Source of the DNA: Candidatus Omnitrophota bacterium | GTDB taxonomy: Bacteria > Omnitrophota > Gorgyraeia > Gygaellales > Profunditerraquicolaceae | Length of the DNA stretch: 64,000 bases | Assembly: GCA_030693145.1 (NCBI GenBank) | Contig: JAUYBI010000071.1 | Span: forward strand, 10,354-74,353 | Direction of reading: 5' to 3' | In this document: piece after piece, positions 1 to 64,000 of the stretch | Position numbering within the stretch: position 1 is the stretch's first letter | Layout of the letters: each line of letters begins with the position of its first letter | The notes under the pieces: generated by a model | Databases searched by the model: none | What the model was told of the DNA's origin: nothing | The model's input: only the letters and a program-made list of their open reading frames with translations | Position numbers and translations under genes: made by a program

Positions 1-291
1 GCCTTTGATGCCGCTATCCGCATTAATTCGAAGTACGCGGACGCTTATTTTTACCGTGGGGTTGTTTATGCGGATAGATACAAATTTGATGAGGCTCTTT
101 TGGATTATACCAAGGCAATAGAAATTGACCCAAATTTAAGTTATGTTTATGCCAATCGCGCGATGGTGTATTTTTTAATGAAGAAATATGATAAAAGTTG
201 GGAAGATACGCATAAGGCAGTGTCGTTAGGATATAAGGTGGATGAGAAATTTCTTGTGAGCCTTAAAAAAGCTTCTAACAGAGAAAATTAA
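1..291 (+). CDS. TPR-repeat protein, 5' end outside window (a TadD-like TPR component is one possibility)
   Basis: Frame continuous from nt 1 (AFDAAIRINSKYADAYFYRGVVYADRYKFDEALLDYTKAIEIDPNLSYVYANRAMVYF...). Shows 34-aa TPR periodicity with Y/A/N spacing. Stop TAA 289-291. Listed ORF 100-291 is the same frame. Confidence 0.6.
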   Translation, partial: AFDAAIRINSKYADAYFYRGVVYADRYKFDEALLDYTKAIEIDPNLSYVYANRAMVYFLMKKYDKSWEDTHKAVSLGYKVDEKFLVSLKKASNREN

Positions 292-633
292 ATGAAAATT
301 ATTAATCAGAGCAATAGCGCGGTTTTGGCGGATAGGGCAAGGGTGGCGGATACGTTTTATAAGCGGCTGGTGGGGTTACTTAACCGTAACTCTCTGGAAA
401 AAGGAGAAGCCTTGATTTTGAAGCCCTGCTCTAGCATTCATACCCTATTTATGCGTTTTCCAATAGATGTGCTGTTTCTGGACAAAAATGGCAAGGTTAT
501 TGGCTTACTTTCCGTATTTAGGCCTTTTCGCTTTAGCCCGGTTTATTTTGGCGCGTCTTTAGCCATTGAGCTTCTGGCAGGCACCATTCAACTTACTCAA
601 ACAAAACTAGGCAATATCATTAAAATCGAATAA
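292..633 (+). CDS. DUF192-family (COG1430-like) small protein
   Basis: ORF track 292-633. Motifs PCSSIHTLFMRFPIDVLFLD and GASLAIEL resemble the DUF192 fold. Start overlaps the previous stop (TAAATG). Confidence 0.5.
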   Translation: MKIINQSNSAVLADRARVADTFYKRLVGLLNRNSLEKGEALILKPCSSIHTLFMRFPIDVLFLDKNGKVIGLLSVFRPFRFSPVYFGASLAIELLAGTIQLTQTKLGNIIKIE

Positions 634-639
634 ATAAAT

Positions 640-690
640 GTCCAATTAGCCGATAAATGTCCAAAGCCAAATGTCCAATCTGCAAATAAA
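640..690. repeat. three direct copies of AAATGTCCAA (TGTCCA motif) spaced 13-20 nt
   Basis: Read directly: aaatgtccaattagccgataaatgtccaaagccaaatgtccaatctg. The same TTGTCCAnTC motif recurs at 7390 and three times at 8043-8105. Confidence 0.4.
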
Positions 691-743
691 GGGAAATAAT
701 GGGACCGTTTCTGTTTTTCAAGAATAAGGGTCACTTTCCCCTC

Positions 744-803
744 AGTAGGGTGGGTTTAAACCCACCCTACTGTTGAAAGTCGGGGTTTAAACCCACCCTA
801 CTG
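744..803. repeat. two adjacent copies (second truncated) of a 28-nt perfect palindrome AGTAGGGTGGGTTTAAACCCACCCTACT (family A, GGTTTAAACC core)
   Basis: Seen in sequence at 744-771 and 778-803. Related copies with compensatory stem changes lie at 8189-8216, 9203-9230 and 9797-9823. Confidence 0.55.
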
Positions 804-978
804 TTGAACGAATACGACCCTTATTCCTGCAAGTTTAAGCCGCTGGAAACGCTTTCTTTTCATGAGGGATATCTACTTGACAAGCACAACCCTGCGTGGT
901 AATCTTTAAATGTAAAATAAAAATGCGTTTCTCGACGGTAGTTAGAGGCGCTTGACGAATTATTTTAGGGGGTTTATA

Positions 979-1182
979 ATGGCTTTTAAAAAGGCCGATA
1001 AAAGCCATTTTGCGCGAAGAAAATTCTCTAATAGAAGAGCGCAATCAATATTTGAATACGTAATACTAACGGCCGTCGTAGTGGCGGCTGTCTTAATTTT
1101 TGCGGAATCAACATATTTTAAAGGCATCAAAGATTCTTGCGAGAAGGCTTTTAATGCCGCAGTTACGGAAATAGTAAAATGA
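979..1182 (+). CDS. Flp/Fap-family prepilin-like protein (paralog 1, 67 aa)
   Basis: ATG 979 preceded by AGGGGG (966-971). N-terminus ...RRAQSIFEYVILTAVVVAAV matches the Flp class III motif (G/A-x-x-x-x-E-Y plus hydrophobic helix). Stop TGA 1180-1182. Confidence 0.6.
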   Translation: MAFKKADKSHFARRKFSNRRAQSIFEYVILTAVVVAAVLIFAESTYFKGIKDSCEKAFNAAVTEIVK

Positions 1183-1322
1183 AAAACAAAGCGCAAAGCA
1201 CCATTGAATACGCATTATTAATTGCTATTGTCGCGGCAGCATTTATCGCGATGAATATGTATATGCAGCGTTCGGTGCAGGCAAATTTTAACATTATCGA
1301 GGAGCAGATAAATACGCCGTAA
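1179..1322 (+). CDS. Flp-family prepilin (paralog 2, 47 aa)
   Basis: ATGA overlap with the previous gene. Protein MKNKAQSTIEYALLIAIVAAAFIAMNMYMQRSVQANFNIIEEQINTP. Not in the ORF track because it is under 60 aa. Confidence 0.6.
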   Translation: MKNKAQSTIEYALLIAIVAAAFIAMNMYMQRSVQANFNIIEEQINTP

Positions 1323-1341
1323 TCAAAAGGAGGAGAGTAAG

Positions 1342-1509
1342 ATGCGCAAGAAAAAGGGCCAGAGTATCTTGGAGTATGTGATTGTATTAACGGTGATAAT
1401 TGTTGCGGTTGCCGTAGCGGCAAAGACCTTTATCGCCCAAGGAGTGAATAAGGGTTTAGAGGATGCAAAGAAGACGATTGAGTACGCCACAGGGCAATTA
1501 CCAAAGTAA
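1342..1509 (+). CDS. Flp-family prepilin (paralog 3, 55 aa)
   Basis: Strong SD AAAGGAGGAGAG (1326-1337). Protein MRKKKGQSILEYVIVLTVIIVAVAVAAKTF... with G-Q-S-x-x-E-Y motif. Confidence 0.65.
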   Translation: MRKKKGQSILEYVIVLTVIIVAVAVAAKTFIAQGVNKGLEDAKKTIEYATGQLPK

Positions 1510-1532
1510 ATTTTTTAGAGGAGGTGAAAAAG

Positions 1533-1889
1533 ATGTTGAACAGAAAGGGCCAGAATACAGCAGAATACGCGATTCTTATCGCGTTAATAATCGCCGCGGC
1601 AGTAGGAATGCAGACTTACGTTAAGAGGGGTTTACAGGGAAGGGTCAAAGAAGCAGTGAACCACACCGGTACAGCGCAAGATGTGGGTGGCGTTAATTTA
1701 ACCTTTACTGGTAATCAATATGAGCCGTATTACGCGGAATCCGATACAAAAGTAAGAAGCGAGAGAACTGCTAATGAAGAACTGGGGTATCGCGGCGCGA
1801 TTACTCGTAGTGACGTAAAAGAGGAAACCAAGGTTGATGCAGGCGGGGTTGAGACAGTCCTTAGCACAACCAGCGCTGAATCTAAATAA
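1533..1889 (+). CDS. Flp-like prepilin with C-terminal extension (118 aa)
   Basis: SD AGAGGAGGTGA then ATG 1533. Protein MLNRKGQNTAEYAILIALIIAAAVGMQTYVKRGLQGR..., same frame as ORF 1524-1889. Confidence 0.65.
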   Translation: MLNRKGQNTAEYAILIALIIAAAVGMQTYVKRGLQGRVKEAVNHTGTAQDVGGVNLTFTGNQYEPYYAESDTKVRSERTANEELGYRGAITRSDVKEETKVDAGGVETVLSTTSAESK

Positions 1890-1903
1890 GGAGGTGAACA
1901 AAG

Positions 1904-2251
1904 ATGTTTAACAAAAAGGGCCAGAGCACATTAGAATATGCATTGATAACCGCAGTGATAATTGCCGGGCTTTTGCTGATGCAGCATTATATGAAGCATG
2001 GTTATGCCGGAAGATTAAAGTCAGCTAGCGATGATATTGGCGAGCAATATGACCCTACTAAACATACCGGAAAATTCAAAACAACCAGTAAGAGTTATAC
2101 AGAACAGACTCTTAAAAACAAAGCTACAACTCAAAAGTATATTGATTTAGGCGGTGCTGAATCCGGCTCTGGCAGAGTGCAGAAAAAAGAGAGTCTCGCC
2201 GATGAAAAGATTGAGGCTTGGGGTAAGGATGAGAACCTGTATAGTAAATAG
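1904..2251 (+). CDS. Flp-like prepilin with C-terminal extension (115 aa)
   Basis: SD AAGGAGGTGA then ATG 1904. Protein MFNKKGQSTLEYALITAVIIAGLLLMQHYMKHG... ORF track 1904-2251. Confidence 0.65.
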   Translation: MFNKKGQSTLEYALITAVIIAGLLLMQHYMKHGYAGRLKSASDDIGEQYDPTKHTGKFKTTSKSYTEQTLKNKATTQKYIDLGGAESGSGRVQKKESLADEKIEAWGKDENLYSK

Positions 2252-2564
2252 AATATCGAGAATAAGCAGGGCGCAAAGCGTGGCTGAATATAGCATTTGT
2301 CTGGCATTAGTTTTAGCCGCGGTTTTGGGCATGCAGCTTTATGTAAAAAGGGGTTTGCAGGGAAGATACCGGGAATTGGTAGATCATGCAGCTAAACAGG
2401 CCGCAAGCCCTAAACAATATGAGCCATACTATGTCCGGGACAAATTTACAGTTAAGCAATTTAAAATAGTTAATGAGGATATGAAATATGAAGGTTTGAC
2501 AACCCGGGATTCTCTTGAAGATAGCACAGAAGTCAAAGGCACAGCCAAAAGGGATGTGCAATAA
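2229..2564 (+). CDS. Flp-like prepilin with C-terminal extension (about 111 aa); start uncertain (ATG 2202 or 2229)
   Basis: Frame of ORF 2154-2564. Protein ...RAQSVAEYSICLALVLAAVLGMQLYVKRGLQGR... Its 5' end overlaps the 3' end of the previous gene by 23-50 nt. Confidence 0.45.
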   Translation: MRTCIVNRISRISRAQSVAEYSICLALVLAAVLGMQLYVKRGLQGRYRELVDHAAKQAASPKQYEPYYVRDKFTVKQFKIVNEDMKYEGLTTRDSLEDSTEVKGTAKRDVQ

Positions 2565-2565
2565 A

Positions 2566-3681
2566 ATGAAAATGCGCAAAATCGGCCAGAGTATAAATGA
2601 ATATGTGTTGGTAATTGTCCTGGTTACTTTAGCCGGGATAGGTATGCAGAGTTATATTAAGCGGGGCATACAGGGTATAGTAAAAACCTCTGCCGATACA
2701 TTGGCCGGAGAGCAAACAGAGGGTAGAATCGAGGTGGATGAAGCAACCAGGGCGTGGCATCCGCTGGCAACAGCATATAAGGATAAATTGATCGCCGGAG
2801 AATTCTTTATTAGAGAGCGGGCAGGCAATAGTTTTTATTATAATGTTTATATCGAGGATCCCGATAATCCAACGAAAATAAAGAAAGACCGCGGCATTGG
2901 CATAGAAGATATTGCTACGGGTAATTTTACCAGTTTGGATATAGACGGTAATCCTCTGCCGGTGGTCTACGATAAAGATGGCAAGGTTTTGACAGGGGTT
3001 CAAGGAGCCGCCTATGTTCAACAAGGAGTAATTGAGTCTGGATTAGTTAAATTTGAATATAAAAATCCCAAAGATCCTAAAAATCCTTTAAAGTTTAAGT
3101 CAGACAAAAAAATCACCGTGGATACCCTTTCAAAGTATAGCGGCCCGAAAAGTTTAGCGTCAGCGGATTGGCATCCGGCAATGACAGCGTATAAAGAAAG
3201 AATGGAAAGAGATAAGATCAAGGGATTTATTCAAACAGAAATAAAAGGCAGCCGGGTTTATTACTACCAGTTTACCACCGACCCTAAAGACAGGACGCTT
3301 ATCGGCGGAGAGAATACCCGCACAGGTGATTTTACCGGATTTGACCCGGATGGGTTTCCTCTATCAACCGTAGACAGTAAACTCACAGTACTTAGGACCT
3401 ACTCCGGTTATGTGAAGGACCCGGAAACAGAAGAAATTGTGGGGGTAACCGGCAGCGATGGCAATATTTATGGGCAACATGAGATAGTAACAATAAGTCG
3501 TGTGCTTCCAAGCATCGGACCGGCAACGGTTGCCTCTCCGATGAGAACCAAGATCATAGATAAGGACACGGCTCAGACTACCGGCGCTTGGGAGGCAACT
3601 TATAAATTAGAGGGTGCAGGCACATTCGGCGCGCTGGAAAAGCAAAAAGGTAAGGCAACACCGCCCGGTGGCACTCCATAA
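2566..3681 (+). CDS. large Flp-like prepilin-domain protein (371 aa) with internally duplicated C-terminal domain
   Basis: ATG 2566 directly after the previous TAA. Protein MKMRKIGQSINEYVLVIVLVTLAGIGMQSYIKRGIQG... Internal repeat WHPLATAYKDK... / WHPAMTAYKER... and GNFTSLDIDGNPLP / GDFTGFDPDGFPL. Confidence 0.6.
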   Translation: MKMRKIGQSINEYVLVIVLVTLAGIGMQSYIKRGIQGIVKTSADTLAGEQTEGRIEVDEATRAWHPLATAYKDKLIAGEFFIRERAGNSFYYNVYIEDPDNPTKIKKDRGIGIEDIATGNFTSLDIDGNPLPVVYDKDGKVLTGVQGAAYVQQGVIESGLVKFEYKNPKDPKNPLKFKSDKKITVDTLSKYSGPKSLASADWHPAMTAYKERMERDKIKGFIQTEIKGSRVYYYQFTTDPKDRTLIGGENTRTGDFTGFDPDGFPLSTVDSKLTVLRTYSGYVKDPETEEIVGVTGSDGNIYGQHEIVTISRVLPSIGPATVASPMRTKIIDKDTAQTTGAWEATYKLEGAGTFGALEKQKGKATPPGGTP

Positions 3682-3691
3682 TAAAATAATT

Positions 3692-4078
3692 ATGATAATA
3701 CAAATTAAAAAATATGGCTCAGCTAAGGCAAGCGCGCAATCGACATTGGAATACGCCATGGTAGTTGCCTGCGTAGTGGCAGCGCTTTTAGGGATGCAGT
3801 TTTACCTCAGGCGGGGAGTGCAGGGTAAACTCAGGCAGGCAGGAGATGAGTTAGGCGAACAATATACACCGTTGAATGTGGAGTCAAAAATTATCACAGA
3901 AACAACTTCCACCACAGGGATAATACAATCTTTAGTTCCCTTGGACAAGGACGGCAAACCTTTGCTTGATCAATATGGTTTGCCTGTCTACGGAATGAAG
4001 ACAGAGGCAAGTATTGATGAGACTACCGAGAAAAGCGGAAAAGAAACATTAGGGGAATTTGAAGATGGTTTATTTTAA
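3692..4078 (+). CDS. Flp-like prepilin with C-terminal extension (128 aa)
   Basis: ATG 3692 in the frame of ORF 3614-4078. Protein MIIQIKKYGSAKASAQSTLEYAMVVACVVAALLGMQFYLRRGVQG... Confidence 0.55.
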   Translation: MIIQIKKYGSAKASAQSTLEYAMVVACVVAALLGMQFYLRRGVQGKLRQAGDELGEQYTPLNVESKIITETTSTTGIIQSLVPLDKDGKPLLDQYGLPVYGMKTEASIDETTEKSGKETLGEFEDGLF

Positions 4079-5084
4079 TAAAAAAGCGCAGACCCTGACG
4101 GAATTGGCAACCTTTGGTTCGATTCTTTTATTGGTTTTGTCTTTTTTGATCAGTTACGGAGTGCGCTATAATTACCAGCAGGATATGCAGATGGCTGCTT
4201 TTCGCCGGGCGTTATCTGAAGCACATGCTTCCGGCCGGCCGGATGCCTCAGCTTCGGTGGTGATGGTTGAAGACAAGCATATTCCTGATCCGCGCGATAT
4301 GTTTGGCGCGGGTAGTGTTGTTTCCATGCAAGCCGGCGCAGAGGTGGCCTGGGGTAATACTATGCAGGATCAATATGACATTAGCAATGAGTCACTTTTG
4401 CCCAGAGTAAAATACGTGTTTAACGATAAAGACGTGGCGAAGAGAGTAGAGCGCGAATACACGACTGCGGGCTATGGTTTTATTGCCAATGGCACTGAAT
4501 TTTACGCGATACTTCCCGGTAATAATGAACCAGAGTTGATAAGCTGGTCAAATGTGAAATGTTACCAGCCTACCCCGGATTCTCCTAAGCAGGCAATGGT
4601 ATTGCTGCCGGATAATGAGAAAGAGGTAATTACTGAGGTTTATTTGAAGCCGGCGGGCGCGGGTTCGGCGAAGAAGTTTATAAAATATCAGATTATTGGA
4701 GTGGAGACTATTCCGCCGGTTCCGCCGGATGGTTCTGACGGGAAGCCTATTGACTGGATAAGTTTATTAAGACCGGATTTTGGCGGGATTAATCCTAATT
4801 ATATGCAATTAAATAGTGATGTGGACAGGGACGGTATCCCGGATGTAACGCAGGATAATGTCCAGGGGGTATTGTTGGACTCAGAGCAGAAGATCAAGCG
4901 CAGAGGTACGCTGACCATAGAAGAAACTCCCGGGACAAGCGCAAGTACCGCCGCATACAGTTTTAAGGATAAAGCCGGAAATCCCACGACAATTATCCAT
5001 AAAATTAGGAGCAGCTCGGGGGTGGAAAATATAAGCTCTCCTTTTGAAAGGAATAGAGTATCGGAATGGAAAATTACCAAGTAA
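4065..5084 (+). CDS. TadE/TadG-like pseudopilin (340 aa)
   Basis: ATG 4065 after AGGGGA. N-terminus MVYFNKKAQTLTELATFGSILLLVLSFLISYGV...AAFRRAL resembles the TadE-like domain (hydrophobic segment then a Q..AA.R motif). ORF track 4059-5084. Confidence 0.55.
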   Translation: MVYFNKKAQTLTELATFGSILLLVLSFLISYGVRYNYQQDMQMAAFRRALSEAHASGRPDASASVVMVEDKHIPDPRDMFGAGSVVSMQAGAEVAWGNTMQDQYDISNESLLPRVKYVFNDKDVAKRVEREYTTAGYGFIANGTEFYAILPGNNEPELISWSNVKCYQPTPDSPKQAMVLLPDNEKEVITEVYLKPAGAGSAKKFIKYQIIGVETIPPVPPDGSDGKPIDWISLLRPDFGGINPNYMQLNSDVDRDGIPDVTQDNVQGVLLDSEQKIKRRGTLTIEETPGTSASTAAYSFKDKAGNPTTIIHKIRSSSGVENISSPFERNRVSEWKITK

Positions 5085-5317
5085 AAGCCCAGGTCGCGCT
5101 TGAATTTACCACTGCTTTCATTTGCCTGATCCTTTTTTTGGTGGCGACCACGCAAATATTTGTCTGGTTCGGGAATAATATTGTGCAACGGCATAAACAG
5201 TATGAAAGTACGCGCACGACCGTAGCGGCTGATGGCACCACCGCGCCTCCGAAGATAGATTTTTATACGCCTAAGAATTTAAACATATTCGGGAAACCGG
5301 AAGAGCTGCCGAAATAA
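5066..5317 (+). CDS. TadE-like pseudopilin, small (83 aa)
   Basis: Protein MENYQVKAQVALEFTTAFICLILFLVATTQIFVWFGNN... has the TadE-like N-terminal pattern. ORF track 5066-5317. Confidence 0.5.
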   Translation: MENYQVKAQVALEFTTAFICLILFLVATTQIFVWFGNNIVQRHKQYESTRTTVAADGTTAPPKIDFYTPKNLNIFGKPEELPK

Positions 5318-5322
5318 ATAAA

Positions 5323-5529
5323 ATGAGAAAAAAAGGGATGAGCGTGGTAGAATATAGTTTACTGATTGCGATTGTAATCGCCGGGCTTTTGGCAATGCAA
5401 GTTTATGTTAAACGGGCTGTAAGCGGCCGCTGGAAGGAAGCCGGAGATGTGTTTGGTTTTGGCAGGCAAACGTCCAGGACCCTTCTAAAACCGCAGCCAC
5501 CAGGCGGCGGCGGATTACCGGGAATGTAA
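5323..5529 (+). CDS. Flp-family prepilin (paralog, 68 aa)
   Basis: Protein MRKKGMSVVEYSLLIAIVIAGLLAMQVYVKRAVSGR... ORF track 5323-5529. Confidence 0.65.
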   Translation: MRKKGMSVVEYSLLIAIVIAGLLAMQVYVKRAVSGRWKEAGDVFGFGRQTSRTLLKPQPPGGGGLPGM

Positions 5530-5531
5530 AA

Positions 5532-6377
5532 ATGAGACTACTAATTATTTTGCTTATTTTTGGATCAATCGCTGGTTTGGCGTATGAATTGATTCCTCTA
5601 CTTTTAGGCCGCTATTCCCAGCTGCAGGGCAAGCGTATGGAAAATGCCTCCAAGGAATTGCATAAGATGTTTATTTATACTGAAAAGCGCCGTTTACTAT
5701 CTGTGTTTACGATTACGCCTTTGGTGCTGGGCACGCTGGGATTTATGATCTTAAATAATCCATTTGGTGTTTTAGTGGGCGTAGGCCTGGGTTTGTTATT
5801 GCCCCGGATATGGATTAAAAATATGGGCCGAAAAAGGCTGAATAATTTCGCCAAGCAGTTGGTAGATGCGCTGATGCTTCTTTCCAGCTCGCTTAAGGCG
5901 GGGATGAGTTTACCCCAGGCATTTGAGGTGCTTACCGAAGAAATGCCCGCGCCAATTAGCGATGAGTTTGCCCTGGTGATCAAAGAAAATAAAATGGGCG
6001 TAAGCTTAGAAGATTGCCTGGCGCATCTTAAGCAAAGAATACCTTTAGATGATTTGGAATTATTGACTACCGCTATCAGCATCTCCCGGGAAACCGGAGG
6101 TGACTTGACTGAAATTTTCGGGAATTTAGTGCATACCATTAGGGAAAAAAGAAAATTAGATGACCGTGTAAGGATACTCACTGTGCAGGGGCGGCTGCAG
6201 GGGGCGATTATGGGCCTTTTGCCGATTGCCTTTGGGGTTTTTATGTATTTCACTAACCCGGGCAATTTTGACATCATGCTTAAAGATAAAACCGGCCAGA
6301 TGCTGCTTGCCTGGGCGGTGATTTCCGAAATAATCGGGATAATTTTAATCCGGAAATTAAGCCGGGTGGAGATATAA
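5532..6377 (+). CDS. tadB: Tad pilus assembly inner-membrane platform protein, T2SS-F domain (TadB-like)
   Basis: Protein with an N-terminal TM, the T2SSF-type region LLSSSLKAGMSLPQAFEVLTEEMPAPISDEF...RETGGDLTEIF, and C-terminal TMs. ORF track 5532-6377. Confidence 0.7.
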   Translation: MRLLIILLIFGSIAGLAYELIPLLLGRYSQLQGKRMENASKELHKMFIYTEKRRLLSVFTITPLVLGTLGFMILNNPFGVLVGVGLGLLLPRIWIKNMGRKRLNNFAKQLVDALMLLSSSLKAGMSLPQAFEVLTEEMPAPISDEFALVIKENKMGVSLEDCLAHLKQRIPLDDLELLTTAISISRETGGDLTEIFGNLVHTIREKRKLDDRVRILTVQGRLQGAIMGLLPIAFGVFMYFTNPGNFDIMLKDKTGQMLLAWAVISEIIGIILIRKLSRVEI

Positions 6378-6379
6378 AT

Positions 6380-7261
6380 ATGGAACTCGCGCTGATTATT
6401 TTTTTGTTGTTTATCAGTATTGGATTTGCGGCCTATCATATTTCTAACCGTAAGCTGGTGGAAGAGGTGCATCTGCCTTCTGAGATTACCGGCCCGTCGG
6501 CCTCCGGGCTAAAAGCATTTAATTTTAAAAATATTTTAAGCGGGCCGGTCAGTTTTATCGAGCGCCTGTTCGGCAAATCTATGCTCTCTTTCACTTCGAG
6601 CGATTTGCATAAACGCTTAGCTTCCTCAAATAATAAAATGAGCGCCAGCCAGTTTATGATATTAAAATTGTTTATGGCCGGGGCAGTGCCGCTGGGTGCT
6701 TTTATTGCTGTTCACGCAGAACTCCTGATACTGATTATTTGCGCCGGCGTTGGTTTTATTTCACCGGACATCTGGCTGAATAACTTGATTAAGAAAAGGC
6801 GCGCCCTGATTGTGAAAGACCTGCCTTTGGTAATTGACCTTTTGAATATCTGCGTAGGGGCAGGCCTGGATTTTATGGTGGCGGTTAACCGGGTAATTCA
6901 GGAATTCAGGCCCTGCGCGCTGATTGAGGAAATGAAGATAATGGCCCACGAAATACAAATGGGCAGTGCCCGGCGTGATGCGTTAAAGAATATGTCCAAT
7001 CGCATCAATAATCCTGAGATCAGCTCGTTTGTGAGGACGCTTTTACAGGCAGACAGGATCGGCTCGCCTATTAGCGAGGCATTAAAGATGCAGTCAGAGG
7101 AAATCCGCCTGCGCTGGTTCCAAAGAGGCGAAGAGATGGCCTTAAAAGCTCCGATTAAGCTGTTATTTCCCCTGTTGGTATTTATCCTTCCAGTAGTTTT
7201 AATCATTGTTGCCGGCCCTATTTTGCTACAGTTTACCCAGGGCGGAATGATGAAATTCTAA
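6380..7261 (+). CDS. tadC: Tad pilus assembly inner-membrane platform protein, T2SS-F domain (TadC-like)
   Basis: Second T2SSF-domain protein immediately downstream. Region LPLVIDLLNICVGAGLDFMVAVNRV...ADRIGSPISEAL with terminal TMs. ORF track 6380-7261. Confidence 0.7.
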   Translation: MELALIIFLLFISIGFAAYHISNRKLVEEVHLPSEITGPSASGLKAFNFKNILSGPVSFIERLFGKSMLSFTSSDLHKRLASSNNKMSASQFMILKLFMAGAVPLGAFIAVHAELLILIICAGVGFISPDIWLNNLIKKRRALIVKDLPLVIDLLNICVGAGLDFMVAVNRVIQEFRPCALIEEMKIMAHEIQMGSARRDALKNMSNRINNPEISSFVRTLLQADRIGSPISEALKMQSEEIRLRWFQRGEEMALKAPIKLLFPLLVFILPVVLIIVAGPILLQFTQGGMMKF

Positions 7262-7321
7262 GCTAAATAGACTTTTTTAAATACACCTTTAAATTTTACT
7301 TGACTTTTTTAAATATCTACG

Positions 7322-7372
7322 AATACGACCCTGTTTCCCAGCCAATCGGGAAATAGGGTCGTATTTTTGTCG
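7322..7372 (+). terminator. intrinsic-terminator-like hairpin (repeat family D) after tadC
   Basis: aatacgaccctgtttccc-agccaatc-gggaaatagggtcgtatt forms an 18-bp stem, followed by TTTTTG. Half-copies occur at 811-830 and 8021-8047. Confidence 0.5.
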
Positions 7373-7456
7373 GTGCCCCTATTAAAATTGTCCAGTCTGT
7401 TTTTTAGTTAGATTTAATTGATTATTACGTCAATTATATTAGAAAGGAGAGCTTAA

Positions 7457-7969
7457 ATGAACGCAAAAGAGATTTCGGCAGAAGTAGTGGCAATGAAGAT
7501 TTTGTTGGTGAGGGGCAGAAAGGTGATGTTGGATAGGGATTTGGCAGAGATGTATGGTGTAAAGACTAAAGTTCTTTTGCAAAGTGTAAAGCGAAATGCA
7601 AAAAGGTTCCCGGAAGATTTTATGTATCAGCTTATAAAACAAGAGGTTGCCATCTTGAGGTCACAAAATGTGACCTCAAGATGGGGTGGTAGAAGATATT
7701 TACCGTATGTATTTACTGAGCAAGGCGTAGCAATGCTTTCTACAGTTTTGAATTCTGAACGCGCAATCCAGGTTAATATCGCTATTATGCGGGCATTCGT
7801 AAAGCTGCGCGAAGTCTTGTTAACGCATAAGGACTTAGCGCAGAAACTTGAGGAATTGGAACGGAAATACCAATTGCATGAGACAGATATCCAGGCAATA
7901 TTCGAGGCGATTAAGAGATTAATTGAACCGCCGGATGAGCCTCCCAAGCCACGGTTTGGGATGAATTGA
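7457..7969 (+). CDS. ORF6N-domain protein (KilA-N/ORF6N superfamily, phage/mobile-element-associated regulator-like)
   Basis: Protein MLDRDLAEMYGVKTKVLLQSVKRNAKRFPEDFMYQL...SRWGGRRYLPYVFTEQGVAMLSTVLNSERAIQVNIAIMRAFVKLR matches the ORF6N signature. SD AGGAGAG upstream. Confidence 0.65.
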   Translation: MNAKEISAEVVAMKILLVRGRKVMLDRDLAEMYGVKTKVLLQSVKRNAKRFPEDFMYQLIKQEVAILRSQNVTSRWGGRRYLPYVFTEQGVAMLSTVLNSERAIQVNIAIMRAFVKLREVLLTHKDLAQKLEELERKYQLHETDIQAIFEAIKRLIEPPDEPPKPRFGMN

Positions 7970-8042
7970 GATTGCCTACGGCCCCATTTTCCTATCAGGC
8001 TTGAAACAGTTTCTTAGCCAATCGGGAAATAGGGTCGTATTT

Positions 8043-8105
8043 TTTTGTCCAGTCTGTGAAATAAATTCTAATTATTGTCCATTCTAATTTGATATTTGTC
8101 CAATC
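8043..8105. repeat. three spaced copies of TTGTCCA(G/T/A)TC
   Basis: ttgtccagtctg ... ttgtccattctaa ... ttgtccaatcaga, read directly. Same motif as the 640-690 array. Confidence 0.4.
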
Positions 8106-8134
8106 AGATTTGTTTAAGCTGCCTAATGGCAGGT

Positions 8135-8170
8135 AATCTCTTAAAATGGCCATTTTGTCATTCTGAGGGA
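8135..8170. repeat. interspersed repeat family C (gtcattctgagggagcagggcgaccgaagaatag)
   Basis: Variant of the element at 9010-9075 (gtcattgcgaggagcggagcgacgaagcaatc). In coding context that element yields the familiar ...SLRGAERRSNL... peptide. Confidence 0.4.
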
Positions 8171-8188
8171 GCAGGGCGACCGAAGAAT

Positions 8189-8216
8189 AGTAGGGGAGGT
8201 TTAAACCTCCCCTACT
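8189..8216. repeat. family A palindrome AGTAGGGGAGGTTTAAACCTCCCCTACT
   Basis: Perfect 28-nt palindrome. Stem bases differ from the 744-771 copy by compensatory changes (GTGG/CCAC to GGAG/CTCC). Confidence 0.55.
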
Positions 8217-8225
8217 GAAAATAAT

Positions 8226-8273
8226 GGGACCGTTTCTATTTTTCGAAAAGTATCGAAAAATAGAAACGGTCCC
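8226..8273. repeat. family B hairpin element, perfect 21-bp inverted repeat (gggaccgtttctatttttcga / tcgaaaaatagaaacggtccc)
   Basis: Read directly. Related copies at 697-720 (half), 9566-9618 and 24954-25003. Confidence 0.55.
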
Positions 8274-8358
8274 TGATTTGCCCTGATTCGTTATTTTAAG
8301 GGTTTTTTGGGGGTAGGCTACAGAAAGAAAGCGCTACCAAAATTAGTGCAATTTCTAC

Positions 8359-8388
8359 TTGACAGCGTCTATCCGGGGTGTTATATTT
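8359..8388 (+). promoter_or_regulatory. candidate sigma70-type promoter (TTGACA - 16/18 nt - TTATAT/TATATT) upstream of the giant gene
   Basis: ttgacagcgtctatccggggtgttatatt read directly, about 280 nt upstream of ATG 8669. A weak hairpin plus T-run at 8505-8529 lies in the leader. Confidence 0.35.
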
Positions 8389-8668
8389 GAGTGTAAATAG
8401 AAAAGGTGCAAAAGGTAAACTTAGAGTAATCTAAGGACACAAAGCCACGGATCCTAAAATCAAGAAATAGTGTCAAGGACAGCCGGGTTGCCAGTACCGA
8501 CGAAAGTTGGAGCTGACAACTCATTTTTTATTTAAGAACTTAATAAAAAATTTTAAAAACGTTTTAGTAATCTGTAACCTTATGCAAAGAAGCTTCATTA
8601 AAAAAATGAAAAGTCTTGGGGTAAGGGGAAGTATTTATTTTTTATTTAATACTACAGGTAAGTAAAAA

Positions 8669-11600
8669 ATGAATATAAATCAGCAGCAGACAGAAAACAG
8701 TATTAAGCAACCCAAAGAAGAATTCAAGTCAAGTTTTAAGACTTGGATTCGCGCGGTTGCTTTTATTGTTATTGCGGTATTCCTACCAGAACAGGCAGCC
8801 CAGGCAATGGGCTATGACCCCACCACAATCTGGAATCACTCTTATTTCGTTAACCAGGGCAAAAACGGATTTTTAACTTATCTTGTAGCGGATAATGTCC
8901 AACGCTCCTTGAATTCACTTGCCTATAAACAATTAAATCAGGTTCAACTGGATAAAGATTTAGTAATTGAAACAATGTCCATTCATAACCCTGATGCCAT
9001 TGGAAGTGGACAGGGTGCTCCTGTGTCATCGCAAGGAACTTCCCCTGTGTCATTGCGAGGAGCGGAGCGACGAAGCAATCTTTATGATAAAATCAGCAAT
9101 ATCCTGCAAAGTGTCAGTGCGGGAATTCTTAATTTTGCGGTCAACGGCCTGAATAAAATCTCCTCACCTGGCGCTTATAGCCAGGGATTAATAGATTTCT
9201 TAAGTAGGGCAGGTTTAAACCTGCCCTACTCTGACTCAAACCAAGGAACCGCCTCCAGCCAAAAACCACCGCTCTATATTACCGGTTCAGTGGCAAAACA
9301 AATTAACCTGTGGCTTAAGGATCCCAAGACGCAGGTTGATAACAACTGTGGCATCAACGCGCTGAATGCATTATTTGTCCAATCTGGTATTAAAGTAACT
9401 CGTGAGGAATTGGCAACCCGGGCGATTATGGTTGATTTCCTCTCAGGCAATTTGAGGGAATTAAAAGGTGAACTCGCCTTATCCCTTTTTGCCCTGAATA
9501 AAACCGCCATCTCCTTTGGCCTTAAGACCGCTTTAGTCAAAATTCCCGCTTCGGCATTGAATCAAGGGGACGGTTCTGTTTTTCTAACACCAAACTCAGG
9601 AAAAACAGAACCGTCCCCTTTATTTCCATTCATTACCTATCTTTTATCCGAGCACTTTGTCTTAATAACCCGCATAACTGAAGACAAGGTTTATTACCAA
9701 GAAGACAAAGAAGAAGCCAATATGTCCAAAGAGATCTTCCTCAAAGGCTTTACCGGCAATTGCTTGATTCTTGCCTCATCCCTTTCCTCTCAAAATAGTA
9801 GGGGAGGTTTAAACCTCCCCTACAGTTCAGCGGAGGATTTAGTGGAGAATGGGATTGTCCCTCTTTCCGACCAAGAGGCATTACAAATCAGCGGAAAGGA
9901 AAACAATGATAGCCGCCTGCGTTCTTTAAAAACCGCGGTGGGTTTGGCAGTGGGATTGGTTACCAAGAATCCGGCGCTTGGGTCTACGTTAGCGAATACC
10001 AATTGGACGAGCACAGTATCATCTATTCGATCTACTGTGTCTAATGCCCGCAACATCTACAATTCCGCAGTGAATGTCCAGAACACAGTTAAACGAGCAA
10101 CCGGCTTATCCATAGGAAGCTTCACTTCTCCCTTGAGCAATATTAATATCCAGAGCATTAAATCCACTGCCGGCATAGCCACTGCCGTGCTTACCCGTAA
10201 TCCCCGGGCAGGAATGGCAGTAACTAATAGTAATTGGACCAAGACAATATCTAACGGCCTCTCCGGAATAAAAAATACTCTTTCTGAAAAAGCAACCTGG
10301 GCAATAGACCAGACCACCTTTAGTTCTAAACTGCGTAATGAAAAATACTGGAGCGCGAATAAAATAGCGGATGCTAAAGTGTTCCATTATCAATTTTATG
10401 ATGCGCAAAAGCAAACAGCAATGTTTGGAGGGAATGTCTATACCAAACAGCAATGGGATGCTAAATGGAATGAGAAGGCATCGTTTTTCAGTTCATCCAC
10501 TTTAACCCGTGGACAGGAGAATGACCAAGCGTTCAATGCCCTGGTAATCGCCAATCCCAATGGTGTGATTAGCGGGACAATTACCGGCGTCTTAGGTTAC
10601 GCGGGAACAGCCATAAAGTATTCGCGTTCTTTACCAGCAATTTCTCAATATCTACCAACCGGAGTTAAGGGCTTGATTAGCAACCCAACCGCGAGTGTTG
10701 GACTTAGCCGCGCGGGAGGGATAGCTAATTCTATCGGCTCAAAGGGTTATAATTTTGCCAAATGGACACTACAGATGGAGCGGGGCGGTGGAAGCTTAGC
10801 TAAAAATATTTGGCTGACATCATTAAAATATACCACAATAACCGGGCCTATCTATATTGGTATTCCTACGCAGGGCATCTCTTCTGTTTTATACGCTAAT
10901 GGTTATAACAAAGCCGGAGATATAGTATCTGGCCCAAACAGATTTGCAGAAAGGACAATAATTTCTGGCCATGATGTAGTGGGCGGTATCTTAGGTTGGT
11001 CGAATAGAAACATATTCCGCACCAGTATTGGAGATAATCTCTGGAATGAGCAGTATGGCAAACTCGGAAAACTGACTACTGCTTGGAATAAATTTGATAA
11101 AAATAATGAAATTTATTGGAGAGGAACTGTGGGAGACAAGAATTATGAATACCTTGTTAAACCCGTTACTCAAACCGCAGCTATAGCAATAGGAACTTTA
11201 GGAGCAGGCGCATTATACGGAGGTTCTGCTACGGTTCTTTCTCTAAGTTCAAATGCCTTGAGATGGCTTCCTATAGCTGTACCCGCTAATATAGGGCTAA
11301 ATACTGCATCTAAATATTCGTCAACAGGACAAGCTCCAACAATTCATGAAGGAGCCTCTTGGGGCATAGAAGGTGTAGGCGATGCATTTGTATTTGGCAC
11401 ATTACAGAGAGCATATACAGGAAGCAAAATAGCAGTTAATGCTTATCGGCTGGATAGAGTAATCTCTAAGCAGAAGTATTATACACCTATATACACGAGC
11501 TTCACAAATGGAAGAATAGTAACCGCCATAGATTTAGGTAAATTCGGATATAAAGACATCGCTAAGCTCTATCTGTTTAAAGCCGGCCAGTGGCTGCCAA

Positions 11601-14600
11601 AGACAATCAACAGTTTAACCCAGTCAATTTCTTCGCGCATACCAGAAGTGCCTTTGCCAAAATTCTTTAGAGATACCAATGCAAGTTTTAACCTTGGCCA
11701 CGCCGGCCGCGTTGGAGAAATAGCCAGCCGTATTTGGCATGGAATAAAAGGGGGAACAAAAGATGCTTTTGGGGCGCCTTTTAGACTGCATAGGGTAGTA
11801 AAGTTTGATTCAGCCGCAACTGCGCGATGGTCTCAAGCTTCTAACTTAGGTAAAGCTGGAATATTAGCTCGGACAGTAGCTTGGGATGGTCCGGTTTTTC
11901 TGGGAAAATCTCTGGCAATTGAAGTTGTGCCGAGAGCGGGATTTTACCTTGGTACAGCAGGGACAATTGATGCCCTTTTCATTTTTAATGAGAATGAATT
12001 AAAGAAAGAAAATGCTTTTCATCCTCTTAGCCTTGAGAATCCTTTGGGATTAAGGGCAACCGGTTTAAATATGGGGCTAAGACTTAAAGCCGGCGGCTAT
12101 GCTGTTTTAGGAAATTTAGATAAGGCCAAACATACCAATGATTTAGCTGATACAGTGTCGCAAGTTTCAGCAGGGGGCTATTCTGGAGCTATAGCTTATC
12201 AGCTTACCTACCCTGACTATAAACCATTTCTGGCAGAGTCTATATTAAGAACAGGCCTTGCTATTCCTTTTCAAATAATAGCAACTATCGAAGGATTTGC
12301 CGGTTTTCCTTATCGTGTTGCTTTTACCGCACCTTATTATACGAGAAGTGGATGGAATACAGGAGGAGTTATAGGAGGTGTAAAAGGATTTGTTCAGGGA
12401 GGAATAGCTTCACCTGCCTGGGGTATGTTCGGCTTTATTACTTCTATACCTGAATCAGGTGTAAATGTAGTTGATAGTATAGCTGGTAGCGCAGCTAATG
12501 CAGTGGGAATAAAAGAAAAAATTTGGGGTCAACGTACGCCGGGAAAATTAGTTAAAAGTGGCGCTATTTTAAACTACCTCGCATCTGGTATTGAAAAATA
12601 CGATTCTTTTAAGGGGTTTAAGAATTTTGTTGAACCGGAAGGTCATGCTCTCATTCGGGATACAGAAGGTCAATATCTAGGAGCAGATTACTTTTTTGCT
12701 AATGTTTGGATGATGGGAGGCCTTAGGCAGAGCATGGGTTTAAAACGCCCAGAGGCAAAAGGTGCCTCATCCAAAGCTCGCTTGCCCGATACTGCGATTA
12801 TAACCGCTTACCAGAGAATGACAGGTGCCGTGCTTTCTCCGATGCATATAGTTACAGGCCCTGTATTCGGGTTTAGGAATTTAATCGTAGATAAGACTCT
12901 AGGAAAATCAAGTTTTTTGGTTACAAAAGGATGGGTTTCGCCCGCGCAGGACATAAGTATTCCTTCCAGAATAGATGGGTATTTTAAACAAATAGGCGCA
13001 GGATTAACTGGATGGACTCTTATTCCCCTTGATTTATCAAAGATAGTAGGAGCTGAGAAAAAAGTTCTTCCGCTATACCTCAAAGCAGCCAATAACAAAT
13101 ATATTTCCTATATTTATCCCAAAGCCCAGCTTATCTCCATGGTTTATTTCTTCCCAGAAGCGGTTAAAGATTATTCACAATTAAGGAATTTAGGAGCAAG
13201 GCCCGACCAAATTTTAAGAATGCGAGATAAGAAGGTACTAGGAGGTAAAGTGCAGGGTATTGAAATATCTCCGCAAATAAAAATAATTGCAAGCTCTGAA
13301 GAAAGGTTAGCTGCTCGTTTGAAGATAGAAGCCAAAGACACCATAGGGAGCGATTGGAGGTCAGTCAAAACTTTTTCTGACGCAGTTCTTATTCAGGAAG
13401 CTTCGAGAAACTTAGGAAGTGGGGATGTTTTGTCTCAACTCGCTAAGTTAGGGATTGGGATGCGGTCTTTTACTAGAGGTAATTCTCAAATATTAAGAGA
13501 TTACTTCACAAATATAGATACTAATACGCCTTCTCTTTCTGAAAGAATTAAAGCCCGCTATGAAATGGGCTTACCTTCAGAAAAATCTTTAGTAAATGAA
13601 TATTTGGCTTTTAAAGAGCAGGCAACAGAACAGGATATACAACATAAGATAGATGCAGGAAAGATAAAACAGGAAGATGCTGGCTGGATTAAACAACAAA
13701 AAATGCTTTACGCAAAATCTTGGGTAGATTCAGTAACTCCCAAAGATATAATGAATTTTGAGGATGAACTTTATAATTATTATAGAAACGATTACAAAAG
13801 AATAGATAAGAAAGGAAAGGGGCTTAGCGATTCTTTGTCTAAAAGTTTAGCCAAGAATTTTGTGTTACCTACAAAAAATAACCGTGAACTGGTAAATTCT
13901 TATCATACTGATTTCTCAGAAATTATTGCAGCAGAAAATAAAGTTCTAAAAGATATCAGATGGGATTTTCACAATAACAAGTTTAAACCTAAAAATCTTA
14001 AAGCAAAAGGAATAGCAGATCAGTTAAATAGCAATAATGAATTCCTTTCCTTATTTGCAGAACACATTGGGAATATAAAAAGTGAGCAAGGAAAGAAGTT
14101 TAGTGCAGGTAAATTAGATGCCCAGATATACAAGTCTTTAGAAACTATTAAACAACCCAATAAACTATTGGGTGCACCTACAGGTGCCGGGAAAAGTACT
14201 GTAATAATACCTGTTCCTTTAATGCTTCTGGCTACAAGGTCTATAAATTCTTTAGCACTTCATCCCGATTCTGAAAAAACTTTAAATGCCTTTAATGATT
14301 TTGCTAAATATCACAAAGCTCCAATCAATGAGAATAAACAAGCCGGATTTAAGTGGTTTAAAATTGGTAATAAAAAAGTACTCCTTTTAGATTTAAATGG
14401 TCAAGGGCACTATGGTATCCGGTTAGATTACACCGGCATTCGAGAATTACAAAAATACATTAGGGATGCAAATATTGTCTATACAGATGTGCACACTATG
14501 CAGTCCATAAGAATGAACTCTTTATTAGAAGGCAGGTTTGCAAAAAAAGAAGCATTTTCTTACGAAAAAATATACAATTATCTTTCTAAAGATCGTTGGT

Positions 14601-17600
14601 TATTTGGAGATGAAATTCATCAGATTGCACAATCGCCACATTTAATAATGGGGATAAAAGGAGAACCGATAAAAGCTGATTTTTTAAATAGGATTGGAAC
14701 AGAGTTTGATGGGTTTTCCGGATGGTTAAAGAAAAAAGCAGCGCTCAGTGGCGAAGTCAAGGATTATAAAGATTTTGGTAATTGGTTGATAAAAGAGCAT
14801 TTCATTAGAAAAGTTGGCAATCAAGGATATTTAGAGCAAAAACTTGTAAAAGAATTTATAGAATATAAAGAGAACAAAATTGACATAAATAAATTCCGCG
14901 ATATTGAGAATAAAGAATATAAAGATTATCGGCTAATGCTTAATGCTTTTGCAGATGCCTGGGGAATGGTTAAAGAACAACAAGGAGGATATGGTTGGTC
15001 AGGAGATAAACCTTTGGAATTAGAATTCAGAGGCAAGCCAGTGCCTATTCATGAAGGTAAGCTAGCTGCACAGATGTATTGGAGTTTAGAAAACATTGTT
15101 ATTGCGCGTTGGATTGCTGCAGCACGAATGGAAGGATTTAAGGGGAGTGTAGATAAAATTATGTTCAATGAGAAGGGGGAATCTCGTATAAGTGCAAGCC
15201 CCGAGTCCCTAAGAGTTACACCTATGAGTATAGTAAAAGATTTTAATTATAAATCTTTCCTTTCTGCTACTCCCGAGTGGGCAGGGCCTATTTCTCGGTT
15301 TATGGGCGTAGGGGTAGAAAGAAGGAATACGCTTATGAGTGAAATAAAGAATTACTTAAAGAGAGAAACGCCGAAAGATCAATTTCAGTATCAATTTAAA
15401 CTAGAACATGTAGGATATTTTAAAGATTTTAAGAAAGGATTAGAACAATTTAGCTATGACGGTCCAATTGTTATTAAGCCCGCCTTTACATACCACAAAG
15501 ATAAAATAGCAGAGATGGTTGTTGGTTATGCAGAACGTACAAATAAAGTCCTGTTTGTTATGAAGGACGGTGGTTTTGAAGTATACCGTAATGGTATTCG
15601 TGACAGTATGATAGTTGACAAAGAAACAGTGAAAAAAAAATTATCCGAAGGAGAAAATATAGCGGTTTTATTCGACCGCCCTAATTTAGTAGGGTATAAC
15701 TTAGATTTTGGGAATAAAGGGGACATCCCTGCAAGTCGGCTTAGTAAAGATCCTAAATATATTACTGTCATTGATTCGGATACTACTGCTACTGAGTTTA
15801 GGCATACATTGGGAAGAAACCGTGGAAAATTCACAGAAAATGTTTGGGTTCTTGATAGGGAAGGGAAGATAAATGATGTAGATAAATTGATAAAACAACT
15901 TGAGAAAAATGAAAATAAGGCATTGGTCGATGCTTTTTATCAAGCATTTAATAATGTTGCTCATCAAGGGATGATTTCCCGGTTTGACTTGCTAAGGAAA
16001 TTCTCATTGAATGATTTAGATTACAATATAGTAAAAGATTTTCAAACAGAATTTCAAAGTAGGAACAAGATGGATGACGATATCAGCCCGCGTAGTGATA
16101 TGGATTTGGCTACCGCTATCGATCGTTCAGCAAAGAAAGAAGCCAAAGATTTTGTAGAAGTAGCTCAAAAGTTTAAAGGTAAGCTCAATCCTGCGCAAAA
16201 AAATTATGTAGAAAACTGGATAAAAGAAACCGAAAAGATAAGTAAACAAGGAATAGAATTTAAGGGTAACGATGTGAATAGAGACGGAGAGAGGTTAGCC
16301 AGAGAGATTGGCTGGGCAAGATTGGATTTTAGCGAAGCTACAAAAGTTTTTAGCGAAACTTATAAACGTAAGGAACTCGCAGAAAAAAGAATATCCCTTA
16401 TGTCTTCTTTAGCTATTCCGCGAGAAATTAATTGGGTAGGAATAGCTAAAGAAGGAATGACGAAAGATAATTTCCAAAAAGGCCTTACAGCAGAGATAGA
16501 GAAAACAGGCCTTTCACATAAATACTCTGAAGGTTATAGCAAAGATTTAGTTTCTTCAATGCCCCAAGACGTATTTAAAGGCAGGTTCACATATTTAAAG
16601 AGTCCAGCCATTACTGCTGGAGGAATTGGGTTCTTAAATATACTTACACAGCTTTCTTCTTCAAATGAGGATGAGATAGAAAAAATTAAAAATATACTCC
16701 TAAGTCTATTTGATTTTAACAAGGCACAGGAGTTTGCTCTTAATTTAAGAGGAATTTCTACTGATTCTGCACTTTATCCATTTTATTTGGGATTCTTGGT
16801 TTCTTCGTTAAACATTCATAGTAGAGAAGAATTAAGTAGTGTCATAAAGACGAGAGAAGCTTATCTTAAAAATGTATTCAATGGGCTCCCAGATAATGGA
16901 ATAAAAAAATATTTAAGTGACCGAAATTTGATACATTTTGGAATTCCAACTTTTGACGGTTATTCTTTTATCAATAATTTCCGCTATTCGCAAAATATTG
17001 TTCGGAACAGAGGGTTAGAAGAAGCAACAGTTATAAGAAATTTTGCGTTTCCCAAAGCAGCTATTCAACAAAATAAAGGGTTTCATGAAGACACAAGTTT
17101 TGAAATTGCAAAACTTCTTCATAAATATGATATTACTTTACCCCAACTTTACGGTGTCGCTAAGTCAAGTATGGCCTTAGTGGTGCAAAGAAAGGTTACT
17201 CAGCTCCCCAAGTTAAAAACAGTTAGCAGGATACGCGAAGGTTTAGATTTTATGAATTGGTTAAAACAAGAAGTTGTTCCTGATACAGAACTTCATTCTT
17301 GGCTGTCTAAAAAAACAGAAATACTTAGTAAGGCGAATAATAAATTAGAAGATAAATTGAATAAGGTGTATGGACGAAGCGGCGCAGCTAGGTATTTATT
17401 AAGAGGTATAGATAATTATCGCATTAGGAAAGAAATTTATAACTATAATAAATTAACCACATCTACCGATTTGGAAAAATTAGAAGAACTAATTGGAATT
17501 GATTCTAAGGCCTCCGTTAGTATTTTTAATCCCAAATTGTCTTTTAAGGAAATTGAAGATTCCGTAGCAACCATAAAAGGCTTATCCTTGTTGGGGAATA

Positions 17601-20600
17601 AAGTGCCTTTGGGTAAAGTTACTCTTTCTGAAATATATCAGAATTACGATATCGCTAAGCTTAATGGATTATCGACGATTAAAAATATTCCTCAGATTGG
17701 ACTTTTAGCTGATTATGACTTTGATAATTTACCTATGGATATTTCGGATACTTTAGCGAAATCTGCGCCGATTATTTTACCCAAAACAATCACTCAGGGG
17801 ATAATTAATAATCTTGGGTTATCTGAAAATGAAGCTAAGTTAGTCTTAGGGGGAAGCAGGCCATTAATCGTAGTAAAAAATCAGGATAAATTTACTATTT
17901 TTGAAGCAGGCGGCATCAAAAGAGAAAACATAGATAACGCCGATTTATTTGATCTTGTAAAACCTATTACAACGAATGAATTTCTCAGCCAAGGCATGGA
18001 AAAGAAATTTGTTCAAACCTATACCGATTTAATACCAGAGGTGGAGTATAGAGAAGATTTAGGATATACAGAAAAAATGGGTAAAAAGTTATTTGATAAA
18101 GCGATTAAAGATATGCATTTGTCTGATATTTACAAATTCTATGCAGATACAAAGGATATTTCTACCCTAAAGACAGAAGAAGTGATTTTTAAACAATTTG
18201 GAAGAGAAATAAGAAGAAATTTTGGTTTCAATCCTGATATTTGGACAATAAAAATGGCATTAGATAAAAAACAAACAGGTTGCGTTACCGATACGCAATT
18301 TGCGGCTTTATTGGCAAATACAGTTAATATGCCCGTAGAGTATCAGAGAATAGAGGGCTTATCCAGGCCGCATTTCGTACCCATTATAAAATTTGCTGAC
18401 GGCAACAAAAAAATAGTAGATTTTACACCTTATTTAGATGAAACAAAAGTTTCATTTATCAGCAAGCCCATAGATATAGAAAATGATTTTGAAAGATTAT
18501 CCGGCAGTTTTAATCAATACCGGCTCAAATTAGGAATAGATACGGCAGATAGCTACTTAGATGCCCAAAGAGAGTTAAGAAATTTGCCTAATACCGGCCT
18601 TACTGCCGCTATCTATGGAAATATGGGAATGCATGATGATAATTTAAAACATTTATTTAAAGCTCTTGAATACGACCCCCAGTATCATCAAATTAAAGAT
18701 AAATTAGAAAGAGAAGGATTTATTATTCCTGTTGAATATAATGGTAACCAATATCTAATCGACAAAGAAATCGCTTCTAATGAAGTATTAAAGAAACAAC
18801 TTGCGCAGATTCCTTTACCTGAACGCAACATAATCTTAGACAAAAATAGCCTGATAGGAAATAACGGTAATAGTATTACAGAGGGTGTGGTGCGTAAAGG
18901 TGGAGTTCTTTACCTTAATTCAAAGATTTTAACTGATGATAATAAAGAAATTTTATTTCAAGCTTTAGAGTATGGTCTTAACGGAATAAATCCTGAGAAG
19001 GGCGTTGTCCATATTCTTAAAGCAGCCAAAGTTACTAAGCTGAAAGATAATGGCATTGGTTCCGGTGTTCCTTCTTTAGAAAGAATGTTTACATACTTTA
19101 AAGATAACGGTCACGGTCTCTCTGAAGAAGTAATTAACGATGCGGCGATATTTATCGGAGAAAAGCTAAAATCCGAGGAAATAGAAGCAATAATTAATGC
19201 TTGGCCAACTGACGGCGGCAAAGGGGTGGTGGATAGAAGCAGAGTAGAAGAAGCAGCTAAGTTTTTAGCTGGCCGGATTGCAGACTATGGATTAGGATTA
19301 CTGGCGCAACGGGCTGTAGAGGAAGCAATGGCCGATGCGAAAAAATTATTATATTCTGAGAATGAGATAAAGGAAGCGTTAGAATATTTGAATGCTCAAA
19401 AGGAAGCGGTTGAGAATATGTTTGTCTTGAATAATAAGCTTCGGGAGGAGTTTAATACTCTCGATCTAAAAGATTACGCTAAATTATTAGAACAACATAA
19501 GCAGCTGCAAAGAGAAGTTAATCCGGGGATGGAAAATATCATAAAAATCAAGATCGAAGCCGCGATATTAGATGAAATAATGAAACTTCTGGCGGCCCCA
19601 ATTGAGCAGGTTGCATTGATAGCCGGTAAAGCAGAGAATTCTGTTTTTTACGCAGATGAGCTTATAAAAGTTAGTACAACGCAGGCAAGGAATACAGGTT
19701 ATTCAATTTCAGGAAAAGAAGAGGATGCGCTTATTTCGCGCATTGTTGATTTGCGGAATGAAGAAAGAAATTATATTTTATTACATAACCATCCATTTGG
19801 CGTAGATGTGGAAAATTCAGGTTCGGATAAAGAGCAGATAGAAAATTTCGCGGCATTTATAAGCGTTATAGGAAACAATAAAGCGCCTCTATCTTGGCTT
19901 GCGGCTCAACGTTTGGATAAGGAAGGCAATTGGGAATACATTCCGTTTACTATAACAGATAATGGTAGGCCAATGCCGCTTGAAGCAGTAGAAAAGCGGT
20001 TTGGTAAGGCAATTAGCTATTATCCCGGATTGATTGAACATTTCACTAGTCATATTGTGGCTGGTAAATTAAGCAAATTGATAATAGATAAAGCTAATCA
20101 GCCGGCAGAAACGGATTCTGGCGAGCCTGTACGTGGGCAATCTCCAGCGCTTCCTCCTATTACACCAAACATACCTATGTCACCGTCTTTACGAGATGGC
20201 GGGGCGCAGCGGGTTCCGTTTGGCTTATTTAATAATAAAATAACTACCATATTGCCACAATTGGCGGCTCGGATTGGTGAACTTCCTGGTATTACTTTGA
20301 GCAAATGTTATGGCAGCGTTAATCCCAGGGGCCCGCCTGCTGGTTCCACGACTGACTCTTTAGTTGTAAATGTAAGTAGTGTAGCAAGTGTAGTAAGAAA
20401 CGCAGTTGGTTTAGTTGGAAAACTGTCAGGTGCCCAGAGTGTTGACTCCAGAAATGGAGCAAGAGGGCAGGATGCAGAAGGTGCGTCCAACAGTAATATA
20501 GGTAAGAGAAGTGGAGTAAGTTCAATAGGAACCAATGGTGAGGCAAAAGGTGCCGAAACCCGAGGTTCTATTCGTGCGTATGGCTTCCGCAATAAGATTA

Positions 20601-23600
20601 TTAATGATTTAAAGAAGTTAATCCTCATTCCTCAGTTCAAAAATCCGACAATTCCTGAATTAAATCAATTTATTAGCGCAATATTAAGGGATGGCTCTTG
20701 GCCTTCTGCGAGAGCAGAAGTTCTGGCCCCCAAGAGCACCCTTAATACAAATAATTATTCGCAGGATGGGGGATTATTCAAAAATGGCGATATTCTTAAA
20801 GAAATTAATGAATTAGTTAAAGTAATGGCTAAAGATATTGGTATAGAACGAATGAAAAAGGGAATCAATACTATAGAAGATACTATAGAAGACAAGTATT
20901 CCGAGCAGAATGAGGATATACAAACGATACTAACAGGAAAAGCAGTGGCGAAAATTATCGCAGATAAAGGGATTTTGTCTGTGGAGAATATTAATAAAGA
21001 AGGTTTAGAGATTGATGATGAATTTTGGGCTAAGTTGGAAACATATAAGAGGATATTGTCTGGGTTAAGTGATTCAGGATTGGACGCGGAGAAGAAAAAG
21101 GCTAAAGCTGGTGATAAGTTGGCTGGAAAGTTGGTTAGAATTATTGAAGGCATAAGAGGATTAACATATGAAGAAAAGATAGAGATAATAAAGGGAATGA
21201 TAAAAGATACACCATGGAAAGAAAGAATAAGAAAATTGATAAGTCTCTTGCCGTTAGAATTAAAAGAAGTTTTGATAAGAGAAGTGCCGGGTGAGGACAT
21301 GTCGAAGGTCGAGAGGGTTTTAGAGGAGCGTCCGTATAATGGGAATACTGAGCAAATATATAAAATTCTTGAAGAACTCAGAGAAGGACAGAAAAAAATT
21401 GTAGCGAAAGTAGATAGAAACGAAGCTAGGCTTGATGAAACTGAAGAGGCACTAGAAGATGTAAAACAAGAAGCAGGAGCAGCAAAACAAGAAGCAGTAA
21501 GAGTTAAAGAAGCAACTACGTTATTAGGTGCAGAGGTAGCTAAAACTAAGGCAATGGCGCTCGATGCACGTAGACATGCAGTAGGAACAGGGGATGATTG
21601 TTTGGTTGGCGCGGTTAAAGATCCAAATGTCAGAAGAGAAGCAGATAGAAATCTTCGCATAGAGGCTGGTGTTGATGAATTTGTTCCCTATGTGGTTAAG
21701 TATTTATATACTGGTATGAAGATAATCAGGCAAGATTATGATAAGTTTATTGAAAAATATAGGACTGAAGGGAACTGGAAGAAGGTAGAAACTTTAAAAC
21801 AGGAAAAATTGACCGTAGTGAAAGTAAGAGAAGAAAATAAAGCGATTGAATTGCTTTCAAAATATTCTGGAAGAATAAGCATAATAGTTCAAAAGTCTCA
21901 AGATCTACTGCATGTTTATCAGGTAACAGGTTATAACTCTGAGACTAGAATGATTTCATACTCTGAGGATAATGGAGAAGGCCATAATGTTGGATATGGA
22001 GAGATTGCTTTGGATGAAATCACTAAGATCTACGGCGAATATGTGTTTGTTTTAGAGGAAGGGGTAGTTAATGAGGCAGGATTAAAAGCAAATGTATTAA
22101 CTGAGAAAGAGCAGAAAGCAATTAAGAACGTTGGTGGAGCTGGTGTGGATGCCAACAACAATAACGGTAGCGTCACAAGCAACAGTGCAAGCAATAGCGT
22201 AAATAACAATACTGGTAATACAAATAGTAATAACAGCGATACTAATAGCAATGATAATACTAATAATGGCAATAGCAACAATGGCAACGGCAATACTGGC
22301 AATACAAATAACGGTAATGGTAACACTGGTAATACAAATAATGGCAAAGGTGGTAATGGCGCAGCAGGCAATGGGGTAGCTGGGGTTGCGGCGTCGCCTG
22401 CGGCTCCTCGCGGAGCAACCGGAACAGTAATAATAGGGAATGTGGAAGGTCTTTCTTCTGTTCTCAAAATAAGTAATGGCCTTAGCCCTCCGGAAGCTAT
22501 ATTCGTCGAACTTGCCAATACCTTCCGCAGTTTAGCTAACCAGTTAGAATCAAGATTGCTTCGCCCCTTCGGGGCTCGCAATGACACCCATAATACTAAT
22601 GACACTGCCGATCTTCGTAATGCAATAGATGTCCTTAATAATTCCGCCAGCGCCTCAGAGAATTTGTTTGGTTTGATGGATAAAGCAGTCCGCCGCGATG
22701 AGGACGATGTTATCACAGCTCTCCTTAAGAAACTCATGGGGGCGATTAAAACCCGCGGCCTCAAGGACCTGAATGGACGTTATTTCCGCGCCGCCCGCTT
22801 AATCGCGCACAGATACGGGCTTCCTTATTCTTCAATGGTCGAGCTTGCCGCCGCCTTTATGTTACTTAATGAAACAGATGATTTTATCCGAGCGCTAAAA
22901 GATGAGGCTGATGTGAGAGCTGAAGTATTAAAGGCTAAAGAAGGCGAGATTGCTTCGCTCACTGCGTTCGCTCGCAATGACGGGTTAGTGGTGACGAATA
23001 ATGCAGCAGCTTATGATTTATTGAATAATGTATTAGATATCTTGAATAATTCTGCAGCTAGATACGCATCAGACGGAGGGTTAGCAATAAATGCGATAAG
23101 GATTTGGCTTGAGGAGGTTCGGGCGGGCATAAGAAGCATAGTTGATATGGCGGCAAGCGTATTTAGGGTGATTAGCGGGTTCTTATTGCGAGTTGCGCAG
23201 CGTAGAGGTAATGACGCCTTACCGGATTCTAAGAGTTTGCCGGGCGAAAATAATAATGAAAACGCTTTCTTGCCGGCTCAAGATGGTAACTTAAAAAATA
23301 CTTTAGTTGAATTGGCAAGCCGCCTATTTGGTTCAGGCCGCGGATTAATCGCGGATTTACAAGGCGCAAAAGATGTTGATTCACAGAGAGTTGTGGATAC
23401 AAATAAACTTGTTTCAGCGATAATGGTTATAATCGGCACATCTTTGGTTATTATATCCCAGGCTCCTCCATTGGTTATGATTGCGTATTTAGTAATTGCA
23501 ATTAACCAATTAGCCACGGGAGGAGAAAATGTTAACGATTATAAAAATTCAAGAGATGAGAGAACAGATGGCGGAATTAGAAAACCAGTACCGCATTCGG

Positions 23601-26600
23601 CGTTTACAGGAATTCCGGCAGGCGGCAGCTTTGGAGATGCTGAATTTGAGAAGTATTTTAACAGAAAATCCGAACAATTAAGCCGTCTTTATATAGAATC
23701 AAATAATCCGGCCAAGCTTGGCGCACGCCTAGTGCGCGGCCAGTCTGCGCAGCTTGCAAATGCCCATCAAACCGACGGCGGCGCAAGAGAGCCTTTAGCA
23801 GGATTGGTAGAGGTTTTGAGAGTAAAAGATTTATTGGCTACAATTAAAGCCCGCGCGCAGAATGGAAAGAATCTTAATGGGCGTGTTTATGTTGGCGGTG
23901 TTTGTCGAGATAATATAGAACAAAGGCCACTACCGAAATTAAGATTACTGTTAAAGCAGCTAACAAAGTTCCTGACATTTTATCAATCTCCTTCCTTATC
24001 AGAATCTGGACGAATAAGCAAGCCCATTATTAACGAACCTAATAAACCTATAACAATTAAAACTTTAATTAGAATTGTAAGCTTAATAAAATCCGCTGCT
24101 ACTAATGCAGCAAGCAGAACTTTGGAAAAATCAAGTAAAGTTTGGGAAAGGGCTTTAAGTTTACTTTTAGAAAGAAACATCATCACAATCTTTCTATCAT
24201 ATATTAATAATTCTGTCAATACTATAAATTTTGGCACTAAAAAGAGACAGGGCCAGGAAACGGTTAAATACCAAGCCTGCGACGGCGGCGCATTTAGCAG
24301 GATGGGTTCATTCCCTGTAGGTTTACCATTTACAAGGTCCACAACGCTTCCCGTAGAACTACCTATTTCTTTACCGGTTTCTCAGGATGGTGGGAATAAT
24401 GTTAATTTAACTAAATTGGCAGCACAGGCATTCAGTTTAGATCATCGCGGTTTCATTGTTTCTGTAAGAAGAGTCTTAGGCGGTATTTCCAAATCTGAAG
24501 TAAAAGATGCTCAATCGCTACCGATAGCCCAGACAAACATTAAGAAGTCAATTTTCTCATTAGCTCCTCCGGTTAATGGCTTGATTTCGCGTTTGGTAAG
24601 CGTAATTAACCAATTAGCCACGGGAGGACAAAATGATAAGCATAGACAGAATTCAGGAGATGAGAGAGCAGATGGCAGAGCTGGAAAATCAGTACCGAAT
24701 CCGAAGATTGCAGGAATTCAGGACGGCGGCAGCAGTGGAAATGTTGAATTTAAGGAGTATTTTAACAGAAAACCCGAACAATTAACCAGCCGTCTTTATA
24801 TAGAATTAAAAAATCTAGCTAATCTTGACGCATACTCTGGGCTTAGTCCGCCTGCGCAGCTTGTAATTGCCTTAATAGCTGCAGTGGTATTTGGCCTTTC
24901 CGCTTTAACCCATCAAACCGTAATAAATTCCATATATTCCACTTTAAAATCCAGGGGACGGTTCTGTTTTTTACCATTAAGTTCAGAAAACAGAACCGTC
25001 CCCGTGTTTTTGATATTAACTTTAACCACTACTTCACAAAAAGGAGGTGAATCATGTCACCCATTAAGCTCGAAGGCATCAGGATCCACCACATCATTGA
25101 CTCCACAAAAGATTATTCAACTTTTGCTGCAGCTCGTGAACACGGTAGTAACAAGATTAGGATCTTCCTGGTTAAAGATTCAGGCTCTGTCTATGCGCAT
25201 ACTGGACAGGAAGACACATGGAAGGAGATTGTCGGATCGGTCGCCGCCTACATCAGGTATTCCATCAGCCAAGCCCGACAATATGTTCCCGTCTACAAAG
25301 TCAATACAGCCTACGCTACAAACTAAAGCCGGTTTCTACGCTGCAACAAAGAATATTGTGATTTCTATTATCGCGTTGTTCTTTGTTGCGGCGCAGCCGG
25401 CAGCTGCGGCGGAAGGCTCGAAATTATCAGAGATGGTTCTTTTTGGAGGGGCTATATTTTTAATAGCAGCAATAATATTCGGTTTATTCCTCGCGTTTTC
25501 GATAAAGATGGGTATTCAAAAAGCAGAAAAAGCTATTGAAGAATATGGGAATAATACCCGGAGGATCGAAGATAGTGTTATAGCTAACCAAGTGATTGAA
25601 GCTTCAGCGATACATATAGAATCTACAGCAACGTTAAAATCTCCTCCGAATGCGTTATGGGTTTTAGAAAAGCTAACTTATCTTGGATCCGGAATTATTA
25701 CTCTATATTTTCCGATCTTTGGATTCATTAGGTTATCCTCTTGGATGATTGGTATCGGATATGTTTTCCTTATAGTGGGCGGTATAATAATTATACATCA
25801 TCTTGGTATGATGAAGAATAAAGCTAAAGGCATGAAAGTAGCGGGAGAAAGAACTCCTGCACAGATAGTTACAAATAATGGCCTTTATAGATGGATTCGC
25901 CATCCGCTTTATTTAGGGCAAATGATATCAGTAATTGGGTTTGTTTTAGCCTACACTAATTTATTTGCTTTACCTTTAAATATAATTTGGTTCTATTTAG
26001 TGAATAAATTGGCTTCTGCGGAAGAGGATTATTTGGTTAGCGTGGCTCCTGGTTATGCGGGTTATAAGCAACGGACAGGTAAATATATATATATACCAGG
26101 GTTTTTAGCAAAAAATAACGATAGTGAAAAAGAAGCAGTAAATAGTGATAATCTGTTTGATGGAGGGACTCTTATCGCTTTGGAAGCGGTATTAAGCGTT
26201 ATAATAATAGATCAACTTCTAAAATATATTGCCACCAAACGTTTACTTCCGCATTCTGAATATATTGATAAGGGTTTGAACTCTGATGGTTCATATCGCA
26301 GTAGAGGAACGACCGAAATTTATTATAATGAAGAGGCAAAAATTAAACTAATTGGACGGCTTGCACTTGTTAATGTAAGGCATAGTTCTGGCTCAAAAAC
26401 AGATAATATCGCCGTTGTTAAAATTGGTATTCTTGCTTCTTTGTTTGTGTTGTACGGCGCCTATTTTTCTGGTAACACTGCCTTGACTGTAATTTTTGTT
26501 TTAGCTGCTGGGGGATTCTTCGCTACCATCGTTGATATAATTAAATCAAAGTTTAGAGGAGCAATAGATCCGTTTATGTATGGAGGTACCTTTAATAATG

Positions 26601-29600
26601 AGCGGAGATTCGTTTTCTTCAATTTCGCAGATATATGTGTACTTACAGGATTGTTTCGCGCAGATTCCGGGGACGCATTACTTAATTTAAAAGTTGGCTC
26701 ACGGCGCGACGGCGGCAGGGTTCAGGGGGTGTTTGCGGTTTTAGGTGTTGGCGCATTAGGTGTGTTTTTCTTAATTTCCAGCTTGAAAGATTTAATTCTG
26801 ACAGTTTCTGGCGTAAACGGCATTAGCTTGGTATGGGTGGCATTAAAGCTGTTAATGGGCAGCAGCCTTATTTTCTCCAGCTATTCGTTAAATTATCTTA
26901 GGTTAGAGGCGGCAAAAGTAAATGGGCTTGTAACAAAGGGGCCATACAGTTTCTCAAGAACTCCTGTTTACTTGGGGTATATTTTAGCCGGTACTGGTTT
27001 TGCGTTTAGTTTAATTCTCTCCGGGGAGTTATATTCAGTATATTTTGCGGCTAATTCCGCGGCTATAATATATTTATATTTGGGAGTTTATAATGAAGAG
27101 AAAACGCTCGCGAAACAATTTGGAGAAGAGTATAGAAATTATCAAAATTCCGTTCCGAGATGGTTTGCGTTTAAGTTATTTTGGAAGGTGATAGTAAAAA
27201 AAGCTGATATTGACAGCCACCGGTTAACACAAAAAGACGGCGGCGCAGGGGCGTCGATAATTGAAAAGTTGTTAAATGCAATTAAACCCCGCGCGGAGAA
27301 TCTTTATTTGATTGCTTCGAGGTGGGATAATCTTAAATCTATTTCTTCTACTTTCCGCTCTACTTTTATCAATCTTAAATCTATTTCTTCTACTTTCCGC
27401 TCTACTTTTATCAAGCGTAAACCTATTTCAGCAACTTTCTCCCACGTTCTGGCTATGGTAGTTTCAATTCCGTCAATTCTTCTATTAATTGATTTTAGCT
27501 CTTCGCCAAATACCCTAAACTGGCTTCTTAGATCTTCAATGAGCACCGCCACTTCTCCCGCGGTCATTGTGGTTTTATTTTTAGCATTCTTATCCATAGC
27601 AGTAATTATAAGCGACAGAGTGAATTCTGTCAAGAATAATAATTTTACCCTTGAAATTAAGCGCTCTTATGCGATTAATCCAGCCCGCGACGGCGGCACA
27701 GGGACGATGTTACAGAATAAAATTGCAGCTACAAATATGGAACCAGAGGTTAAGCTTATGTTAACACGCAGGGGTTTCTTGGAAATTGGCGCTGGTATTG
27801 TTGGCTTGGGATTAAATCCGGGAATAGGGGGCATTAAAGAATTAGCAAATAAGTTTGCTGGTTTATTGAAAGGCGAAGAAATAGTTGATTTAAATAATCT
27901 TTCTGTTGACAGAGAGGCGTTAAAGCAACACGTAACAAAATTGGCTAATATCGGTACAAGAGCAGCCTATTTTAGAAATACAACTAATATTAACAAGGCT
28001 AAAGATTATATTGTTGGTTGTTTAGAGAAACTGGGATTACAAAGAATACATAATCCAATAGGGAAAGGATATATTTTACAGCAGTTTACAATGCAAGAGA
28101 TTTATGTTTATCCTAGAGACGATTATCCTTATTTAGACTATGAGTTAAAGTCATTAAGAAATCAAGAAAACATATCGTCTGAACAAACATCAGATCAATT
28201 GCTTTCCGTAAAGATAATGTCGTCACTGAAAACATTGCTATCGTTTTTACAAATCCGAAAAGAGGATAAATCACTTTTTGAGCTAAATATGACCATGCTG
28301 AAAGAGGCTGGTATCAAAGTTCCTGGACCATATGGTCCGGTAAAAGTACTTAAGAATGATTTAATCGTTGAGGGCACAAATATTATTGTTAGAATACCCG
28401 GAAGTAAGAATCCTGATAAGAAAGTTATTCTGGGTGCTCATTATGATTGTTTCAAAGGTGTTGGCGCTAATGATAATGCAACCGGGGTTGCTTGTCTTTT
28501 GGAGGCAGCAAGGATTATTTCGAAGTTTAATTTTGACGATACAATAGAGATTATTTTCTTTACCGCAGAAGAGGACGATAGTTTAGGGAGCAGTTTTTAT
28601 TTAAAAGAATTATTTGAAGAAGAAAAGGCCAATATAAAAGGGGTATTTATTGTTGATATGATTGGTAATAATAAAGGAAAAGATGAGCCTGAAGGGGAGG
28701 AAGATCTTAATTTACTGTATGATAGATATAATCCGGAAATATCTAAAAAGCTAATTGAAGAGACTGTAGAAGCTATACAGAAACACGTTTCGGATTTTTC
28801 AGTAACGGCTAATGAAGATGAGGGTTATGATAGTGACGATGACCCATTCCAAAGTGAAAGAATACCTACGATATTGTTTAGCGAAGATACCGGTGAAGAG
28901 CTTACAACTCAGAATGAGTTTTTTAACGGGGCGCAAGACACAATAGAGCATATAGATTTTGAAGGGTTTTTCCCCAAAGCAGTAAAAGCGGTTATAGTTT
29001 CCGTTATCGTACAAAGTAACTCTAATAAAGACGGCGGCGTAATTGGTTCTGCTATTATATTACTGGTTCCTGGCATTTGGAACTCAATGTATATGCAGTT
29101 GATAGGGGTGAATAGGCCTGGCATAGACCGCATCCTGTATGAAACCGGCCCGCCGGAAATTAAGATTGGAGTTATCAAATATTTATTTAATAGATTTAGC
29201 CCTGGCTCAACCAGTGTTTCTCAGCCTACCGTGGCAGGTATTTCCTTTAAAGCCCGCGCGGAGAATCTTTATTTGATTGCTTCGAGGTGGGTTAGCCGTT
29301 TACTGAAATCTTCTTTGATAATTCGTACGTCTTCTTCTATCTTAGCAAGTTTACCGTTCATTCTGGTTAAATCGTCTTTTATCCCCGCTGTCCTTATATT
29401 TAGCGTAGTAATATCTTCCCTGCTCTTTGCCACCATACCCATTGTGCTGTCTAATTTGTCTCTAAGCGCATCTTGGCCTTCACCGAGAAGCTCAATCCCT
29501 GAATGGACCTTTTCGAGGATTACCGCAAATTCCCGATCTTTATCAAATTCTTTGAGTTTCTTTGTCTCTTTCTTCATGCTAAGCAATTCCGGGAACACAT

Positions 29601-32600
29601 TACTTAATTCCCAGCGCGGCGGCGGCGCAGTTTTTATTCTTTTCGGTGTTTATGATGCGTTAGACGGTCAATACAAAACCAAACACCAAAAATCAGCACA
29701 ATTAATAATAGGGTTACTACCGCAGTCATTTCTATTATTTAGTATGATGAGAGTGAAGATGGCGGGGAATCGTGAAAATCCCGATAAGAATAATAAAAAT
29801 CAAACCACCAATCAACATAAACAGCAAACCGTTCATAATTATTCAACTCCTTTATTAAGCATAGTGGCAATGATAAAGGCTGCCATAAAAAACATCAAAC
29901 CTACCATAAATACACTAAGACGAAATTCAATTCCTGAGACGAATTGTCCGATTACTAACGCCGCAAATACTAATTTACCTATATCGTACAAAGATTTAGA
30001 CAATTCCTTTCAATTCTTTCTTATAAAAGATTCTGGGATAAGCAGATCTATTAACAAAGCCAAGAAAGATTCAATGGCGGATAGGGTGATGTTTGCGGGG
30101 GGTAGTAAAGAAGATACCCAAAAGCGCAATAATTATTATTATCAGGAACGTGAAAATCAAGATCATTTATCCTCCGAATTTTTCAATAGCGTTAGAGCCC
30201 AAAACACCAATATCACAGTAACACCCATCCCTAATATGATAGTTAATAATTTAATAAAGAGTTTTTCCCCTGAGAATATGGGATTTAGTATTACAACAGC
30301 AATTAGTAATTTACTTACATCAAATAGAGTTTTTGCTAATTCTTTGGATTGGTTCTCATTTAGCCGCATAGTTAAATATATACTACTAGAAGAGATTGTT
30401 GTCAAGCCAAATTATTTTATAGTAGCAAACGATGGATCTGCGACCGACGGCGGCATACTTAGTTCTGCTATTGTATTAGCGGCTCCGGGTGTTTGGAACT
30501 CAATTTATATGCATTCGATAGAAGGGATCAGGACTGGCGTAGACCTTTTATTATATGAAACCAGTCCGCCGTATACTGTTATTCTTCCTGATGTTTTCCT
30601 CCCAATAGTTTTCGTCTTATTATTATCCGTAATAACAAATTCTAAACTAAATTCAGCAAGATTTAGCCCTGGCTCAACCAGTGTTTCTCAGCCTACCGTG
30701 GCAGGTTGGTTTGTGTTGGCCGGGGCTATTTTATTTGTTACCCAGCCGCTGCTTACCTTAGGGATACTTACCGTGGCAGGTATCTCCTTAATTGGTGCGG
30801 CTATTGTTGTATATGGGGGCTTCGCAGGCATTATTCCTGCCGGGGCCCCCATTGCAACAAGAAAGGGCAGCGTTCCCGCGGTTGCGGATGGGGGAAGAAA
30901 AGTAAATATTGATAAAGTTACGATGACAGGCGATTGGCGGAGCTCAATAGCTAGAGTAGAAGAAATACTTAAATTGGTGGAAGATGCTTGTTATCGCGTA
31001 ATTATGGTAAAACAAGGGAAAGTCGATGCTGATACGATAATAAAGATAAGAGAGAATTACAAGGGAAGAAAACGGGATACAGCTATAGATATGAAGCTGG
31101 GTAAGATAATAATAAATGATAATAGAGAAACATTGCGTATATATAATATTCTGAGTAAACAGCAAAAATTTGTGGATATTTTTAATATTTCTATTAAAGA
31201 AGATGTCCGCGGAGCGGCAGCTCAAACATTTGGAAACCTGGCAAAGGAATTAAATATTCCACTTGAAAAGATCTCAGAAGGGTTGATGGAAAAAGGTGTA
31301 AAATCAGGAGAGTTTGAAACAGCCTTTGTTTTGTTAGAAGAGGCAAAAGACAAAATATTTATCGCGGTACAGGAGATATTAAATATCGATATCAATGAAG
31401 AAGGAGTATATAGCATTGGAAATGAAGGTGATTTTATAGATGCCCAAGGCAGACGCATAGATTTATCTGACTATAAAGTTGTAAGCCATATTCATTATCA
31501 TCCCGGAAGAAAAGACGGATATCCTGTTCCGTCAGCGTTTGATTTGGGTTTATATACGCAGCTATTGTTTAGTAATAATGAATTTATAGGCATTGTTTTT
31601 GGCAACGATACTCAAGATAAGCTTATATCCAAGGCGTTTGTCTTAAAAGACGGCAGAGACCTGGGAAAGTTAAAGCTCGACATAGAGAATTTGCTAGAGG
31701 AGAGGCAACTCTTGGAAGAAAAAGGCGTAACGGAAGCTAACCGTAAAATATTTATTGGTATGTTTGAAATTTTTATCAATGAATATTTCCGCATAATTCA
31801 AACCGAAGATTTTAAGATAAACGAAAATTGCGGAAAAGAAGCCGACGGTGGAGAAATAATAGACCCAGGCACTTATGAAACGGCTCGGAAGATAAACTGG
31901 AATGAATGGTTTTTAAAATATGACGCGGTATTTTTCCTTAATATAGTGACGTTGTTTACCCCTAGGGATGCTAAGGCAATAAGCAAGACTATAGAAAAAC
32001 TTAAGGAATTAAGAAAAATTAATCCCGGTAAGTTTAAAACAGCGTTAGAAGAAAACAAAGATTATATAAGGGGTAAGATTCTTAACAATATGAGGAGTGT
32101 TGCCAAACAGGTAACACATACAGAAGAATGGCTTTTTGGTGACGTGGACGCATTATCATACGATAAATTGGATATGTTAATGGAAGTCTTTCCAGAAGCA
32201 TTTATAGAAGCAACAGAAGAAAGAACCAATAGCGAATTAGTTGGAAACTTTAAACTTGCGACTAAAGGTAAAGAGCTTATGCATAAGGCAACAAATTCTA
32301 TGGGGCAAAGACTATTGGAGCAAGAAAATAAAAATGTAAGATATTTATTGGCTACCTTATTCACAGAGGGCATGGATAAAAAAGAAGAGCTAGATAACAT
32401 TAGAGAAACAATAGCCGCTCTTAGTAGAGCGGATATAGAGGACAATATTTTTGTCTACTTATCTTTATTAATAAATACAAATGTAAATAAAGAGTTAGCC
32501 CCGAAGGTCGCCAGAGCAATAGAAGGTTTCTTAGCCGAGAGGGGGATAAAAGGTAATATTAATCCGGATAGTTTAGTAGCAGAATATAGCAAAATAATAG

Positions 32601-35600
32601 AAAATGGCCGAAGGATAAAGCATATCGCCATTAATTTAGAAGCTGTATTTGGGAAGGATGTTTTAATAATATGGGATAGTTTATATAATTCTTTACAGGG
32701 CAAGAGGCAGTTTCAGATAAGCCGGATAGTGGAAAGTATCAAATCGGGTGTGGGGAGCCTGAGCAAGAAAGGCGCGGTGAATGTTCTGGTTGCTTCCGGT
32801 GATATGTTAGGAGAACAAGGCCACAAACAGATTATCGAACCATTTAACAGGGCATATAATAGCGGCATAGATCTGGATAGTAGAATAAAAGAAGATTTTG
32901 GAGTAACGGAAATAAAAGGTGACAAGGTTATTATAATCCGCGCTGAAGAGAAGAATGTGTTGAATGGGGCGCCCGCCGTAGTGAATATAATAACAGACGG
33001 AGAAATGCCTGTTGGGATTATAGACGCGGTAGTAACCGGCCTGTACGAGCAAGGGGAAAAGAGTTTTATCAAAGGGTTTATGAATCTGTATGAAAACGGA
33101 GCAGAATTAGTATTGGGTTACAAAGTACTTGATATAAATGGCGTAAGGGTAAAATTGAAATACGATAACGAAGAGAAAAAAGAATACCCCGTAATTTACA
33201 TTACTATAAGTATGTACGACGTCGCTAAGATGTTAGAAACAATAGCCGGAAAAAACTGCGCTTTGGACGGCGGTAAGGATTCGCAAGATACGGGTTATCT
33301 ATTGAGTAAAAATGAGGTTCGCGCGGCTACTTTGGCTGGGGTGGGGTTAGTTGTTTTATCCTTTATTCTTTCAGCGTATGGTTTTGAAGATTTAGCAATT
33401 GCCAGCGGAGCGATTGGGTTTATGTTAACTGCTGTCGTAGCGATAACCTGGTTAGCCATTAAAATTAATCCTCAGATTAAAGAGGTTTATTTAGAGGCGC
33501 TGGAAAACGCTAATGAGCCGGTGGCCATATCAACCGTTTCCGGGGAGGAAGAAATTTCTAATACAGTTTTACCAATGGAAACAGAAATGAGAATAGAAGG
33601 GGATATTATTCATCACAATTTCTCTCCCAGCCGGATCGGTGAAAATAAAGCAAACGGGTTAATCACTAAAACAGTTGCAGCAATTGATAAGGTTAACAGC
33701 GCCGCAGGCGTTAATTCTGCATATATGAGCCGCTTAGATATGTTAGCCGGATTATGCCTTTCTAACGGAATTATCGGAGTTTGGTATTTTATTAAATATT
33801 GGAATGCGTATGGAATGGACCCGACCAAGACCTGCGAACAGTTGCTTTTGGGTAAGCAGGTATATGGTTATCCTCACCCGCGGCAAGTCGATATCTGGCT
33901 GGCTTGGAAAGATAACGCGCCCCTGGGTTATGCCGTAGCGTTAGGGCCAGATAAATACCGCCATATAGCTTATGTAGCGGTTGTTCCTGCAATGAGAAAG
34001 CAGGGAGTTGGGCTTAATTTAATGAAAGAGTTTTTTGAATATGCCAGGAGCCAGGGAATCGCAGAGTCATCTTTACATGTTAACGCAGATAATCTAGGGG
34101 CCTTGGGATTATATAGGAAAGCAGGTAGGTTTGCGGATAAAGTAGTAGAAATGGTAAAGGAAACCCCGTCCGGCATTGCTCAAATAAGAATGGAATTTTC
34201 TATTAATCGCGGGAAGGGAGACAACAAGCAGGCTGACGGCGGTTTGCTTAGGGCTGGGCCGGTGTTTAGTGAACGTGCTTGTGGCGATATTGATCGATCC
34301 CCAGCCAAACTAGGATTACGAGAATTATGGCGCTTAGGGTTAAAAGGGCGGTCATATCAATCTTCCTCCAAATTTCCTTTTGGGCAGACAAAAATTGCTC
34401 CTACCACTGAAAGAATCGTTGTTAATATAAAAGCAGTTTTCCACGGCATCGCTGCTTTAAGGAAGGCTTCTGAAATAAATAAAGCAATTACTAATGCCTG
34501 GAATAAATTTATTAAAGCTTTTGCAATTAACCGTCTGCGCGAATCTGTCCAAAATACATCTTCTTTCATTGAAAAAATACTACCATATCTTATTAGAGTT
34601 GTCAATAGCAATAACTTTAGAGATTCTTCGTCGCTGACGCTCTTCAGAATGACGAGGAGAGTAATTGAATTTGACGGCGGCAGAACGATAGTAGATTTTC
34701 TAAAGAAAGTTCCGTTAAAAGTTTGGCTTTTGATTCTCGCGGCTGTTTCACTTTTATTATTCAACGTACCTACGGTAACCGGTGCTTTGGCTGTTCCGGT
34801 TCTGGTGGTGGTGGGGATAACAATTTCCGGGACAACAATCGCGATTTTGGTACTTATAGTAATTATAGGAGTGTTGGCTGTTAAGAAATCTTGGCCTGTC
34901 ATAGCTCACCTTGCGGGTTTTGCTGGGGTATTGTTTGGCGTTTCGAAGTTACCGTTAATATACGCAGCAGCAAGTAATTTTGGTATGTTAGGCGCGTTAG
35001 GGTCATTTGTTGTTTCTACAGGAATAATCGTTGGCGCGATGTTCTTCTTCTTCGCGCTTATTGTAGATTATAAGAAATACGGGAAAGCAGAATTACATTA
35101 TACAGGTAAAGGCATTACTTCTTCCTTAGAAGACTATCAGATGCTTGCTTTGCAGGATATCGCGAAAGAGTATTCAAAAGAGTACTCAAAAAATAGTTTC
35201 AGCACAAAGAAGCTTTATTCGTTATATAAAAATAATCCCCGTTATCTAATAGCTGCGTTTGCGGCTGGTTTTATTATCGCGGCTGGTTTTATATTATTTA
35301 TTCCTACAGTTTTTATTGCAGCTACTATCTTAGAATCGTTGGCGTTAGGCGTATTGTTCCCTTATCTTGCGCATGTATTTCTGGATTTCTTTGGTAAATA
35401 TTCATTCGAGAATTTACATAATGTTGAAAATTTACAAAAGATTAAAGATTCTAAGGAGTTTGAAGAACGAGCTAAAAAATATAAAGGCGAGCTTGAGCGG
35501 GTGCGCAATCCCGAGACAAGGGAAAAAGAAGGAACTACGGATTATAGTGTGTTTATCTACGAATCAAGGATTATTCGCGCTAAGTTAGCCTTTCGCTTCC

Positions 35601-38600
35601 CGCTGGAATTCGGAATTGCCCAATTTTTTACACAGAGGCTCGTTTTCGCAATCGGTTCATTCGTTCTCTCAAGGGCGATAGTGCCTTTGATTATCTCCAA
35701 AGAGACGGCAATGGGCGCGTCTTTAACCACAAGCCTCGCTAATTTACCTTGGGGGATTGGAGCTACTTTAACTGGCTTAGGATTTGCTTTAAGTATAGAA
35801 GGAATTTTAGGTATCCTGATTCTTGCTTTTTTCCTGGGCACATTACGTATTCCTGAAGAGGCAAAGAGCTTGGTTAAAACTTTTCAGAATAAAGGAGGGA
35901 AGATGGGCGAGATTTTTATTACAGCCTGGAGCCCATTAAGCAGGAATGATTTATTCGATAAAAAAACAGACTCTGCAGATTATACGGATTTCAAAATTAA
36001 GATATACACAGTTGTTTTCTTAAGCAAGTTTTTGGCTTTCCTGCCGTTAGCGGTATTTACCGTGTCATTATTTACCGCGCCCTATCTGGCTTTAGTTATT
36101 GGCGTAATTTTGGGGGTCATTCTTTTAAGCAAAAAGATGAAATTAATAAACAATTTTTGGTTAGGTTTTTATTCCTCTCAACTTGAAAATTTACTCCGGA
36201 GCAGCGGAGGCTTATTTATTGTGGCCGGAGAAATTGGGATGGTCGTTGCTTATGGCCAATATATTCCGGTGGTAAGCTTAATTGTCCAAGCATTTGAAGT
36301 GGATGCGTTAAAGTGGGGCAATCAAGTAGTTGAGAATGTTGAGTATCAATCGGGAGTTTCTTTCTCCGGGGAAGTTTATCATACCTTAGGCGGAAAAGAA
36401 GATTTGAACGTTTGGTGGAATGATGTTTATAAAGAAAGAGAACTGCAGGAGAGTAAAGTCTTAAAATCCTCCGAAAGATTATCTCCGATCGCTGCGGTAA
36501 AATTGGAAGCTATGAATAAACAAATAGCCAGTGTTCCAGAAGCTTATTATTTCCAAAAGATAGGCGATGGCAGCCAGGCGGTTAGGGTTTATCCTCCGTT
36601 AAATGATGGGGAAATAATGAACGCAAAAGTTGTGGATGTGAATGGATCGGTTGTTTTTGAGAAAAATTATACGCGCGGGCCGCCGGTGATCTTAACTGTT
36701 GAGCAGCTTGGTTTAGGCAACAAGACTATTCTTGTAAACAATCAGAGTTACAACATCAATTTTACCTCTTTCCCTTCCCCCTTACCTAAAGGATATGAAG
36801 CAGCGGTGGGCTTAGAAGACAAAGACGGCTCATATGTTTGGTTTAATGCTACCGATTATTTCTTCAAAGATGAGTTTCTACCCGACGCAAATACGAATAA
36901 CGCAAAACTGGATAAACTGGTTTTTGATAACGGGCTGAGATTACCCGATAACAGCAGTGTAAAGGGCGTTATAGATATAAATATACCTGATAATAATCAG
37001 ACACTTCGTTATAACTTCGCAAGCGCAAATATAAACGGAAAGCCTGCGAACTCCTCCTACTATATGCCAGGCGAAGCAAATGCCTCTAACAGCCCGCTTG
37101 ATAAATCGAGAATTTATCTAAATGCGGAAGAGTTTGCAAAATTACATTCAAATGAAACCACGGCCAGCGTGAATATGAGCGAAAAAGACATTAGTGCTCA
37201 AGTTGCGAATTTACTTAAGTCAGGGTTTGATAATTTTACGATAGCCGCTGTTACAGAGAAGAACGTAAAGGTGATAGATACGATTATAGAAGAATTGAAC
37301 AAGCCGAGTGCAACGGTTAATGTAGTTAAAACGCCGTCCGGAAGTGAAATTAATAAGTCGATGCCTACTGCAAATGAAACTGAAGTAATTGTAAACGAAA
37401 CCGGCTTAAAGACATTTGTGTCAGATAAGAATACTGTTCGTTATTATCCGGAAATTATTAAGGTTACCGTAAGCTCAACTAATAAAACTGCAGGCGTATA
37501 CGCTAAGGATATAGATAGTTATAAAGGTAAAGATTGGGGATTCTGGTCATTTATCGGGAGATATCTTGACTGGAATGATATAGCAGTTACTTATACTGAT
37601 GCGCTTGGCAATCTAAGGCAGGGCTATGTAAGCGAAGACGCGGACATTAATTATTCTTATGAGGAAGTAGCCGAGTTGCTAACAAAAGAAGAGACGGCTA
37701 AAAACATTACGAACCCGAATGTTACAATTCCTCCAGTCACTGTGCCTAAAGAGTACAATCGAACGAAGATTATACCTGATTTTCCTCGTGAGGGCACAGG
37801 CGGCGGAGGAGGAGGAAACGAACAATTTCAGCCAACGATAGGGTTATCAATTCCGGAATGGTATTTTTATTTCCCCACTACACACAGCGGGTTTGAGCGA
37901 TTTGATTGGACAAACAGCACAAACCTTACCGGCTATCCAAGTGCTAAGGTAGCTTTTTATACGTTATATGTTAGAAACGCAACTACAGGAAGGGATGATT
38001 TGATTTTAAACACCGGGAATAATATTTCAACTATGGATATTTTCCCGGGCATTATATCTGACGGCACGTATGATGTTTCCGTGAGGGCATTGTCCGGGCA
38101 ATGGGCAGCTTCCGGGACAGTGGTAAGTGAAAAGAGCGCTTCTGTAAGAGTAAACGTAACTACTGTTCCCGATCCGGCGCTTAATTTAAATGCCAGTATG
38201 TCAGGCATAAATCTTACTTTCAATGAAATTTTTCCTCCTATGGAAACGTTTATACTTCTTACAAGGTCAGACGGCGTAATTGAGATGATAAATGTTACTG
38301 GCGAGAATCATCATGTATTCTACAATCTGCCTGAGGCCATGCATAATGCTAAGATAGTGGCTATAAACGGGGTTACCAGCCGCGGCAATATCACTGATAA
38401 CAACTTTAATTTTATTTACTCTAATCTGACATGGCCCGATATGCCGGCGAGTAATTCCACCGATGTAAACGGCAGGGCAGTTATTGAATTCCAGAACGGC
38501 ACAAGATTACTTCCCGCAAATATTAAAGAATTATGGGTAAAGGTAACCGGAAGTGAACCCCCGTTCCGAAATATTGGAACCGGCGCATTATCTAATAATG

Positions 38601-41600
38601 GAACGAACGTTACTTTTACTTTTGGGAAGTCTGATAATAATAGAAACGTTACCTTAGAATTTTATGCGCTGAATATGTCAGACGACAGGCAAATCCGTCT
38701 GAGCTCTCCAATAGTGATACCTGATGTAGATTCAGACCCATCGCCATATACTATCCCTGCCATTAGTAATTATTTCCAGAATGGTGGTGGAGATGTTACT
38801 ATCAGGTTAAATCAACTGCTGCCTATTAATATTACAGGCATGGGGATGAATGTTTCCTCTTTAAATAACACCGCTGTAAGTAATTTCTGGACGCTGAATT
38901 TAACCGATGTATATAATGACAGCACAAACAACATTACTCTCAAGCTGGGTGAGAATCCGCAGGTAGCAGGAAGAGAGATAACCTTTGCCTTAACTGGATT
39001 CGATAATATAGGAAAGAAAACTGCGGATAGCGGCGCAGTGCATTTTGATATGATTAATCCTAAGGTAAATATTAGCTTACCGGCAATAACTGGAACTGAT
39101 AAGAGCCAGATAGATTTGGGAGTAGGCCAGAACGCTACGATCAACTTTACCATTACCAACCCGGGAAATTACGCCTCAGTAAGTGATTTGCTTGCCCAGA
39201 ATAATACCTTAGCCTGGGAAAGCCTCACCGGCGCAAACCAGAGCCTGGCTCAGGAAATTGTCAGAACCGGAACCGCCACCATCTGGTATCAAGCAAATAA
39301 AACCGGGAGTACCGAGCATTATACTAACCTGACCTTTAGCGGCATAGATAGCTCAAACTCCATAGCTTTTACGCCAGGGTTTAATGTTACTTATGCTGTG
39401 TATTCAGATGAGGGTTTAACCCGGTTCAGCAGCTTTAATGAGCCAACAACATTCAATATTGCTCTTGGCGGCAACCACACTGTAACCGGCAGCGTGGTTA
39501 ACTTAGCCAATCTCTCGAAAGTCAACGCAATCGACGCTGACCTGTATTATCTGAATAACACCTTAAAACAAGAGAATGCCAGGATCTTCAATACCACTCA
39601 AGCCCAGGCAGGGTTGAATAACGGCCAGTTAACCTTTAGCTATGACGCCAATAACTCCGGCAGCGGCCTGATCTTCGCTAACCTGCGTTCAGTAGATGCC
39701 AACAACACCCGTTCCCCAGTCAGCGCCAACAACTTAACCATCACCTATCCGGAAAGTATTGACCCCGGTTTAACCCGCTTTAGCAGCTTTAACGCCCCGA
39801 CTACTTTTAGCATTAACCTCGGCGCTAACCACACGGTTACCGGCACCGTGGTTAACCCCGCGAATATCTCCAGAGTCCAGGGCATTGACGCGGACTTATA
39901 TTACTTAAACAATACCTTAAAACAGGAAAATGCCCGCATCTTTAACGCCACGCAAGCCCAGGCGGGTTTAGCCTCAAGCAGCCTGACCTTTAGCTATGAT
40001 GCCAACAACAGCGGTCTGATCTTTGCTAACCTGCGTTCTGTCGACGCCAACAACACCCGCTCGCCAGTCAGCGCGAACAACTTAACCATTACTTATCTGG
40101 AAAGTATCGACCCCGGTTTAACCCGCTTCGCCAGCTTTAACGCCCCCACGGCTTTTAGCATTAACCTCGGCGCCAACCACACGGTTACCGGCACAGTAGT
40201 CAACCCTGCGAATATCTCTAAAGTCAACGGCATCGACGCGGACTTATATTATTTAAACAATACCTTAAAACAGGAAAACGCCAGAATCTTTAACGCTACG
40301 CAAGCCCAGGCTGGTTTAGCCGCTAGCAGGCTGACCTTTAGCTATGACGCCAATAACTCCGGCAGCGGTTTGATCTTTGCCAACCTGCGTTCTGTCGACG
40401 CCAACAACACCCGCTCCCCAGTCAGCGCCAACAACTTAACCATCACCTATCCGGAAAGTACTGACCCCGGTTTAACCCGCTTTAGCAGCTTTAACGCCCC
40501 GACTACTTTTAGCATTAACCTCGGCGCTAACCACACGGTCATTGGCACCGTAGCCAACCCCGCGAATATCTCTAAAGTTAACGGCATTGACGCGGACTTA
40601 TATTATTTAAACAATACCTTAAAACAGGAAAACGCCCGCATCTTTAACGCCAGCCAGGCCCAGGCCGGTTTAGCCTCAAGCCGCCTGACCTTTAGCTATG
40701 ATGCCAACAACAGCGGTCTGATCTTCGCCAACCTGCGTTCAGTAGATGCCAACAACACCCGCTCCCCAGTCAGCGCCAACAACTTAACCATCACCTATCC
40801 GGCTACCAATGTTTCAGATACACTCTCTGATACCGTCCTTATGCCTAATATTACTCCTCCTAGCAGTATTACTACTTATGACGGCACTTGGAGATTTAAT
40901 TTCAGTTCTCCGGTGAATGTCTCCGGCACCAAAGAGATTCGTTTTGAAAATGTCACGGTTAACGGCACAGCTGAACCTTATATTTGGATGATGGCCAATG
41001 ATTCAGCAAATGTCAGCCTTATGCTTGGCAAAGGCACAGGCGAATACATTAATGGTACGCTGAACAAAACCTTATACAATAACAAAATCATCCGCGGCCA
41101 ATTCAGGTTTGTGGATCTTAGCGGCCGGTTCACCAATTTAAGCGAATTAGTAGAGATTATCGACCCGGATCCGGTTAATATTACTATTGAGACAAACAGT
41201 TCAACTCAGGTAGCGAATACATCAGCCGCCTCTAACATAACAGAAACAAGCAATAGCTCAATTACCGTTACTACTGCGATGGGTATAGAACAGATGACTA
41301 CAAATACTACTGGCATTATTAAAAGCACAATTATAGATGCTAAGGGCGCGGTTAAAGCAAGTATTGAGAATAATTTAGATGAAGAGACAACTATGGTGCG
41401 TGATAGTAATGGAGTTCTTTTGTATATCGGCGGCGGCTTTGGCGCGCGCACCGTAGCGGCAATCGATAGCGAAAATTCAACCGCTTATTTAACGCGGAAG
41501 GATTTAGTGCGTAATGTTATGTATTTTGAGAAATTTTCTATTGATAAAAACGGAAAGCTTGCTTCTATTCCTGAAGCGAAGATTAATCTTGATGGCACTC

Positions 41601-44600
41601 CTTACAATTTTGATGGTCAAGGGCTGCATTATTTCAAGAAAATCAACCGTTCCGCGGTAACCTCAACATTGGATGGCTGGGCAATTTATCAGCAGGCTAA
41701 CGGCGATAAAACAGTAATCTCAAATCCTGACGGCACACCATTCAGCAATATCAACAGCCGTGTCAATTACAGCGCATATTTGAACGATACAGTCAGGCTG
41801 ATGAACGATACCGCGGCAGTAAAGTTATTTAGCGGGGATATTATTAGGGTTAAATATTTTGTATATTATAAAGGCATCGATGGTTATGACGAACGCTTAA
41901 ACGGGATCATTACCGATAATTACCGATTTATATCCGCTAATCAGATAGATAAGGGTATTTTGGTTAATGGGACAGAATATAATTTTGTCCTGCCCAGGAC
42001 AGTAAGCCCGCTTTGGTCCGAACGATTTATAGCGCCGAATCCTTCCGCGGAGTTTTTTAATATCAGCAATGTTACTAAAGATGCCGCGCGGGAGATGGAA
42101 GTTCCGGATGGAAAAGGTTATGTTTCCCTAGAGGATAGCGGTAATAGTTCTAATGTAGTTCATGATGTGGCAGTAATTCCGTTAGAAACTTCCGGCAACT
42201 GGCAGTTAGGTTCTGAGCAGACGATAGGCAACAGGCAGATAATTATCTGGGTAAATAACAGAATAAATGTTACCAAGGTAAGAGAGGTAGATTTAAATGC
42301 AAAAACCATAAACGTTTCATCCGCGGCTAACCCCAGCAGTTCACCGAGCGACGGAATAGGTTATCGGGACATCATTATCAATAAAAAAGGGAATGTTAGC
42401 ACGGAAGGAAAAATAATTAATCCTATACCTGAGCCAACCGGTAAGCTGACAGACACTATGCCCGCAAATGATATTGAGAAGGAAGCTGTTCTTGCCATAG
42501 CGCGAAATGCCAGCATAGAGCAGGCGTATCCCCATATAATCGAATGGTCATCATACAAGGTTATAAGGGGAGAAAGAGAAGGTACTCTTGTATACCAGAT
42601 GTATAGTTCAGCAGGAGATGCCTCAGGAGCGCTTGTATTTGAATGGAATCCCAAGCAAAATGCGGCAACGGTGTGGGGAGATGCCTCTCATCCGTACTGG
42701 ACAGTGGATACGCTGAGACAGCGCGGGGAGATCGTAGACTTCATATTAGGCGGAAGAAAGATTTCCGTAAACAATGTTATCAATGAATATGATATATCCA
42801 GAGTAGGCGGCCAATCTACGGTTGAGACAATGAATCTGCTGAAGAATGAAGTGGTTACCGACAAATATTCCGGCGCGATTGCTTCGTCTTCTACCGTTCA
42901 AGAGATAAAGAGTTATTTCGCCCAGAATGGCCTTATATATGCGGCAGATAAAACCGGAAAGATAATGCAGTTAATTATTCCGGCAAATTACAATTCTAAA
43001 GATGGAAGCCGCCAGGTCATTGCCGTAGATTTAAATGATAATAAGTATCGCATAGAACTGCGCACCTACAGTCAAGAAGGCAATCGTCTGTCAACCGTTT
43101 ACAGTACGCACAGCGTAGAACATACTTACAGCCCGGATTTCTTCCCTGGATATCCGGTGGAAACAAAAGTTATTCCTCGTGAGTTGACCGGAGAAATAAA
43201 TTTCACGGAGAAAGAAATTTTAATAAACCACTACAATAAAACTTTAGCTGTTAGTGCTTCCACCTGGATGCGGGCTGATGAGCTTTTCACGGATGGGGAA
43301 ATCGCCAGGATGGGATTACAACGGGATACGCATTTATACGCGTTCCTGTATATTAATATTAAGGAAGGCAAAACCTCTATCCGCTATAAAGATGAATCAG
43401 GGACGGTTGAAGCTGAAAAAATTGGGGATAAGCTTATTATCAGAGGCCCGAATTACCTGATGAGCGTTGATGACGTGAACACCTACGACGCCGCCCTTCA
43501 GGCTTATAAAGCTGCTATGAACGGAGAAACAAAGAAGGCCAGGAGCATTATTAACACTTACATGAAACTTCATAATCCGGAGCAGGGTATTTTATCGGTG
43601 CGTTACGATACCAAAGGCCGGACAATGAAAGAAAAATCCTTCAAAACCGGAGAAATTCTGTGGATGGCTATGGCCAGCAACAAAGTTTCGCAAAACCCGG
43701 GAGATATTTACGATACCTTCTCTAAGACATTATTGGAAGAAATTTACCAACAGCGTAATTCGACGAATTCGCCGAACGGGCTTATTGTTGATACGGGGGT
43801 AAATGGCGTGAGTTCAGAACAGATGCTGGATGCTTATTCAACGGCTGTCAAAAATAATGATATTGCCAAGGCTAATGCCACACTGCAGTGGTTGATTAAT
43901 AACACGTTCACCAAAGAAGGTAACAATCTGGTGTGGATTAACCGAGGTTACAATGATCGGCTCTGGGCAACAGACGTTGCAACCTGGTCAATTCTCAGCA
44001 TCAGCCCGGAAACACTCGCTGGAAATAATATCGAGCCTTATCAGGTTTATCAGTTAATCGTCAAAAACAGCGAAGTAACCGTTTCTTGGAATAACAGAAC
44101 GATCACCGGCCTGGATACAAATGATCAAAATGAAAGAAATGCTATAGGCAGAGATGGTGAGATTAATACTGAATGGACTGAAGGCGGTATAATCGCGTTC
44201 TATAAAATCGCGAAGTATTATATCAATAAGGCCGATGACGCGGACAAAGCCGGGAAACCGGAATTAGCCAAACAGTATCGCGGCTGGGCCAAAGAAATAA
44301 TCGCGAAAGCGGATTTGTATAATGACGCGATGGATAAGCTTACCTTCGGCGGTGGAGTCCTGGGCACAACTATGGATGGAGCGTTAACTTTTACCAAAGA
44401 GCACAGCGGCTGGAATTTGATTCAGGAACCGTCTGTTGCCGCTACAACCTGGAAAAGCTTCATACAGAGAAACGACGACACACGCAGCTGGTACAATCCG
44501 TTTAGAGATGAATATGAAGCCCTGAAATTCAATTCCACGACCAATGCCTCTAATATTCTGTCAATCAACGAAACAGATTTTAGGGAAACCATGAACAAAG

Positions 44601-47600
44601 AAAATTTAGCCTGGTTGAATAAAGACACTAATGCCGTAACCGGCTTGCGGTCGTCTTTCTCCTACGAATATCTGAAGCTGCCCACCAGGGGCGTAAGGCC
44701 GTTTGATAAGAATAACTTTACCGGCGAATATACTCTTCCTGCTTTCTCCGCAGAAGGAATTTACGGGGATGAACTGAGAGCAAAATACGGCTTCACTGAC
44801 CTGCAGATGAAGTTTATCAATGTGGCTAATGAAACCTTCTTGGACGGCGCCGGCGCGTTTAATCCTAAAACAGGATTGTACGAGACTTCTTATTACGAGA
44901 GTCCGGCCGGCAATCCGAAATTAGTGAAGTGGTTTAATCCTGAAACCGACACCTGGCAGTTGACGCTTAACCGGCTGGATTATGATGGTGAGATTCTGGC
45001 CAGTATTGCTACCGCTTATACTCCGGATATGAACAAGCTGGATAATGTTGTTTTCACTTACGAAAGAAATAGGGATTTGGACAGGTATCAATTGGCTGAG
45101 GCCTTAAGGGCAAAAGGGTTATTCATGACCGCGGAAGATATTACCGGGGGCGACATAAGGGCTGTTCTTGATAACGGCCAGTCTTGGCTGGATAACAACA
45201 AACCGAATATTGACGCCTGGCAATCAATTTTCAAGTATTCCCTGGAAACCGGGGAGTCCGTGGAATTAGTTAAGATTAGCGATAATAAGGCTACAGTGGC
45301 TTTGTTGGATGATAATAAAAAAGAAACCGGCGGAGTAACTTATGAATATGGCCGCGATAATTCCTCCGGTAGGATTGTGTTGGGAGAAGTATTGGGCAAA
45401 ACATTCGTTGTCAAAGAAACGAATACTACTAAAGATATTCTTAATATTGACTTTAAGCGGCAGCTCATGTGGATTGAAACGAAGAGCAAGGCTGACGGCG
45501 CGATAATCAGGAGATTCGACGGCGAATATATTAATGGCATACTTAACGAAGAGATAATCAATGATCCGGCGGTATTGTCCGATTTTGTCCGCCAAACCCG
45601 TGCCGAATTAAATTATAGCGGATTCGATAATTATACTTTATCGCATCTGCGTTTATTGAACATAGTCAATGAAACTAAAACCAATGCAACGATTAGCAAA
45701 GATGTTATAAGTTTATCCCATCTTACTAATCTTGATGTGAATGATAAAGGTTATTTAAGAGTTGTCTCTTTAAGGCAGGATACAGTATTTCCTGAAAATA
45801 TAACCAGATATACTGCAGAAGTGAAAGATGTTAAAGGATGGCTGCGAGAGAAGCATTATGGCGATTATATTAACGGAAACTTTACATCCGATATGAAGGC
45901 GTATTTGTTCTATAAGAACGGAGTAGGCAGATACGGCATACCATCAGAAGGCATTGTAACCTTGATAAAGGGGGGCAACGAAAGTATTTTTGCAAGATCG
46001 AATCATTTAGCGCCCTTACTTCCTAACGGAGATTTAATCTATGCCGCGGCGCAAGGCTCTGCTTATATTCCAAATACAGACCTAAAGTCCGGCGAATCTA
46101 ATTACGATAAACTACAACAGGCCCTTTTAAACCATGAGATTAAATTTGATTGGATAAGACGCTCTTGGGAGGAGATAAAGAATAATAAAGGCAATCTCAA
46201 AGTGATTAATGACTATAACCAGATTAATTCTTCAACCGGTTTTCCGGAAGAAAACGTAGACCCTATTTATATAACTTTTCTTGAATATGGAAATCCTCTT
46301 TCTCTTCCGGGGGCGAGCCAGCGTAATATGGGGGCATCTAAAGACAGTTACACTTATGACTATAAGGACAATGATACAGCTTCGTATACTGAAAGTTCCA
46401 ACATAAATCAGACAACCGGCGAAACAGAATATAAATGGAAGCCCGGCTGGCAGGCAAAAGTAGACAATTTAAGGTTTATTGAAGAGGGAAAATCCGGGTA
46501 TATGCTTTATGATCAGGCAGATAACCGCCAGAATCGCGCTGGAAAATACCAAATGGCTTTGCGTTTAGACGGCAGGTCTTATTACGAGATACTTAAGAAT
46601 CAGGTGGATGTTTTCGGAAACCGTTATTATAGATGGGGGGTGGATGATATAGTCCGGGTTGTTTATGATGAGCGCGAACTGCCTTTGGTAACCTATAAAA
46701 TAGCTGATAAAAATTTTGGCTCGCTGGAAAAAGAAGAGCCGCTGTACAATCATTTTGTAGTATTTATAGATAATGAGTATGGCCATATGTTCGTCTGGGA
46801 TAGGGATGTCAACAATAGCGGCTTAAGCGGCTATCGGTATGGCTGGGATGAGTTTGTAAATGGCAATCAGGTTTCACGTTCAACGCGCAACGTTCAGCTT
46901 TTATCTAATGATAGTGAAGCTGAGCAGTTAGGCCAGAGAGACGGAAAATACTTTGAGAACGGCGAATTATTTTATGAAATTACCGATAGATTTACTCCTA
47001 TGGATTGGCGGTACTTTAAAGCAAAAGGGGCTGATGTTCCTCGGGAATACTTTAAGGTGTTAGCTACTAAATCATACCGAAACGACTGGATCTATAATCT
47101 TTATCTGGAGCCTTTTAAAAGAGGGACATTACTGCCACTGGCAGTTGTTTCCTTAATAGTCAGTATATTAACTCCTGCATTGCTTCCCGCTCTTATAATT
47201 ATCTTAACCATAATTATTTCATTGTCCCTGCGCAAGACACCTTTAGCCGGGTTATTAAAAGCCGCCTACAATAAATTGGTTTATCATAGAATAGACGGCG
47301 TGTTTGGCAATAACGGGAAAGCTCCTTTTGTTGCGCATGATGGGCCAGAGAAAGATGAAAAGAAAATTAATCCCGCCATAGAAAAGAGAATAAAAGAAAT
47401 TGCCCCGGATCTCTGGCTGTTTGATCCTTTCGTCAAGTATCTTTGCATCCTTTATGAATCAAATATGAAGATATTGCTGAATAGATTCTATGAGGATAAT
47501 AAAGGGCCAAAAGATGTTGAGAAAGCCATTCTTTCCCTGCAAAGAAAAATAATAGAAGAAAAGATTAAAAATATCGATCCGGATAATGAAGAAAAAATGC

Positions 47601-50600
47601 TGGAAATTAAGGAAGAATTTTTCATCAGGCCAATCGCCTATTTTTTCATTAAAGTTTTTGAAGCTATGCATAAAGATTTGGAAGACCGCGGCGCGGGAAG
47701 AAAAACAATGGAAGGCAAAGGCCGGATTATTATTACGGATAAAGAATTAGGGATGTTTATTGATTGGTGCATAAACGAAAAATCCATAGATCCCATAGTT
47801 AAAATTGGGGCTGTCCGGTATTTGAATGATTTATTCACAATATCGGCGCAAGACCTCGGCACGCTAATTAACAAAAAATTTGATGAAATTGAGAAAGTTG
47901 TAATAGAAATATGCAAAGAAAAGAATCTCGAACCTTCGGTATTTCCTATTACTGTTAGCCGGGGTGTTAAGGTTATTGTGGCGGGGGCGCTTGTTGGTCT
48001 CATGCTAGTATTGCTATGGGCTTCTTTAGGAATTATTCCTTTATGGGCGGAATTACTATTGCTATTGGCTTACGGCTTAGCTGCCCGGGATATATGGAAT
48101 ACTTTGCCTTATTTTAAACTCAGTTTTTATTATTTACCTAAGATTATAAAGACCATACGTGAAACATCTTTTACGGGCGAAAGGACTAAATCCTCTATTA
48201 AGATCAAAGAAAGGTTCTTTAAGGTTTATTTTGGTTGGTTTGGCGTTACCAATATTATTCTTTTCTTGGCTTTTCTATATTTCAGTTGGGGAGTTATGCC
48301 ATGGATTGGCTGGCTATTTGCCCTAATAATATTTGCGCTTAATCTCCGGGAGGCTTTGCGCGCCTGGTGGTATTTATCTTTGGAAGCCGGCACGCTCGCG
48401 GTGGAAGATGAAGAGAAACTTAACGTGTTTAACCAGTATAAGGATATCAGTAAATATAAAATAGACGGCGATTATATTCTTGAATGGGTGCGTAGGGATA
48501 GTTTCTTGAAAGATGCTTATGAGCATATTCTGGTGGAAGGGACATTGCGCGAGTTCTCCATGGTTACTAAGGAAGAAGCCGAACAATTAATGCGGGCGCT
48601 GTTGTCCACAAGCGGCGTTTTGCCTGCGCTGGACAACTGGCGCGCGAGAAAACTTACCGTGCAGTTCTTTAATAAGGTTGTGGTGTATAAGGCGCAAAAC
48701 CTTTCTCCGGAAGCGGTCGACCTTAATACTCTTAAGCGGTTATACTTTTTGATGACCGGAGTCAGTGAGTTGGTCCTTCCCAGCGCGAAATCTTTAGACG
48801 CGGTGAAGATAAAGGATATTTTTACCGGAAAGATTGTCCCGGTGATTAAGACTACTTTCAGGCTGCTTATGGACAGATTCAGTGAGGAGTGGAAGATATA
48901 CCTTGATGAGGATTTGCTGGGCGGTATCAATAACAGCGAAAAACAAGAGCTAATTAAAGAACTTCTTAAGCCGGGGGTAACTTTTAAAGCCAGCGTTGAA
49001 AAAATAGCCGAATTTACCGGTAAAGATAAAAAAGAAATTGAAGCCAGAATTCTTAAGGAGTGGGTAGCTTTCCGCACCACCAACTTTTATAAGACAATAA
49101 AATCCCAATATTATTCCGCTATTTTAGCCTATAAATTGTTGTTTAAACATAAGTTCCCCGGGCTTTCTGATGAGGGCGTAGAAAAGAAGGTAGAGGAATA
49201 TTTAAGGTTCATATTTACTTATCATTTTTATCCTGATTCGGGCAGCCTTAATGATGAAACCCGCGTTATTTTTGAAGAATTCTATAATAATCAGGCGGAG
49301 AAATGGGAATTAAATAAATCCGGCCCGCGCGTCATCGCTAATTTTACCCATCCGCTGGGGACTACCGGCGCTACGGTAAAGACTCAACGTTGGTCGTATG
49401 CCTGCCGGTTCATTGATGAAGACAGCCGTAGGGTTGCGGTATATGGAGAAGATTGGGATCATTTAGCTTTCCCCGTGGATTTCTTTTTACTTCCTTTTGA
49501 TATCGCGGAAACCTCGGTTAATAAAAATATCGGGGTTATTGTGCCGGAATTAAAAGTGGGCGATGAAGATATTACGCCGGTTAATACTAATTTGAGCATT
49601 TCCGAAAATAATTTTAACACGCGGGTGCTTTTGGCGGAAAACGTGTTCGGCGCCCATTCTGAATACGGCCCGACTATCTGGGACTATTCCGTTCTGCGTA
49701 AATGCGCGGTGTATCTTAGCTATATCGAAGACAGCTCCCAGGGAGATGAGGCTTTAATGCGGGGATATGAAATACTGCGAAGCCGCAGGACGATTTTAAG
49801 AAGAGGCAGGGAAAAAGTTTACCTCTATATGTTCGCTTTTGTTAACAGGTTTGGCGGCCTCGTAACTAACGCGCTATTCAGTTTGCGGTTTCAATTGCTT
49901 ATGAGGAGCAAGAAGCTTCATAAAACCGAAAAATACGCTCTTTTGCAGAATTTTGACTACTATATTAATAAAGTTATTATACCCCGGTACAATTTTATTA
50001 TATTCTTTTTTGGTTTCTTCTTATTATTCACCCCGTTTAGCCATTTTGCTCCCCCTGTCATTTTTATAGGTTTTCAGAATATCTTAACCCAGGCAATTAC
50101 CGCCGGCGGTATCAGGACATTTATTAACGACCATCGGGAGGAGAAACATCGATGGAATAGAGGCTATTGGGGATATGTAATTAGATTACCGAGCTTGGTC
50201 TTTAATTACCTGGCGTTTATTCCTCTGCATGACTCAAAAGTTCAGAAGGCGCTGGGGGGCGCAAGCGGTTTATTTACCCGCGGCCAGAAACTTACCAACT
50301 ATCCTCGGATATCTTTCACAGCAATATTTGATATTTTTGCTCCCGCTATTTATTGGGGGATTGTGCTTTTGATTGTTCTTCATTTTGCCCCGGCCCATCC
50401 TTACGGCGTGGCAGGGCAGTTATTCTTCTATATTTTCCCAATAGCCTTTATCTGGGGGGCGTTTACGAGTAATGGTTCTTTGCTTAAGGGTATAGCGTAT
50501 GGATTCCTAGCTATCCCTTACGCGCTCTTTGTATATCCTTTTGTGAAGTTGTTTAAATTAGATATTGATAATGTGGATGAGAGCCCGAAAGAGCCGGATA

Positions 50601-53600
50601 GCGAAGAAAGCAAAAAGGAAAGCGCTGAAAAGAAAGGTATTTTAGGCGGGCTCAAGGCGGAATTACAAGATTTAACTAAAAAACAAATCCGCCAGCCATA
50701 TAAGCTTAATCAAGAAAATAAGGTGAGCGCTGAATTTGAAAAGGCAAGAAAAGAATTTCAGGAAAAATATTTCCCCGGCATCAAAAATCCCGTGGTTGTC
50801 TTTGGCGGGGCAATCAGAGATTGGTTCTTAAATAGTGGAAAACTGCATCCGCAGGCAGATATAGATGTGCTTATCTCAGTTGAGTTGACCAAGACCGAAA
50901 AACTGGCGATTTCCTGCGCTGTTTTTGAATCTATACTCTACGGCAAGGACGCTTTGATTACCTACGACGAATTAAGCAAATTATTCTATCCACAATTAGT
51001 AGCGAGAGAAGCTTTGCTTAAGAAAGATACTAACGAAATAATTTTGGCCGGTAAAAAGGACAAGGAGATAGAGCCAGGCAACCGGCCTTGGGATAATTTC
51101 GTGAACAAAGCAAAGAAATCTGAAGAGGAAAGTTTAGCCTTTGGCGGAGAAATATTCAGCGTGGAAGGGCTGATGGAGGCTAATTTAGAGAATAATTATA
51201 AATCCTTATATTATTTCCTCTACTGGAATCTTAGAAAAGATGTTCTTAAAGGAAAGGTTCAGGCTAATGCTAAAGATGATAAGGCCTACGAAAAATTAGT
51301 TAACGCGGATAAGAAAAATACGGTTGAAAAAAATGGTAAACATATCCATGTTTTAGGTATGATAGACAATGAAGGTTTTGTGTATATGAAACCGGAAGCG
51401 GAAGAATTATTTAAGAAAAATCTGCATTATCTTTCTGTTGAGAGAGCGGGGATTAATCTTGCGACCGGCGCGGCTTGGGCGGATGAGGGAAGTATTGAAG
51501 ATTTAGAGAATAAGCAGTTGGCTATTCGCAATCCTGATAAGGCGAAGGATAAAGAGATTGATTTTGCCCAGTTGTTTAGGTTAGTAAGGTTTAATTTTCA
51601 GTACCCGCATCCACAAGCCGCTATTGACGAAAATGTGATATCTCTTATCAAAAGTTTCTTCGAAGATTTCGGGAAGGAAAATTCAGAATTTACGGCCATC
51701 AAGAAATGGAAGGCAAGAAAAGCCGAATTAGAGAAAGAATTAAGAGAAAGCGCTGCTAAAGAGGAAGCAGAAGCCGCGGAAGAGATCCCTGCATCTGGAG
51801 GAAAAGGTAAATACGGTAAGAGTACCAAGAAGCAGGAGGCAGCTAGTGCTAAAGGAAAGTATGGTAAGAGTGCGAAGAAACAGGAAGCAGCTGCCGGTGC
51901 CAAAGGAAAGTATGGTAAGAGTGCGAAGAAGCAGGAAGCATCTTCCGGCGCCAAAGGTAAATACGGTAAAAGTACCAAAAAACAGGAATCTGGCAGTGGC
52001 AAAGAAACTAAGAAGAAAGAAACAACTGCTAAAAAAGGCTACGGTAAAGGAGATAAGAAACAGGAAGCAGCAGAAGCTACGGGAGCTGAAGCCGAAGCTT
52101 TGTCTCCCGGACAAATTGCCGAGAAAGTCAAAAAGATCTTAAATGAAGAATTCGAGATTGAACAGATGGTGGATGTTATATTCAGATATGCTTCCAATCC
52201 ACAGGCTGCGCTGAAATCTTTAACGGAGGCAGGCGGCGCAGAGCCGTTCTTAAAGGAAAATGGCATTGATCGCGTTGCTTTAGATAAGAAAGCAGAAGAA
52301 AAACAGATTATCCCTTCGGATAAAGTTTTATTTGAGAGAATGGCCGGCTTAAAAGTTTTAATGCGTTTTGTCAATGCCGGCATCATTGAGCTCAAAGATA
52401 AATCAGGCGCTAAGGAGAAAAAATCAGATTTAAAGGAGAAGGTTAGAGAAGAAGCGGATAAAGATTTGACTGAGTATCTCTTGGGCAAAAAAGAGGAAAA
52501 ATCTCTGAATGATTTACTGGATAAGCTTGGGCTGGCGAAGGAAGTGACAGATAAGAAGAAAGAGACAGCTAAGAAGGAAGAGGCAGTTAAGTTTGAAGTA
52601 GCTAAAGATATTACAGATTTGATTGATGCTCTGTTGAAAGAACAAAATATCACTGATGTTGAAGAAAAAACGGAAATAGCAGAGTTTATTGAAGAAGTTA
52701 TTAACTGGAAGCCGTTAAGCGCTAATAATAAATCTTTACGCGAGATGATTACCAGCGAAGCTCAACTGAAGAATGTTATGTTAAGGACTCTGGAATTAGC
52801 GCTTGAAGAGAAAAAAGGCGAAGAATTTAAGAAAGCGTTGAAGAAAAAAGAAGCCGAGGAAATTTCCAAGGCGGAAATTAAGATTAATCCTTCAGAGAAT
52901 AAGGAAGAAGTATCTCTTCCCGCGATTGTGTTTGTTTTGGGCGATGTTAACGCAACTATCCCGGCTTTAAATGAAGCGCTAGCTATTCTGGCTAATAATC
53001 CGCATACCACTGTTTACCTTGTTCCGGCAAAACGCTTGCATTTAGCTAAAGAACCCAGGATTTCCGAAGAGGGATTAAAACGTTTATTAGCGAGGCCCGA
53101 ATTTATCAGATTGATACCTTTTATCAATTCTAAACGGCTGATGATTGTTGAAAAAGGGCTGGTAACCGAGACGGTGGAAATAGGGAAATACAGTGAATCA
53201 GCAACCGCAAAAGATACCGGCGCAGTGCTTAATTATCTGCCTTTGGTAGGCAGGAACCCGGAAATCATTTCCGAAGAATCAAGAGAAAAGAAGGTAAAAG
53301 AATATATTAAAAACAAGAAGCCTTTTACCATTGCCTTTGTTGATTTTGATGAATTGACTAAATATCATGACGCTTATGGCAGGAATTTGAAACTTGCCGG
53401 CAAGGTCAGGATAATCATCCAGGATATAATTAATCGGCTGGAAGATGAATATGCCGGAGCGGAGATAAATCAGATACAGGGAAGAGGCGATGAATCGGTT
53501 ATTTTAATCAGGGGCACGGATAGAGATACAGCTTACGAGATTCTGGAAAAGATACGCAAGGGAGTGATTAAGGATAGCATTGGCCGTTTGTTTATCGCCG

Positions 53601-56600
53601 AGATAGAAAACCTTAACCTCAGACAAAACCGTTTCTTCTCAGAGATAAGCCGGCAGATTGGCTCTGAGTTGATAGCAACTGACGAAGGCAAATATTATTT
53701 CATGCTTGATGTCCGTCATCCGTTTACAAAAGAAGAGTCATTGAGAAAGGTCCTTATGACTATTAATTCTGTGCTCTTAAAGAAATATGGTTTTGAGTTA
53801 AGGGCTCGCGTTGAGCAGGATATCCGGGCATTCAGTATTTCCCTTGCCGCGCAATATTATGATGAGAGGGGGGTAAATAGCCAAGAAGGATACAACCGGA
53901 TTATGGAAGAATTAAGCGGACTTATTAAAAACAGTAAAGCCAGAGGCGGTAATACATTGACATTCAAGGGCGTAACAAAAATTAAAGCCAAGGATGCGGC
54001 TAAACCGGTTTCTCCTGAAAAGCCCAATTATCAAGCAGGAGCTTTCCCGAAAGATATGAAAGAAGTATTAGAAAAATTAGGAATAGAGTTTACTGATGAG
54101 ATGTTGGTTGCTCTTCTAGCCCTTAAAGGCGGAGAGTGGGGAGGGCTGGATTATGAAGTCAGGAAAATTCTGTTTAAGATGTTGGAGAATGATTATGAGA
54201 TATTGATCGGCAGGAGGAAGAATTTAACTGCTCAAGAAGTGCTTATTGTATGGGGTAAGACCGGCATATTAGATAGATTGAATCGTCTGAAGAAATATGT
54301 GGAAGACGACAAAGAGGCGGTAAAAAAGATTGAACAAGCAATTGCTTATGTGGATGTGAATGTGAATAAGTTGAAAGGAAAAGATTTTGAAGATTGGCTT
54401 GGAAAAGCAAAAGAAGAATTGAAAGAATTCGTTGAGCGGAAAGATAGGGGGCAACTTAGAGAGAATGAGAAGTGTGCTTTCAATAATGTCCATTTTGCCG
54501 CGCTTAATTTCCTCTGGGGTTACTTAAAGGATGACATCCAACTCCTTATATTAAAGAGAAAGCCCGGTATTTCAAGAATACAAACGTTGGAAAGATTTAG
54601 GATCACAGAGGCGGAAGTTAAGGATTTGTTGAAAGCTAAAGCCGGAAAAGCTAAAACCGCTATTATTGTGGACAAGATAGATGATTTAACCGAGCAGGAT
54701 TTCCTTAATATTATTGTCGGAGAAGCCCAGACGCTCTCTAAGCCCACTACATTAAGAGGTGAAATCGGTTATCAGCTTCTCTATGGCCATCTCAGCAAGA
54801 CCGTAAAAGAGGCCAGGGGGTTAAACTCTGTTCCTTCCCGCGCAATCTATGCCGGCGCTAATGCCGTCCATTGCCCGTGGCAGGATGAATTAGCTAGAGA
54901 AGAAAAAGTTTGGAATAGCGAAATCAAAAGCATGCTATCCGAGACATTTAAGCCGTATAATCCCCTTGCTCCTCCTGAAGGAGAAAAAATTACAGATATT
55001 GAAGAAGCATATCAGCCAACTCTTAAGGGAAATAAAGAATTCTCTACCCCTGATACAATAATTGAGAAGTTAACTGGCGCGCTTAATGATTTTGAAAAAC
55101 AACCCAATCTTACTCCGCATCAAAAATACCTCTTAGAAATAAGAACCTATGCTTTTATTAAAGCTATAAAAGAAGCTTACGCAGGAGCGGACAAGGACAA
55201 ATACACCTACTTCCATGCGCTTGTAGCGATTAACGCGTTTCTCGTCTTCATCGCCCGATACCTGAAAAATAAATCTAATGATTACCTGAATATTTATATC
55301 GCTAGGGACGCAGCCAACTATTATACGGCAGGATATATTCTCGCCGAAGACAAAGAAACATTTACAAAAAATAATAAAATATTCTATCTTTCCCGGGCTA
55401 AATTAGGCCACGCGCATCAAGTAATGATTGCCCTGTTAAGGGAATCATTACAGGAAGCTGATAAGAATGATTTCTGGAAAATCCTTTCCGCCAAATTCGC
55501 GAAGGCAATGCAGGAAGATAAGGAATTTAAACTTATCGCGGATGAACTTTATGCGGAGATTGAGCTTTTAACCAAAGATTCAGAGAAAAATAAAACCCGG
55601 ATTATTGAAAGTATGGCGCAGGGCGTGATTACCGCTTTTGTCAAAGCTCTGATCATTAACAAGGAAAACTTAACAAAGACAGAAGAGTATGAATCCATTG
55701 AAGAATTTATCGCCGCTCCGAAATACAGCGAAGAAGTAAAGGAATTAGAGATAAAGGCAAGGAAAATTGATACTCTTGAGATGTTTGAGTTATTCAAGGA
55801 TGAGGTGGGTAAATGGTTGGGCAGATACGGCCTCAAGTTTACTGGCAAGATAGTAACTTTGGAGGAGAAGAATAAGGAAGATATGTGGAATGCCGCTAAG
55901 ATTCTCTTGGATGTCCTGCAAGCTCAGGCGTATCATCTTTTCTATCCTTTCTCCGAAGTTAATTTAGGCCATCCGATAGAATACAGGGAGGGCAAGATTG
56001 TAGAACCTTCCGCGGTTAAACAACTCGGTTTCTTACTGCGCGAAATCCTCTTGGTTAATGCCGCTATAGATATAAAAGAAGAGGATAAAAATAAGGACTT
56101 TAAGCCCACAGCGGAAAATATAGCGGAAGACTTCAATCCTAATAGTTTCCTGCCTGAAGAATATGAGCTTAATGAAGAAGGCAAGGAACTCTTTAACTTT
56201 ATTGTCATTAAACATCATGAAGTTTTCGCGACCGCCTCTGACCAATCACAGGAAGGCTTGCTTATCCGCCTTGCCGGATGGATAAAGCTGATGGAAATCC
56301 ACGGCTGCGATATAAAAGAGGTAACAGAAGGTATCAAATCCGGCCATAACGATTCGAAGTATTTTTACCAATTCGAGCGCTTCCTCTTTGAATTCCGCCA
56401 GTTTGAATCCGAGGATGATTACTATTCCACATTTATCTGGTTTGCCGGCAGGAAGGGCTGGACCATTGGCAATGTTGACGAAGCAATGGACAGCGCTAAC
56501 GCGCTTAAAGCCTTAAGGGAGAAAGTCGCGGTTGAAAAACGTCCTCGCGCTGACCGTTTAAAGATAACCGACATTTACGGCGAAGAAAAGATGGCGGGTG

Positions 56601-59600
56601 CGGCAGGAACTAATCCCGCCGCTGTCTTGGTAAGGAAGCTGGAAGCCAAGCCGGTATCGGCTGAGGTAGTAGAAGCAAAGGATGCGTTCAGGGGGTTATT
56701 AAAAGATATAGAAGATTTATCGGTAGCGGGTAGCAAAGGATTGGATAAAATTACTGAAGAGTTTAGCAGATTAAAGACAACATATAATGAACAGCTCAAA
56801 AAAGATAATAAAAATGATGAGTTATTGCTGATAGTAAAAGAAGTAGAGATGAGAGTGGCGAAAATAAAAGTTGGTATACTTAATTCAAAAGCAGAGGAAT
56901 CTCAAATTACCGATGGCGAAGGGATATTGGTTAAGTTGAAAAATAATTCAGAAAATTTGAGCAAAGGAGTTGAAGATTCTAAAGCACAATATAAGGATAC
57001 GTCTGCGATAGTTAGCGAGGTAAAGGAAACAGTAAGAACAAAAGAAGCGCAATTCAGGCTTGCATATTTATTCGAGAAGATAAAGAATATGTCCCCGTTG
57101 TCAAATGAGCAAATACAGCAAGTAAATAATCTTATATCGGAATTAAGGGTATTTAAGTTTCAATACCGCGGTTTGCTTAGAAATGGAGATATAGCTAAGA
57201 TTGCGGAGAAAGAGGTTGAGCTATTTTTAATAAAGGTGCAAGCTTTAGTTCAACTTAAAGATGACAAGAAACAGCAGGCGCGTTTCAGTAAAGAGTTGAG
57301 AGAGATTGTCAGTGAATTCAGGGTTTTGAAACATGAGTACAGAGATTTCTTGGATAATGAAAAACTTCATCAGCAGATTGATCTTATTAATCCGAACCTC
57401 ACAGAATGTGTTGAGGAAGAATTTTCCCTTTTCACAAAAAAGGTTAGAACTTTATCTAGACTCACAGGACTTGGGCGTTTAGTTGGAAAATTGAGAGAAA
57501 TCGCCGGTTGGTTCCTTAAAGATACAAGAATTCGTCAGCAGATCAATGGTATTAAGAACAGGTTTATTGAATATTTCAAAGTAGAGTTTTCGTTCTTGTC
57601 GAGCAAGGTTGAAACCCTATCTATACTTAAAGATAAGAAACGTTTCAGCAAGGAGCTAAAACAGATTGTTGGTGAGTTCAGGGTTTTGAAACATGAGTAC
57701 AGAGATTTCATGGATAATGAAAAACTTCATCAGCAAGTTGGTCTTATTAATCCGAACCTCACAGAATGTGTTAAGGAAGAGCTTACTCTTTTCTCAAAAA
57801 AGGTTAAAACTTTATCTAAACTCACAGTTGGTAAGCGTTTAGTTAGAAAATTGAGAAAAATCGCGGGTTGGTTCCTTGGAAATAAAAAGCAGCAGGTATA
57901 TTTCAGCAAAGAGTTAAGAGAGGTTATCAGTGAGTTCGGGTTTTTGAAAGATGAGTATAGAGATTTCTTGGATAACGGAGAACTTCATCAGCAGGTTGAT
58001 ATTATTAATCAGAACCTCATAGAATATCTTAAGAAAAAATTCTCATTTTTCTCAAATAAGGTCGAAGCCTTATCTAAACTCAAGGACAAAAAGCATTTTA
58101 GTAAAGAGCTAAAAGAACTTATCAATGAGTTCAGAGGGTTAAGGTATGAATACAGAGATTTCTTGGATGATAAGGTTATCCGCCCGCAGGTAGAAGGAAT
58201 TAATCAAGAGCTTGTTAAACAGCTTAAGAAAAAATTTTCATTTTTCTCAAACAAGGTTGAAACTTTATTTAATGGGCGGTTTGAACGCTTCGGTAAAGAA
58301 CTAAGAAAGATTGCGTCCGGCTTCTTAAAAGATAAAAAGATTCCTCAGCAAATTATGAGTATTAGAAATAAGTTTGGTGAGTATTTTAAGGCAGAACTTT
58401 TGTTCTTGTCGAAAAATAAACTTGAACATTCCAGCAAGAAGCTAAAAGAGATGTTTGATGAGTTTAGGGTATTAAAATTTGAATACAGAGATTTCTTGAA
58501 TGATGAAAAACTTCGTCAGCAGGTCGAAAATATTAATACAAGGCTTATTGAGCATAAGGAAGATATAGAATGTCTATTAACAAAAATTAAAGTGTCTTCT
58601 GTGCAGAAAGATGCTGTTCAGCAGTTAAACAGCTCAAATCGTGATGGCGGCAAATTTTCTACTTTTCGAGAATATAATAAAGTATTTTCTTCTTTGCCGT
58701 TAATGTTTCTGTCCTCTGGGCTATCTGGTATTATGGGGGATTTGGTAGCCTCAGTTGTTATTGCCATTATTATTATGGTTATTGTGGTTATTCTCAAAAT
58801 TATTGAAGATATTAAAAATTCAAATTTATTATCATTGAGTTATTGGGTAGACGAATCTATTTATTATTATTTAGAAGTTAGAGAATCTCTAGCTAAATCT
58901 ATAGTTAAATATTTAGGGCGGTATAAAACTAATTGGGTATTTGCGTTTCTTACGAAAGAGTTGAATGATACAAATGCAGGGGTCCGTAATGCTGCAGTAG
59001 AAGCCCTTGGAAGACTTGGAAATCAAAGAGCAGTTGAGCCGCTAATCGCAGCGTTGGGTGATAATGATAGATATGTCCGCTCCTCTGCCGCCAAAGCCTT
59101 AGGCAATCTTGGCGACAAACACGCTATCGAACCTTTGATTAAGATATTGGGTGATAATATTATTTTTGTCCGCGAAGCCTTAGTGAAAATCGGCCAACCA
59201 GCAGTAGAACCTTTGACTAAGGCATTAGGTGATAAAAGTTCCCATGTCCGCTCCGAAGCCGCTAAGGCTTTAGAGAAATTAGGCGCCTTAACCACTGAGC
59301 TTAAAATTAGGAAATATATTAATGATTTAAGTGATAATGCTAGTTTTGTCCGCTACTTTGCCGCCGAAAACTTGGGTAATCTTGGTGACAAGCGTGCAGT
59401 TGAGCCTCTAATTAAGCTATTAAGTGATAGTAATTGCGATGTCCGTTCCTATGCTGCCAATGCCTTAGTAAAAATCGGCCAACCAGCAGTCGAGCTTTTG
59501 ATTAAGGCGTTAGGTGATAACAATAACGGTGTCCGCAAATCTGCCGCCGAAGTCTTAGAGAAATTAGCCGTTTTAACTCCCGAGCTTAAAGTTACGAGGT

Positions 59601-62600
59601 ATATTAAAGACTTAGATGATAATGATAACGATGTTCGTGCATCTGCCGTCAAAACCCTAGGAAGTCTTGGTGACAAACGCGCCATCGAGCCTTTGATTAA
59701 AGCATTATTAGCTGATAGCGGTGGCTCTGTCTGTAAATCCATAGCTATAGCCTTAGGCGAAATCAAAGACCCAAGAGCAGTTGCACCGTTGATCGTAGCA
59801 CTGGGGGACAAAAATAATAATGTTCGCTACTACTCTGCAATAGCTCTTCTTAAGATATCTCAAGATTCTGGAATTATTGCAAAAGCAAATAAGGTAATAG
59901 AGGATATAGATCGAGAATTGGAAGCAGAAAGTTCTTATTCAAGCGATGATTCTGATGATAGATCTTCATCAGATGACGGTGATTACGAATTTGAATGTCC
60001 TGAAGATGTAGAAGCACACGAAGAAAATCGAAGGTGGATGCGAGACAGAGATACATTTGGTAAATTAATAGGCCTTGCAAGAGATTGCGGATTAGAAGAC
60101 CCCGAAGCCAGAGGAAGCCGAAGCTCGGGGAGAAACGTAAGGTCCAAGAGCGATTATGATATTTCTTTGTCAGGTTCTAGAACCGTGTTACGAAGTGAGC
60201 TTATGGAAGAAGATTCTCGCGTAAGGGAATTCGTAAAGCGTGCTTCTGAAATAACTGGTAAAAAGGTTGATGTATATCGTGAGCATAGAGAAAAATCTAG
60301 TGATACAGATCATGAATCCGATTATACCTATGATGATTGTGGTTTGGGTATTTATACTGCCGAGGGCAAAGTTGATGATGATGCACAGGAGAAAACAGCC
60401 GCGGAAATTAAAGACGCGCAAGAAAATGAACGGCTGAAAAAATTCAGCGAGCTGGATAAGAAAACGCAGGAGGAATATGAAAACAAAGGAGTTAAAACCC
60501 TGCTTTCAAAAGACAATCTGTTTATTGTTTTGCCCGGAGAGGAAGACAATAACGCGCCTTTCCTTTGGTATGAGAATGAAGATAGATTCACAGTTGCCGC
60601 AACATCGGACGGGAACATTTATATTCCTCAATCATTGATTGACGCCTTACTTGCTATCGGACAGATTGGCTTGCTGGAGAAAATAATTAACCATGAAGAA
60701 AATGACTTAAAGAGCGGAGAGAATAAAAAGGAAGCCGAACAAATAGCCCAGTTGATTAAGAAAGAATTATTCCAGAAAGATTTCTTTGTCGGGATTTCTC
60801 CGACTTTTGTCAAAGACGGCAGGAATTATTCATATCAGGAATTAATTAAAGAATTAGACCATAATAAGGCAAAAGAATACCTGACTAAATGGCAGGAATT
60901 GGTGAGCGGGAAATTTGAGCTGGCAGGGATTATAAAAACAGCTCTGATTGACGGAAAATTTTATGAATTAAAGGGAGAAAGGGGCTCGATGCTTTTCTTT
61001 GTGGTTAGAGAAGAGCAGGAACTGGTGGAATATAAGATTATCGAGATCGTTGACGCGGTTACAAAGGCATTTGAAAAAGACGGCTTTAAGGCCGAGAATT
61101 TCTTAAGCTATTTTGAAATCTCGCTGGATAGCATGGACAGCAATGATATTTTTCTGATGTGGCAGGCATATTATACGGCGGAGTTGAAGGCAACCTTTAC
61201 CACTGCTTCGGGAAATCAGATAGCTAAGACAAGTTTTGGTGAGATTGCCCAAGCGAATAAGCGGTCAAAGGAAGAGCCTGTTTATTTGGAGAAGCGCGAG
61301 AAATCTTATGAGAAAGCGTTAGATTATAAGGTAACAAATTTAGCTGATACAAGGCTTATTGGGTTAAAGACAGCGGAGAAAGAGAGCAAAAATGAAATAG
61401 TCGCCTCAATTACCGCCAGAGAAAAAGAGTCACCTGCCGATGAGGCGCTGAACGTTGATGATTATCTGGTGTATTTCAGATGGGCGGTCAGGCATAATAT
61501 TGGAACAGGCACGGTTTTGGCGCATGAAGTTTTGGATTTATACAGTATCGAAATCGATGACTTAATCCGGTTGACACGAGAAGCTGCAGGATATTTGGGA
61601 AGCGAGTCTGAGGCAGTCAGGTATCTTAGAGAAGCGTTAGAATATAAATTTGCTGAGGGATTGGGTATAAAAGAAAATGTGCAGAAAACATTAGCTCAAA
61701 TGTGGACAGTTTTACTGGAAGGTTTGATTACGCCGGCGTTCTTCGAGACGGCAGTTAAATCAGTTAAGGTAGGAAAAATTGAAGGCGTAGAAGATAAAGA
61801 ATACGAAGCAATCCTCAATTTCATTTTAGGCAATAAAGATGAGATTAGCAATATAAGCGGTATGCCAATACAGGATATTTTAGGTTTAGTGGCTTCACGC
61901 ATAATCAATATTGTCGGGCAGGTAAGGTCAGGAAAGAGTACTTTGGCCAAAAAGTTATATAAATTATTCTTTGATCAGTGCAAAGATGTTGTGCTGGTGG
62001 ATATTGGTTTGATTTATCGCGCCTACGCGTTGTTTATTAAAGAGCTAGTGGATAATGGAGACGCCAGCGTATTGGCTTCGGAAGAAAATATTATCTGGGT
62101 TTTAAGAAAAGCGAATGTGGAAGTCCGGGGAAAGAATGTTTACTTAAACGGAAGCGGCTTATCCGATACCCGGTTGCACGATGCTAGCGTGGAGGATGTC
62201 CTCACTAAGATTACTACTGATAAGCCGAAGGTCAAGGCTTTTCTGCAGGAAAAAGACCGGGAAATCGTCAATCGTATTCCTAAGACAACCTGGGTAATCA
62301 TTTCCAGCCGCGGTTTCTATCCGCAGGCAGGCATGAATATTTATTTGGCCGCGGACATTGAAGAAAGAACTAAGAGGGCATTTATCGCTAAAGGCAAGAA
62401 AGCAGAAAAAATTAACCAAGAGTTTATTAATAGTAAGGAGTTTAATGACGAGAAGGGAAAAATCGAAGATAGAGATTTCAAGGATAGAAGCGATGAAAAC
62501 CTGCGTAAATATCCGGGAATCTTTACCTTAATTGATACTACTGGCAAAGATTCTGATAGAGTTTTAAGCGAAGTCACAAAAATGCTTAAGAAATATGATG

Positions 62601-64000: not shown

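Follow-up and report, generated by a model that had tools for sequence, protein, structure and literature searches.

A Tad-like pilus cluster followed by a giant gene with a predicted c-di-GMP-I-class riboswitch leader in Omnitrophota

The window analyzed here, a 64-kb stretch of DNA, contains a giant open reading frame (ORF) that runs without a stop codon from position 8666 to position 64000 of the + strand (18,445 codons) and has no 3' end within the window. From a conserved ATG at 8669, the gene (8669..64000, +) encodes at least 18,444 aa and is still open at the window end. The genes 5' of it, all of which are likewise on the + strand, comprise a DUF192 gene, 11 pilin-like genes, the genes for TadB and TadC, and an ORF6N gene. 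An earlier note on this DNA had claimed that a giant gene lies just downstream of a Tad-like locus, and the position of the stop-free frame after TadB, TadC and ORF6N confirms this; the TadB and TadC assignments and the same-strand layout also stood, both proteins matching PF00482. The G+C content of the window is 34 to 46%. Its TadC is 100% identical to MDP3042665.1, a protein of a Candidatus Omnitrophota metagenome-assembled genome (MAG) at NCBI; an exact-match search with its TadB gave no hit. For comparison we used 19 related loci, 16 from a scan of GTDB representative genomes and three long contigs (L019 to L021); 11 of the 16 GTDB loci come from Omnitrophota. The Omnitrophota-like lineage suspected in the note is thus borne out by the TadC identity and by the related genomes, most of which are Omnitrophota MAGs.

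Since repeats may be collapsed or chimerized in metagenome assembly, and since the window contains a tandem repeat of 4 × 354 nt as well as short palindromic repeats, we considered whether the giant ORF could be an artefact of assembly or gene calling. However, 18,445 sense codons in a row are impossible by chance at ∼40% G+C, homologous ORFs of 1,500 to 32,492 aa occupy the same position in independent assemblies of other samples, and genuine domains lie in frame over the full length of the ORF. We therefore regard an artefact as extremely improbable.

The first conserved gene of the cassette is the DUF192 gene (292..633, +; PF02643, 59 bits). DUF192 is also found 5' of the pilin array in L003, L004, L008, L010, L012 and L016, with intervening genes in some of them, and in L019 to L021 it is flanked by the TadZ-TadA gene on one side and the pilins on the other. 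A TPR gene, too, lies 5' of the pilin array in the window, with DUF192.

The 11 pilin-like ORFs, all on the + strand, share a class-III/Flp-type N-terminus, nine with the motif [G/A]-[Q/M]-[S/N]-x-x-E-Y and two with A-Q-x-x-x-E-[L/F]; in each of the nine, the motif is followed by at least 13 hydrophobic or small residues out of 15. Gene 1 (979..1182), whose start codon is uncertain, has AQSIFEY and a hydrophobic stretch at nt 1039 and matches Class_IIIsignal at a subthreshold 14 bits. Gene 2 (1179..1322, 47 aa) has AQSTIEY at nt 1191, gene 3 (1342..1509, 55 aa) has GQSILEY at nt 1357 with a subthreshold N_methyl match, and gene 4 (1524..1889, 121 aa) has GQNTAEY at nt 1548 with a subthreshold Class_IIIsignal match of 16.6 bits. 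These are followed by gene 5 (1904..2251, 115 aa; GQSTLEY at nt 1919) and gene 6 (2202..2564, ∼120 aa; AQSVAEY at nt 2271), the start of the latter being inferred from a 120-aa gene at the equivalent place in L002. The large gene 7 (2515..3681, ∼386 to 388 aa; GQSINEY at nt 2584) belongs to no Pfam family, and an ortholog is present in every locus that holds the pilin array. Gene 8 (3692..4078, ∼128 aa) has AQSTLEY at nt 3734. Two TadE-like minor pilin candidates come next, a large one of 341 aa (4059..5084; N-terminus KKAQTLTELATFGSILLLVL, motif at 4086), which has no Pfam match and keeps its position across loci, and a small one of 83 aa (5066..5317; N-terminus KAQVALEFTTAFICLILFLV, motif at 5087); both have the hydrophobic A-Q-x-x-x-E-L/F N-terminus at the expected position and neither matches TadE (PF07811). 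Gene 9 (5323..5529, 68 aa; GMSVVEY at nt 5335) completes the array. Where the earlier note had counted 10 Flp-like and two TadE-like genes, two TadE-like candidates were counted again and the Flp-like genes number nine by motif. In L002, the closest annotated relative, 11 genes are likewise called between DUF192 and TadB.

None of the 11 ORFs reached the Pfam thresholds for Flp_Fap (PF04964), Class_IIIsignal or TadE, and the pilin and TadE assignments are therefore based on motif and context; the best scores, both from gene 2, were 20.8 bits for Flp_Fap (cut-off 32.2) and 18.8 bits for Class_IIIsignal (cut-off 23.7). The two platform proteins, in contrast, are above the threshold of PF00482 (T2SSF): TadB-like at 5532..6377 (+) with 65 bits and TadC-like at 6380..7261 (+) with 54.7 bits, homologues of the latter being named 'tight adherence protein C' by JGI. 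The ORF6N gene (7457..7969, +; PF10543, 119 bits) separates tadC from the leader of the giant gene as an accessory or mobile insertion; it is missing at this place in most related loci and is duplicated together with a ParE/Phd pair in L002 and L004. No TadA/CpaF ATPase (T2SSE), TadZ/CpaE or secretin (RcpA/CpaC) was found within the window, and neither TadA ATPase nor TadZ/CpaE was found up to 10 kb upstream in L002; a search of the closest relatives for TadA and a secretin was likewise negative. A prepilin peptidase (TadV/CpaA, Peptidase_A24) was detected neither in the window nor in any related locus inspected.

The cluster resembles the Tad/Flp (Cpa) pili of Aggregatibacter actinomycetemcomitans and Caulobacter crescentus in that its pilins have Gly or Ala, four residues, Glu-Tyr and then a hydrophobic helix, and in its TadB/TadC paralog pair, to which the relatives add a TadZ/ParA-like domain, a TadA ATPase and a secretin. 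It differs from them in having 11 pilin-like genes instead of one to three, in failing the Flp_Fap and TadE thresholds, in the inclusion of DUF192, in the TadZ-TadA fusion of the relatives, and in the lack of a prepilin peptidase in the cluster and of an ATPase and a secretin in the window.

In 17 of the 19 related loci, tadC is followed by a gene with the window's N-terminal module, so that the synteny comparison across related genomes proposed earlier came out in favor of linkage. An open-ended ORF directly follows tadC in 13 of the 16 GTDB loci, and the N-terminal module is common to all 13 of these ORFs and to an ORF of 893 to 941 aa in L017, at 35 to 76% identity. The linkage is kept down to ∼51% identity in TadC and ∼26 to 35% in the giant N-terminus; an exhaustive HMMER protein search with this N-terminus returned 271 clusters. 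The order of the upstream genes is also conserved among the related loci. In L019 to L021, a fused TadZ-TadA ATPase of 724 aa lies directly 5' of DUF192 and is followed by pilins, TadB, TadC and the giant gene, the order being headed by a secretin, whose gene precedes that of the ATPase in L019 and L020; the complete giant protein of one of these three contigs has 32,492 aa. The relatives' order is secretin, TadZ-TadA fusion, DUF192, ∼11 pilin-like genes, TadB, TadC and giant gene; the window's lineage has no secretin or ATPase gene directly upstream and has acquired an ORF6N insertion after tadC. The window is probably part of an Omnitrophota genome and carries the downstream half of a cassette of this phylum that leads from Tad-like pilus genes to a giant gene.

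The giant gene is gone in L003 and L011, and the pilus genes there are intact. We rejected these two loci as counterexamples to the linkage, since the leader with promoter, riboswitch and terminator is still present in both. Because this leader is retained and homology breaks off ∼10 nt before the ATG, beside an IS transposase gene, secondary loss, rather than independence of the two units, is the likely history of these loci.

The spacer between ORF6N and the giant ATG (7970-8668, 699 nt) had been described in the earlier note as a repeat-rich 700-bp spacer following ORF6N. The ORF6N gene, the length and the repeats were all found, and the spacer additionally holds a promoter candidate, a riboswitch and a terminator. 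Its repeats include a 28-nt palindromic element at 8189..8216, with further copies inside the giant ORF at 9203-9230 and 9798-9823 (three copies vs 0 expected), and a perfect 21-bp inverted repeat (hairpin) at 8226..8273. A sigma-70-type promoter candidate (8359..8387, +) consists of TTGACA, a 17-nt spacing and TATATT, with a TG element, and matches 11 of 12 consensus positions; L003 and L005 share the two hexamers without change, and farther upstream the sequence diverges. The sense strand then carries a c-di-GMP-I-class (GEMM-I) riboswitch aptamer (8405..8496, +; Rfam RF03167, 61.1 bits vs a gathering score of 59, E = 8.5e-13), which starts 18 nt past the -10 hexamer, ends 172 nt before the giant ATG and scores 85.5 bits with our own covariance model (R1). 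An intrinsic-terminator-like hairpin with a U tract (8485..8533, +; ΔG of -19.8 kcal/mol, followed by UUUUUUAUUU) overlaps the 3' strand of the aptamer. The hairpin is kept in L005, where a change preserves stem pairing, and a terminator overlapping the aptamer is present in 11 of the 14 aptamer-bearing leaders.

At the equivalent position, Rfam matches at or above the gathering score were obtained for the window and for L005, L006, L009, L010 and L017, and RF01051 scores 42 to 59 bits (vs 35) in L006, L009, L010 and L017. The CAAAGCC and AAAAGG motifs are invariant among these six strong copies, whichever Rfam model matched. With our own covariance model, the aptamer is found in the giant-gene leader of 14 of the 19 loci, six of these leader matches being weak (16 to 30 bits), and before the first pilin gene in six loci; the pilin-side copy of L017 is validated by Rfam at 59 bits, and that of L008 scores 32 bits. 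The aptamer was not found in L004, the closest relative that still has the giant gene, nor in the giant-gene leader of L014, and L007, L013 and L018 had none at all. In an alignment of 21 copies, which was fitted to the model, 91.9% of cells pair, compared to 77% after shuffling and no more than 50% in slid controls, and double changes occur at 14 of the 18 aptamer pairs. The covariance-model matches and this covariation identify the element, at the level of sequence and predicted structure, as a c-di-GMP-I-class aptamer whose 3' strand is shared with the terminator. A separate own-model match inside the giant ORF (50602-50708, 30.9 bits) has no Rfam match and was discarded as spurious.

The aptamer resembles c-di-GMP-I riboswitches such as Vc2 of Vibrio cholerae in its sequence and structure at the gathering score, its location in a 5' leader, its intrinsic terminator, and its association with pilus and surface-protein genes; the GEMM-I class was itself named for its link to genes for the environment, membranes and motility (Sherlock and Breaker 2020, PMC7266159). 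The aptamer differs from Vc2 in that the gene under its predicted control exceeds 55 kb and belongs to an uncultured phylum, and in scoring best with the variant model RF03167, with c-di-GMP as the probable ligand. The giant gene appears to form a transcription unit of its own, whose leader combines the near-consensus promoter candidate with the c-di-GMP-I-class aptamer and the terminator; the left arm of the terminator is part of the aptamer. Since this overlap would make aptamer folding and terminator formation mutually exclusive, the element probably acts as an ON switch: at high c-di-GMP levels the aptamer would fold and block the terminator, and RNA polymerase would enter the giant gene and its more than 55 kb within the window. 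No description of such a promoter, riboswitch and terminator leader was found in the literature searched.

In relatives, a second predicted riboswitch precedes the first pilin gene, or the giant gene follows tadC by 37 nt behind a single one. A riboswitch thus stands before both units or is shared by them, and pilus genes and giant gene seem to belong to a common attachment regulon under c-di-GMP control. For the window's own genome this co-regulation is conjectural: no riboswitch was detected 5' of its pilin genes even with the filters off. The two units might instead be neighbors by inheritance alone, with no coupling of function, and the giant gene would then be a separate transcription unit that lies beside pilus genes by chance. 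The ORF6N insertion, the 21-bp hairpin and the separate promoter between tadC and the giant gene would fit this explanation, as would the spacers of 0.2 to 2.8 kb in most loci and the intact pilus genes of L003 and L011 despite the loss of the giant gene. Yet the order is held in 17 of 19 loci although TadC identity falls to ∼51%, the same riboswitch class precedes both units in six loci, and the gap between tadC and the giant gene is as short as 37 nt in L014, where one riboswitch lies 5' of the pilins. Uncoupled inheritance is thus quite improbable, and a common regulon remains our preferred interpretation.

The giant protein begins with a signal anchor or signal peptide at aa 26-46 (8744..8806, +; WIRAVAFIVIAVFLPEQAAQA), which ends in AAQA before MGYDP. 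The N-terminal anchor predicted in the earlier note was thereby confirmed, and it is conserved in 15 of 15 homologues. It is followed by a C39 (double-glycine type) cysteine peptidase domain (9281..9793, +; PF03412, 29 bits vs a cut-off of 22), which was seen when pieces of 700 to 1000 aa were scanned against Pfam and missed with pieces of 5000 aa. Cys227 and His329 of this domain are invariant in 15 loci and five database proteins. A model of the domain (pLDDT 70.6) matches 6mpz, PCAT1 and the ComA PEP domain, with a Foldseek E value of 1.5e-5 and a target-normalized TM-score of 0.67 against 6mpz. The domain thus shares the fold and the catalytic Cys and His of the C39 domains of PCAT1, ComA and LahT and, as far as these features predict, is a catalytically intact peptidase; unlike in those proteins, it follows the signal anchor of a giant membrane protein rather than heading an ABC transporter.

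The peptidase may process the giant protein, and one could envisage that the ORF chiefly encodes a polyprotein cut by its own N-terminal C39 peptidase rather than one giant adhesin. Besides the invariant Cys and His and the matching fold, an excess of D-G-G (22 vs 4.8 ± 2.2 expected) would agree with this idea, G-G overall being as frequent as expected (96 vs 93); 21 of the 22 D-G-G lie within aa 2300-8669, several of them directly before hydrophobic segments, and D-G-G is also enriched in close relatives (19 vs 1.8 in P0128 and 8 vs 1.9 in P0130). The domains of the protein are, moreover, a mixture of unrelated enzymes, and C39 cleavage was raised as a possibility by West-Roberts et al., without a site motif. 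However, more distant members of the N-terminal family show no D-G-G enrichment, some D-G-G fall in internal repeats and are thus not independent counts, the residues that precede the sites are unlike the classical double-glycine leader, and a C39 domain outside the membrane could not reach cytoplasmic sites. Such a polyprotein is therefore a tentative and rather unlikely alternative to a single giant adhesin.

Besides the anchor, we counted ∼38 clustered hydrophobic segments in the giant protein by a crude hydropathy criterion (Kyte-Doolittle of at least 1.7 over 19 aa), which is not a topology predictor. Transmembrane cluster I (aa 4914-9155; 23408..36133, +) contains ∼29 segments of this hydropathy scan with enzyme domains embedded among them: an ICMT/PEMT-like membrane methyltransferase domain (25757..26035, +; PF04191, 42 bits, and PF04140, 37.6 bits), a borderline signal peptidase II-like domain (26189..26656, +; PF01252, 25.7 bits vs a cut-off of 25), a peptidase M28 domain (28379..28960, +; PF04389, 99 bits) and a GNAT acetyltransferase domain (33881..34141, +; PF00583, 50 to 53 bits). 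The same scan yielded cluster II (aa 12816-13932; 47114..50464, +) and a single strong segment at aa 16694-16712 (58748..58804, +; Kyte-Doolittle 3.24), which is followed by a HEAT repeat array (58883..59866, +; PF13646, 180 to 187 bits) and a cytidylate-kinase-like P-loop domain (61907..62590, +; PF02224, 44 to 47 bits). A Pfam rescan of the giant protein in 1000-aa pieces revealed no domains beyond these and C39. Of the signal-anchored giant surface protein proposed earlier, the anchor was retained, and the picture has to be amended by the ∼38 further hydrophobic segments and the embedded enzyme domains.

Between the two clusters lies a sequon-rich block (aa 9300-11250; 36566..42418, +), defined by its N-x-S/T count and without a Pfam family. 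It contains 108 N-x-S/T, compared to 39.4 ± 5.0 in residue shuffles, and three control motifs stay at the shuffle level. Inside it lies a tandem repeat of 4 × 354 nt (118 aa; 39413..40802, +; TRF score 1848), the units of which are 90% identical; the model of the 118-aa unit is all-beta and of low confidence (pLDDT 43.7). Both the sequon count and the repeat uphold the ∼6-kb sequon-rich, repeat-containing region of the earlier note. Since N-x-S/T is 2.7 times as frequent as expected here and does not reach half of the expected number in the first 4,900 aa, the block may be N-glycosylated. From the N-terminus, the protein comprises the signal anchor, C39, a 4,500-aa region without recognizable domains, predicted helix clusters with methyltransferase, M28 and acetyltransferase domains, a sequon block of unassigned fold, HEAT repeats and a P-loop kinase-like domain. 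We consider it doubtful that all three predictions hold jointly, namely that one c-di-GMP regulon, turned on in the RNA by GEMM-I riboswitches, comprises both pilus genes and giant gene, that the product in this lineage is a polyprotein cut by C39 at D-G-G, and that the sequon block is extracytoplasmic and carries N-glycans. A regulon of this kind was found neither in the two reports on giant genes nor elsewhere in the literature searched.

According to West-Roberts et al. (2023, bioRxiv 10.1101/2023.11.21.568195, section 11), a T2SS/T4P-like locus that includes many small class-III-signal-peptide genes generally lies ahead of the giant genes of Omnitrophota, and secretion or pilus genes flank 13 of 14 giants in a 2026 preprint (10.64898/2026.06.07.730766). 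The link between giant genes and tad loci mentioned in the earlier note is thus stated in both reports, and the arrangement is not novel: it is common in the lineage and has been described there. Published features of giants also include a C39 domain at the N-terminus, numerous transmembrane segments and HEAT repeats (10.1101/2023.11.21.568195; 10.64898/2026.06.07.730766). The predicted features of the giant protein place it among the published proteins of 'Archaeovorin'-like type that begin with a C39 domain. It shares with these giants the phylum, the gspF/TadBC-type and small class-III-signal-peptide genes before the ORF, a C39 domain beside an N-terminal signal sequence, many membrane helices, and HEAT repeats together with peptidase, methyltransferase and acetyltransferase domains; the locus differs from the published ones in that secretin and ATPase genes are not adjacent in the window's lineage. 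The giants of West-Roberts et al. 2023 are predicted to exceed 30,000 aa, and most have a divergent SecA-DEAD domain (10.1101/2023.11.21.568195); no match to SecA-DEAD (PF07517) was obtained in the first 18,444 aa here, with 5000-aa or with 1000-aa pieces, the source contig being 75,304 bp long. Neither the riboswitch nor the N-x-S/T skew nor the D-G-G enrichment was found in West-Roberts et al. 2023 or in the 2026 preprint.

The pilus and the giant protein may function together in cell attachment or predation. In the literature, too, such a role has been inferred. One bacterial parallel is LapA of Pseudomonas fluorescens, a very large repeat-bearing surface adhesin that the cell displays in a c-di-GMP-dependent manner. 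Secreted by a type I system, this RTX adhesin is under post-translational control by LapD and LapG. The giant protein would resemble it in logic only: its gene is predicted to be controlled by a riboswitch at transcription, and the protein is predicted to be polytopic and to contain enzyme domains. The Tad-like genes might instead encode a T2SS-like pseudopilus that exports the giant protein, whole or in fragments, through the outer membrane, the two forming a secretion system and its substrate. West-Roberts et al. indeed call the upstream genes a secretion system with gspD/E/F homologues, the machine genes always precede the giant gene, the relatives' cassette is headed by a secretin and an ATPase, and 11 differing pilin-like genes, some of them large minor-pilin candidates, resemble a pseudopilin set more than one major Flp pilin. 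The pairing of TadB with TadC and the fusion of the ATPase to a TadZ/ParA-like domain are, however, Tad-type and not Gsp-type features, and ∼38 membrane segments would hold the giant protein in the inner membrane rather than release it. A secretion system with the giant protein as its substrate is therefore less probable than not, and we favor a pilus that acts with the giant protein.

The Tad-giant linkage described here is a further example of the arrangement published for Omnitrophota, to which the riboswitch is an addition. Giant genes of this phylum are among the longest known and have been accessible essentially through one enrichment culture, with no genetics. A riboswitch, an RNA of ∼100 nt, allows their regulation to be tested in vitro without growing the organism. 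The D-G-G and N-x-S/T statistics similarly provide concrete predictions for proteomics, in the form of cleavage sites and glycosylation sites. Published giants have PilZ and sugar-uptake genes downstream, and GGDEF domains occur in other giants (10.1101/2023.11.21.568195; 10.64898/2026.06.07.730766); the riboswitch would fit well with the PilZ genes and GGDEF domains noted around giant genes. Independently of gene order, the occurrence of the predicted aptamer ahead of the pilin genes as well as the giant gene argues that pilus and giant protein would belong to one response.

The window's TadC-like protein is 100% identical to MDP3042665.1, an NCBI protein from a Candidatus Omnitrophota metagenome-assembled genome (MAG) encoded on a contig of 75,304 bp, in agreement with the Omnitrophota-like lineage suggested in the earlier note. 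Among the matches listed for its 1,157 homologues, the named ones were from Omnitrophota/Omnitrophica MAGs or were JGI entries called "tight adherence protein C." Scanning the TadC alignment against one genome per GTDB species yielded 16 loci, 13 of which carry a large ORF that starts 37 to 2,500 nt past tadC and runs to the end of the available sequence. All 13 ORFs, together with an 893- to 941-amino-acid (aa) ORF in the related locus L017, share the ∼370-aa N-terminal module of the window's giant protein (26 to 76% identity), and the upstream gene order is identical in all related loci. Three further long metagenome contigs (L019 to L021; TadC 56 to 57% identical) carry the whole cassette of pilus genes and giant gene, in the order secretin, TadZ(ParA-like)-TadA(T2SSE) fusion of 724 aa, DUF192, ∼11 small genes, TadB, TadC, and giant gene; of these giant genes, one is whole and encodes 32,492 aa, and the other two run off the ends of their contigs. 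In all, a gene with this N-terminal module comes after tadC in 17 of the 19 related loci.

Two loci, L003 and L011 (TadC 94% identical), are exceptions to this linkage, the giant gene being missing. Since its leader is retained and homology with the window ends ∼10 nt before the giant-gene ATG, adjoining an IS transposase gene, this absence is, by sequence comparison, a secondary loss. The record titles of five loci that carry the cassette (L008, L009, L012, L017, and L018) give the source as Planctomycetales, Dehalococcoidia, Deltaproteobacteria, or Methanosarcinales archaeon; mis-binning or mislabelling of Omnitrophota contigs is the probable explanation.

Upstream of the giant gene, and all on the forward strand, the window contains a TPR gene fragment (100 to 291), a DUF192 gene (292 to 633; PF02643), nine pilin-like ORFs in which a hydrophobic helix comes after the motif [G/A]-[Q/M]-[S/N]-x-x-E-Y, two ORFs with the N-terminal motif A-Q-x-x-x-E-L/F (4059 to 5084 and 5066 to 5317), TadB-like (5532 to 6377) and TadC-like (6380 to 7261) genes, both matching PF00482, and an ORF6N gene (7457 to 7969) separated by 699 nt from the giant-gene ATG. 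The succession from TadB to the spacer is as the earlier note had described it; its count of 10 Flp-like and two TadE-like genes was one too high, pilin-type N termini of the class III/Flp type being present in 11 ORFs, and 11 genes are likewise called across this stretch in the closest annotated relative. In Pfam, the pilin-like genes score only below threshold for Flp_Fap, Class_IIIsignal, and N_methyl, with no TadE match even at that level; motif and context are therefore the basis of their putative identity. No TadA ATPase, secretin, prepilin peptidase, or tRNA gene was found within the 64-kb window; in its own clade (window and L002/L004), DUF192 is preceded by a TPR and a GH3/PIG-L gene in place of the ATPase and secretin. 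The DUF192 gene itself is a constant cassette member, with TadZ-TadA on one side and the pilin array on the other (2728 to 3069 in L019, 3213 to 3551 in L020, and 1168 to 1512 in L021). In L021, the large gene that separates the pilin array from TadB (6358 to 8961; 867 aa) bears a domain of the Peptidase_M23 type, a type of cell-wall-cutting enzyme; no recognizable domain was found in the window gene at the same position (4059 to 5084).

The giant gene lies in a stop-free forward-strand frame of 18,445 codons extending from 8666 to the window end, and its ATG at 8669, a start conserved in relatives, gives a protein of at least 18,444 aa. The N-terminal signal anchor of the earlier note, WIRAVAFIVIAVFLPEQAAQA ahead of MGYDP, is followed by a conserved box, a variable insert that in the window holds in-frame copies of short repeat elements, and a C39 peptidase domain (PF03412; 29 bits against a cutoff of 22). 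Cys227 and His329 of this domain are invariant in all homologues, and its predicted fold (pLDDT 70.6) matches the peptidase domains of LahT150, PCAT1, and ComA. The domain was missed when a 5000-aa piece (window 8669 to 23668) was scanned with Pfam and scored above threshold in a 700- to 1000-aa piece; short-piece scanning is thus advisable for giant proteins. No Pfam family was found in aa 400 to 4900. The protein has about 38 hydrophobic segments, clustered at aa 4914 to 9155 and 12816 to 13932 and with one more at aa 16694, and Pfam detects ICMT/PEMT-like, borderline SPase-II-like, M28 peptidase, GNAT, HEAT repeat, and cytidylate-kinase-like P-loop domains, with no SecA-DEAD domain in the first 18,444 aa. 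Among 1.84 billion representatives, the N-terminal-module family (E up to 1e-3) falls into 271 clusters when grouped at 50% identity, mostly of fragments, up to 7,820 aa long.

Two short motifs are unevenly distributed along the giant protein. The region noted earlier as sequon rich indeed contains 108 N-x-S/T sites in aa 9300 to 11250 (window 36566 to 42418), 2.7 times over-represented against 39.4 ± 5.0 expected, and the excess persists outside the tandem repeat; the control motifs S/T-x-N (43), N-x-x-S/T (43), and N-S/T (31) are at expectation there. The same motif is depleted in aa 1 to 4900 (window 8669 to 23368; 17 versus 40 ± 5.7 expected), a depletion common to the closest relatives only and missing from distant ones. 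This skew looks like selection on N-glycosylation sites, of which it is a possible signature. D-G-G occurs 22 times in the giant ORF versus 4.8 ± 2.2 expected, with G-G overall at expectation; the sites span aa 2300 to 16659, and 21 of the 22 fall in aa 2300 to 8669. It is also in excess in the close relatives P0128 (19 versus 1.8) and P0130 (8 versus 1.9), with no excess in distant members of the N-terminal-module family. These sites could be candidate cleavage sites of the N-terminal C39 double-glycine peptidase.

Omnitrophota giant genes have been reported to lie, as a rule, downstream of a T2SS/T4P-like locus rich in small genes with class III signal peptides. Full-length giants carry, near their N-terminal signal peptides, C39 domains that might cut the giant protein, with no site motif given; every giant has numerous transmembrane regions, the commonest domain is the HEAT repeat, and PilZ genes come after most of them (West-Roberts et al. 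2023, 10.1101/2023.11.21.568195). A 2026 preprint (10.64898/2026.06.07.730766) found 13 of 14 giants flanked by secretion or pilus genes and includes a PF03412 architecture cluster of 24 members. The earlier note was right that giant genes of Omnitrophota-like lineages had been reported near tad-type loci; its finding in the window is correct, and the arrangement is a common one in this lineage, known for the phylum from earlier work. Pilus and giant protein may serve in attachment or predation. A riboswitch is mentioned in neither paper, and a search for riboswitch plus Omnitroph* in the searchable library returned only unrelated papers.

The spacer before the giant gene, previously called repeat rich, does contain a 28-nt copy (8189 to 8216) of a 26- to 28-nt palindromic repeat (GTAGGGSAGGTTTAAACCTSCCCTAC) and, between ORF6N and the giant-gene promoter, a perfect inverted repeat of 21 bp around a 6-nt loop (8226 to 8273). 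This inverted repeat could serve as a terminator or an insulator, or it could be one more repeat element. The description as repeat rich had missed a promoter and an aptamer in the same spacer. Further palindrome copies lie in frame inside the giant ORF (9203 to 9230 and 9798 to 9823), coinciding with extra residues of the window's protein relative to several homologues. The stretch from tadC to the leader is also a hot spot for accessory genes, namely ORF6N, of which L002 has two copies, a ParE/Phd pair, an AAA ATPase, and an IS transposase (window 7262 to 8330; L002 10883 to 13375; L003 10841 to 16040; L017 10868 to 13475).

On the forward strand, the leader comprises a near-consensus promoter (8359 to 8387; 11 of 12 positions, extended −10), an aptamer of the c-di-GMP-I riboswitch class (8405 to 8496; 61.1 bits against a gathering score of 59, E = 8.5e-13), which is matched by the variant Rfam model RF03167 and whose c-di-GMP ligand is predicted, and a terminator-like element (8485 to 8533) made of a hairpin (8485 to 8522; −19.8 kcal/mol) and the tract UUUUUUAUUU. 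The left arm of the hairpin, GGGUUG, is part of the 3′ strand of the aptamer. Since ligand binding would block the terminator, the element would act as an ON switch for the giant gene. Promoter, aptamer, and terminator are kept among the window, L003, and L005, with divergence further upstream, and L005, L006, L009, L010, and L017 have Rfam matches of the c-di-GMP-I class at or above threshold at the same leader position. Our own covariance model, built from six aptamer copies, detected the leader aptamer in 14 of 19 loci, 8 strongly (65 to 104 bits) and 6 weakly (16 to 30 bits); it is absent from L004. All six strong copies share the motifs CAAAGCC and AAAAGG without change, irrespective of the Rfam model that each matched. 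In an alignment of 21 copies, the share of cells that pair is 91.9%, compared with 77% for shuffles and no more than 50% for slid controls, and both sides have changed in 14 of 18 pairs. Of 14 leaders, 11 have a hairpin and U tract after the aptamer, and in most of these the left arm includes aptamer bases.

By the same model, six relatives also have an aptamer immediately ahead of their first pilin gene: L017 (4391 to 4557; 59 bits, Rfam validated) and, with weaker scores, L008 (2694 to 2786; 32 bits), L006 (1001 to 1106), L014 (2067 to 2168), L010 (2760 to 2838), and L021 (2624 to 2696). None was found upstream of the window's pilin genes. In L014, where only 37 nt separate tadC from the giant gene, the sole riboswitch is located before the pilins. 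The riboswitch is independent support for the coupling of pilus genes and giant gene, and it offers a direct test.

Follow-up and report, generated by a model that had tools for sequence, protein, structure and literature searches.

The Tad/Flp (type IVc) pilus, exemplified by the Aggregatibacter tad locus and by Caulobacter PilA/CpaJ-L, combines a Flp major pilin with the minor pilins TadE, TadF and TadG. Assembly of type IV filaments requires a signature in which Glu at position +5 and Tyr at +6 are followed by a hydrophobic helix. A passage of one study describes Tad pilins as lacking a globular beta domain (PMC11067988). In the Tad-like Kil pilus of Myxococcus xanthus, one major Flp pilin (KilP) is accompanied by 14 minor pilins, among which KilK and KilO are adapters and KilL, KilM and KilN are tips, and the tips carry a variable large pilin (PMC12075869).

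The main hint in Omnitrophota genomes of how these bacteria contact hosts is a Tad-like locus beside their giant genes. These abundant, uncultivated, ultra-small bacteria are suspected of predation or parasitism. The locus has been called "T2SS-like" and reported to contain "many small genes ... class III signal peptides" (West-Roberts, 2023), and the same locus type has also been described by Seymour (2023). The genes analyzed here belong to this conserved Omnitrophota locus, and its small genes can now be given as a defined parts list of eleven orthologous families in fixed order, to which are added candidates for shaft, adapters and tip, two domains of no known fold, a localized hypervariable region in g9 and links to c-di-GMP riboswitches. 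With good probability, the array is the complete pilin and pseudopilin operon of a Tad-type (type IVc-like) filament machine encoded ahead of the giant genes in Omnitrophota.

Layout of the prepilin array and its locus

The window, which is the whole 64-kb stretch of DNA analyzed, carries eleven tightly packed prepilin-like genes at 979-5529, all on the + strand and separated by gaps of -23 to +23 nt. The original prediction had recognized an array of Flp-like prepilin paralogs at this position and counted ten. The genes of the array and their neighbors are as follows (arrows mark predicted cleavage sites).

DUF192 protein: 292-633, + strand, 113 aa (PF02643, E 4.8e-16)
g1: 979-1182, + strand, short Flp-like prepilin of 67 aa with a long basic leader, NRRA↓QSIFEY, mature 46 aa
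g2: 1179-1322, + strand, Flp-like prepilin of 47 aa, MKNKA↓QSTIEY, mature 42 aa
g3: 1342-1509, + strand, short Flp-like prepilin of 55 aa, KKKG↓QSILEY, mature 49 aa
g4: 1533-1889, + strand, medium pilin of 118 aa with a Flp-like N-terminus, an MQxYxKRGxQG motif and a C-terminal domain of ~70 aa with QYEPYY
g5: 1904-2251, + strand, medium pilin of 115 aa, C-terminal domain starting DDIGEQYDP
g6: 2229-2564, + strand, medium pilin of 111 aa (ATG at 2229), ISRA↓QSVAEY
g7: 2566-3681, + strand, large pilin of 371 aa with a Flp-like N-terminus, two tandem modules of ~135 aa and a conserved GAWEATYKLEGAGTFG tail
g8: 3692-4078, + strand, medium pilin of 128 aa, KASA↓QSTLEY, mature 113 aa
g9: 4065-5084, + strand, TadE-like pseudopilin of 339 aa, NKKA↓QTLTEL, mature 331 aa
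g10: 5066-5317, + strand, small TadE/TadF-like pseudopilin of 83 aa, QVKA↓QVALEF
g11: 5323-5529, + strand, short Flp-like prepilin of 68 aa, RKKG↓MSVVEY, Gly/Pro-rich tail
TadB-like platform protein: 5532-6377, + strand, 281 aa, single T2SSF domain (PF00482, E 7.5e-18)
TadC-like platform protein: 6380-7261, + strand, 293 aa, single T2SSF domain (PF00482, E 1.3e-14)

The shortest and most conserved Flp-like prepilin of the array is g2, and paralog pairs are formed by g4 with g6 and by g5 with g8. Ribosome-binding sites are strong for g3 (AAGGAGG), g4 and g5 and weak for g2. The 23-nt overlap of g5 and g6 noted previously holds if g6 starts at the ATG of 2229, whose ribosome-binding site is GGGGTAAGG; an alternative upstream ATG at 2202 would lengthen the overlap to 50 nt.

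The array lies directly upstream of TadB and TadC, with g11 as the final pilin gene ahead of TadB in all loci. The order g9-g10-(g11)-TadB-TadC is kept in the window, in the related loci L002-L007 and in metagenome loci; g9 and g10, with their prepilin cleavage motifs, thus lie beside the platform genes, as expected of TadE/TadF pseudopilins. Membership of a tad locus is evident from TadB and TadC in the window and from the RcpC, secretin and TadZ-TadA fusion genes found upstream of the array in syntenic relatives; the window starts too late to include the latter three. In dozens of loci the array is found at the same place, flanked by the Tad ATPase/secretin genes on one side and by TadB/TadC on the other. 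In related loci the DUF192 gene is kept between the TadZ-TadA gene and the array and, like a PPIase gene, is built into the locus, and a TadG-like protein of ~750 aa is encoded (PF13400, 20-21 bits against a cut-off of 22.3). The locus further includes carbohydrate genes, among them GH3/PIG-L. The locus is followed by a giant ORF, which begins 1.4 kb downstream of TadC, is at least 18,444 aa long and has dozens of predicted membrane segments. A c-di-GMP-I riboswitch precedes the giant gene in the window, and in five related loci the first prepilin gene has such a riboswitch immediately upstream. No prepilin peptidase, whether a multi-TM ORF with GxGD(V/A)K or another candidate, is encoded within ~10 kb of the DUF192 gene in ~85 loci; such peptidases are commonly unlinked to their pilin loci.

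Prepilin signatures and C-terminal domains

All eleven products carry (G/A)↓(Q/M)xxxE(Y/L/F), with an invariant Glu at +5 and an almost invariant Tyr at +6, ahead of a hydrophobic helix of ~20 residues. The motif (G/A)-Q-(S/T)-x-x-E-Y, originally ascribed to every member, is exact in seven of the eleven, the exceptions being g4 (GQNTAEY), g9 (AQTLTEL), g10 (AQVALEF) and g11 (GMSVVEY), and a search of the + strand of the window for the strict motif with a hydrophobic stretch gave no further matches. The products g1, g2, g3 and g11 (47-68 aa) have the size and the (G/A)↓xxxxEY-plus-helix arrangement of Flp/Fap pilins, with Ala rather than Gly at -1 in g1 and g2, and consist of the helix only, whereas g4-g8, at 96-364 aa when mature, extend well beyond it. 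The type IVa pilin or T2SS pseudopilin class was also considered and rejected, since position +1 is Gln or Met and never the Phe of G↓F(T/S)LIE.

In the HMM search for Flp_Fap and TadE that had been proposed for these products, no window protein reached the gathering score of any of the curated pilin HMMs (Flp_Fap, TadE, Class_IIIsignal, N_methyl). The best scores for Flp_Fap (PF04964; 20.8 bits, E 3.3e-4, cut-off 32.2) and Class_IIIsignal (PF04021; 18.8 bits, gathering threshold 23.7) both belong to g2, and the sole N_methyl match (PF07963) is that of g3 (14.6 bits, cut-off 21.2). Among 36 N-termini from the window and its relatives, Class_IIIsignal was matched by 13, DUF4244 by 12 and Flp_Fap by 8 (counted at E ≤ 0.1, all under the gathering threshold), and these are the only recurrent Pfam matches of the short and medium genes. 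A precomputed match to PF04021 exists for one homolog, and JGI names the homologs "UPF0333 family" only. For TadE and TadF (PF07811 and PF16964), g9 and g10 of the window gave no match at E ≤ 1; in the g9 family, TadE is the sole recurrent family and is matched by 9 of 103 representatives (best E 5.3e-5), and the leader and cleavage region aligns to the Flp-like set (hhalign profile-profile, 72% probability). The N-terminal profile matched no solved pilin. The recurrent Pfam matches and the TadB and TadC genes that follow the array support the assignment of the products as Flp/class-III-type prepilins of a Tad-type machine.

C-terminal extensions are present in six genes, namely the five that had been listed (g4-g8) and g9, which had been omitted. 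They are not the result of frame errors, because every gene has a full-length ortholog and dN/dS is 0.04-0.42. The internal duplication originally noticed in g7 is real: residues ~60-195 align with residues ~198-340 at 30% identity over 148 columns (E 9e-13), with a Smith-Waterman score 17 SD over shuffles. Homologs of g7 number 21, and all source-named ones are from Omnitrophota; the array homologs that carry a source name are likewise all from Candidatus Omnitrophota, a bacterial phylum. Structure prediction gave beta-rich C-terminal parts for g7, whose modules are modeled as a helix with a beta sheet, and for g9, whose AF2 model is a pilin-like "lollipop" with a helix at 3-55 and a beta-rich domain of ~280 aa (pLDDT 83, pTM 0.77), but neither part matched a known fold. 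Because the C-terminal domains have no match in PDB or BFVD, nor in Pfam, adhesin or tip roles are proposed by analogy; placing the larger members as minor or tip pilins fits both the evidence and the example of Myxococcus Kil.

Orthology, selection and alternative readings

The related locus L002 contains 1:1 orthologs of all eleven genes in identical order and of identical sizes. Among relatives the genes are 1:1 orthologous at 60-96% identity, whereas paralogs within the array share just 20-45%; g2 is 96% and 91% identical to two orthologs, with dN/dS of 0.07-0.09. Family order recurs in 11 of the 14 distant DUF192-anchored metagenome loci with at least 7 kb downstream of the anchor, and each locus has 7-13 prepilin genes. 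That the paralogs are distinct, yet each has an ortholog at the same position, fits non-redundant roles. Together with fixed order, low dN/dS and the absence of switch elements, the 1:1 orthology argues that the array comprises one or two major Flp-like subunits, adapters and a TadE-like tip. The set thus resembles an invariant inventory of components for a single filament with its tip rather than a collection of interchangeable variants. Differences between genomes are concentrated in g1, in g3 and, among close relatives, in residues ~100-250 of g9. The g1 product is 69% identical to that of L006 and 80% to that of L002, the locus L003 has 13 prepilin genes with an extra g3-like copy (g3 duplicated) and extra medium copies, and within a single operon dS varies between 0.02 and 0.97. 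The existing variation takes the form of allelic mosaics between genomes, in g1, g3 and the center of g9, and is not paralog switching.

The size of the array had originally been taken to suggest pilus variation, in which each paralog would serve as an alternative adhesin or major subunit, expressed singly by phase or antigenic variation so as to alter pilus specificity or evade recognition. The N-terminus common to many paralogs, the differing gene number among relatives (13 in L003), the allelic mosaics with very uneven dS, the hypervariable center of g9 and the use of alternative tip sets by Myxococcus would agree with this idea. The eleven genes are, however, ancient distinct paralogs with 1:1 orthologs in fixed order across divergent genomes, paralog identity is far below same-position ortholog identity, every gene is under purifying selection and the whole set forms one tightly packed operon. 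The suggested check for phase-variable repeats and internal promoters found no significant tandem repeats or simple-sequence tracts in the array, no invertible segments and no inverted repeats bracketing any gene, the only repeats being shared N-terminal coding segments; promoter-like sites are at chance level (23 observed against 18.9 +/- 4.4 expected). Pilus variation through these paralogs is therefore very unlikely.

A second reading, that the set belongs to a T2SS-like secretion machine without any long adhesive pilus, deserves more weight but is still unlikely. Here eleven pseudopilins would form the piston and tip of a short periplasmic pseudopilus (endopilus), which would load cargo and drive it out by way of the secretin. 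The number of distinct genes and the medium pilins of 95-115 mature residues are nearer to GspG-K than to the classical Flp/TadE/TadF set, the giant ORF begins close to TadC, and carbohydrate genes including GH3/PIG-L are in the locus. The cargo of such a machine would be glycoside hydrolases or else the neighboring giant protein, whole or in fragments. Against it stand the Tad-type parts (TadZ(ParA)-TadA fusion, RcpC, split single-domain TadB and TadC), the Flp/class III cleavage motif in place of G↓FTLIE and the very short helical members of Flp size that are typical of Tad shafts; the giant protein is also an unlikely T2SS passenger because of its dozens of predicted membrane segments. It is least probable that the products form no filament and are small secreted or membrane-anchored proteins using a class III-like signal-anchor for export or surface display. 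Although no pilin HMM scores above threshold, no peptidase is encoded in the locus and the JGI label is "UPF0333 family" only, such a reading disagrees with the consistent placement of the array, in dozens of loci, between TadB/TadC and the genes for the Tad ATPase and secretin, with the conserved Glu +5, Tyr +6 and helix, and with the TadE matches in the g9 family.

A filament model and known systems

In the favored model of a Tad-type filament, all eleven products would be inserted into the inner membrane by the N-terminal helix, and a prepilin peptidase encoded elsewhere would cleave behind the G/A at -1 and so remove the short basic leader. Extraction of the subunits would fall to the TadZ-TadA ATPase together with the TadB/TadC platform; the subunits would polymerize by way of their N-terminal helices and leave the cell in the conduit made by RcpC and the RcpA secretin. 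The shaft would consist of one or two of the very short, purely helical members g2 and g3. Sequence does not single out the major subunit, because g2 is the most conserved member yet has a weak ribosome-binding site and g3-g5 have strong ones; g2 is a candidate, and g3 is a second candidate or else an adapter. The products g1 and g11 would be adapters. Priming and capping may be performed by the TadE-like pair g9/g10, the nearby TadG-like protein of relatives and the globular-domain pilins g4-g8, and the cap would display the new beta-rich domains. By analogy, the variable center of g9 would be the likeliest contact surface for prey or substrate, and the filament may act in adhesion or predation. 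Its expression is probably coupled both to c-di-GMP and to the giant protein encoded next to it.

A bolder version of this model, which we regard as unlikely, holds that the filament is Tad-derived but differs from every characterized one, being built obligatorily from some dozen distinct pilins, and that globular domains of new fold have been regained by its Flp-type subunits. Its tip (g7, g9 and the TadG-like protein) would physically dock or deploy the giant membrane protein onto prey, and c-di-GMP riboswitches would switch the whole module. If true, it would be a new class of contact-dependent predation apparatus, beyond an adhesive pilus. The parts list supplies concrete targets for complex structure prediction, metaproteomics and cryo-ET of enrichment cultures.

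Archaeal class III or Epd-type pilins (PF04021, UPF0333) resemble the Omnitrophota set in that a short basic leader precedes Gln at +1 and Glu at +5 and in that several small paralogs form arrays, and PF04021 is the most frequent sub-threshold Pfam match. Here, in contrast, the machine is of bacterial diderm type with a secretin and RcpC, Tyr at +6 is as in Flp, and PF04021 scores in the window stay below the cut-off. With GspG-K of T2SS and the minor sets of T4aP (FimU-PilVWXE), the array shares a fixed, co-transcribed and non-redundant set in which one major and several minor subunits prime assembly and form the tip, as well as medium subunits made of a helix and a small globular domain, and West-Roberts (2023) used the label T2SS-like. 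It differs from them in having no G↓F(T/S)LIE with N-methyl-Phe (the N_methyl match of g3 being weak), in the split TadB/TadC platform instead of a two-domain GspF/PilC, and in the presence of TadZ and RcpC.

The Tad/Flp pilus is matched in the G/A↓xxxxEY motif with its hydrophobic helix, in the very short helical subunits g1-g3 and g11, in the TadE-like g9 and g10 and the large TadG-like protein of relatives, and in the split TadB/TadC, TadZ, CpaF-type ATPase, RcpC and RcpA secretin. The Omnitrophota locus departs from it in having 11 pilin genes instead of ~3-4, five Flp-type members with globular C-terminal domains (g4-g8), Gln at +1 as in archaeal class III signals, fused TadZ-TadA, built-in DUF192 and PPIase genes and no tadV/cpaA in the locus, and in scores that do not reach the Pfam thresholds of Flp_Fap and TadE. 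Like Kil, it combines a Tad-like machine of a predator or suspected predator with one major Flp pilin, many minors and short Flp-like adapters, and the large minor pilin of Kil with an exposed variable domain, proposed to recognize prey, may have its counterpart in g9. The minor pilins of Kil fall into four tip clusters, which are alternative, partly redundant and encoded at separate loci, whereas here a single operon holds one copy per family, and the partner is a giant multi-domain protein rather than the needleless T3SS of Kil. The idea drawn from Myxococcus Kil, that Tad pili are specialized by minor-pilin tips, may extend to the Omnitrophota.

Prepilin-like genes and their products

The array comprises 11 ORFs arranged head to tail, with intergenic gaps of -23 to +23 nt, and no further + strand ORF in the whole 64-kb window fits the strict prepilin pattern.

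Prepilin-like array in the window
979-5529, + strand: eleven prepilin-like genes, g1-g11; predicted mature lengths, in order, 46, 42, 49, 112, 109, 96, 364, 113, 331, 75 and 63 aa
directly downstream: TadB and TadC, two single-domain T2SSF proteins of 281 and 293 aa
upstream: a TPR gene and a DUF192 gene

The original prediction of a tight, same-strand prepilin array was essentially right, with several corrections. There are eleven genes rather than ten, and six rather than five carry C-terminal extensions, the 339-aa g9 having been missed. All 11 N-termini consist of a short Lys/Arg-rich leader, the sequence (G/A)↓(Q/M)(S/N/T/V)xxE(Y/L/F) and about 20 uncharged hydrophobic residues; the narrower (G/A)-Q-(S/T)-x-x-E-Y, at first ascribed to every member, occurs in 7 of the 11, and the other four deviate from it. 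The proposed internal duplication of the 371-aa g7 was borne out (halves 30% identical over 148 columns, E 9e-13, z = 17 against shuffles), as was the overlap of g5 and g6, which is 23 nt if g6 starts at the ATG at 2229, a codon with a good Shine-Dalgarno sequence.

HMM searches against Pfam and NCBIfam gave only sub-threshold matches for all eleven products. Among 36 N-termini from the window and its relatives, the sub-threshold Pfam matches were to Class_IIIsignal (13), DUF4244 (12) and Flp_Fap (8), with one match each to TadF, TadE, N_methyl and archaeal flagellin; these are nevertheless consistent with one another. A PDB sequence search with a profile of the 36 N-termini gave nothing relevant. 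The array members share Gln at +1 with archaeal class III signals and Glu-Tyr at +5/+6 with Flp. Although no curated threshold is reached, genomic context and motif support the assignment of the array as putative Flp-like prepilins of a Tad machine, as originally proposed. Within it, g1-g8 and g11 are read as Flp/class-III-type prepilins, and g9 and g10 as TadE/TadF-like pseudopilins. The g9 family has 1108 representatives at E<=1e-3, and its sole recurrent Pfam match is TadE (9 of 103 members, best E 5.3e-5). In hhalign, the leader, cleavage site and helix start of the Flp-like set align with those of g9 at 72% probability. A scan of genome contigs with the g9 profile recovered only 3 loci, and a 100%-identical g9 is annotated on a 75-kb contig of an NCBI Omnitrophota MAG.

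Past the helix, g4-g8 and g11 have in common a family-specific motif, MQxYxKRGxQG. The medium pilins (g4, g5, g6 and g8; 111-128 aa) form two pairs, g4/g6 with QYEPYY and g5/g8 with D(D/E)IGEQYxP, and a profile built from them finds more than 741 proteins, all named ones being from Omnitrophota and some carrying the JGI label "UPF0333 family". Only 21 homologs of g7 were found. None of the homologs of g7, g9 or the medium pilins is characterised, and every one with a source name belongs to Candidatus Omnitrophota. The gene in the position of g7 at the related locus L004 encodes 153 aa and keeps the N-terminus and the GAW...GTF tail without the two modules; the g7 duplication is therefore a clade-specific insertion. 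In an AF2 model of moderate confidence (pLDDT 70-90 in the modules, 59 overall), each module is a helix plus an antiparallel sheet. A teneurin/Rhs beta-hairpin shell was considered for g7 and rejected, since Foldseek hits in the PDB were weak (E >=1.4e-3, TM <=0.14). In the g9 model (pLDDT 83, pTM 0.77) an N-terminal helix of 53 residues leads into an all-beta domain, and the fold search with this model found no match (best E 0.057 in the PDB and 0.0037 in BFVD, TM <=0.14). The pilin C-terminal domains show no similarity to any part of the giant protein encoded downstream of TadC.

Conservation of the gene set and allelic differences

The size of the array had suggested pilus variation. Switching between paralogs is not supported, given one-to-one orthology, purifying selection and the lack of switch elements. 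At related locus L002, where the g7 counterpart shows 62% identity, all eleven genes are called again, nearly unchanged in size and order, and the best match of each window gene is the gene in the same position (60-91% identity), other paralogs reaching only 20-55%. All eleven genes are under purifying selection (dN/dS 0.04-0.42). A DUF192-anchored search gave 80 metagenome loci for more distant comparison, and of the 14 that extend at least 7 kb downstream, 11 contain prepilin arrays of 7-13 genes. HMM typing shows a recurring order, g1?-g2-g3-g4-g5/8-g6-...-g9-g10-(TadG-like)-g11-TadB-TadC. Phase-variable repeats or promoters within the array, which had been put forward for checking, did not emerge: TRF and repeat scans found no tandem or simple repeats inside it and no bracketing inverted repeats, and promoter-like sites are at chance level (23 against 18.9 +/- 4.4 expected). 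This evidence argues against a variation system, at least one acting through paralog switching.

What varies is the alleles between genomes. Most genes of the window are 90-99% identical to those of locus L006, but g1, g3 and g9 only 69-73%. Between window 979-5529 and L006 6937-11447, dS is 0.02 for g8, 0.12 for g10, 0.60 for g9 and 0.97 for g3, and the g1 of L006 is nearer to that of L002 than to that of the window. Such uneven dS within one operon, together with the affinity of the L006 g1, suggests that lineages have recombined within the pilin block, which would then be a mosaic. Differences in g9 between genomes cluster at residues ~100-250, the first 55 and last 70 residues being nearly identical. 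Locus L003 has two extra genes and divergent equivalents of g4-g6, yet its g7 is 89% identical. The array is regarded as part of a Tad-type system whose fixed pilin set is unusually large and includes several members with domains of no known fold.

Flanking genes and regulatory elements

The upstream extension of the window is represented by one 4-kb Logan contig only. Upstream components of the machine encoded in related loci are a PPIase, RcpC, a secretin, a TadZ(ParA)-TadA(T2SSE) fusion and DUF192, and these loci also encode a protein of ~750 aa whose N-terminus falls just under the Pfam "Tad" (TadE/G-like) cut-off. A motif-plus-TM search and a list of unannotated multi-TM ORFs, covering ~85 loci to a distance of ~10 kb from DUF192, found no prepilin peptidase gene; if one exists it must be unlinked, a possibility that Myxococcus illustrates (PMC12075869). 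A conserved ORF of ~305 aa upstream of RcpC was rejected as a candidate because it is the PPIase.

Features flanking the array in the window
292-633, + strand: DUF192 gene
7457-7969, + strand: ORF6N/Rha-like DNA-binding protein, following TadC and preceding the giant gene (PF10543, E 1e-34)
8405-8496, + strand: c-di-GMP-I-GGC riboswitch RF03167 (61.1 bits, gathering score 59)
8666-64000, + strand: stop-free frame running off the window end, at least 18,444 aa from the first ATG at 8669
690-830, 7319-7365, 8009-8044 and 8186-8284: REP-like repeat regions
743-803 and 8186-8222: GGGTTTAAACCCACCCTACTG hairpins, REP-like repeat
694-724 and 8219-8273: GGGACCGTTTCT.TTTTTC, REP-like repeat
808-827, 7319-7365 and 8009-8044: AATACGACCCT..., REP-like repeat

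A DUF192 gene, present in the window and ~80 related loci, belongs to the locus, with its place after the TadZ-TadA gene and ahead of the pilins; TadZ-TadA directly precedes it in 18 of the 28 metagenome loci that reach at least 3 kb upstream, and no literature connecting DUF192 with Tad systems was found. Most distant loci (L005 5292-6851, L022 11206-12879, L027 10740-12836 and 40+ others) have after DUF192 a conserved protein of ~520-740 aa with weak HTH-like Pfam matches only, usually on the + strand and reversed in L026 and L031. The clade of the window has in its place a 345-nt gap with REP-like repeats. Palindromic repeat families of this kind are present in each intergenic gap flanking the operon, namely those preceding g1, following TadC and following the ORF6N gene. 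Locus L002 has two ORF6N genes and a ParE/PhD toxin-antitoxin pair at the ORF6N spot, which therefore looks like a variable insertion point.

In some relatives, glycosylation-type genes (GT2, PMT_2-like mannosyltransferases, a radical SAM/SPASM enzyme) lie next to DUF192. A PIG-L deacetylase and GH3 fusion protein of ~1,040 aa is encoded upstream in L002, and an equally long gene, likewise upstream, in L001, from the window's own lineage and without a Pfam record, is probably its ortholog. Both pilin glycosylation and cell-wall attack are possible functions for these genes.

Glycosylation-type and PIG-L/GH3 gene regions in related loci, in each locus's own coordinates
L003 575-6104
L007 2870-6369
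L001 1-3141
L002 4129-7221

The giant protein carries a hydrophobic segment at its N-terminus; Pfam places a C39 peptidase-like domain close to that end and also detects M28 peptidase, ICMT-like methyltransferase and GNAT domains, and a crude hydropathy scan gave 38 hydrophobic 19-mers, all within residues 4911-16683. The RF03167 riboswitch follows a strong promoter-like site (TTGACA-17-TATATT, 8359-8387) and precedes the giant ORF, an arrangement also found in L007 (15712-15803). Five more distant loci instead have a classical c-di-GMP-I aptamer 37-51 nt ahead of the first prepilin gene; no riboswitch was found upstream of g1 in the window at E<=1.

Classical c-di-GMP-I aptamers, RF01051, before the first prepilin gene
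L027 12941-13066
L017 8228-8353
L044 2616-2749
L031 13182-13304
L026 6321-6460

No promoter was assigned to g1, because the eye-picked sigma-70-like candidate at 878-905 matches only 3/6 positions of the -10 box and the best scanned site, 952-980, overlaps the start codon.

Proposed assembly and comparison with the Kil pilus

Tad complexes in Omnitrophota have been described by Seymour et al. 2023, and published descriptions of the locus mean that the locus itself was already known. The literature thus flags the locus; no dissection of its pilin block was found in the published work consulted. The main rival to a Tad pilus, less probable than it, is a short T2SS-like pseudopilus serving secretion, and the locus type was earlier called "T2SS-like" (West-Roberts 2023). 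For a Tad pilus, established knowledge of type IV filaments suggests that the pilins would be inserted into the membrane, lose their leaders and be extracted by a TadA/TadB/TadC motor, with polymerisation through the secretin. Size, conservation, family and analogy suggest a shaft of g2 and/or g3, both of them candidates for the major subunit, with g1 and g11 as possible adapters; g9, g10 and the TadG-like protein together with g4-g8 would prime and cap the filament. The analogy behind these roles is the Myxococcus Kil pilus, for which genetics has shown one major Flp (KilP), a pair of Flp-like adapters and TadE/F/G-like tip complexes; prey recognition has been proposed for the variable domain of its largest tip pilin (PMC12075869).

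Follow-up and report, generated by a model that had tools for sequence, protein, structure and literature searches.

Does a reading frame that stays open for more than 55 kb and then leaves the sequenced DNA represent one genuine gene and, if so, to which class does its product belong, and under what conditions might such a protein be made? We addressed this question for a 64,000-nt stretch of a metagenomic contig assigned to Candidatus Omnitrophota (hereafter, the window), most of which is occupied by such a frame:

8669..64000 (+), giant ORF, 5' part (stop map, chance estimate and codon usage)

An open frame of at least 18,444 codons

The recomputed six-frame stop map contains no stops in the 18,444 codons from the ATG at 8669 to the window end at 64000, in agreement with the preliminary description of this locus. 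In this frame (codon starts at positions equal to 2 mod 3), the last stop is the TAA at 8663-8665, and the sequence is open from 8666 to 64000 (55,338 nt); the ORF runs past the 3' end of the window, and at least 18,444 aa are thus encoded. From the base composition, about 1,276 stops are predicted across 18,444 codons, which corresponds to a log10 probability of finding none of about -574, and each of the remaining five frames contains 704–2,081 stops.

Codon usage in the open frame, when each 3-kb tile is compared with the rest of the gene, is coherent (r = 0.81–0.95; shifted frames, r = 0.18–0.48). The exception is the tile that encompasses a tandem repeat (38669-41668), with r = 0.53 in the open frame versus 0.03 and -0.07 in the shifted frames:

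39413..40802 (+), tandem array of 4 copies x 354 nt (118 aa), 84% identical (TRF and self-BLAST)

No other long repeat occurs in the gene, and the array accounts for ~1.4 kb of the 55 kb; it is Asn/Thr/Ser-rich and beta-strand-like, with a high GC3 (0.50–0.53) and a weak DUF3857 match at its 3' edge, and AF2 modeling of the 118-aa repeat from the internal-repeat alignment yielded no usable fold (pLDDT 38.6). The other internal repeats are diverged, with 42–64% aa identity in the self-BLAST comparison. Because repeats comprise only a small fraction of the gene, a repeat-driven open frame was ruled out by self-BLAST and TRF. GC3 is ~0.26–0.33 at nt 11.7–32 kb and then ~0.39–0.53 further downstream, a shift that may stem from mosaic evolution or, with lower likelihood, from a chimeric join.

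The explanation that a non-coding or multi-gene region only seems open on account of stop-codon reassignment or a peculiar composition has nothing in its favor except the length of the frame itself, and we consider its probability negligible. None of TAA, TAG, and TGA occurs in the frame, yet each of them terminates upstream genes (10, 1, and 1 cases, respectively), and well-scoring Pfam domains are found in frame along the gene; together with the stop map, these observations refute this explanation. Given that each of the three stop codons terminates upstream genes, the standard code applies, and recoding or an alternative genetic code is ruled out, as had been proposed from the same upstream genes.

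The N-terminal module and its relatives

The N-terminus of the predicted protein combines two recognizable features:

8669..8806 (+), signal peptide or signal anchor (hydropathy peak at aa 21-47; motif conserved in alignments A1 and A2)
9281..9778 (+), C39-type papain-like cysteine peptidase, aa ~205-370 (Pfam PF03412, 27.7 bits, cut-off 22)

The signal peptide consists of a K/R-rich n-region, the hydrophobic core AVAFIVIAVFL, and an AXA-type site, with a putative cleavage site, read by eye, at PEQAAQA|MGYDP. In the C39 domain, Cys227 and His329 are invariant in alignments A1 and A2. The AF2 model has pLDDT values of 65–90 across this domain (below 50 for aa 1-200), and its Foldseek matches include LahT150 (6mpz), ComA (5xe8/3k8u), and PCAT1, with a target-normalised TM of ~0.7 and a probability of 1.0. 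The fold and the catalytic Cys/His pair resemble those of the C39 domains of PCAT1, ComA, and LahT and of the C39-like domain of HlyB, but, unlike in the peptidase-containing ABC transporters, the domain is not fused to an ABC transporter and is instead preceded by the signal peptide, for which reason it is predicted to reside outside the cytoplasm.

A search with the N-terminal module among 1.84 billion representatives detected 213 homologs, with lengths up to 7,074 aa. Twenty of these were looked up, and all 18 for which a source name was available are labeled 'partial'; the source labels are Omnitrophota/Omnitrophica, 'Candidatus …' or 'Candidatus Gygaella obscura' in 17 cases and Margulisiibacteriota in the remaining one. 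Co-linear blocks shared with the homologous proteins P0001-P0004 and P0152 extend across aa 1-5,573, with 25–79% identity. The relatives are strongly mosaic, and homology extends over the first ~5,600 aa and reappears in a single block near aa 7,330-7,670. No relative was found for aa ~7,700-18,444 (the last 1,333 aa were searched against proteins and the last 1,000 aa against metagenome contigs), so that for this portion of the protein the evidence consists of the open frame, the codon usage, and the domains. A homolog search with aa 3,500-4,500 likewise returned no match, although P0002 is 56% identical there; because the word-index pre-filter evidently fails with long queries rich in low-complexity sequence, the empty results for this segment and for the last 1,333 aa do not indicate that relatives are lacking. 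One 400-aa query retrieved only 5 short homologs, and no exact match to a 60-mer taken at the window's 3' end was present in the genome, viral or metagenome contig collections.

Could the frame be an assembly artifact, in which parts of at least two different giant genes (paralogs or strain variants) were joined in frame at shared sequence, or a repeat was miscounted? The contig is metagenomic, and the sole exact match to its upstream genes is a 3.9-kb Logan contig; furthermore, GC3 changes along the gene, the relatives are mosaic, local assembly errors have been documented in such genes (West-Roberts 2023), and short reads could miscount the 4 x 354-nt array at 39413-40802. However, ~1.4 kb of long tandem repeat and otherwise diverged repeats leave few sequences at which a collapse or a false join could have arisen, codon usage is consistent across all tiles, any join would have to preserve the frame without introducing a stop, and P0001-P0004, which come from independent assemblies, are co-linear over the first ~5,600 aa. 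We therefore regard an artifact as improbable. The class assignment discussed below would survive even in that case, since a chimera would consist of pieces of real giant genes. The earlier interpretation of the frame as a giant gene running off the window is supported by the open frame, the coherent codon usage, and the in-frame domains, and gains further support from the conserved start codon and N-terminal module and from the co-linear, if mosaic, Omnitrophota assemblies.

A Tad-type pilus operon upstream of the giant gene

The giant ORF is located directly downstream of a Tad-type pilus operon, in the same orientation:

1524..5529 (+), ~8 small or medium genes, several with type IV/Flp-like pilin N-termini (ORFs 1524-1889, 1904-2251, 2154-2564, 2515-3681, 3614-4078, 4059-5084, 5066-5317, and 5323-5529)
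5532..6377 (+), TadB-like platform protein, T2SSF domain (Pfam PF00482, E 7.5e-18)
6380..7261 (+), TadC-like platform protein, T2SSF domain (Pfam PF00482, E 1.3e-14)
7457..7969 (+), ORF6N/Rha-like DNA-binding protein, between tadC and the giant gene (Pfam PF10543, E 1e-34)

Several products of the first cluster are putative pilins or pseudopilins of a Tad-type pilus. In Pfam, this cluster shows nothing but a weak Class III signal-peptide match; the pilin-like N-termini cross-match, and multiple paralogous copies are present at the same position in the related loci L002, L004, L005, L006, and L007. The TadB-like gene occupies the syntenic position in L002-L007 and L010, with 55–87% identity, and the TadC-like gene is syntenic in L002-L008 and L010. 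The ORF6N/Rha-like gene is a variable insert that is present twice in L002, is partially matched in L004, and is missing from the remaining seven related loci (L003, L005-L010).

The order pilins-TadB-TadC-giant ORF is common to nine related loci (L002-L010), and in eight of these, the giant ORF runs off the contig. Seven of the nine GTDB loci are labeled Omnitrophota, and the two others are Methanosarcinales and Dehalococcoidia MAGs with the identical Tad-giant synteny. Taken together, the labels of these loci and those of the homologs of the N-terminal module point to an Omnitrophota origin of the giant gene.

Membrane helices and enzymatic domains

A Kyte-Doolittle scan identified 54 windows with a mean hydropathy of at least 1.6, which merge into ~35–40 hydrophobic helices arranged in clusters; being a hydropathy scan only, it gives a transmembrane count and no inside or outside placement of domains. 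The transmembrane clusters begin at aa ~4,900 and are separated by soluble blocks of 2–5 thousand residues. The domains and repeats identified downstream of the N-terminal module are the following:

25757..27160 (+), polytopic membrane block with two ICMT/PEMT-type methyltransferases and an SPase II-like segment
28379..28960 (+), M28 zinc aminopeptidase, aa 6571-6764 (Pfam PF04389, E 5.5e-29)
33890..34126 (+), GNAT acetyltransferase, aa 8408-8486 (Pfam PF00583, E 3.1e-14; NCBIfam RimI-like)
53276..53572 (+), degenerate GGDEF-like segment, aa 14870-14968 (NCBIfam TIGR00254)
57131..58600 (+), K/E-rich helical repeats of ~125 aa, aa 16155-16644 (self-BLAST and sequence)
58883..59932 (+), HEAT-repeat array, aa ~16739-17088 (Pfam HEAT_2, 5.5e-56; HEAT_PBS, 9.3e-44)
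61907..62590 (+), cytidylate-kinase-like P-loop domain, aa 17747-17974 (Pfam PF02224, 3.6e-12; NCBIfam cmk, 1.4e-12)

Within the polytopic block, where hydrophobic helices are dense (aa 5396-6315), an ICMT/PEMT-type methyltransferase (aa 5697-5789) and a second, ICMT-like domain (aa 6045-6164) are recognized by Pfam (PF04191, 3.1e-10; PF04140, 3.8e-9), the NCBIfam isoprenylcysteine methyltransferase family matches two stretches, and the PDB match is 5vg9; the SPase II-like segment (aa 5841-5996) scores 24.6 bits against PF01252, just under the cut-off of 25. The M28 domain matches the aminopeptidases 2ek8, 6hc6, and 1cp7 in the PDB, and the HEAT array matches alphaRep proteins (up to 2.8e-86). 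The last strong transmembrane helix (aa 16694-16712, hydropathy 3.24) follows the K/E-rich repeats, and the cytidylate-kinase-like domain contains the Walker A motif GQVRSGKS at aa 17750. The domains listed previously for this frame are recovered here with regard to the peptidase, NTPase (a P-loop kinase), methyltransferase, GNAT acetyltransferase, and HEAT repeats, but the nucleotidyltransferase in that list is at best the degenerate GGDEF-like segment, which falls below the threshold (E 8.7e-5, 22.3 bits, cut-off 37.4) and contains RGDES in place of GGDEF.

Most of the visible protein is without annotation. PDB sequence searches with aa 1-5,000 and aa ~9,600-14,600 returned no match, and in the visible 18,444 aa, Pfam and NCBIfam detected no SecA family match (20 tiles, E <=0.01) and no glycosyltransferase, glycoside hydrolase, NUDIX or TPR domain.

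This architecture also bears on whether a single ORF implies a single protein. The product might be a polyprotein that its C39, M28 or SPase II-like domains divide into many separate proteins, or internal starts might be used, so that no chain of more than 18,000 aa would exist. The catalytic Cys/His pair of the N-terminal C39 domain is intact, the enzymatic domains are mutually unrelated and set apart by clusters of membrane helices, and the same possibility has been raised for other giants (West-Roberts 2023). Against internal starts, there is no mark of internal cistrons in the sequence. The C39 peptidases of ABC transporters cleave after Gly-Gly leader motifs, and GG dipeptides are not enriched in the giant ORF (96 observed versus 93 expected in a crude test), which speaks against processing. 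Peptides of the giant ORF of V. archaeovorus have been detected (PMC10066038), which leaves processing unsettled. On balance, such fragmentation appears unlikely, even if it is the most credible of the alternatives considered here.

A probable member of the Archaeovorin-like class of Omnitrophota giants

The preliminary description emphasized the extreme rarity of proteins of this size in prokaryotes. That view is not supported: such genes are known from these tiny, predatory or symbiotic bacteria, and the class has already been described and heavily catalogued (Seymour 2023, West-Roberts 2023, Nielsen & Lui 2026). Among the Velamenicoccia, 77 of 116 species-representative genomes contain ORFs longer than 20 kb (Seymour et al. 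2023, PMC10066038); Omnitrophota proteins of up to 85,804 aa have been reported (West-Roberts et al. 2023, 10.1101/2023.11.21.568195), and a later survey put the number of Omnitrophota proteins with 10,000 aa or more at 5,761, the longest with 147,155 aa (Nielsen & Lui 2026). The type sequence of Archaeovorin is a 39,678-aa protein of Velamenicoccus archaeovorus LiM (10.1101/2023.11.21.568195; PMC10066038), with 42 TM helices and with peptides up 3-fold in attached cells (PMC10066038). Omnitrophota giants in general are characterized by numerous transmembrane helices, a signal peptide or both; those of the Archaeovorin type contain a C39 (or S8) peptidase near the N-terminus, beside the signal peptide, along with glycosyltransferases, glycosyl hydrolases, and NUDIX domains, and 'most' full-length giants carry divergent SecA_DEAD or SecA preprotein-binding domains (West-Roberts 2023). 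An N-terminal C39 domain, HEAT repeats, GNAT, methyltransferases, peptidases, and GGDEF have all been described in giants, which adjoin T2SS-like genes and have small PilZ genes as their immediate downstream neighbors (West-Roberts 2023, 10.1101/2023.11.21.568195); hence, the N-terminal C39 and the flanking secretion/Tad-pilus genes are already described features.

The frame analyzed here very likely represents a genuine Omnitrophota giant gene of this multi-enzyme, membrane-anchored 'Archaeovorin-like' class, of which it comprises the 5'-most 18,444 codons. It shares with the type sequence the Omnitrophota origin, the N-terminal signal peptide and C39 domain, the dozens of transmembrane helices, with a density close to that published, the HEAT, methyltransferase, peptidase, GNAT, and GGDEF-like content, the mostly unannotated, fast-diverging, mosaic sequence, and the Tad/T2SS-like neighbors in a same-strand, operon-like layout. 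With regard to length, proteins of at least 10,000 aa are considered 'large' and those of at least 30,000 aa 'giant', so that the 18,444 aa of the 5' part visible in the window suffice for the former designation. The visible part differs from the type sequence in that it contains no SecA_DEAD, glycosyltransferase, glycoside hydrolase, NUDIX or TPR domain, and in that aa ~7,700-18,444 have no close relative. Given that SecA is a feature of 'most' rather than 'all' giants, its absence from the visible part leaves membership standing, and such a domain may lie beyond nt 64000. In the classification of Nielsen & Lui 2026, the Archaeovorin type corresponds to the 'multi-enzyme metabolic clusters' (class 1). 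The dockerin-type giants are characterized by many dockerin/EF-hand and TSP3 repeats and few transmembrane helices in the N-terminal part (West-Roberts 2023); assignment to that type was ruled out, with no dockerin, TSP3 or discoidin match in Pfam across the visible 18,444 aa and with transmembrane clusters from aa ~4,900.

A riboswitch in the leader of the giant gene

The intergenic region upstream of the start codon contains three predicted regulatory elements:

8359..8387 (+), sigma-70-like promoter TTGACA-17-TATATT with a TG extension (11/12 matches)
8405..8496 (+), riboswitch aptamer of the c-di-GMP-I clan (GEMM-I) in the 5' leader (Rfam RF03167)
8485..8534 (+), predicted intrinsic terminator, a ~15-bp hairpin at 8485-8522 followed by AUUUUUUAUUU

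The promoter, which is dedicated to the giant gene, is conserved nearly base for base in L002 and L003. The aptamer matches RF03167 over the full length of the model (1-80) with 61.1 bits (gathering threshold 59; E 5.7e-12), and neither another Rfam family nor a tRNA passes the threshold in the window. Aptamers precede 10 of 16 related C39-headed gene starts, including those in L003, L004, L005, L007, L008, L012, L013, L014, and L015. Compensatory double changes were observed in 13 of the 19 predicted pairs in alignment A4, which consists of 7 sequences, few and related. The terminator folds with -21.4 kcal/mol (z = -2.8); the 3' side of the aptamer extends into its 5' arm to give a predicted expression platform, an arrangement that is repeated in L003 and L004; in L002, the aptamer and the terminator hairpin are cleanly deleted together, with the promoter kept. 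No second aptamer was found before the pilin cluster of the window.

The c-di-GMP-I riboswitches typically control pili, adhesins, motility, and membrane proteins. The element described here resembles other members of this group (clan CL00126; RF01051, RF03167) in its two-helix architecture with a GNRA-type loop (GUAA), in its location in the 5' leader between promoter and terminator, and in its position ahead of a surface- or attachment-type gene, in this case, adjoining a pilus operon; it differs in the length of the regulated gene, which is at least 55 kb. The 'GGC' variant model RF03167 gives the aptamer its highest score, yet an A replaces the G that distinguishes that model (CAAAG versus CGAAG), on account of which it looks like a canonical c-di-GMP binder. 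The RNA AAGGU...CAAAGCC...GUUGCC of the window presumably represents the canonical G/A/C ligand-contact pattern (G20, A47, C92 in the Vc2 numbering). The riboswitch predicts that c-di-GMP turns the giant gene on, where both the ligand and the polarity are inferred from the sequence. A leader riboswitch is absent from the papers on Omnitrophota giant genes (West-Roberts 2023, Seymour 2023, Nielsen & Lui 2026), so the presence of a c-di-GMP riboswitch before such a gene is apparently new.

Discussion

The combination of features at this locus suggests a tentative scenario for the function and regulation of the giant protein. The protein would be exported and co-translationally inserted into the membrane by the Sec pathway, and might build a structure of the cell surface or envelope that, in concert with the Tad pilus, attaches to a host or prey cell and processes its surface; such a role has been proposed in the literature for other Omnitrophota, among them Velamenicoccus archaeovorus. 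Cleavage of the polypeptide itself or of partner proteins may be the task of the C39 head and perhaps also of the M28 and SPase II-like domains. At the level of transcription, ligand binding would let the aptamer sequester the terminator's 5' arm, making c-di-GMP a transcription ON switch, and therefore a transcript of more than 55 kb would be paid for only in the attachment state.

There are precedents for giant adhesins under c-di-GMP control, such as LapA of Pseudomonas fluorescens, which is controlled via LapD/LapG, and Clostridioides difficile possesses riboswitch-controlled adhesins and type IV pili. The similarity lies in a very large surface protein the display of which is tied to c-di-GMP and attachment. 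The adhesins, however, are repeat-rich, secreted proteins of 2–9 thousand aa that show no sequence relationship to the giant ORF and lack multiple membrane passes and enzymatic domains, and the control of LapA is post-translational.

By itself, the giant ORF changes little, being one further, sequence-unique member of a class with thousands of documented examples. What makes the locus useful is its intact 5' end, with the promoter, leader, start codon, signal peptide, and C39 head in one piece and the Tad operon attached, and, in particular, the leader with a recognizable cyclic-dinucleotide riboswitch that recurs before related genes. We lean, by a narrow measure, toward the view that this c-di-GMP riboswitch is a conserved transcriptional ON switch of the C39-headed Omnitrophota giant genes and, in some genomes, of the adjacent Tad pilin genes too. 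If confirmed, the riboswitch would provide a simple regulatory hypothesis for proteins the function and expression of which have been a matter of guesswork, one that is testable in vitro with a 90-nt RNA and requires no cultivation of the organism. A transcript of at least 55 kb and a protein of several MDa would then be made only upon a second-messenger signal of contact with the host or prey, and the riboswitch, the internal GGDEF-like segment, and the downstream PilZ known from other giants would form a self-contained c-di-GMP circuit. Such a switch would offer the first experimentally tractable handle on the timing and purpose of giant-protein synthesis.

An uninterrupted giant open reading frame

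The stop map, recomputed for all six frames over the window, shows that the plus-strand frame with codon starts at 2 mod 3 has its last stop (TAA) at 8663–8665 and none from 8666 to the window end (55,338 nt), with 704–2,081 stops in each of the other five frames. From ATG 8669, the frame encompasses 18,444 sense codons, in which about 1,276 stops are expected from base composition (log10 P of no stop, about −574); such a frame cannot be due to chance. Because the twelve genes upstream terminate with TAA (10 genes), TAG (1), and TGA (1), the genetic code is standard, as the preliminary description had maintained, and recoding is refuted. Codon frequencies in 3-kb tiles were correlated with those of the rest of the gene, in the open frame and in two shifted frames. 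The open-frame correlation is 0.81–0.95 in each of nineteen tiles (shifted frames, 0.18–0.48), the exception being the tandem-repeat tile 38669–41668 (in-frame, 0.53; shifted, 0.03 and −0.07). The original reading of a stop-free giant gene that runs off the window is sound.

Domain architecture

Twenty overlapping tiles of 1,000 aa were scanned against Pfam and NCBIfam; together with PDB sequence searches and a hydropathy scan, this delineated the following features (aa numbering from ATG 8669).

aa ~205–370: C39 cysteine peptidase, above the Pfam cut-off
aa 5697–5789 and 6045–6164: two copies of ICMT/PEMT-type methyltransferases (Pfam, 3.1e-10; NCBIfam, two stretches)
aa 5841–5996: SPase II-like segment flanked by the two methyltransferase copies, slightly under the cut-off
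aa 6571–6764: M28 aminopeptidase (E 5.5e-29)
aa 8408–8486: GNAT (E 3.1e-14)
aa ~10,665–10,734: DUF3857, weak
aa 14,870–14,968: degenerate GGDEF-like segment (RGDES for GGDEF), sub-threshold
aa ~16,739–17,088: HEAT array (E 5.5e-56)
aa 17,747–17,974: cytidylate-kinase-like P-loop domain (E 3.6e-12)
aa 27–45, 4914–4945, 5396–6315, 6882–6926, 7304–7381, 8219–8260, 8719–9153, 12816–13227, 13769–13959, and 16694–16712: helix clusters
window 39413–40802: tandem array of 4 × 354 nt, 84% identical, Asn/Thr/Ser-rich
aa 16155–16644: diverged ~125-aa helical repeats
aa 4868–5032 and 5235–5401: duplicated ~170-aa element

In 13 of the 20 tiles of the visible protein, no significant Pfam family was detected. 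About 35–40 transmembrane-like helices are found in the visible 18,444 aa, with soluble blocks of up to ~4,900 aa between the clusters. Internal repeats are few (the 354-nt array, the ~125-aa repeats, the ~170-aa duplication, and the HEAT units), so that the frame is not kept open by simple repeats.

The N-terminal module and its relatives

When the N-terminal 1,200 aa were compared with 1.84 billion cluster representatives, 213 matches were obtained at E ≤ 1e-3, 19 of these at E ≤ 1e-30. In most homologs, the matched region is aa 1–105 and/or 200–370, located N-terminally in proteins as long as 7,074 aa. A source name is available for 18 of the 20 homolog records examined, all 18 annotated as 'partial'; 17 are labeled Candidatus Omnitrophota/Omnitrophica or carry an incomplete 'Candidatus …' label, including 'Candidatus Gygaella obscura', and one is labeled Margulisiibacteriota. 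The aligned sequences share a signal-peptide-like start (K..W.R-hydrophobic-PEQAAxA|MGYDP), whose AXA motif we read, by eye, as a signal-peptidase site, and have invariant Cys227 and His329 in the C39 domain. An AlphaFold model of the N-terminus, derived from an alignment of 6 sequences, has good confidence only for aa ~205–370, which resemble double-glycine peptidase domains (LahT150 6mpz, ComA, and PCAT1; target-normalized TM ~0.7).

Complete C39-headed calls of just 466–649 aa also occur in related loci (L012, 163–1563; L011, 7117–9066; L013, 745–2265); in L012, a riboswitch and another C39-headed gene come after the short one. Either the head module may also occur on its own or in tandem, or the short calls may stem from frameshifted assemblies.

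A 26-nt perfect palindrome, GTAGGGNNGGTTTAAACCNNCCCTAC, is present at 745–770, 8190–8215, 9204–9229, and 9798–9823; two copies are intergenic, and two, in frame within the giant gene, read R[A/G]GLNLPY and flank the C39 domain on both sides. Variant copies remain palindromic via compensatory changes, and the palindrome looks like a REP-like element tolerated within coding sequence. A 33-nt element, GTCATTGCGAGGAGCGGAGCGACGAAGCAATCT, lies at 9049–9081 (+) and 22553–22585 (−), with partial copies at 8157–8172 and 22966–22981; the first is in frame, encodes VSLRGAERRSNL (aa 127–138), and is an insertion relative to the homologs. Because the homologous proteins P0002 and P0003 contain similar 'SLRG/PLRGG' insertions in the linker C-terminal to the C39 domain, this linker is a hotspot at which short repeats insert in frame.

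The closest relatives are P0001 (76% identity, 1,500 aa), P0002/P0152, P0003, and P0004, which are co-linear with the window protein up to aa ~5,573, P0003 adding one block at 7,328–7,672. For the remainder of the protein, the searches, weak ones only, found no relative. The relatives are mosaics in which blocks of 40–79% identity are interleaved with segments that cannot be aligned and with indels exceeding 1,000 aa. Such mosaicism would fit an in-frame assembly chimera, as would a shift in GC3 along the gene, which is 0.26–0.33 over most of 11.7–32 kb (one 1.5-kb tile, 0.38) and mostly 0.39–0.53 further 3′, dipping to 0.33–0.37 near 56.7–61.2 kb; the upstream Tad genes have GC3 of 0.43–0.55. 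The change point is best placed near 32.7 kb (11669–32000 compared with 32669–64000 and 1–8000). However, repeats are scarce and codon usage is coherent, and we consider a chimera quite improbable; the GC3 shift could reflect mosaic module acquisition, chimeric assembly being the less likely source.

Conserved linkage to Tad genes

The genes upstream of the giant gene are all on the plus strand.

DUF192 gene (+)
About eight small genes, several with pilin-like N-termini (+)
5532–6377 and 6380–7261: TadB- and TadC-like T2SSF genes (+)
7457–7969: ORF6N/Rha-like (phage antirepressor-type) gene (+)

With the N-terminal alignment as query, a scan of the GTDB species representatives identified nine loci (L002–L010), in which the order pilin-like genes–TadB–TadC–C39-headed ORF is retained wherever the upstream sequence suffices; in eight of the nine, the C39-headed ORF extends past the contig end. 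The ORF6N gene, between tadC and the giant gene, is a variable insert at this junction: L002 has two copies (7620–8123 and 8934–9443), L004 shows a partial match, and the remaining seven loci have no match.

L004 (JAIWAR010000014.1) is binned in a 'Methanosarcinales archaeon' MAG and L008 (CAIWXV010000015.1) in a 'Dehalococcoidia bacterium' MAG; both contigs show the typical Omnitrophota Tad-riboswitch-C39-giant-ORF layout, and the labels are probably due to mis-binning. The L004 bin is notable because Velamenicoccus archaeovorus is reported to prey on Methanosarcinales-group methanogens.

A riboswitch in the leader

The giant gene is preceded by a leader whose promoter, aptamer, and terminator span 8359–8534 (+).

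8359–8387 (+): consensus-like promoter, TTGACA-17-TATATT with TG extension
8405–8496 (+): c-di-GMP-I-clan aptamer (Rfam RF03167; 61.1 bits vs gathering 59; E 5.7e-12)
8485–8522 (+): predicted terminator hairpin of ~15 bp, followed by AUUUUUUAUUU, overlapping the aptamer 3′ strand

The promoter is conserved at nearly every base in L002 and L003. Same-clan aptamers lie 7–205 nt 5′ of the C39-headed start in L003 (1885–1972), L004 (9785–9890 and 700–856, the extra copy preceding the first pilin gene), L005 (9073–9166), L007 (9827–9920), L008 (1020–1106), L013 (453–541), L014 (593–691), and L015 (676–757), and the L012 aptamer (1673–1749) lies in front of the second gene of a C39-headed tandem pair. 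Overall, 10 of the 16 C39-headed gene starts examined, window included, have an aptamer in front. Compensatory double changes occur at 13 of the 19 predicted pairs in an alignment of 7 sequences. Equivalent terminators are present in L003 and L004; L002 has lost aptamer and hairpin in a precise deletion that leaves the promoter and the U-tract onward in place.

The simplest reading, with polarity inferred, is a transcriptional ON switch, in which bound ligand would keep the aptamer closed and the terminator unable to form. Where the RF03167 consensus (CGAAG) departs from canonical c-di-GMP-I (CAAAG), the window RNA carries the A of the canonical form; from the Vc2 structure, c-di-GMP would be the expected ligand.

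Between the ORF6N gene and the promoter, there is a hairpin with a perfect 20-bp stem, GGGACCGTTTCTATTTTTCG...CGAAAAATAGAAACGGTCCC (8226–8273). The sole exact-match public contig (Logan SRR13727537_6726) stops just short of it; the hairpin may act as a terminator in both directions, or it may be a repeat at which short-read assemblies break.

Relationship to published giants and possible function

The gene is a new member, truncated in the window, of a known class, rather than the first of its kind, and every main feature is consistent with published Omnitrophota giants. ORFs longer than 20 kb occur in 77 of 116 Velamenicoccia species-representative genomes and in other classes, and a link has been drawn between Tad complexes and life as a predator or parasite (Seymour et al. 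2023, PMC10066038); the 39,678-aa ORF of V. archaeovorus has 42 TM helices, and its peptides are up 3-fold in attached cells (cited in PMC10066038). ORFs of up to 85,804 aa have been described, with N-terminal C39 adjoining signal peptides, numerous TM helices, HEAT, GNAT, methyltransferase, peptidase, and GGDEF domains, adjoining T2SS-like genes, and PilZ genes downstream (West-Roberts et al. 2023, 10.1101/2023.11.21.568195). Proteins reach 147,155 aa, and among the 5,761 that have 10,000 aa or more, 80% are singletons in sequence at the 30% identity level; the largest architecture cluster is C39, proteins of ≥10 kaa average 22 TM helices, and 13 of the 14 largest giants have secretion/pilus genes beside them (Nielsen & Lui 2026). 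Unlike Archaeovorin, the published multi-enzyme type, the visible part contains no detected SecA_DEAD, glycosyltransferase, glycoside hydrolase, or NUDIX domains; against the threshold of at least 30,000 aa for giant proteins, the window shows only the first 18,444 aa, the 3′ end lying beyond it.

The locus has an unbroken coding frame with a secretion signal, an intact C39 head, numerous passes through the membrane, and scattered enzyme and scaffold domains, together with conserved Tad operon linkage and a conserved promoter-riboswitch-terminator leader. The Sec pathway would thread the protein into the cytoplasmic membrane during synthesis, leaving large blocks on both sides, with the first ~4,900 aa past the signal peptide outside. 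Processing of the product as a polyprotein, which is compatible with the main reading of the gene, seems somewhat unlikely. The leader riboswitch, unmentioned in the three studies (Seymour et al. 2023; West-Roberts et al. 2023; Nielsen & Lui 2026) and matched only by unrelated papers in a full-text literature search for riboswitch and Omnitrophota, is the part of the locus that deserves follow-up: c-di-GMP would turn on the giant gene, whose product may work together with the Tad pilus to attach to a host or prey surface and process it.

Follow-up and report, generated by a model that had tools for sequence, protein, structure and literature searches.

A giant gene of Omnitrophota carries, over part of its length, the tripeptide Asp-Gly-Gly (DGG) as recurrent punctuation. 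One way to understand these tripeptides is as the joints of a modular array, acting both as the points at which modules are exchanged and as the sites at which a polyprotein is processed; we hold this double reading with moderate confidence. DGG is the first concrete candidate for the cutting points of such giant proteins.

A punctuated giant gene

The window analysed, 64,000 nucleotides (nt) of a single contig, contains one stop-free frame at 8666-64000 on the + strand, with an ATG at 8669. The resulting ORF (8669..64000, +) exceeds 18,445 codons, is still open where the window ends, and is of the ‘Archaeovorin’ type, the Omnitrophota giant genes described by West-Roberts et al. 2023 (10.1101/2023.11.21.568195) and since catalogued (10.64898/2026.06.07.730766). 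The likeness extends to the single ORF of tens of kilobases; the N-terminal TM/signal segment followed by a C39 peptidase domain; the arrays of ordinary enzyme domains (methyltransferases, peptidases, GNAT, HEAT); the relatives within Omnitrophota; and the upstream T2SS/Tad-like locus with class III signal-peptide pilins. Such an upstream locus has been reported for these genes (10.1101/2023.11.21.568195), and here it includes T2SSF genes and Flp-type pilins. The first ~700 aa are ~51% identical to MDD5465686.1, from Omnitrophota MAG STD1_64. Post-translational cleavage has been proposed for the products, with no cleavage points known (10.1101/2023.11.21.568195; 10.64898/2026.06.07.730766), and the searchable published work on these giant genes gives none; neither of the two papers speaks of recombination, of modules being exchanged or of a motif that recurs at junctions. 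What the present analysis adds to those accounts is the DGG punctuation and the way it behaves at breakpoints.

An earlier note on this DNA had listed 13 sites. All encode DGG in the reading frame of the giant ORF, open from 8669 to beyond 64000. Ten are exact copies of GACGGCGGC, correctly placed, all on the + strand with none on the − strand, against 0.22 expected and a maximum of 2 in dinucleotide-preserving shuffles; the near-exact sites at 31844 (GACGGTGGA), 33266 and 34235 (both GACGGCGGT) likewise encode DGG in frame. The list was nonetheless incomplete: there are 22 DGG in the frame, and of the nine left out (15566, 20195, 20765, 23072, 23567, 24386, 26159, 30887 and 58643) seven use GAT for Asp. 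Among the tripeptides of the giant protein, DGG shows the strongest over-representation (22 against 4.8 expected; maximum of 14 in 2000 residue shuffles). Twenty of the 22, each a 9-nt codon triplet, make up the array at 19211..34681 (+; aa 3516-8672), starting at 19211, 20195, 20765, 23072, 23567, 23774, 24281, 24386, 24722, 26159, 26708, 27236, 27689, 29030, 30446, 30887, 31844, 33266, 34235 and 34673; 1.5 would be expected there, a 14-fold excess (Poisson p ~2e-16).

Two DGG lie apart. GATGGCGGC at 58643..58651 (+; aa 16660) stands just before a HEAT-repeat module and is probably a further junction, as the HEAT module of the related contig L004 is likewise bracketed by DGG. GACGGTGGT at 15566..15574 (+; aa 2301) is probably a chance occurrence, since the homologous stretch of the relative P0003 lacks DGG (its first is at aa 2970).

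The intervals between DGG sites are self-contained proteins of kinds usually encoded by separate genes, about twenty modules in all. Their lengths in order are 328, 190, 769, 165, 69, 169, 35, 112, 479, 183, 176, 151, 447, 472, 147, 319, 474, 323 and 146 aa; the two spacing classes proposed earlier are not robust once every DGG is counted. Modules were also suggested to begin often with a TM helix; this holds at 6 of 22 sites, over a background of 16%, and is no more than a non-significant trend (p = 0.13).

Profile searches find complete protein units ending at DGG: a lipoprotein signal peptidase (LspA), two ICMT-type methyltransferases, an M28 peptidase with a Tat signal, and a TM-GNAT protein. 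The module at 24731..26167 (+; aa 5356-5834) is a multi-TM protein with a C-terminal ICMT/PEMT-type methyltransferase (aa 5698-5790; Pfam ICMT, PEMT and DUF1295, NCBIfam LmtA-like). Next comes the complete LspA, with DGG on both sides (26168..26716, +); it fills the interval aa 5835-6017, positions 2-134 of the 142 in the Pfam Peptidase_A8 profile matching aa 5842-5997. The second ICMT-type membrane methyltransferase follows at 26717..27244 (+; aa 6018-6193; NCBIfam isopcys_mtase and MddA, aa 6049-6165). The M28 aminopeptidase, which brings a twin-arginine signal of its own, occupies 27698..29038 (+; aa 6345-6791; Pfam Peptidase_M28, E = 3e-28, aa 6572-6765). At 33275..34243 (+; aa 8204-8526), two TM helices precede a GNAT acetyltransferase (Pfam Acetyltransf_1, E = 3e-13). 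The module before it, at 31853..33274 (+; aa 7730-8203), has no assigned function; the corresponding modules of L004 and L005 are ~90% identical to it in nt sequence, and all three have a DGG at either boundary.

Exchange of modules between relatives

The comparison sample covers one clade in four assemblies, at 77-93% nt identity. Within it, relatives gain, lose, replace and reorder whole intervals, and the breakpoints lie at the nine nucleotides of DGG. This bears out the cassette-junction reading offered in the earlier note, because the units are bounded by DGG and the edges of nucleotide homology between relatives fall at the 9-mer: precisely so in five cases, and within 12 nt of a DGG for 7 of 21 block ends (4% expected by chance per end; p = 1.4e-5). 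Between L004 and the window (90-93% nt identity), one homology block stops with the final base of a DGG (30895), and others begin at 33266 and 34673, where the codons of a DGG begin too. The 438-nt module at 34244..34681 (+; aa 8527-8672, 146 aa) lies between two DGG in the window and is missing from L004, which joins its neighbours as ...GCT GGC GGC AGC ATG.... The GNAT module in L004 is preceded by a different upstream module, homology starting at the first DGG base; in L005 an unrelated module replaces a JAMM-like module between two DGG sites.

Not every rearrangement breakpoint is a DGG. A 5.3-kb segment (25350..30648, +) with six DGG, five of them exact GACGGCGGC, is missing at this position from L003 and L004, which have one junction in common there; both of its ends fall within modules. 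A 1.1-kb segment (23342..24445, +; aa 4893-5260), in part a duplication of the downstream region, is missing from P0003/L003 and carries four DGG, two of them exact. These two segments, specific to this genome, hold most of the exact copies.

Integron cassette arrays, bounded by attC, are similarly linear series of heterogeneous units individually gained or lost at defined joints; here, however, the joints are 9 nt long, in frame and translated, all units belong to a single ORF, and neither an integrase nor an attC-like structure was seen. Polymorphic toxins (CdiA with VENN, Rhs with PxxxxDPxGL) also place a short conserved peptide at the swap point of interchangeable modules, and the Rhs junction motif is an autoproteolytic site as well. 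Those proteins have one junction each and exchange the C-terminal toxin alone, whereas about 20 junctions here delimit housekeeping-type enzymes and membrane proteins.

A second perspective takes DGG to be nothing but a recombination scar, left by microhomology or by some unknown site-specific joining, with no role in the protein and an uncut product. We consider this unlikely, though it accounts well for homology breakpoints that fall exactly at the 9-mer, for the concentration of exact GACGGCGGC copies in genome-specific segments, and for DGG flanks that offer a protease no conserved residues to read. Neutral decay of a scar would yield about three times as many non-synonymous as synonymous changes; the retained orthologous sites differ synonymously only, third positions diverging at about the neutral rate. 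The tripeptide persists, moreover, where flanks have diverged to about 25-40% identity, and at aa 3516, 3844, 4034, 7408 and 7727 it is kept amid flanks that can hardly be aligned. Three window DGG have a different counterpart in relatives: NGR at aa 4968, EAG (DEAGSS) at aa 5353 and GGS at aa 8524. As judged from these alignments, selection maintains the tripeptide, whereas its codons and the sequence on either side of it drift. A scar also makes little sense of export signals set right behind DGG in a chain that is never cut.

Candidate processing at DGG

The favoured reading adds to module exchange a role in the protein. The giant product would be a polyprotein, with DGG as a processing site of the Gly-Gly type at which modules are released, the cut most likely falling after the second Gly; release would free the N-terminus of a module and so let its own Tat, Sec or TM signal work. 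The earlier note had suggested self-processing at DGG. The idea is plausible, and has been strengthened by the stand-alone character of the intervals; cleavage itself we infer from sequence, favouring it because Tat signals directly follow DGG and because an N-terminal domain of the Gly-Gly-specific C39 family is strongly conserved.

A motif scan of 28.5 k residues for [STN]RRxF[LIVM] returns only two Tat motifs, one in the window, 22 aa behind a DGG, and one in L004, 3 aa behind a DGG, each followed by a hydrophobic stretch. The window copy, TRRGFLEIGAG (nt 27764-27781), belongs to the M28 module. Such signals could also be relics of recent fusions.

The prime candidate protease would act in cis. 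The C39-like peptidase domain noted earlier is supported by Pfam PF03412 (Peptidase_C39; 32.7 bits, above the cut-off of 22; E = 7.6e-8; aa 263-371); it spans aa ~215-375 (9308..9790, +) and is near-invariant in relatives. Its candidate catalytic residues are Gln223, Cys228 (NNCGINAL), His330 (SEHFVL) and Asp340/347. The block is almost unchanged in P0003, although the N-terminal region that includes it (first ~700 aa) is ~51% identical, and the His motif is conserved in L002 too; the AF2 model of the domain has low confidence. Inspection of the sequence by the positive-inside rule suggests that the domain may lie outside the cytoplasm, in which case junctions in the cytoplasm would be harder for it to reach. 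The hydrophobic -4/-7/-12 pattern known from classical double-glycine leaders is absent from the DGG sites; the specificity of this C39 domain would therefore need to differ. C39 domains of ABC transporters (ComA, LagD, PCAT1 type) share the papain fold and a cleavage motif ending in Gly-Gly, but their substrates carry short N-terminal leaders that have conserved hydrophobic residues at -4, -7 and -12 and are removed by a single cut during export; in the giant protein the sites are internal, about 20 per chain, with Asp at -3 and no leader consensus, and the peptidase sits on the same giant chain.

The second candidate would be a conserved JAMM-like module at 30896..31852 (+; aa 7411-7729), with motif residues E7549/E7551, H7610, H7612, S7623 and D7626 read from its alignment with L003 (38% identical) and L004 (23% identical). 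The JAB/MPN-like assignment made earlier stands as far as the motif: E...HxH...SxxD is invariant across the three homologous modules. It gains nothing from sequence or profile matches, as Pfam, a PDB profile search and AF2 gave nothing usable for this module; nor did Pfam and PDB support a JAMM assignment for the module at 19220..20203 (+; aa 3519-3846), where reading of the sequence had picked out HNHPFGVDVENSGSD (nt 19784-19828) as a JAMM-like motif.

Viral polyproteins (coronavirus PLpro with LXGG, arterivirus PLP2, alphavirus nsP2), cut at Gly-Gly by papain-like proteases, and polyubiquitin/Ubl precursors, cut after GG by DUBs/JAMM, offer a similar scheme of one ORF yielding many proteins, a short GG-ending motif at each joint, and the protease in the same chain. 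The present gene is bacterial, has no homology to the viral proteases and shows no beta-grasp domain before GG, and the cleavage of its product is a proposal.

On a third reading the multi-enzyme membrane protein stays uncleaved, and DGG serves between its modules as a short, flexible hinge or a domain cap. In favour are the flexibility of Gly-Gly and the position of the sites between domains. Yet a hinge needs neither an invariant Asp nor a length of exactly three residues, and no enrichment is seen for other tripeptides that are small or flexible. We think it improbable: the precision of the breakpoints and the N-terminal export signals after DGG are left unexplained.

Peptide and codons

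The earlier note had left open a nucleotide-level or a peptide signal; the peptide part stands, as DGG is kept while its codons vary in relatives. The tripeptide is equally enriched in three related Omnitrophota MAG contigs: L003/P0003 (8 against 1.9 expected; exact GACGGCGGC at 1 of 8), L004/P0077 (9 against 1.4; 2 of 9) and L005/P0001 (3 against 0.3; 1 of 3). At least eight kinds of codon triplet are used, the exact word at 4 of 20 sites. In all three arrays, GG that lacks a preceding Asp falls ~2-fold below expectation, partly an artefact of the inflated Gly frequency. The comparison points to a signal that is mainly one of peptide.

A function for GACGGCGGC as such, in RNA processing or pausing, as a DNA-binding or modification site, or in tRNA-specific recoding, might be read from ten identical copies in the window on one strand and in one frame. 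Under plain codon usage the word has a probability of 0.025 given DGG, and 10 of 22 gives p = 5e-11. Much of the identity is due, however, to a general codon-pair bias: GAC makes up 57% of Asp codons before Gly against 24% overall in the giant gene, and GGC-GGC pairs are favoured. With context allowed for, the probability is 0.13 per site; the excess survives (p = 2.5e-4) and is real, yet far smaller than first appears. Set against such a function, which we think very improbable, are the varied codons of the relatives and their nearly neutral third positions, and the sites show no extended nucleotide motif, no Rfam family match, and no consistent SD plus start codon behind them. A search of the flanks found neither nucleotide nor amino-acid conservation.

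Those same codon-pair preferences are what a purely compositional or chance origin could draw on, but this and an assembly artefact have next to no chance of being right, being effectively refuted by the shuffles, by the tripeptide enrichment confined to one region, and by recurrence across four independent assemblies, a 9-nt word being too short to cause misassembly in k-mer assemblers.

With DGG taken as an exchange point and processing site, the surplus of identical GACGGCGGC would reflect codon-pair bias, not a separate nucleotide signal, and probably also recent junctions, at which modules were joined at a short shared word (microhomology). The association of the exact 9-mer with young junctions is a trend only (7 of 10 against 3 of 12; Fisher p = 0.08). 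By contrast with GACGGCGGC, GCCAACAAC, which is the other top 9-mer, lies within a 354-nt tandem repeat.

A conserved tripeptide in one region of the giant gene

The giant ORF of the window, a single + strand frame, carries in one region a conserved tripeptide, Asp-Gly-Gly (DGG), as peptide-level punctuation at the ends of self-contained modules. Its product contains 22 DGG (4.8 expected), and no other tripeptide in the protein is as strongly over-represented; 20 of the 22 fall within aa 3516-8672, here called the array, against 1.5 by expectation (p about 2e-16), and the remaining 13,288 residues hold two, against an expectation of 3.3. An earlier note on this DNA listed 13 such sites: all are genuine in-frame DGG, the three variant spellings included, but the list was incomplete, nine further in-frame DGG having been overlooked. 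The two spacing classes drawn from it vanish when every DGG is counted, and the transmembrane (TM) helices said often to follow a DGG are not significantly enriched there.

The commonest 9-nt word encoding the tripeptide, GACGGCGGC, is present ten times in the window (0.22 expected), always on the + strand and always in the giant frame, with no copy on the minus strand, just as first noticed. The only other 9-mer of equal frequency, GCCAACAAC (11 copies), is by contrast explained by a 354-nt tandem repeat in the same ORF (39413-40802; four copies, 84% identity). If codons followed their overall usage alone (24% for GAC, 32% for GGC), finding GACGGCGGC at ten of 22 sites would carry p = 5e-11. 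Codon pairs are strongly biased across the giant ORF in the window: GAC, which encodes 24% of all Asp, encodes 57% of those that precede Gly, and 20% of the other Gly-Gly pairs are GGC-GGC, where about 10% would be expected. With a context-aware probability of 0.13 per site, p becomes 2.5e-4; the excess of the exact word after this correction is real but moderate. A longer motif, of nucleotides or of residues, was sought around DGG and rejected, as the flanks of the 9-mer at the window sites show no conservation at either level.

Relatives allow the word and the peptide to be told apart. Three were found by exhaustive HMMER search and a fourth by cluster look-up, and DNA was used for three: L003 (protein P0003, MAG STD1_64; 14.5 kb, 77-85% nucleotide identity to the window in blocks), L004 (P0077, GCA_018894885.1; 15.8 kb, 90-93% in blocks) and L005 (P0001, GCA_018900855.1; 3.1 kb, ~90% over the main block). 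The comparison is one within a single clade. Beyond the three relatives, all other matches of the HMMER search were stand-alone GNATs; two metagenome scans found nothing, a genome scan found one locus, and a search with a 60-aa query returned N-terminal fragments only. DGG is enriched in all three loci (eight against 1.9 expected in L003, nine against 1.4 in L004, three against 0.3 in L005), with varying codons: GATGGCGGC, GATGGGGGG, GACGGAGGG, GACGGGGGC, GACGGCGGA, GATGGTGGA and others. The exact word stands at four of the relatives' 20 sites, about the context-aware expectation. At orthologous DGG sites the differences from the window are solely synonymous, and the tripeptide is retained at aa 3516, 3844, 4034, 7408 and 7727 despite barely alignable flanks; at three of the window's sites, however, relatives have another tripeptide in place of DGG (NGR, EAG in the context DEAGSS, and GGS). 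Because codons vary, orthologous differences are synonymous and DGG is kept in diverged flanks, the conserved entity is the tripeptide and not the DNA word; where the earlier note had allowed for a nucleotide-level or a peptide signal, the peptide is supported and the nucleotide signal is not.

Several L004 modules share a recurring tail, ...IRNADK(E/K)IT(L/Q)K(R/M)VK-DGG, and the same locus has a very short unit, DGG-IRAGPDNF-DGG (tail and unit at 6844-6885 and 8575-8802). These sequences suggest that some joints have an extra conserved context, not seen in the window.

Exchange of modules at the joints

Modules have been swapped among the relatives exactly at DGG joints. Against L004, one homology block of the window stops with the final base of a DGG (30895), and two begin with the opening base of one (33266 and 34673); at these two starts the sequences are 100% identical over 45 nt to one side and show no identity on the other. 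The 438-nt module at 34244-34681 is missing from L004, where its neighbors are fused as GCT-GGC-GGC-AGC-ATG; the upstream neighbor of the GNAT module (aa 8204-8526) differs between the two loci; L005 has an unrelated module, between two DGG sites, in place of the JAMM-like module (aa 7411-7729); and a HEAT-repeat module and the block aa 9469-10322 stand in a different order in L004. The array contains 21 block ends, of which seven are no more than 12 nt from a DGG, and five of these are inside the 9-mer (chance 4% per end, p = 1.4e-5). The proposal that the motif marks cassette junctions has accordingly held up: units are present, absent, replaced or reordered among relatives, with breakpoints at the motif.

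Not all breakpoints are at DGG. L003 and L004 both lack a 5.3-kb segment, 25350-30648, and share the same junction there; this segment starts and stops within modules. A second segment, of 1.1 kb (23342-24445), is in part duplicated sequence. These two window-specific segments carry seven of the ten exact 9-mers: the exact word is used at seven of ten sites inside them and at three of 12 outside (Fisher p = 0.08). This fits, but does not prove, a course in which new joints form at a shared word and drift afterwards. A 42-nt tandem repeat, NLKSISSTFRSTFI (2.4 copies, 27329-27429), lies inside the module aa 6194-6344, and short elements, ...PRAENLYLIASRW and ARFSPGSTSVSQPTVAG, are common to otherwise unrelated modules at 29192-29239 and 30659-30706; these resemble remnants of the segmental duplications from which the 5.3-kb segment was built.

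One way to account for a tripeptide at breakpoints is as a neutral scar of recombination. This is disfavored: drift at the sites is confined to synonymous change, and DGG survives where its flanks have diverged. No repeat or motif that would make a structured recombination site flanks DGG, and no recombinase-type Pfam domain is reported within the giant ORF. A simple hinge between domains leaves the invariant Asp and the precision of the breakpoints unaccounted for, and related tripeptides are not enriched. Internal translation starts were rejected, as no consistent Shine-Dalgarno sequence and start codon follow the sites, and so was a known RNA family at DGG, none being found.

Complete proteins and their possible release

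A second perspective starts from what lies between the joints. LspA, ICMT, M28 and GNAT enzymes occupy one interval each and are complete ordinary proteins by Pfam and NCBIfam, as the units of a polyprotein should be. In order, aa 5356-5834 is a multi-TM protein with an ICMT/PEMT-type methyltransferase at its end (Pfam, NCBIfam); aa 5835-6017 is LspA, profile positions 2-134 of 142 filling the interval; aa 6018-6193 is a second ICMT-type enzyme (Pfam/NCBIfam); aa 6345-6791 is an M28 aminopeptidase (E = 3e-28); and aa 8204-8526 combines two TM helices with a GNAT domain (Pfam/NCBIfam). Ten other modules have no family match in Pfam.

The M28 module has a twin-arginine signal, TRRGFLEIGAG, 22 residues past its DGG, and another module, in L004, begins DGG-ITL-TRRDFIRLSATIAGAIGFGA; in the 28.5 k residues of three giant proteins, the pattern [STN]RRxF[LIVM] has just these two matches. 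Tat signals work on proteins that are folded and released, and do so from the N-terminus; placement directly past a DGG therefore argues for release at the joints, and is the strongest indirect argument for it. Weak support comes from the other Gly-Gly dipeptides: those without a preceding Asp occur at about half the expected frequency in all three arrays, a depletion that is partly produced by the site glycines, which enter the expectation, and is modest once these are discounted.

Two candidates for the protease lie on the same chain. A C39-like peptidase, already suspected from the sequence, scores above the curated cut-off of 22 bits (Peptidase_C39, PF03412; 32.7 bits, E = 7.6e-8; 34-130 of the 133 profile positions aligned), and we treat the domain as a member of the family. 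Its candidate catalytic residues, Q223, C228 (in NNCG), H330 (EHFVL) and D340/347, are invariant in P0003, the Cys region lying outside the aligned part of the profile; the domain is near-invariant between the window and P0003, the first ~700 aa that include it being 51% identical overall, and the His motif is also kept in a third Omnitrophota contig. The domain has no PDB sequence match, and its AF2 model, from a 2-3-row alignment, is of low confidence (pLDDT 41).

The second candidate is the JAMM-like module. Its versions in the window (aa 7411-7729), L003 and L004 stand at the same place and are 23-38% identical; in all of them E7549/7551, H7610, H7612, S7623 and D7626 are invariant, an E...HxH...SxxD series with JAMM-like spacing; another module, aa 3519-3846, has HNHPx8SGSD. 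The JAB/MPN-like motifs of the earlier note are real as motifs, the first of these two invariant and typically spaced, but the family assignment finds no support from Pfam (no JAB/MPN hit at E <= 10; best E 0.041, IF2_N) or from PDB by sequence or profile (best E 0.37), and the AF2 model, from a 2-3-row alignment, is of low confidence (pLDDT 45). As a protease the JAMM-like module is a tentative lead.

From these observations we infer, with about an even chance of being right, that the joints are Gly-Gly-type polyprotein processing sites, at which the C39 domain, in cis, or possibly the JAMM-like module cuts. They do not resemble classical double-glycine leaders, which are short and N-terminal, with conserved hydrophobic residues at -4, -7 and -12 before the GG; the DGG sites are internal and have no conserved position upstream. 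A fuller scenario is an ‘operon in one ORF’: some 20 membrane proteins and enzymes of housekeeping type would be translated as one chain, the modules would be freed at DGG by a protease on that chain (C39 or JAMM-like), and the 9-nt word would serve also as the joint for module exchange between giant genes. Taken whole, this cellular scenario is rather unlikely. It would resemble an integron-like cassette system, but one within a reading frame; if cleavage were confirmed, the gene would offer a bacterial parallel to the polyproteins of viruses, at unprecedented scale.

The host gene and its surroundings

The host gene itself is of a known kind. The frame is free of stops from 8666 to the window end and uninterrupted from its ATG at 8669, more than 18,445 codons in one ORF, beyond the 10,000 that define Archaeovorin-type length. 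Other marks of that type are present: a hydrophobic segment at aa 22-44 followed by the C39 domain, a T2SS/Tad-like locus with class III signal-peptide pilins before the gene, and an Omnitrophota origin, every relative found being a Candidatus Omnitrophota MAG. In the locus directly upstream (1524-4078 and 5532-7261), Flp-type pilin ORFs occur as several paralogs whose class III signal peptides read …KGQ(S/N)T(L/A)EY…, and two T2SSF (TadB/TadC-like) genes follow them; an ORF6N gene also lies 5' of the giant gene. An identical copy of the upstream contig occurs in SRR13727537. In the published Omnitrophota giant genes a C39 domain likewise lies N-terminally and a T2SS-like locus encoding class III signal peptides precedes the gene (10.1101/2023.11.21.568195), and the agreement places the host gene among them.

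What is new against those accounts is the DGG junction motif and the module exchange: neither a recurring junction motif nor exchange is mentioned in them (10.1101/2023.11.21.568195; 10.64898/2026.06.07.730766), and a literature search found no paper joining polyproteins and Omnitrophota. The catalogued proteins, 46 giant ORFs in the first account and 916 long proteins in the second, reach 85,000 to 147,000 residues (10.1101/2023.11.21.568195; 10.64898/2026.06.07.730766). They may act as a single chain or be cut; cleavage has been proposed without naming sites, and their describers were unable to split them for analysis because the cleavage points were not known (10.1101/2023.11.21.568195). 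A short, conserved motif at the boundaries supplies a cleavage rule concrete enough to test, a means of dividing giant proteins for structure prediction and annotation, and evidence of evolution by whole-module exchange at defined joints; if the ‘operon in one ORF’ were true, the rule would be usable for cutting these proteins into their real products.

Some further features of the region deserve record. At 8405-8496 (+) is a riboswitch aptamer of the c-di-GMP-I-GGC family (RF03167; E = 5.7e-12, 61.1 bits where the gathering score is 59); at ~170 nt 5' of the ATG, it may place the giant gene under c-di-GMP control. No tRNA genes were found. Far 3' in the ORF are a HEAT-repeat module (58900-59720), which in L004 is within the DGG array, unlike in the window, and a cytidylate-kinase domain (61900-62600). 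The 354-nt repeat encodes a repeated ~118-aa domain, and its family is also carried by L004. Low-complexity tracts occur at 22262-22347 (Asn/Gly/Thr-rich 30-nt repeats) and at 51803-51988 (51-nt repeats encoding KGKYGKSTKKQEAAPVP).

Follow-up and report, generated by a model that had tools for sequence, protein, structure and literature searches.

Giant genes have been reported in Omnitrophota, among them a multi-enzyme class with LspA, methyltransferase, GNAT and HEAT content and with Tad neighbours. It has been proposed that C39 or S8 peptidases cleave such giant proteins, at points that are unknown. The segment studied here, part of a 64,000-nt stretch of DNA (the window), appears to be of the same kind as the giant multi-enzyme polyprotein genes reported from this phylum. 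Small genes nested within a giant bacterial gene are an arrangement that we found undescribed in the searchable literature. We consider it likely that the segment lies inside a multi-enzyme polyprotein gene that is read through and holds resident nested genes; the gene is probably from Omnitrophota, an assignment that rests on indirect evidence.

A frame of more than 18,000 codons and its enzyme units

A scan of the window finds frame +2 open from 8666 to 64000, a distance of 55,335 nt or 18,445 codons with no stop, and 704–2,081 stops in each of the other five frames. This bears out an earlier reading made from the sequence alone (the sequence-only reading), which had described one giant frame crossing the segment without a stop. 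The giant frame is also open in the relatives L003, L005 (6,774 codons), L002, L013, L014 and L009–L012, and one frame without stops or frameshifts over >18,000 codons is seen here and in relatives.

Several enzyme units are coded in the giant frame and evolve under purifying selection (ω 0.27–0.49 against the ortholog; Table 1). The sequence-only reading had picked out M28, GNAT, LspA and two ICMT modules as real enzymes, and all are recovered by Pfam except the second ICMT copy, which falls below the cutoff. A scan of the LspA unit on its own gives a match above the cutoff; the match spans profile positions 2–134 of 142 and begins 11 aa past the Asp-Gly-Gly (DGG) that opens the unit. Another giant ORF, in L002, holds an M28 module at 48% identity. 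The module described as JAB-like did not find comparable support, as only the E...HxH...SxxD motif speaks for it: Pfam finds no match, and the AF2 model is unusable (pLDDT 37). The L003 allele of this unit sits at the same position and is 24% identical, with the motif residues invariant between both alleles. For the unit that follows it, there is neither a Pfam match nor any homolog. The 48-nt D4 element shows 100% identity between its two window copies and L003, with flanks that are 78–94% identical; a related peptide, [PS][ST]VAG, borders the nested 90-aa gene of L009, L010 and L012.

Table 1. Features of the giant frame and of the genes nested in it, in window coordinates
Feature	Position	Strand	Details
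Giant ORF	8669..64000	+	probable start ATG 8669; N-terminal membrane anchor; reaches past window end
DGG unit array, ~18 units split by in-frame Asp-Gly-Gly	19211..34681	+	giant frame; array ~19.2–34.9 kb
In-frame GAY-GGN-GGN sites	19211, 20195, 20765, 23072, 23774, 24281, 24386, 26159, 26708, 27236, 27689, 29030, 30446, 30887, 31844, 33266, 34235, 34673	+	
Incidental DGG copies	23567, 24722	+	within the 50-aa ORFs
Nested 50-aa gene, copy 1	23529..23681	+, out of frame	SD GGGAGGA 23518–23524, GGGAGGA-N4-ATG
Nested 50-aa gene, copy 2 (paralog)	24633..24785	+	SD 24622–24628
Nested 90-aa gene	25054..25326	+, out of frame (giant frame = its frame +1 nt)	SD AAAGGAGGTG 25040–25049, AAAGGAGGTG-N4-ATG
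DUF6722-like gene (CDS 23983–24183)	23983..24219	-	TTGACA (24219–24214)-17-TAGAAA-7-ATG; DGG unit 23774–24280
Coiled-coil gene A (CDS 27304–27597)	27304..27633	-	TTGACA 27633–27628, TATAAT 27610–27605, TTGACA-17-TATAAT-7-ATG; leaderless
Coiled-coil gene B, 102 aa from Met8	29269..29577	-	27 homologs
Small membrane protein, Pfam DUF6722	29839..30003	-	PF20482 28.2 bits (gathering score 27)
DUF6722-type gene (CDS 30163–30369)	30163..30405	-	TTGACA (30405–30400)-17-TATATA-7-ATG
DUF6722-like gene (CDS 34357–34569)	34357..34605	-	TTGACA-17-TAGTAT-7-ATG; DGG unit 34235–34672
ICMT/PEMT-like methyltransferase module 1	25757..26036	+	PF04140 and PF04191 above cutoff; ICMT/PEMT 34.8 bits
Complete LspA (signal peptidase II), DGG-to-DGG unit	26159..26707	+	PF01252 29.2 bits (LspA/Peptidase_A8), above gathering score
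ICMT-like module 2, DGG-to-DGG unit	26708..27235	+	PF04140 20.5 bits, DUF1295 20.5 bits
M28 peptidase, DGG-to-DGG unit	27689..29029	+	PF04389 99 bits; own twin-arginine-like signal MLTRRGFLEIGAG
D4 element, 48-nt repeat encoding RFSPGSTSVSQPTVAG	29192..29239; second copy 30659–30706	+	giant frame
JAMM-like unit, DGG-to-DGG	30887..31843	+	E...HxH...SxxD motif
Unit of unknown function, DGG-to-DGG	31844..33265	+	giant-frame coded; giant-frame ω 0.27 vs L003
Two transmembrane segments and GNAT acetyltransferase, DGG-to-DGG unit	33266..34234	+	PF00583 50.7 bits; giant-frame ω 0.39 vs L003

Asp-Gly-Gly between the units

The tripeptide DGG occurs 22 times in the giant frame against 4.8 expected, 20 of these within the array interval, and GAYGGNGG occurs 30 times against 8.0±2.7 expected. 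All ten copies of GACGGCGGC belong to the giant frame of the + strand; the opposite strand lacks the motif, and other frames contain it only rarely. Conservation ends at 9 nt, with six non-wobble positions invariant and variation at wobble positions only, a period-3 pattern typical of selection at the peptide level. Orthologous sites in L003 are preserved via synonymous changes, and homology stops exactly at DGG. In the distant relative L005 the same delimiter, spelled in other codons, separates enzyme modules and surrounds hicBA and a coiled-coil gene. DGG directly precedes the natural N-termini of LspA and of the ICMT-like module, and the occurrence of LspA and others as whole enzymes bounded by DGG fits an origin from welded genes. 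We infer that DGG is a polyprotein processing site, with no expression or proteomic data to draw on.

The same sites might instead be mainly a DNA-level signal (for instance a target of recombination or insertion, or a duplicated junction) or an uncleaved flexible hinge, a possibility that we keep in view while thinking it doubtful. The codons are homogenised within each genome, as in the ten copies of GACGGCGGC here and in the repeated GAY-GGC-GGG-CAG of L005, and GAC is used at 13 of 18 sites compared with 24% gene-wide, a bias that hints at a DNA-level process too. One unit is bounded by a 9-mer direct repeat and is absent from L003, where a single copy is left, and no protease-site context extends past the three residues. 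Against this stand the wobble-only variation, the restriction to one strand and largely to one frame, the conservation in distant genomes under different codons, and the position next to natural N-termini. Some observations tell against the polyprotein reading that we prefer: the motif is very short, some nested genes lack DGG brackets, with the 50-aa and 90-aa ORFs in units that also hold giant-coded sequence, the giant ORF of L002 has no DGG at all, L014 seemingly uses a different motif (SSPIAS), and microhomology, not DGG, underlies the 5.3-kb difference from L003.

Small genes in other frames and on the opposite strand

Three ORFs on the same strand, two of 50 aa and one of 90 aa, had been singled out by the sequence-only reading together with their SD sequences; they are present, and the SDs are strong. 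Compared with L003, the first 50-aa copy shows Sd 22.5/Nd 4.5 in its own frame (ω 0.05) and Sd 0/Nd 27 with no stops in the giant frame, and its L003 homolog, 96% identical, is called as a gene. The second copy has ω 0.21 in its own frame and 3.2 in the giant frame, and the 90-aa gene has Sd 23/Nd 3 (ω 0.04) and Sd 0/Nd 26, respectively. Over all three, the giant frame collects Sd 0–1.5 against Nd 18.5–27, again without stops. Loss of the alternate-frame ORFs in orthologs had been named as the finding that would refute the reading as overprinted or welded genes, and the comparison came out in favour of that reading. Between the two 50-aa paralogs there are 31 nt differences (by Nei-Gojobori 21 synonymous, 10 non-synonymous; 6 amino-acid differences) rather than the 20 (18 and 2) first counted, and the purifying pattern claimed for their own frame remains, with pN/pS 0.11 there and 5.1 in the giant frame.

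The 90-aa ORF, like the coiled-coil ORFs described below, belongs to a real protein family. It has ~30 homologs, nearly all of 84–103 aa, that align end to end, and its AF2 model reaches pLDDT 89. In 6/6 genomes, down to 33% identity, the gene lies nested and keeps its register. None of the Met residues in the family precedes K, N, T, I or M (0/30). The family appears to be always nested, with the caveat that DNA context could be checked in six genomes and that the other ~20 members rest on the Met-[KNTIM] protein footprint only.

It is possible that these same-strand ORFs arose de novo by overprinting in an unconstrained linker and were not captured, and we hold this as a minority view to which some observations lend weight. 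The 50-aa ORF has no homolog besides its ortholog among 5.8 billion proteins, the 90-aa gene is nested in every genome with checkable context, and the 90-aa protein lacks both a Pfam family and any structural neighbour in the PDB. However, good folding and good conservation, as in this 90-aa domain, would be unusual in a gene overprinted recently, and the antisense genes were clearly captured; the direction of origin itself is without data.

Six genes lie on the opposite strand inside the giant ORF, two of them coiled-coil paralogs and four of DUF6722 type. Four of the six carry TTGACA-17-TAnnAT-7-ATG promoters, which from their design, in the absence of expression data, drive leaderless mRNA. 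The minus-strand genes antisense to the open frame that the sequence-only reading described do exist, but the credible ones are promoter-driven and leaderless and not notably led by SDs. The ATGA overlap was not found, the only 4-nt overlap being the TTGA at 31222, which is shared by junk-like shadow ORFs, and several of the minus-strand ORFs listed at the time, such as 20755–21660 (301 aa) and the 32062–33072 series, were rejected as junk-like, unconserved shadow ORFs.

Coiled-coil gene A matches the sigma-70 promoter at 12/12 positions, fills the DGG-to-DGG unit 27236–27688, and shares TTGACAGAATT between its promoter and a free-standing copy in L008. The homologs of gene B (45–100% identity, typically 102 aa, one from a Ca. 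Omnitrophica MAG) include embedded copies in L005, L013 and L014 and a free-standing copy in L006–L008; of 7 contexts, at least 5 show the family nested. Since a homolog with the same promoter stands free, the antisense genes clearly seem, as far as sequence can tell, to have been captured and not overprinted. Among the DUF6722 set, the gene at 29839..30003 matches PF20482 profile positions 2–48 of 49; that at 30163..30405 scores 20.7 bits, below the cutoff, and is also supported by alignment A1; that at 23983..24219 aligns to the DUF6722 ORFs, and codon usage scores its antisense frame above the giant frame. The segment holding the last of these is replaced or truncated in L003, and DGG unit 34235–34672 is absent there, with the presence/absence boundary exactly at DGG.

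Such differences might suggest that the nested genes represent short-lived selfish insertions (mobile cassettes or toxin–antitoxin genes) in tolerant linkers, without a lasting tie to the giant gene. The hicAB pair embedded in L005, the presence or absence of units between strains (e.g., 34243–34671), the replaced unit 23788–24311, and the free-standing copy with the same promoter are all compatible with this, and survivorship would leave every antisense gene in a permissive register. We nevertheless regard it as improbable, given the shared register, depth and family-wide nesting footprint of the 90-aa family. The coiled-coil nesting frequency is far above the share of a genome that giant ORFs would occupy (~5%–10%, a very rough estimate), and neither a transposase or integrase nor terminal inverted repeats were seen. 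The recurrence of the 90-aa and coiled-coil families in these contexts shows the nested genes to be long-term residents.

Stop avoidance over the nested genes

Selection over the nested genes acts on the small frame (ω 0.04–0.21), and the giant frame there takes almost only non-synonymous changes, never a stop or a frameshift. Since the giant-frame amino-acid sequence is unconserved over these genes, the substitution patterns read as a nested gene plus read-through filler, unconstrained and merely kept open, and not as two selected proteins. The dual coding envisaged earlier therefore holds in that the DNA is used twice, but not in that both products are conserved. When nine nested genes were recoded at random with synonymous codons, the giant frame stayed open with a joint P of ~1.7e-10 (0.005 for the first 50-aa copy and 0.002 for the second). 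Every antisense gene is placed wobble against wobble, the one register that nearly always allows stops to be avoided. In unfavourable registers, as for the same-strand ORFs here and for hicA in a relative, synonymous sites are purged of stop-forming codons; in L005, with hicAB inside its giant ORF, hicA codons are purged of antisense stops, the giant frame staying open over them at P 0.001. Stop purging is thus demonstrable. The alternative offered earlier, a multi-gene region welded together with its stops purged, gains from this and from the DGG-bounded whole enzymes; it is overprinting that is set aside for the antisense genes, which were captured.

Very little room is left for a giant frame that is untranslated here, with separate genes and an openness that is coincidental or unrelated to translation. 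The lack of giant-frame amino-acid constraint over the nested genes, the strong antisense promoters and the choice of small genes by gene callers on fragmented contigs would all agree with it. It is contradicted by the openness probability from the nested genes alone, by ~18 units sharing one frame in which indels are multiples of 3, by openness over the 90-aa gene in all six genomes and over hicA in L005, and by the maintenance of DGG at the peptide level. Although shadow ORFs do occur here in the same antisense register, the idea that the nested ORFs are chance products of giant-frame codon bias can be put aside, as the comparative ω values already refute it and one ORF above a Pfam gathering threshold, families of 27 and ~30 homologs of constant length, a confident 90-aa fold, four consensus promoters and three strong SDs all oppose it.

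Under the polyprotein reading that we prefer, ribosomes would read the giant ORF end to end to reach downstream modules, and cutting at DGG would release whole enzymes with near-native N-termini while filler peptides are discarded. Candidate proteases would be the JAMM-like unit, whose position is kept in both genomes, or the reported C39 double-glycine peptidase domains. The array may grow by welding or capture of neighbouring genes, with gain, loss or exchange of units at the 9-mers that encode DGG. Translation through filler, like cleavage, is an inference made without expression or proteomic evidence. Separately, consensus antisense promoters inside a 55-kb transcription unit imply head-on transcription conflicts, which the polyprotein model does not explain. 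What the locus presents is at least nine small independent genes, in other frames or on the opposite strand, inside a gene of >18,000 codons whose own frame remains uninterrupted.

A giant ORF and the frames selected within it

Frame +2 of the window carries no stop codon over 8666-64000 (55,335 nt, 18,445 codons, with the 3′ end beyond the window); the remaining five frames contain 704-2,081 stops each. ATG 8669 is the probable start of the giant ORF in this frame and would give it a membrane anchor at the N terminus. Its Pfam matches comprise M28, GNAT, ICMT/PEMT and LspA (Peptidase_A8) at 25-34 kb and, in the 3′ part, a HEAT/PBS-lyase repeat block and a full cytidylate kinase domain, with no Pfam match in 8.7-22 kb or 35-50 kb (about 9,400 codons); Rfam gave no match within 18-36.5 kb. 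A multi-enzyme giant ORF should have at least 10,000 codons and many unrelated Pfam domains along the polypeptide, and both hold here; the ORF matches the "multi-enzyme" class of Omnitrophota giant proteins. Window positions 1-8000, 5′ of the giant ORF, carry several Flp/type IVb pilin-like genes, TadB/TadC (T2SSF) and an ORF6N-domain gene, a pilin/Tad/T2SS neighborhood that matches the setting described beside Omnitrophota giant genes; the pilus genes and ORF6N were judged by eye, and the precomputed Pfam annotation covers the TadB/TadC and ORF6N genes only. A homolog search with the unit at 31853-33265 found none. In the JAMM-like unit the residues E...HxH-x10-S-xx-D are conserved, with a spacing that departs from the canonical x7; the unit has no Pfam match at E<=0.1, and its single-sequence AF2 model (pLDDT 37) is unusable.

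The sole database homolog of the 50-aa ORF (96% identity) lies on a 9.6-kb JGI contig, L003, which carries the orthologous part of this giant ORF (nucleotide identity 66-94%). The giant frame of L003 is open throughout, except for two 100-N scaffold gaps where continuity cannot be checked. Nei-Gojobori counts were made between window and ortholog in every frame; together with recoding simulations, they replace a six-frame codon-usage log-odds profile that was dominated by stop penalties and only weakly informative. These counts are collected in the table with the coordinates of the features.

Features of the giant ORF and of the genes nested in it, with per-frame comparisons against the orthologous contig L003
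Feature	Coordinates (strand)	Own frame	Giant frame	Family assignment
Giant ORF	8669-64000 (+), runs off window end			
Giant-coded units	19211-20154, 22629-23470, 24312-24580, 31844-33265, GNAT		omega 0.27-0.49	
50-aa ORF, copy 1	23529-23681 (+)	Sd 22.5/Nd 4.5, omega 0.05	Sd 0/Nd 27	
Antisense ORF 23983	23983-24219 (-)			No DUF6722 match; tied to the DUF6722 ORFs by alignment and common promoter design only
50-aa ORF, copy 2	24633-24785 (+)	omega 0.21	omega 3.2	
90-aa ORF	25054-25326 (+)	Sd 23/Nd 3, omega 0.04	Sd 0/Nd 26	
Coiled-coil A	27304-27633 (-)			
Coiled-coil B	29269-29577 (-)			
DUF6722-type ORF	29839-30003 (-)			Pfam DUF6722 (PF20482), full length, 28.2 bits; passes gathering threshold of 27 bits
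Antisense ORF 30163	30163-30405 (-)			DUF6722, 20.7 bits, under threshold
JAMM-like unit	30887-31843			
Antisense ORF 34357	34357-34605 (-)			No DUF6722 match; tied to the DUF6722 ORFs by alignment and common promoter design only
HEAT/PBS-lyase repeat block	58946-59864			
Cytidylate kinase domain	61907-62591			

The sequence-only reading had left two accounts of this region standing, dual coding on a large scale and a multi-gene region welded into the giant ORF with its stops purged. Full dual coding asks that the embedded frame be under purifying selection and that the amino acids of the host be constrained as well. The first holds, with omega of 0.04-0.21 against L003 for the three same-strand ORFs and with conserved coiled-coil and 90-aa families; the second fails, as the giant frame over the nested ORFs has Sd of 0-1.5 against Nd of 18.5-29.5. 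The earlier claim that the alternate-frame ORFs are genes, which a lack of conservation in orthologs would have refuted, therefore survives the comparison. Between the two 50-aa paralogs, pN/pS is 0.11 in the ORFs' own frame, compared to 5.1 in the giant frame. In no comparison, with L003 or between paralogs, does the giant frame gain a stop, and the single indel adjoining a nested ORF is 3 nt long. Judged from these substitutions, the giant frame across the nested ORFs is held open and is otherwise free to vary.

The nested genes belong to recognizable families. A search of 1.84 billion representative proteins gave about 30 homologs of the 90-aa ORF, which, with few exceptions, are 84-103 aa long, align end to end and have clear conserved motifs. 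An AlphaFold model from the family alignment is a compact beta-sheet and helix domain (pLDDT 89) with no significant PDB fold match; the protein has no Pfam match, and its best NCBIfam hit (E 0.081, 12.5 bits against a cutoff of 192.75) is not credible. The two 109-aa coiled-coil ORFs are paralogs and have 27 homologs in their family, 45-100% identical and most often 102 aa long. For a nested coiled-coil gene, identity to a protein from an NCBI "Candidatus Omnitrophica" MAG is 79%, which, like the Tad/T2SS genes, links the window to Omnitrophota only indirectly. Coiled-coil A contains a perfect 42-nt tandem duplication (27329-27412) that adds 14 residues in its own frame (RLIKVERKVEEIDL twice) and preserves the giant frame.

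Four of the six antisense genes have the design TTGACA-17-TAnnAT-7-ATG in common, which implies leaderless transcripts; coiled-coil A has the perfect consensus. The strict form of this design occurs twice in the 64 kb, both times at nested genes, and never with an ORF of at least 40 aa in 200 shuffles. Immediately 5′ of its ATG, a free-standing member of the coiled-coil family, found 3′ of alanine racemase on contigs L006-L008, carries this promoter too (TTGACAGAATT...TATAAT), which argues that the antisense genes entered as complete transcription units. For the same-strand nested ORFs, the giant frame translates the SD GGAGG (23518-23524, 24622-24628 and 25040-25049) as Gly-Gly (TGGEN, TGGQN and KGGES), and it does so too in four contigs with 90-aa homologs (L009-L012). 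By these signals and by their own selection the nested genes appear autonomous; the evidence for expression is limited to promoters and SDs read from the sequence, and our model does not explain head-on transcription from consensus promoters within the giant gene. A 301-aa minus-strand ORF (20755-21660) and a series at 32062-33072 were rejected as genes, since they are low-complexity, L003 has stops in them and the giant frame there is selected. These shadow ORFs sit in the permissive antisense register and are easily mistaken for nested genes.

How the frame stays open, here and in other genomes

We replaced the codons of each nested gene with randomly chosen synonyms and tallied the stops that arose in the giant frame. 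For the same-strand ORFs 4.0-4.8 giant-frame stops are expected, and the probability of none is 0.002-0.005 each, indicating that their synonymous sites have been selected to avoid such stops. All six antisense genes lie in one register, in which the third codon positions of both strands coincide. The probability of no stop is 0.29-0.61 in this register, compared to 0.02 or less in the other four possible ones. The free-standing copy of the coiled-coil gene on L008 has one stop in the permissive register, so the barrier to embedding is low. The joint probability of the giant frame staying open over the nested genes is about 1.7e-10. This is one ORF kept open by selection, in which a register filter and the purging of stops operate and purifying selection on the giant frame acts unit by unit.

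The same arrangement is seen in the sequences of other genomes, most of them represented by short contigs. On contigs L009-L012, whose 90-aa homologs are 76, 51, 40 and 33% identical to that of the window, the +1-nt frame is open over the whole contig (177, 243, 173 and 192 codons) and the remaining frame is riddled with stops; counting the window and L003 as well, the family is nested in the same register in 6/6 cases. In 26 members of the family, the 30 Met residues never have K, N, T, I or M as the next residue (8.0 expected), and Lys, Thr and Asn are absent from position 2. The Met-[KNTIM] pairs are avoided because ATG followed by a codon starting with A gives an unavoidable TGA in the +1 frame, a footprint which suggests that the whole 90-aa family lives nested. 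For the coiled-coil family, the permissive antisense register on L013 and L014 is open for 878 and 864 codons, right through the gene. A 50-aa ORF on L013 was considered as a relative of that in the window and is unrelated, and on L004 embedding is ambiguous, with REP-like repeats and a short open frame.

A further case is L005, a scaffold of 96 kb on which a gene of 24,373 aa is called; there the opposite-strand frame is open over all 20.3 kb, beneath hicB, hicA and a coiled-coil gene. The ATGA that hicA shares with hicB places hicA in a non-permissive register, where 5.2 stops would be expected; none is observed (P = 0.001), and TTA/CTA codons make up 0/8 of its Leu codons as compared to 4/6 in hicB. 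A second junk-like stretch of the L005 giant frame (18063-18493), likewise bracketed by the Asp-Gly-Gly motif described below, lies over small ORFs in other frames, including a same-strand ORF of 87 aa that resembles a real protein, and probably holds further nested genes.

An Asp-Gly-Gly delimiter and the turnover of units

The giant-frame translation contains 22 copies of Asp-Gly-Gly (DGG) where 4.8 are expected from composition, and 20 of these lie at 19.2-34.7 kb. At the DNA level, GAYGGNGG occurs 30 times (8.0+-2.7 in shuffles), and all ten copies of GACGGCGGC in the window are on the plus strand and in the giant frame. Two of the 20 copies in this interval, at 23567 and 24722, arise incidentally from the nested 50-aa ORFs, and the 18 sites left cut the interval into units. 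Within the DGG 9-mer the six non-wobble positions are invariant and variation is confined to the wobble positions, the signature of selection on the peptide; alignment of the sites shows no conservation beyond the nine bases. The Asp codon is GAC at 13/18 sites, compared to 24% gene-wide, and the homogenization of DGG codons within each genome suggests a DNA-level component as well, duplicative or recombinational.

Recognizable modules fit between these sites. LspA nearly fills one unit, its match covering positions 2-134 of the 142 in the Pfam profile and beginning 11 residues past DGG, and the motif also bounds the second ICMT-like module, the M28 peptidase (with its own RR-type signal), GNAT and the JAMM-like unit. 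A polyprotein should carry a conserved short motif at its boundaries; DGG stands at 18 of them, the peptide is kept in L003, and it is present in L005. In the latter it separates recognizable enzyme modules and brackets the hicBA and coiled-coil units, with different codons (18 GAYGGNGG against 2.9+-1.7 expected, only one of them GACGGCGGC). At the right edge of the coiled-coil B segment (29603-29626) the giant frame reads Q-R-G-G-G-A (CGC GGC GGC GGC), which may be a DGG in degenerate form. The delimiter differs between giant ORFs and can be missing altogether: L002, a contig labeled "Planctomycetales" whose 48%-identical module was the only match in a genome scan with the M28 unit, has a different giant ORF with no DGG array (none in 21 kb), and a different short peptide, SSPIAS-like, recurs in the giant frame of L014 over the whole contig. 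This peptide and GGR[VA]ES[TA]SSPA, which recurs in the giant frame of L004 at 6061-7551, may be lineage-specific counterparts of DGG.

From the peptide-level selection, the position at unit boundaries just before native-like N-termini and the bracketing of antisense units in two distant genomes, we infer that DGG may be a processing site that would free whole enzymes and discard the filler. No cleavage has been shown, and caution is needed with a motif just three residues long and no expression data. Encoded in cis in the window are the JAMM-like unit, unverified as a protease, and M28 and LspA, which are not known to cut such sites; no C39 domain was found by Pfam in the window part of the giant ORF. 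Other origins for the motif and its units were considered and set aside. An integron array would resemble what is seen in its strain-variable linear units, its short conserved core at boundaries and its small genes including toxin-antitoxin modules; unlike an integron array, the units carry genes in both orientations and the whole must stay one ORF, and the attC-type criterion fails, with no inverted repeats of at least 40 nt in 20-38 kb and nothing conserved outside the nine DGG bases. By hand-calculated frame arithmetic for the unit 27245-27688, inverting antisense units would not bring them into frame; ribosome hopping between DGG sites would have to span units of at least 450 nt, and the DGG codons read GGC-GGC, not the GGAGG of a relic SD sequence.

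Comparison with L003 shows units that are absent, shortened or replaced there. L003 lacks exactly the DGG-to-DGG unit 34243-34671, with one DGG left behind, and has the DUF6722-like unit in a shortened version. At the JAMM-like unit its allele is only 24% identical; homology ends at ...SVPAVA-DGG and restarts at GKEA-DGG, and E...HxH...SxxD is retained in both alleles. A 5.3-kb block (25350-30648) is missing from L003 via an in-frame microhomology junction, not via DGG. A 48-nt element, D4, which reads RFSPGSTSVSQPTVAG in the giant frame, occurs at 29192-29239 and 30659-30706 and in L003 at 5890-5937; the three copies are 100% identical within flanks of 78-94% identity, which could reflect gene conversion or a second functional motif. 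A [PS][ST]VAG peptide akin to D4 flanks the nested 90-aa gene in L009, L010 and L012. A metagenome collection, evidently without these contigs, gave no match to M28 peptides or to a degenerate D4 element.

Known systems and the growth of giant genes

Nested and antisense overlapping genes are already known, as are giant multi-enzyme ORFs in Omnitrophota. In Bacillus subtilis, comS is a functional gene of 46 aa, out of frame and on the same strand, inside the very large multi-module srfA-B. That case involves one nested gene and a fully constrained host domain, whereas the window has at least nine nested genes (six antisense), unconstrained host filler and nesting that is family-wide. Embedded antisense ORFs with their own promoter and signs of purifying selection have been reported in E. 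coli and P. aeruginosa, where the host gene is old and constrained and the embedded ORF young and taxonomically restricted (PMC9927249; PMC8850804; bioRxiv 10.1101/2020.11.18.388249). The embedded genes of the window and L005 are, in contrast, established families (DUF6722, hicAB in L005 and the ~100-aa coiled-coil). The polarity is thus opposite to that of classic overlaps: conservation lies with the embedded genes, and all that is kept of the host frame is its openness.

Polyproteins processed at Gly-Gly include polyubiquitin with DUB/JAMM enzymes, the substrates of viral papain-like proteases (LXGG) and those of C39 double-glycine peptidases. The giant ORF is like these in its head-to-tail units, its short motif ending in Gly-Gly and the JAMM-like unit in the array, and unlike them in that no cleavage is shown, Asp occupies the third position, there is no further sequence context, heterogeneous enzymes alternate with filler, and the gene is a bacterial chromosomal one. 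Rickettsia palindromic elements are short non-coding repeats that lie in frame within protein genes. There too foreign DNA is tolerated in an ORF, with the frame preserved and an extra peptide translated, but the inserts in the window are complete transcription units with selected coding frames of their own.

The closest known counterparts are the multi-enzyme giants of Omnitrophota, described with signal peptidase II, methyltransferase, GNAT, kinase and HEAT domains and with Tad/T2SS neighbors (bioRxiv 10.64898/2026.06.07.730766, class 1). The window shares with them an ORF of more than 18,000 codons, unrelated enzyme domains, many transmembrane segments and the Tad/T2SS neighbors. Cleavage of these giants into smaller products has been proposed, with the cut points stated to be unknown (bioRxiv 10.64898/2026.06.07.730766; West-Roberts et al. 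2023, 10.1101/2023.11.21.568195). A term search of the same two reports found no DGG delimiter, no out-of-frame or antisense genes within an ORF and no per-frame selection. Among the best-ranked results of our literature searches there was likewise no account of an array punctuated by a delimiter, of a maintained ORF that contains whole antisense transcription units and a toxin-antitoxin pair, or of families of small proteins that are mostly or only nested.

A broad reading, which we offer tentatively and at somewhat less than an even chance, is that Omnitrophota giant ORFs are read-through super-operons that engulf their neighbors in any frame or orientation. Same-frame captures would become DGG-bounded enzymes released by proteolysis; out-of-frame and antisense captures would become obligately nested and co-evolving, with codons shaped to keep the host frame open; and DGG would be a new processing code. 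The motif is the first concrete candidate for a boundary or cleavage code in bacterial giant proteins, the piece that the literature calls missing, and permits giant ORFs to be cut computationally into units for folding and annotation.

Overlapping genes in bacteria are usually debated singly; here 12 kb hold at least nine, which are conserved between genomes and have left clear footprints in the codons. A single ORF appears to be held open by selection across opposite-strand transcription units, including a toxin-antitoxin pair, with the nested genes under purifying selection of their own. In L003, the small nested ORFs were called only at breaks that scaffold gaps made in the giant ORF; in intact assemblies the giant call would hide them. 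Callers output the giant ORF or, if the contig is fragmented, the small genes instead, so that some families that appear mostly or only nested are under-annotated. Part of the "dark" sequence of giant proteins may be wrong-frame filler, as would many of their predicted transmembrane segments if the broad reading is true, and the welding and engulfing of neighboring genes provides a testable model for how giant genes grow.
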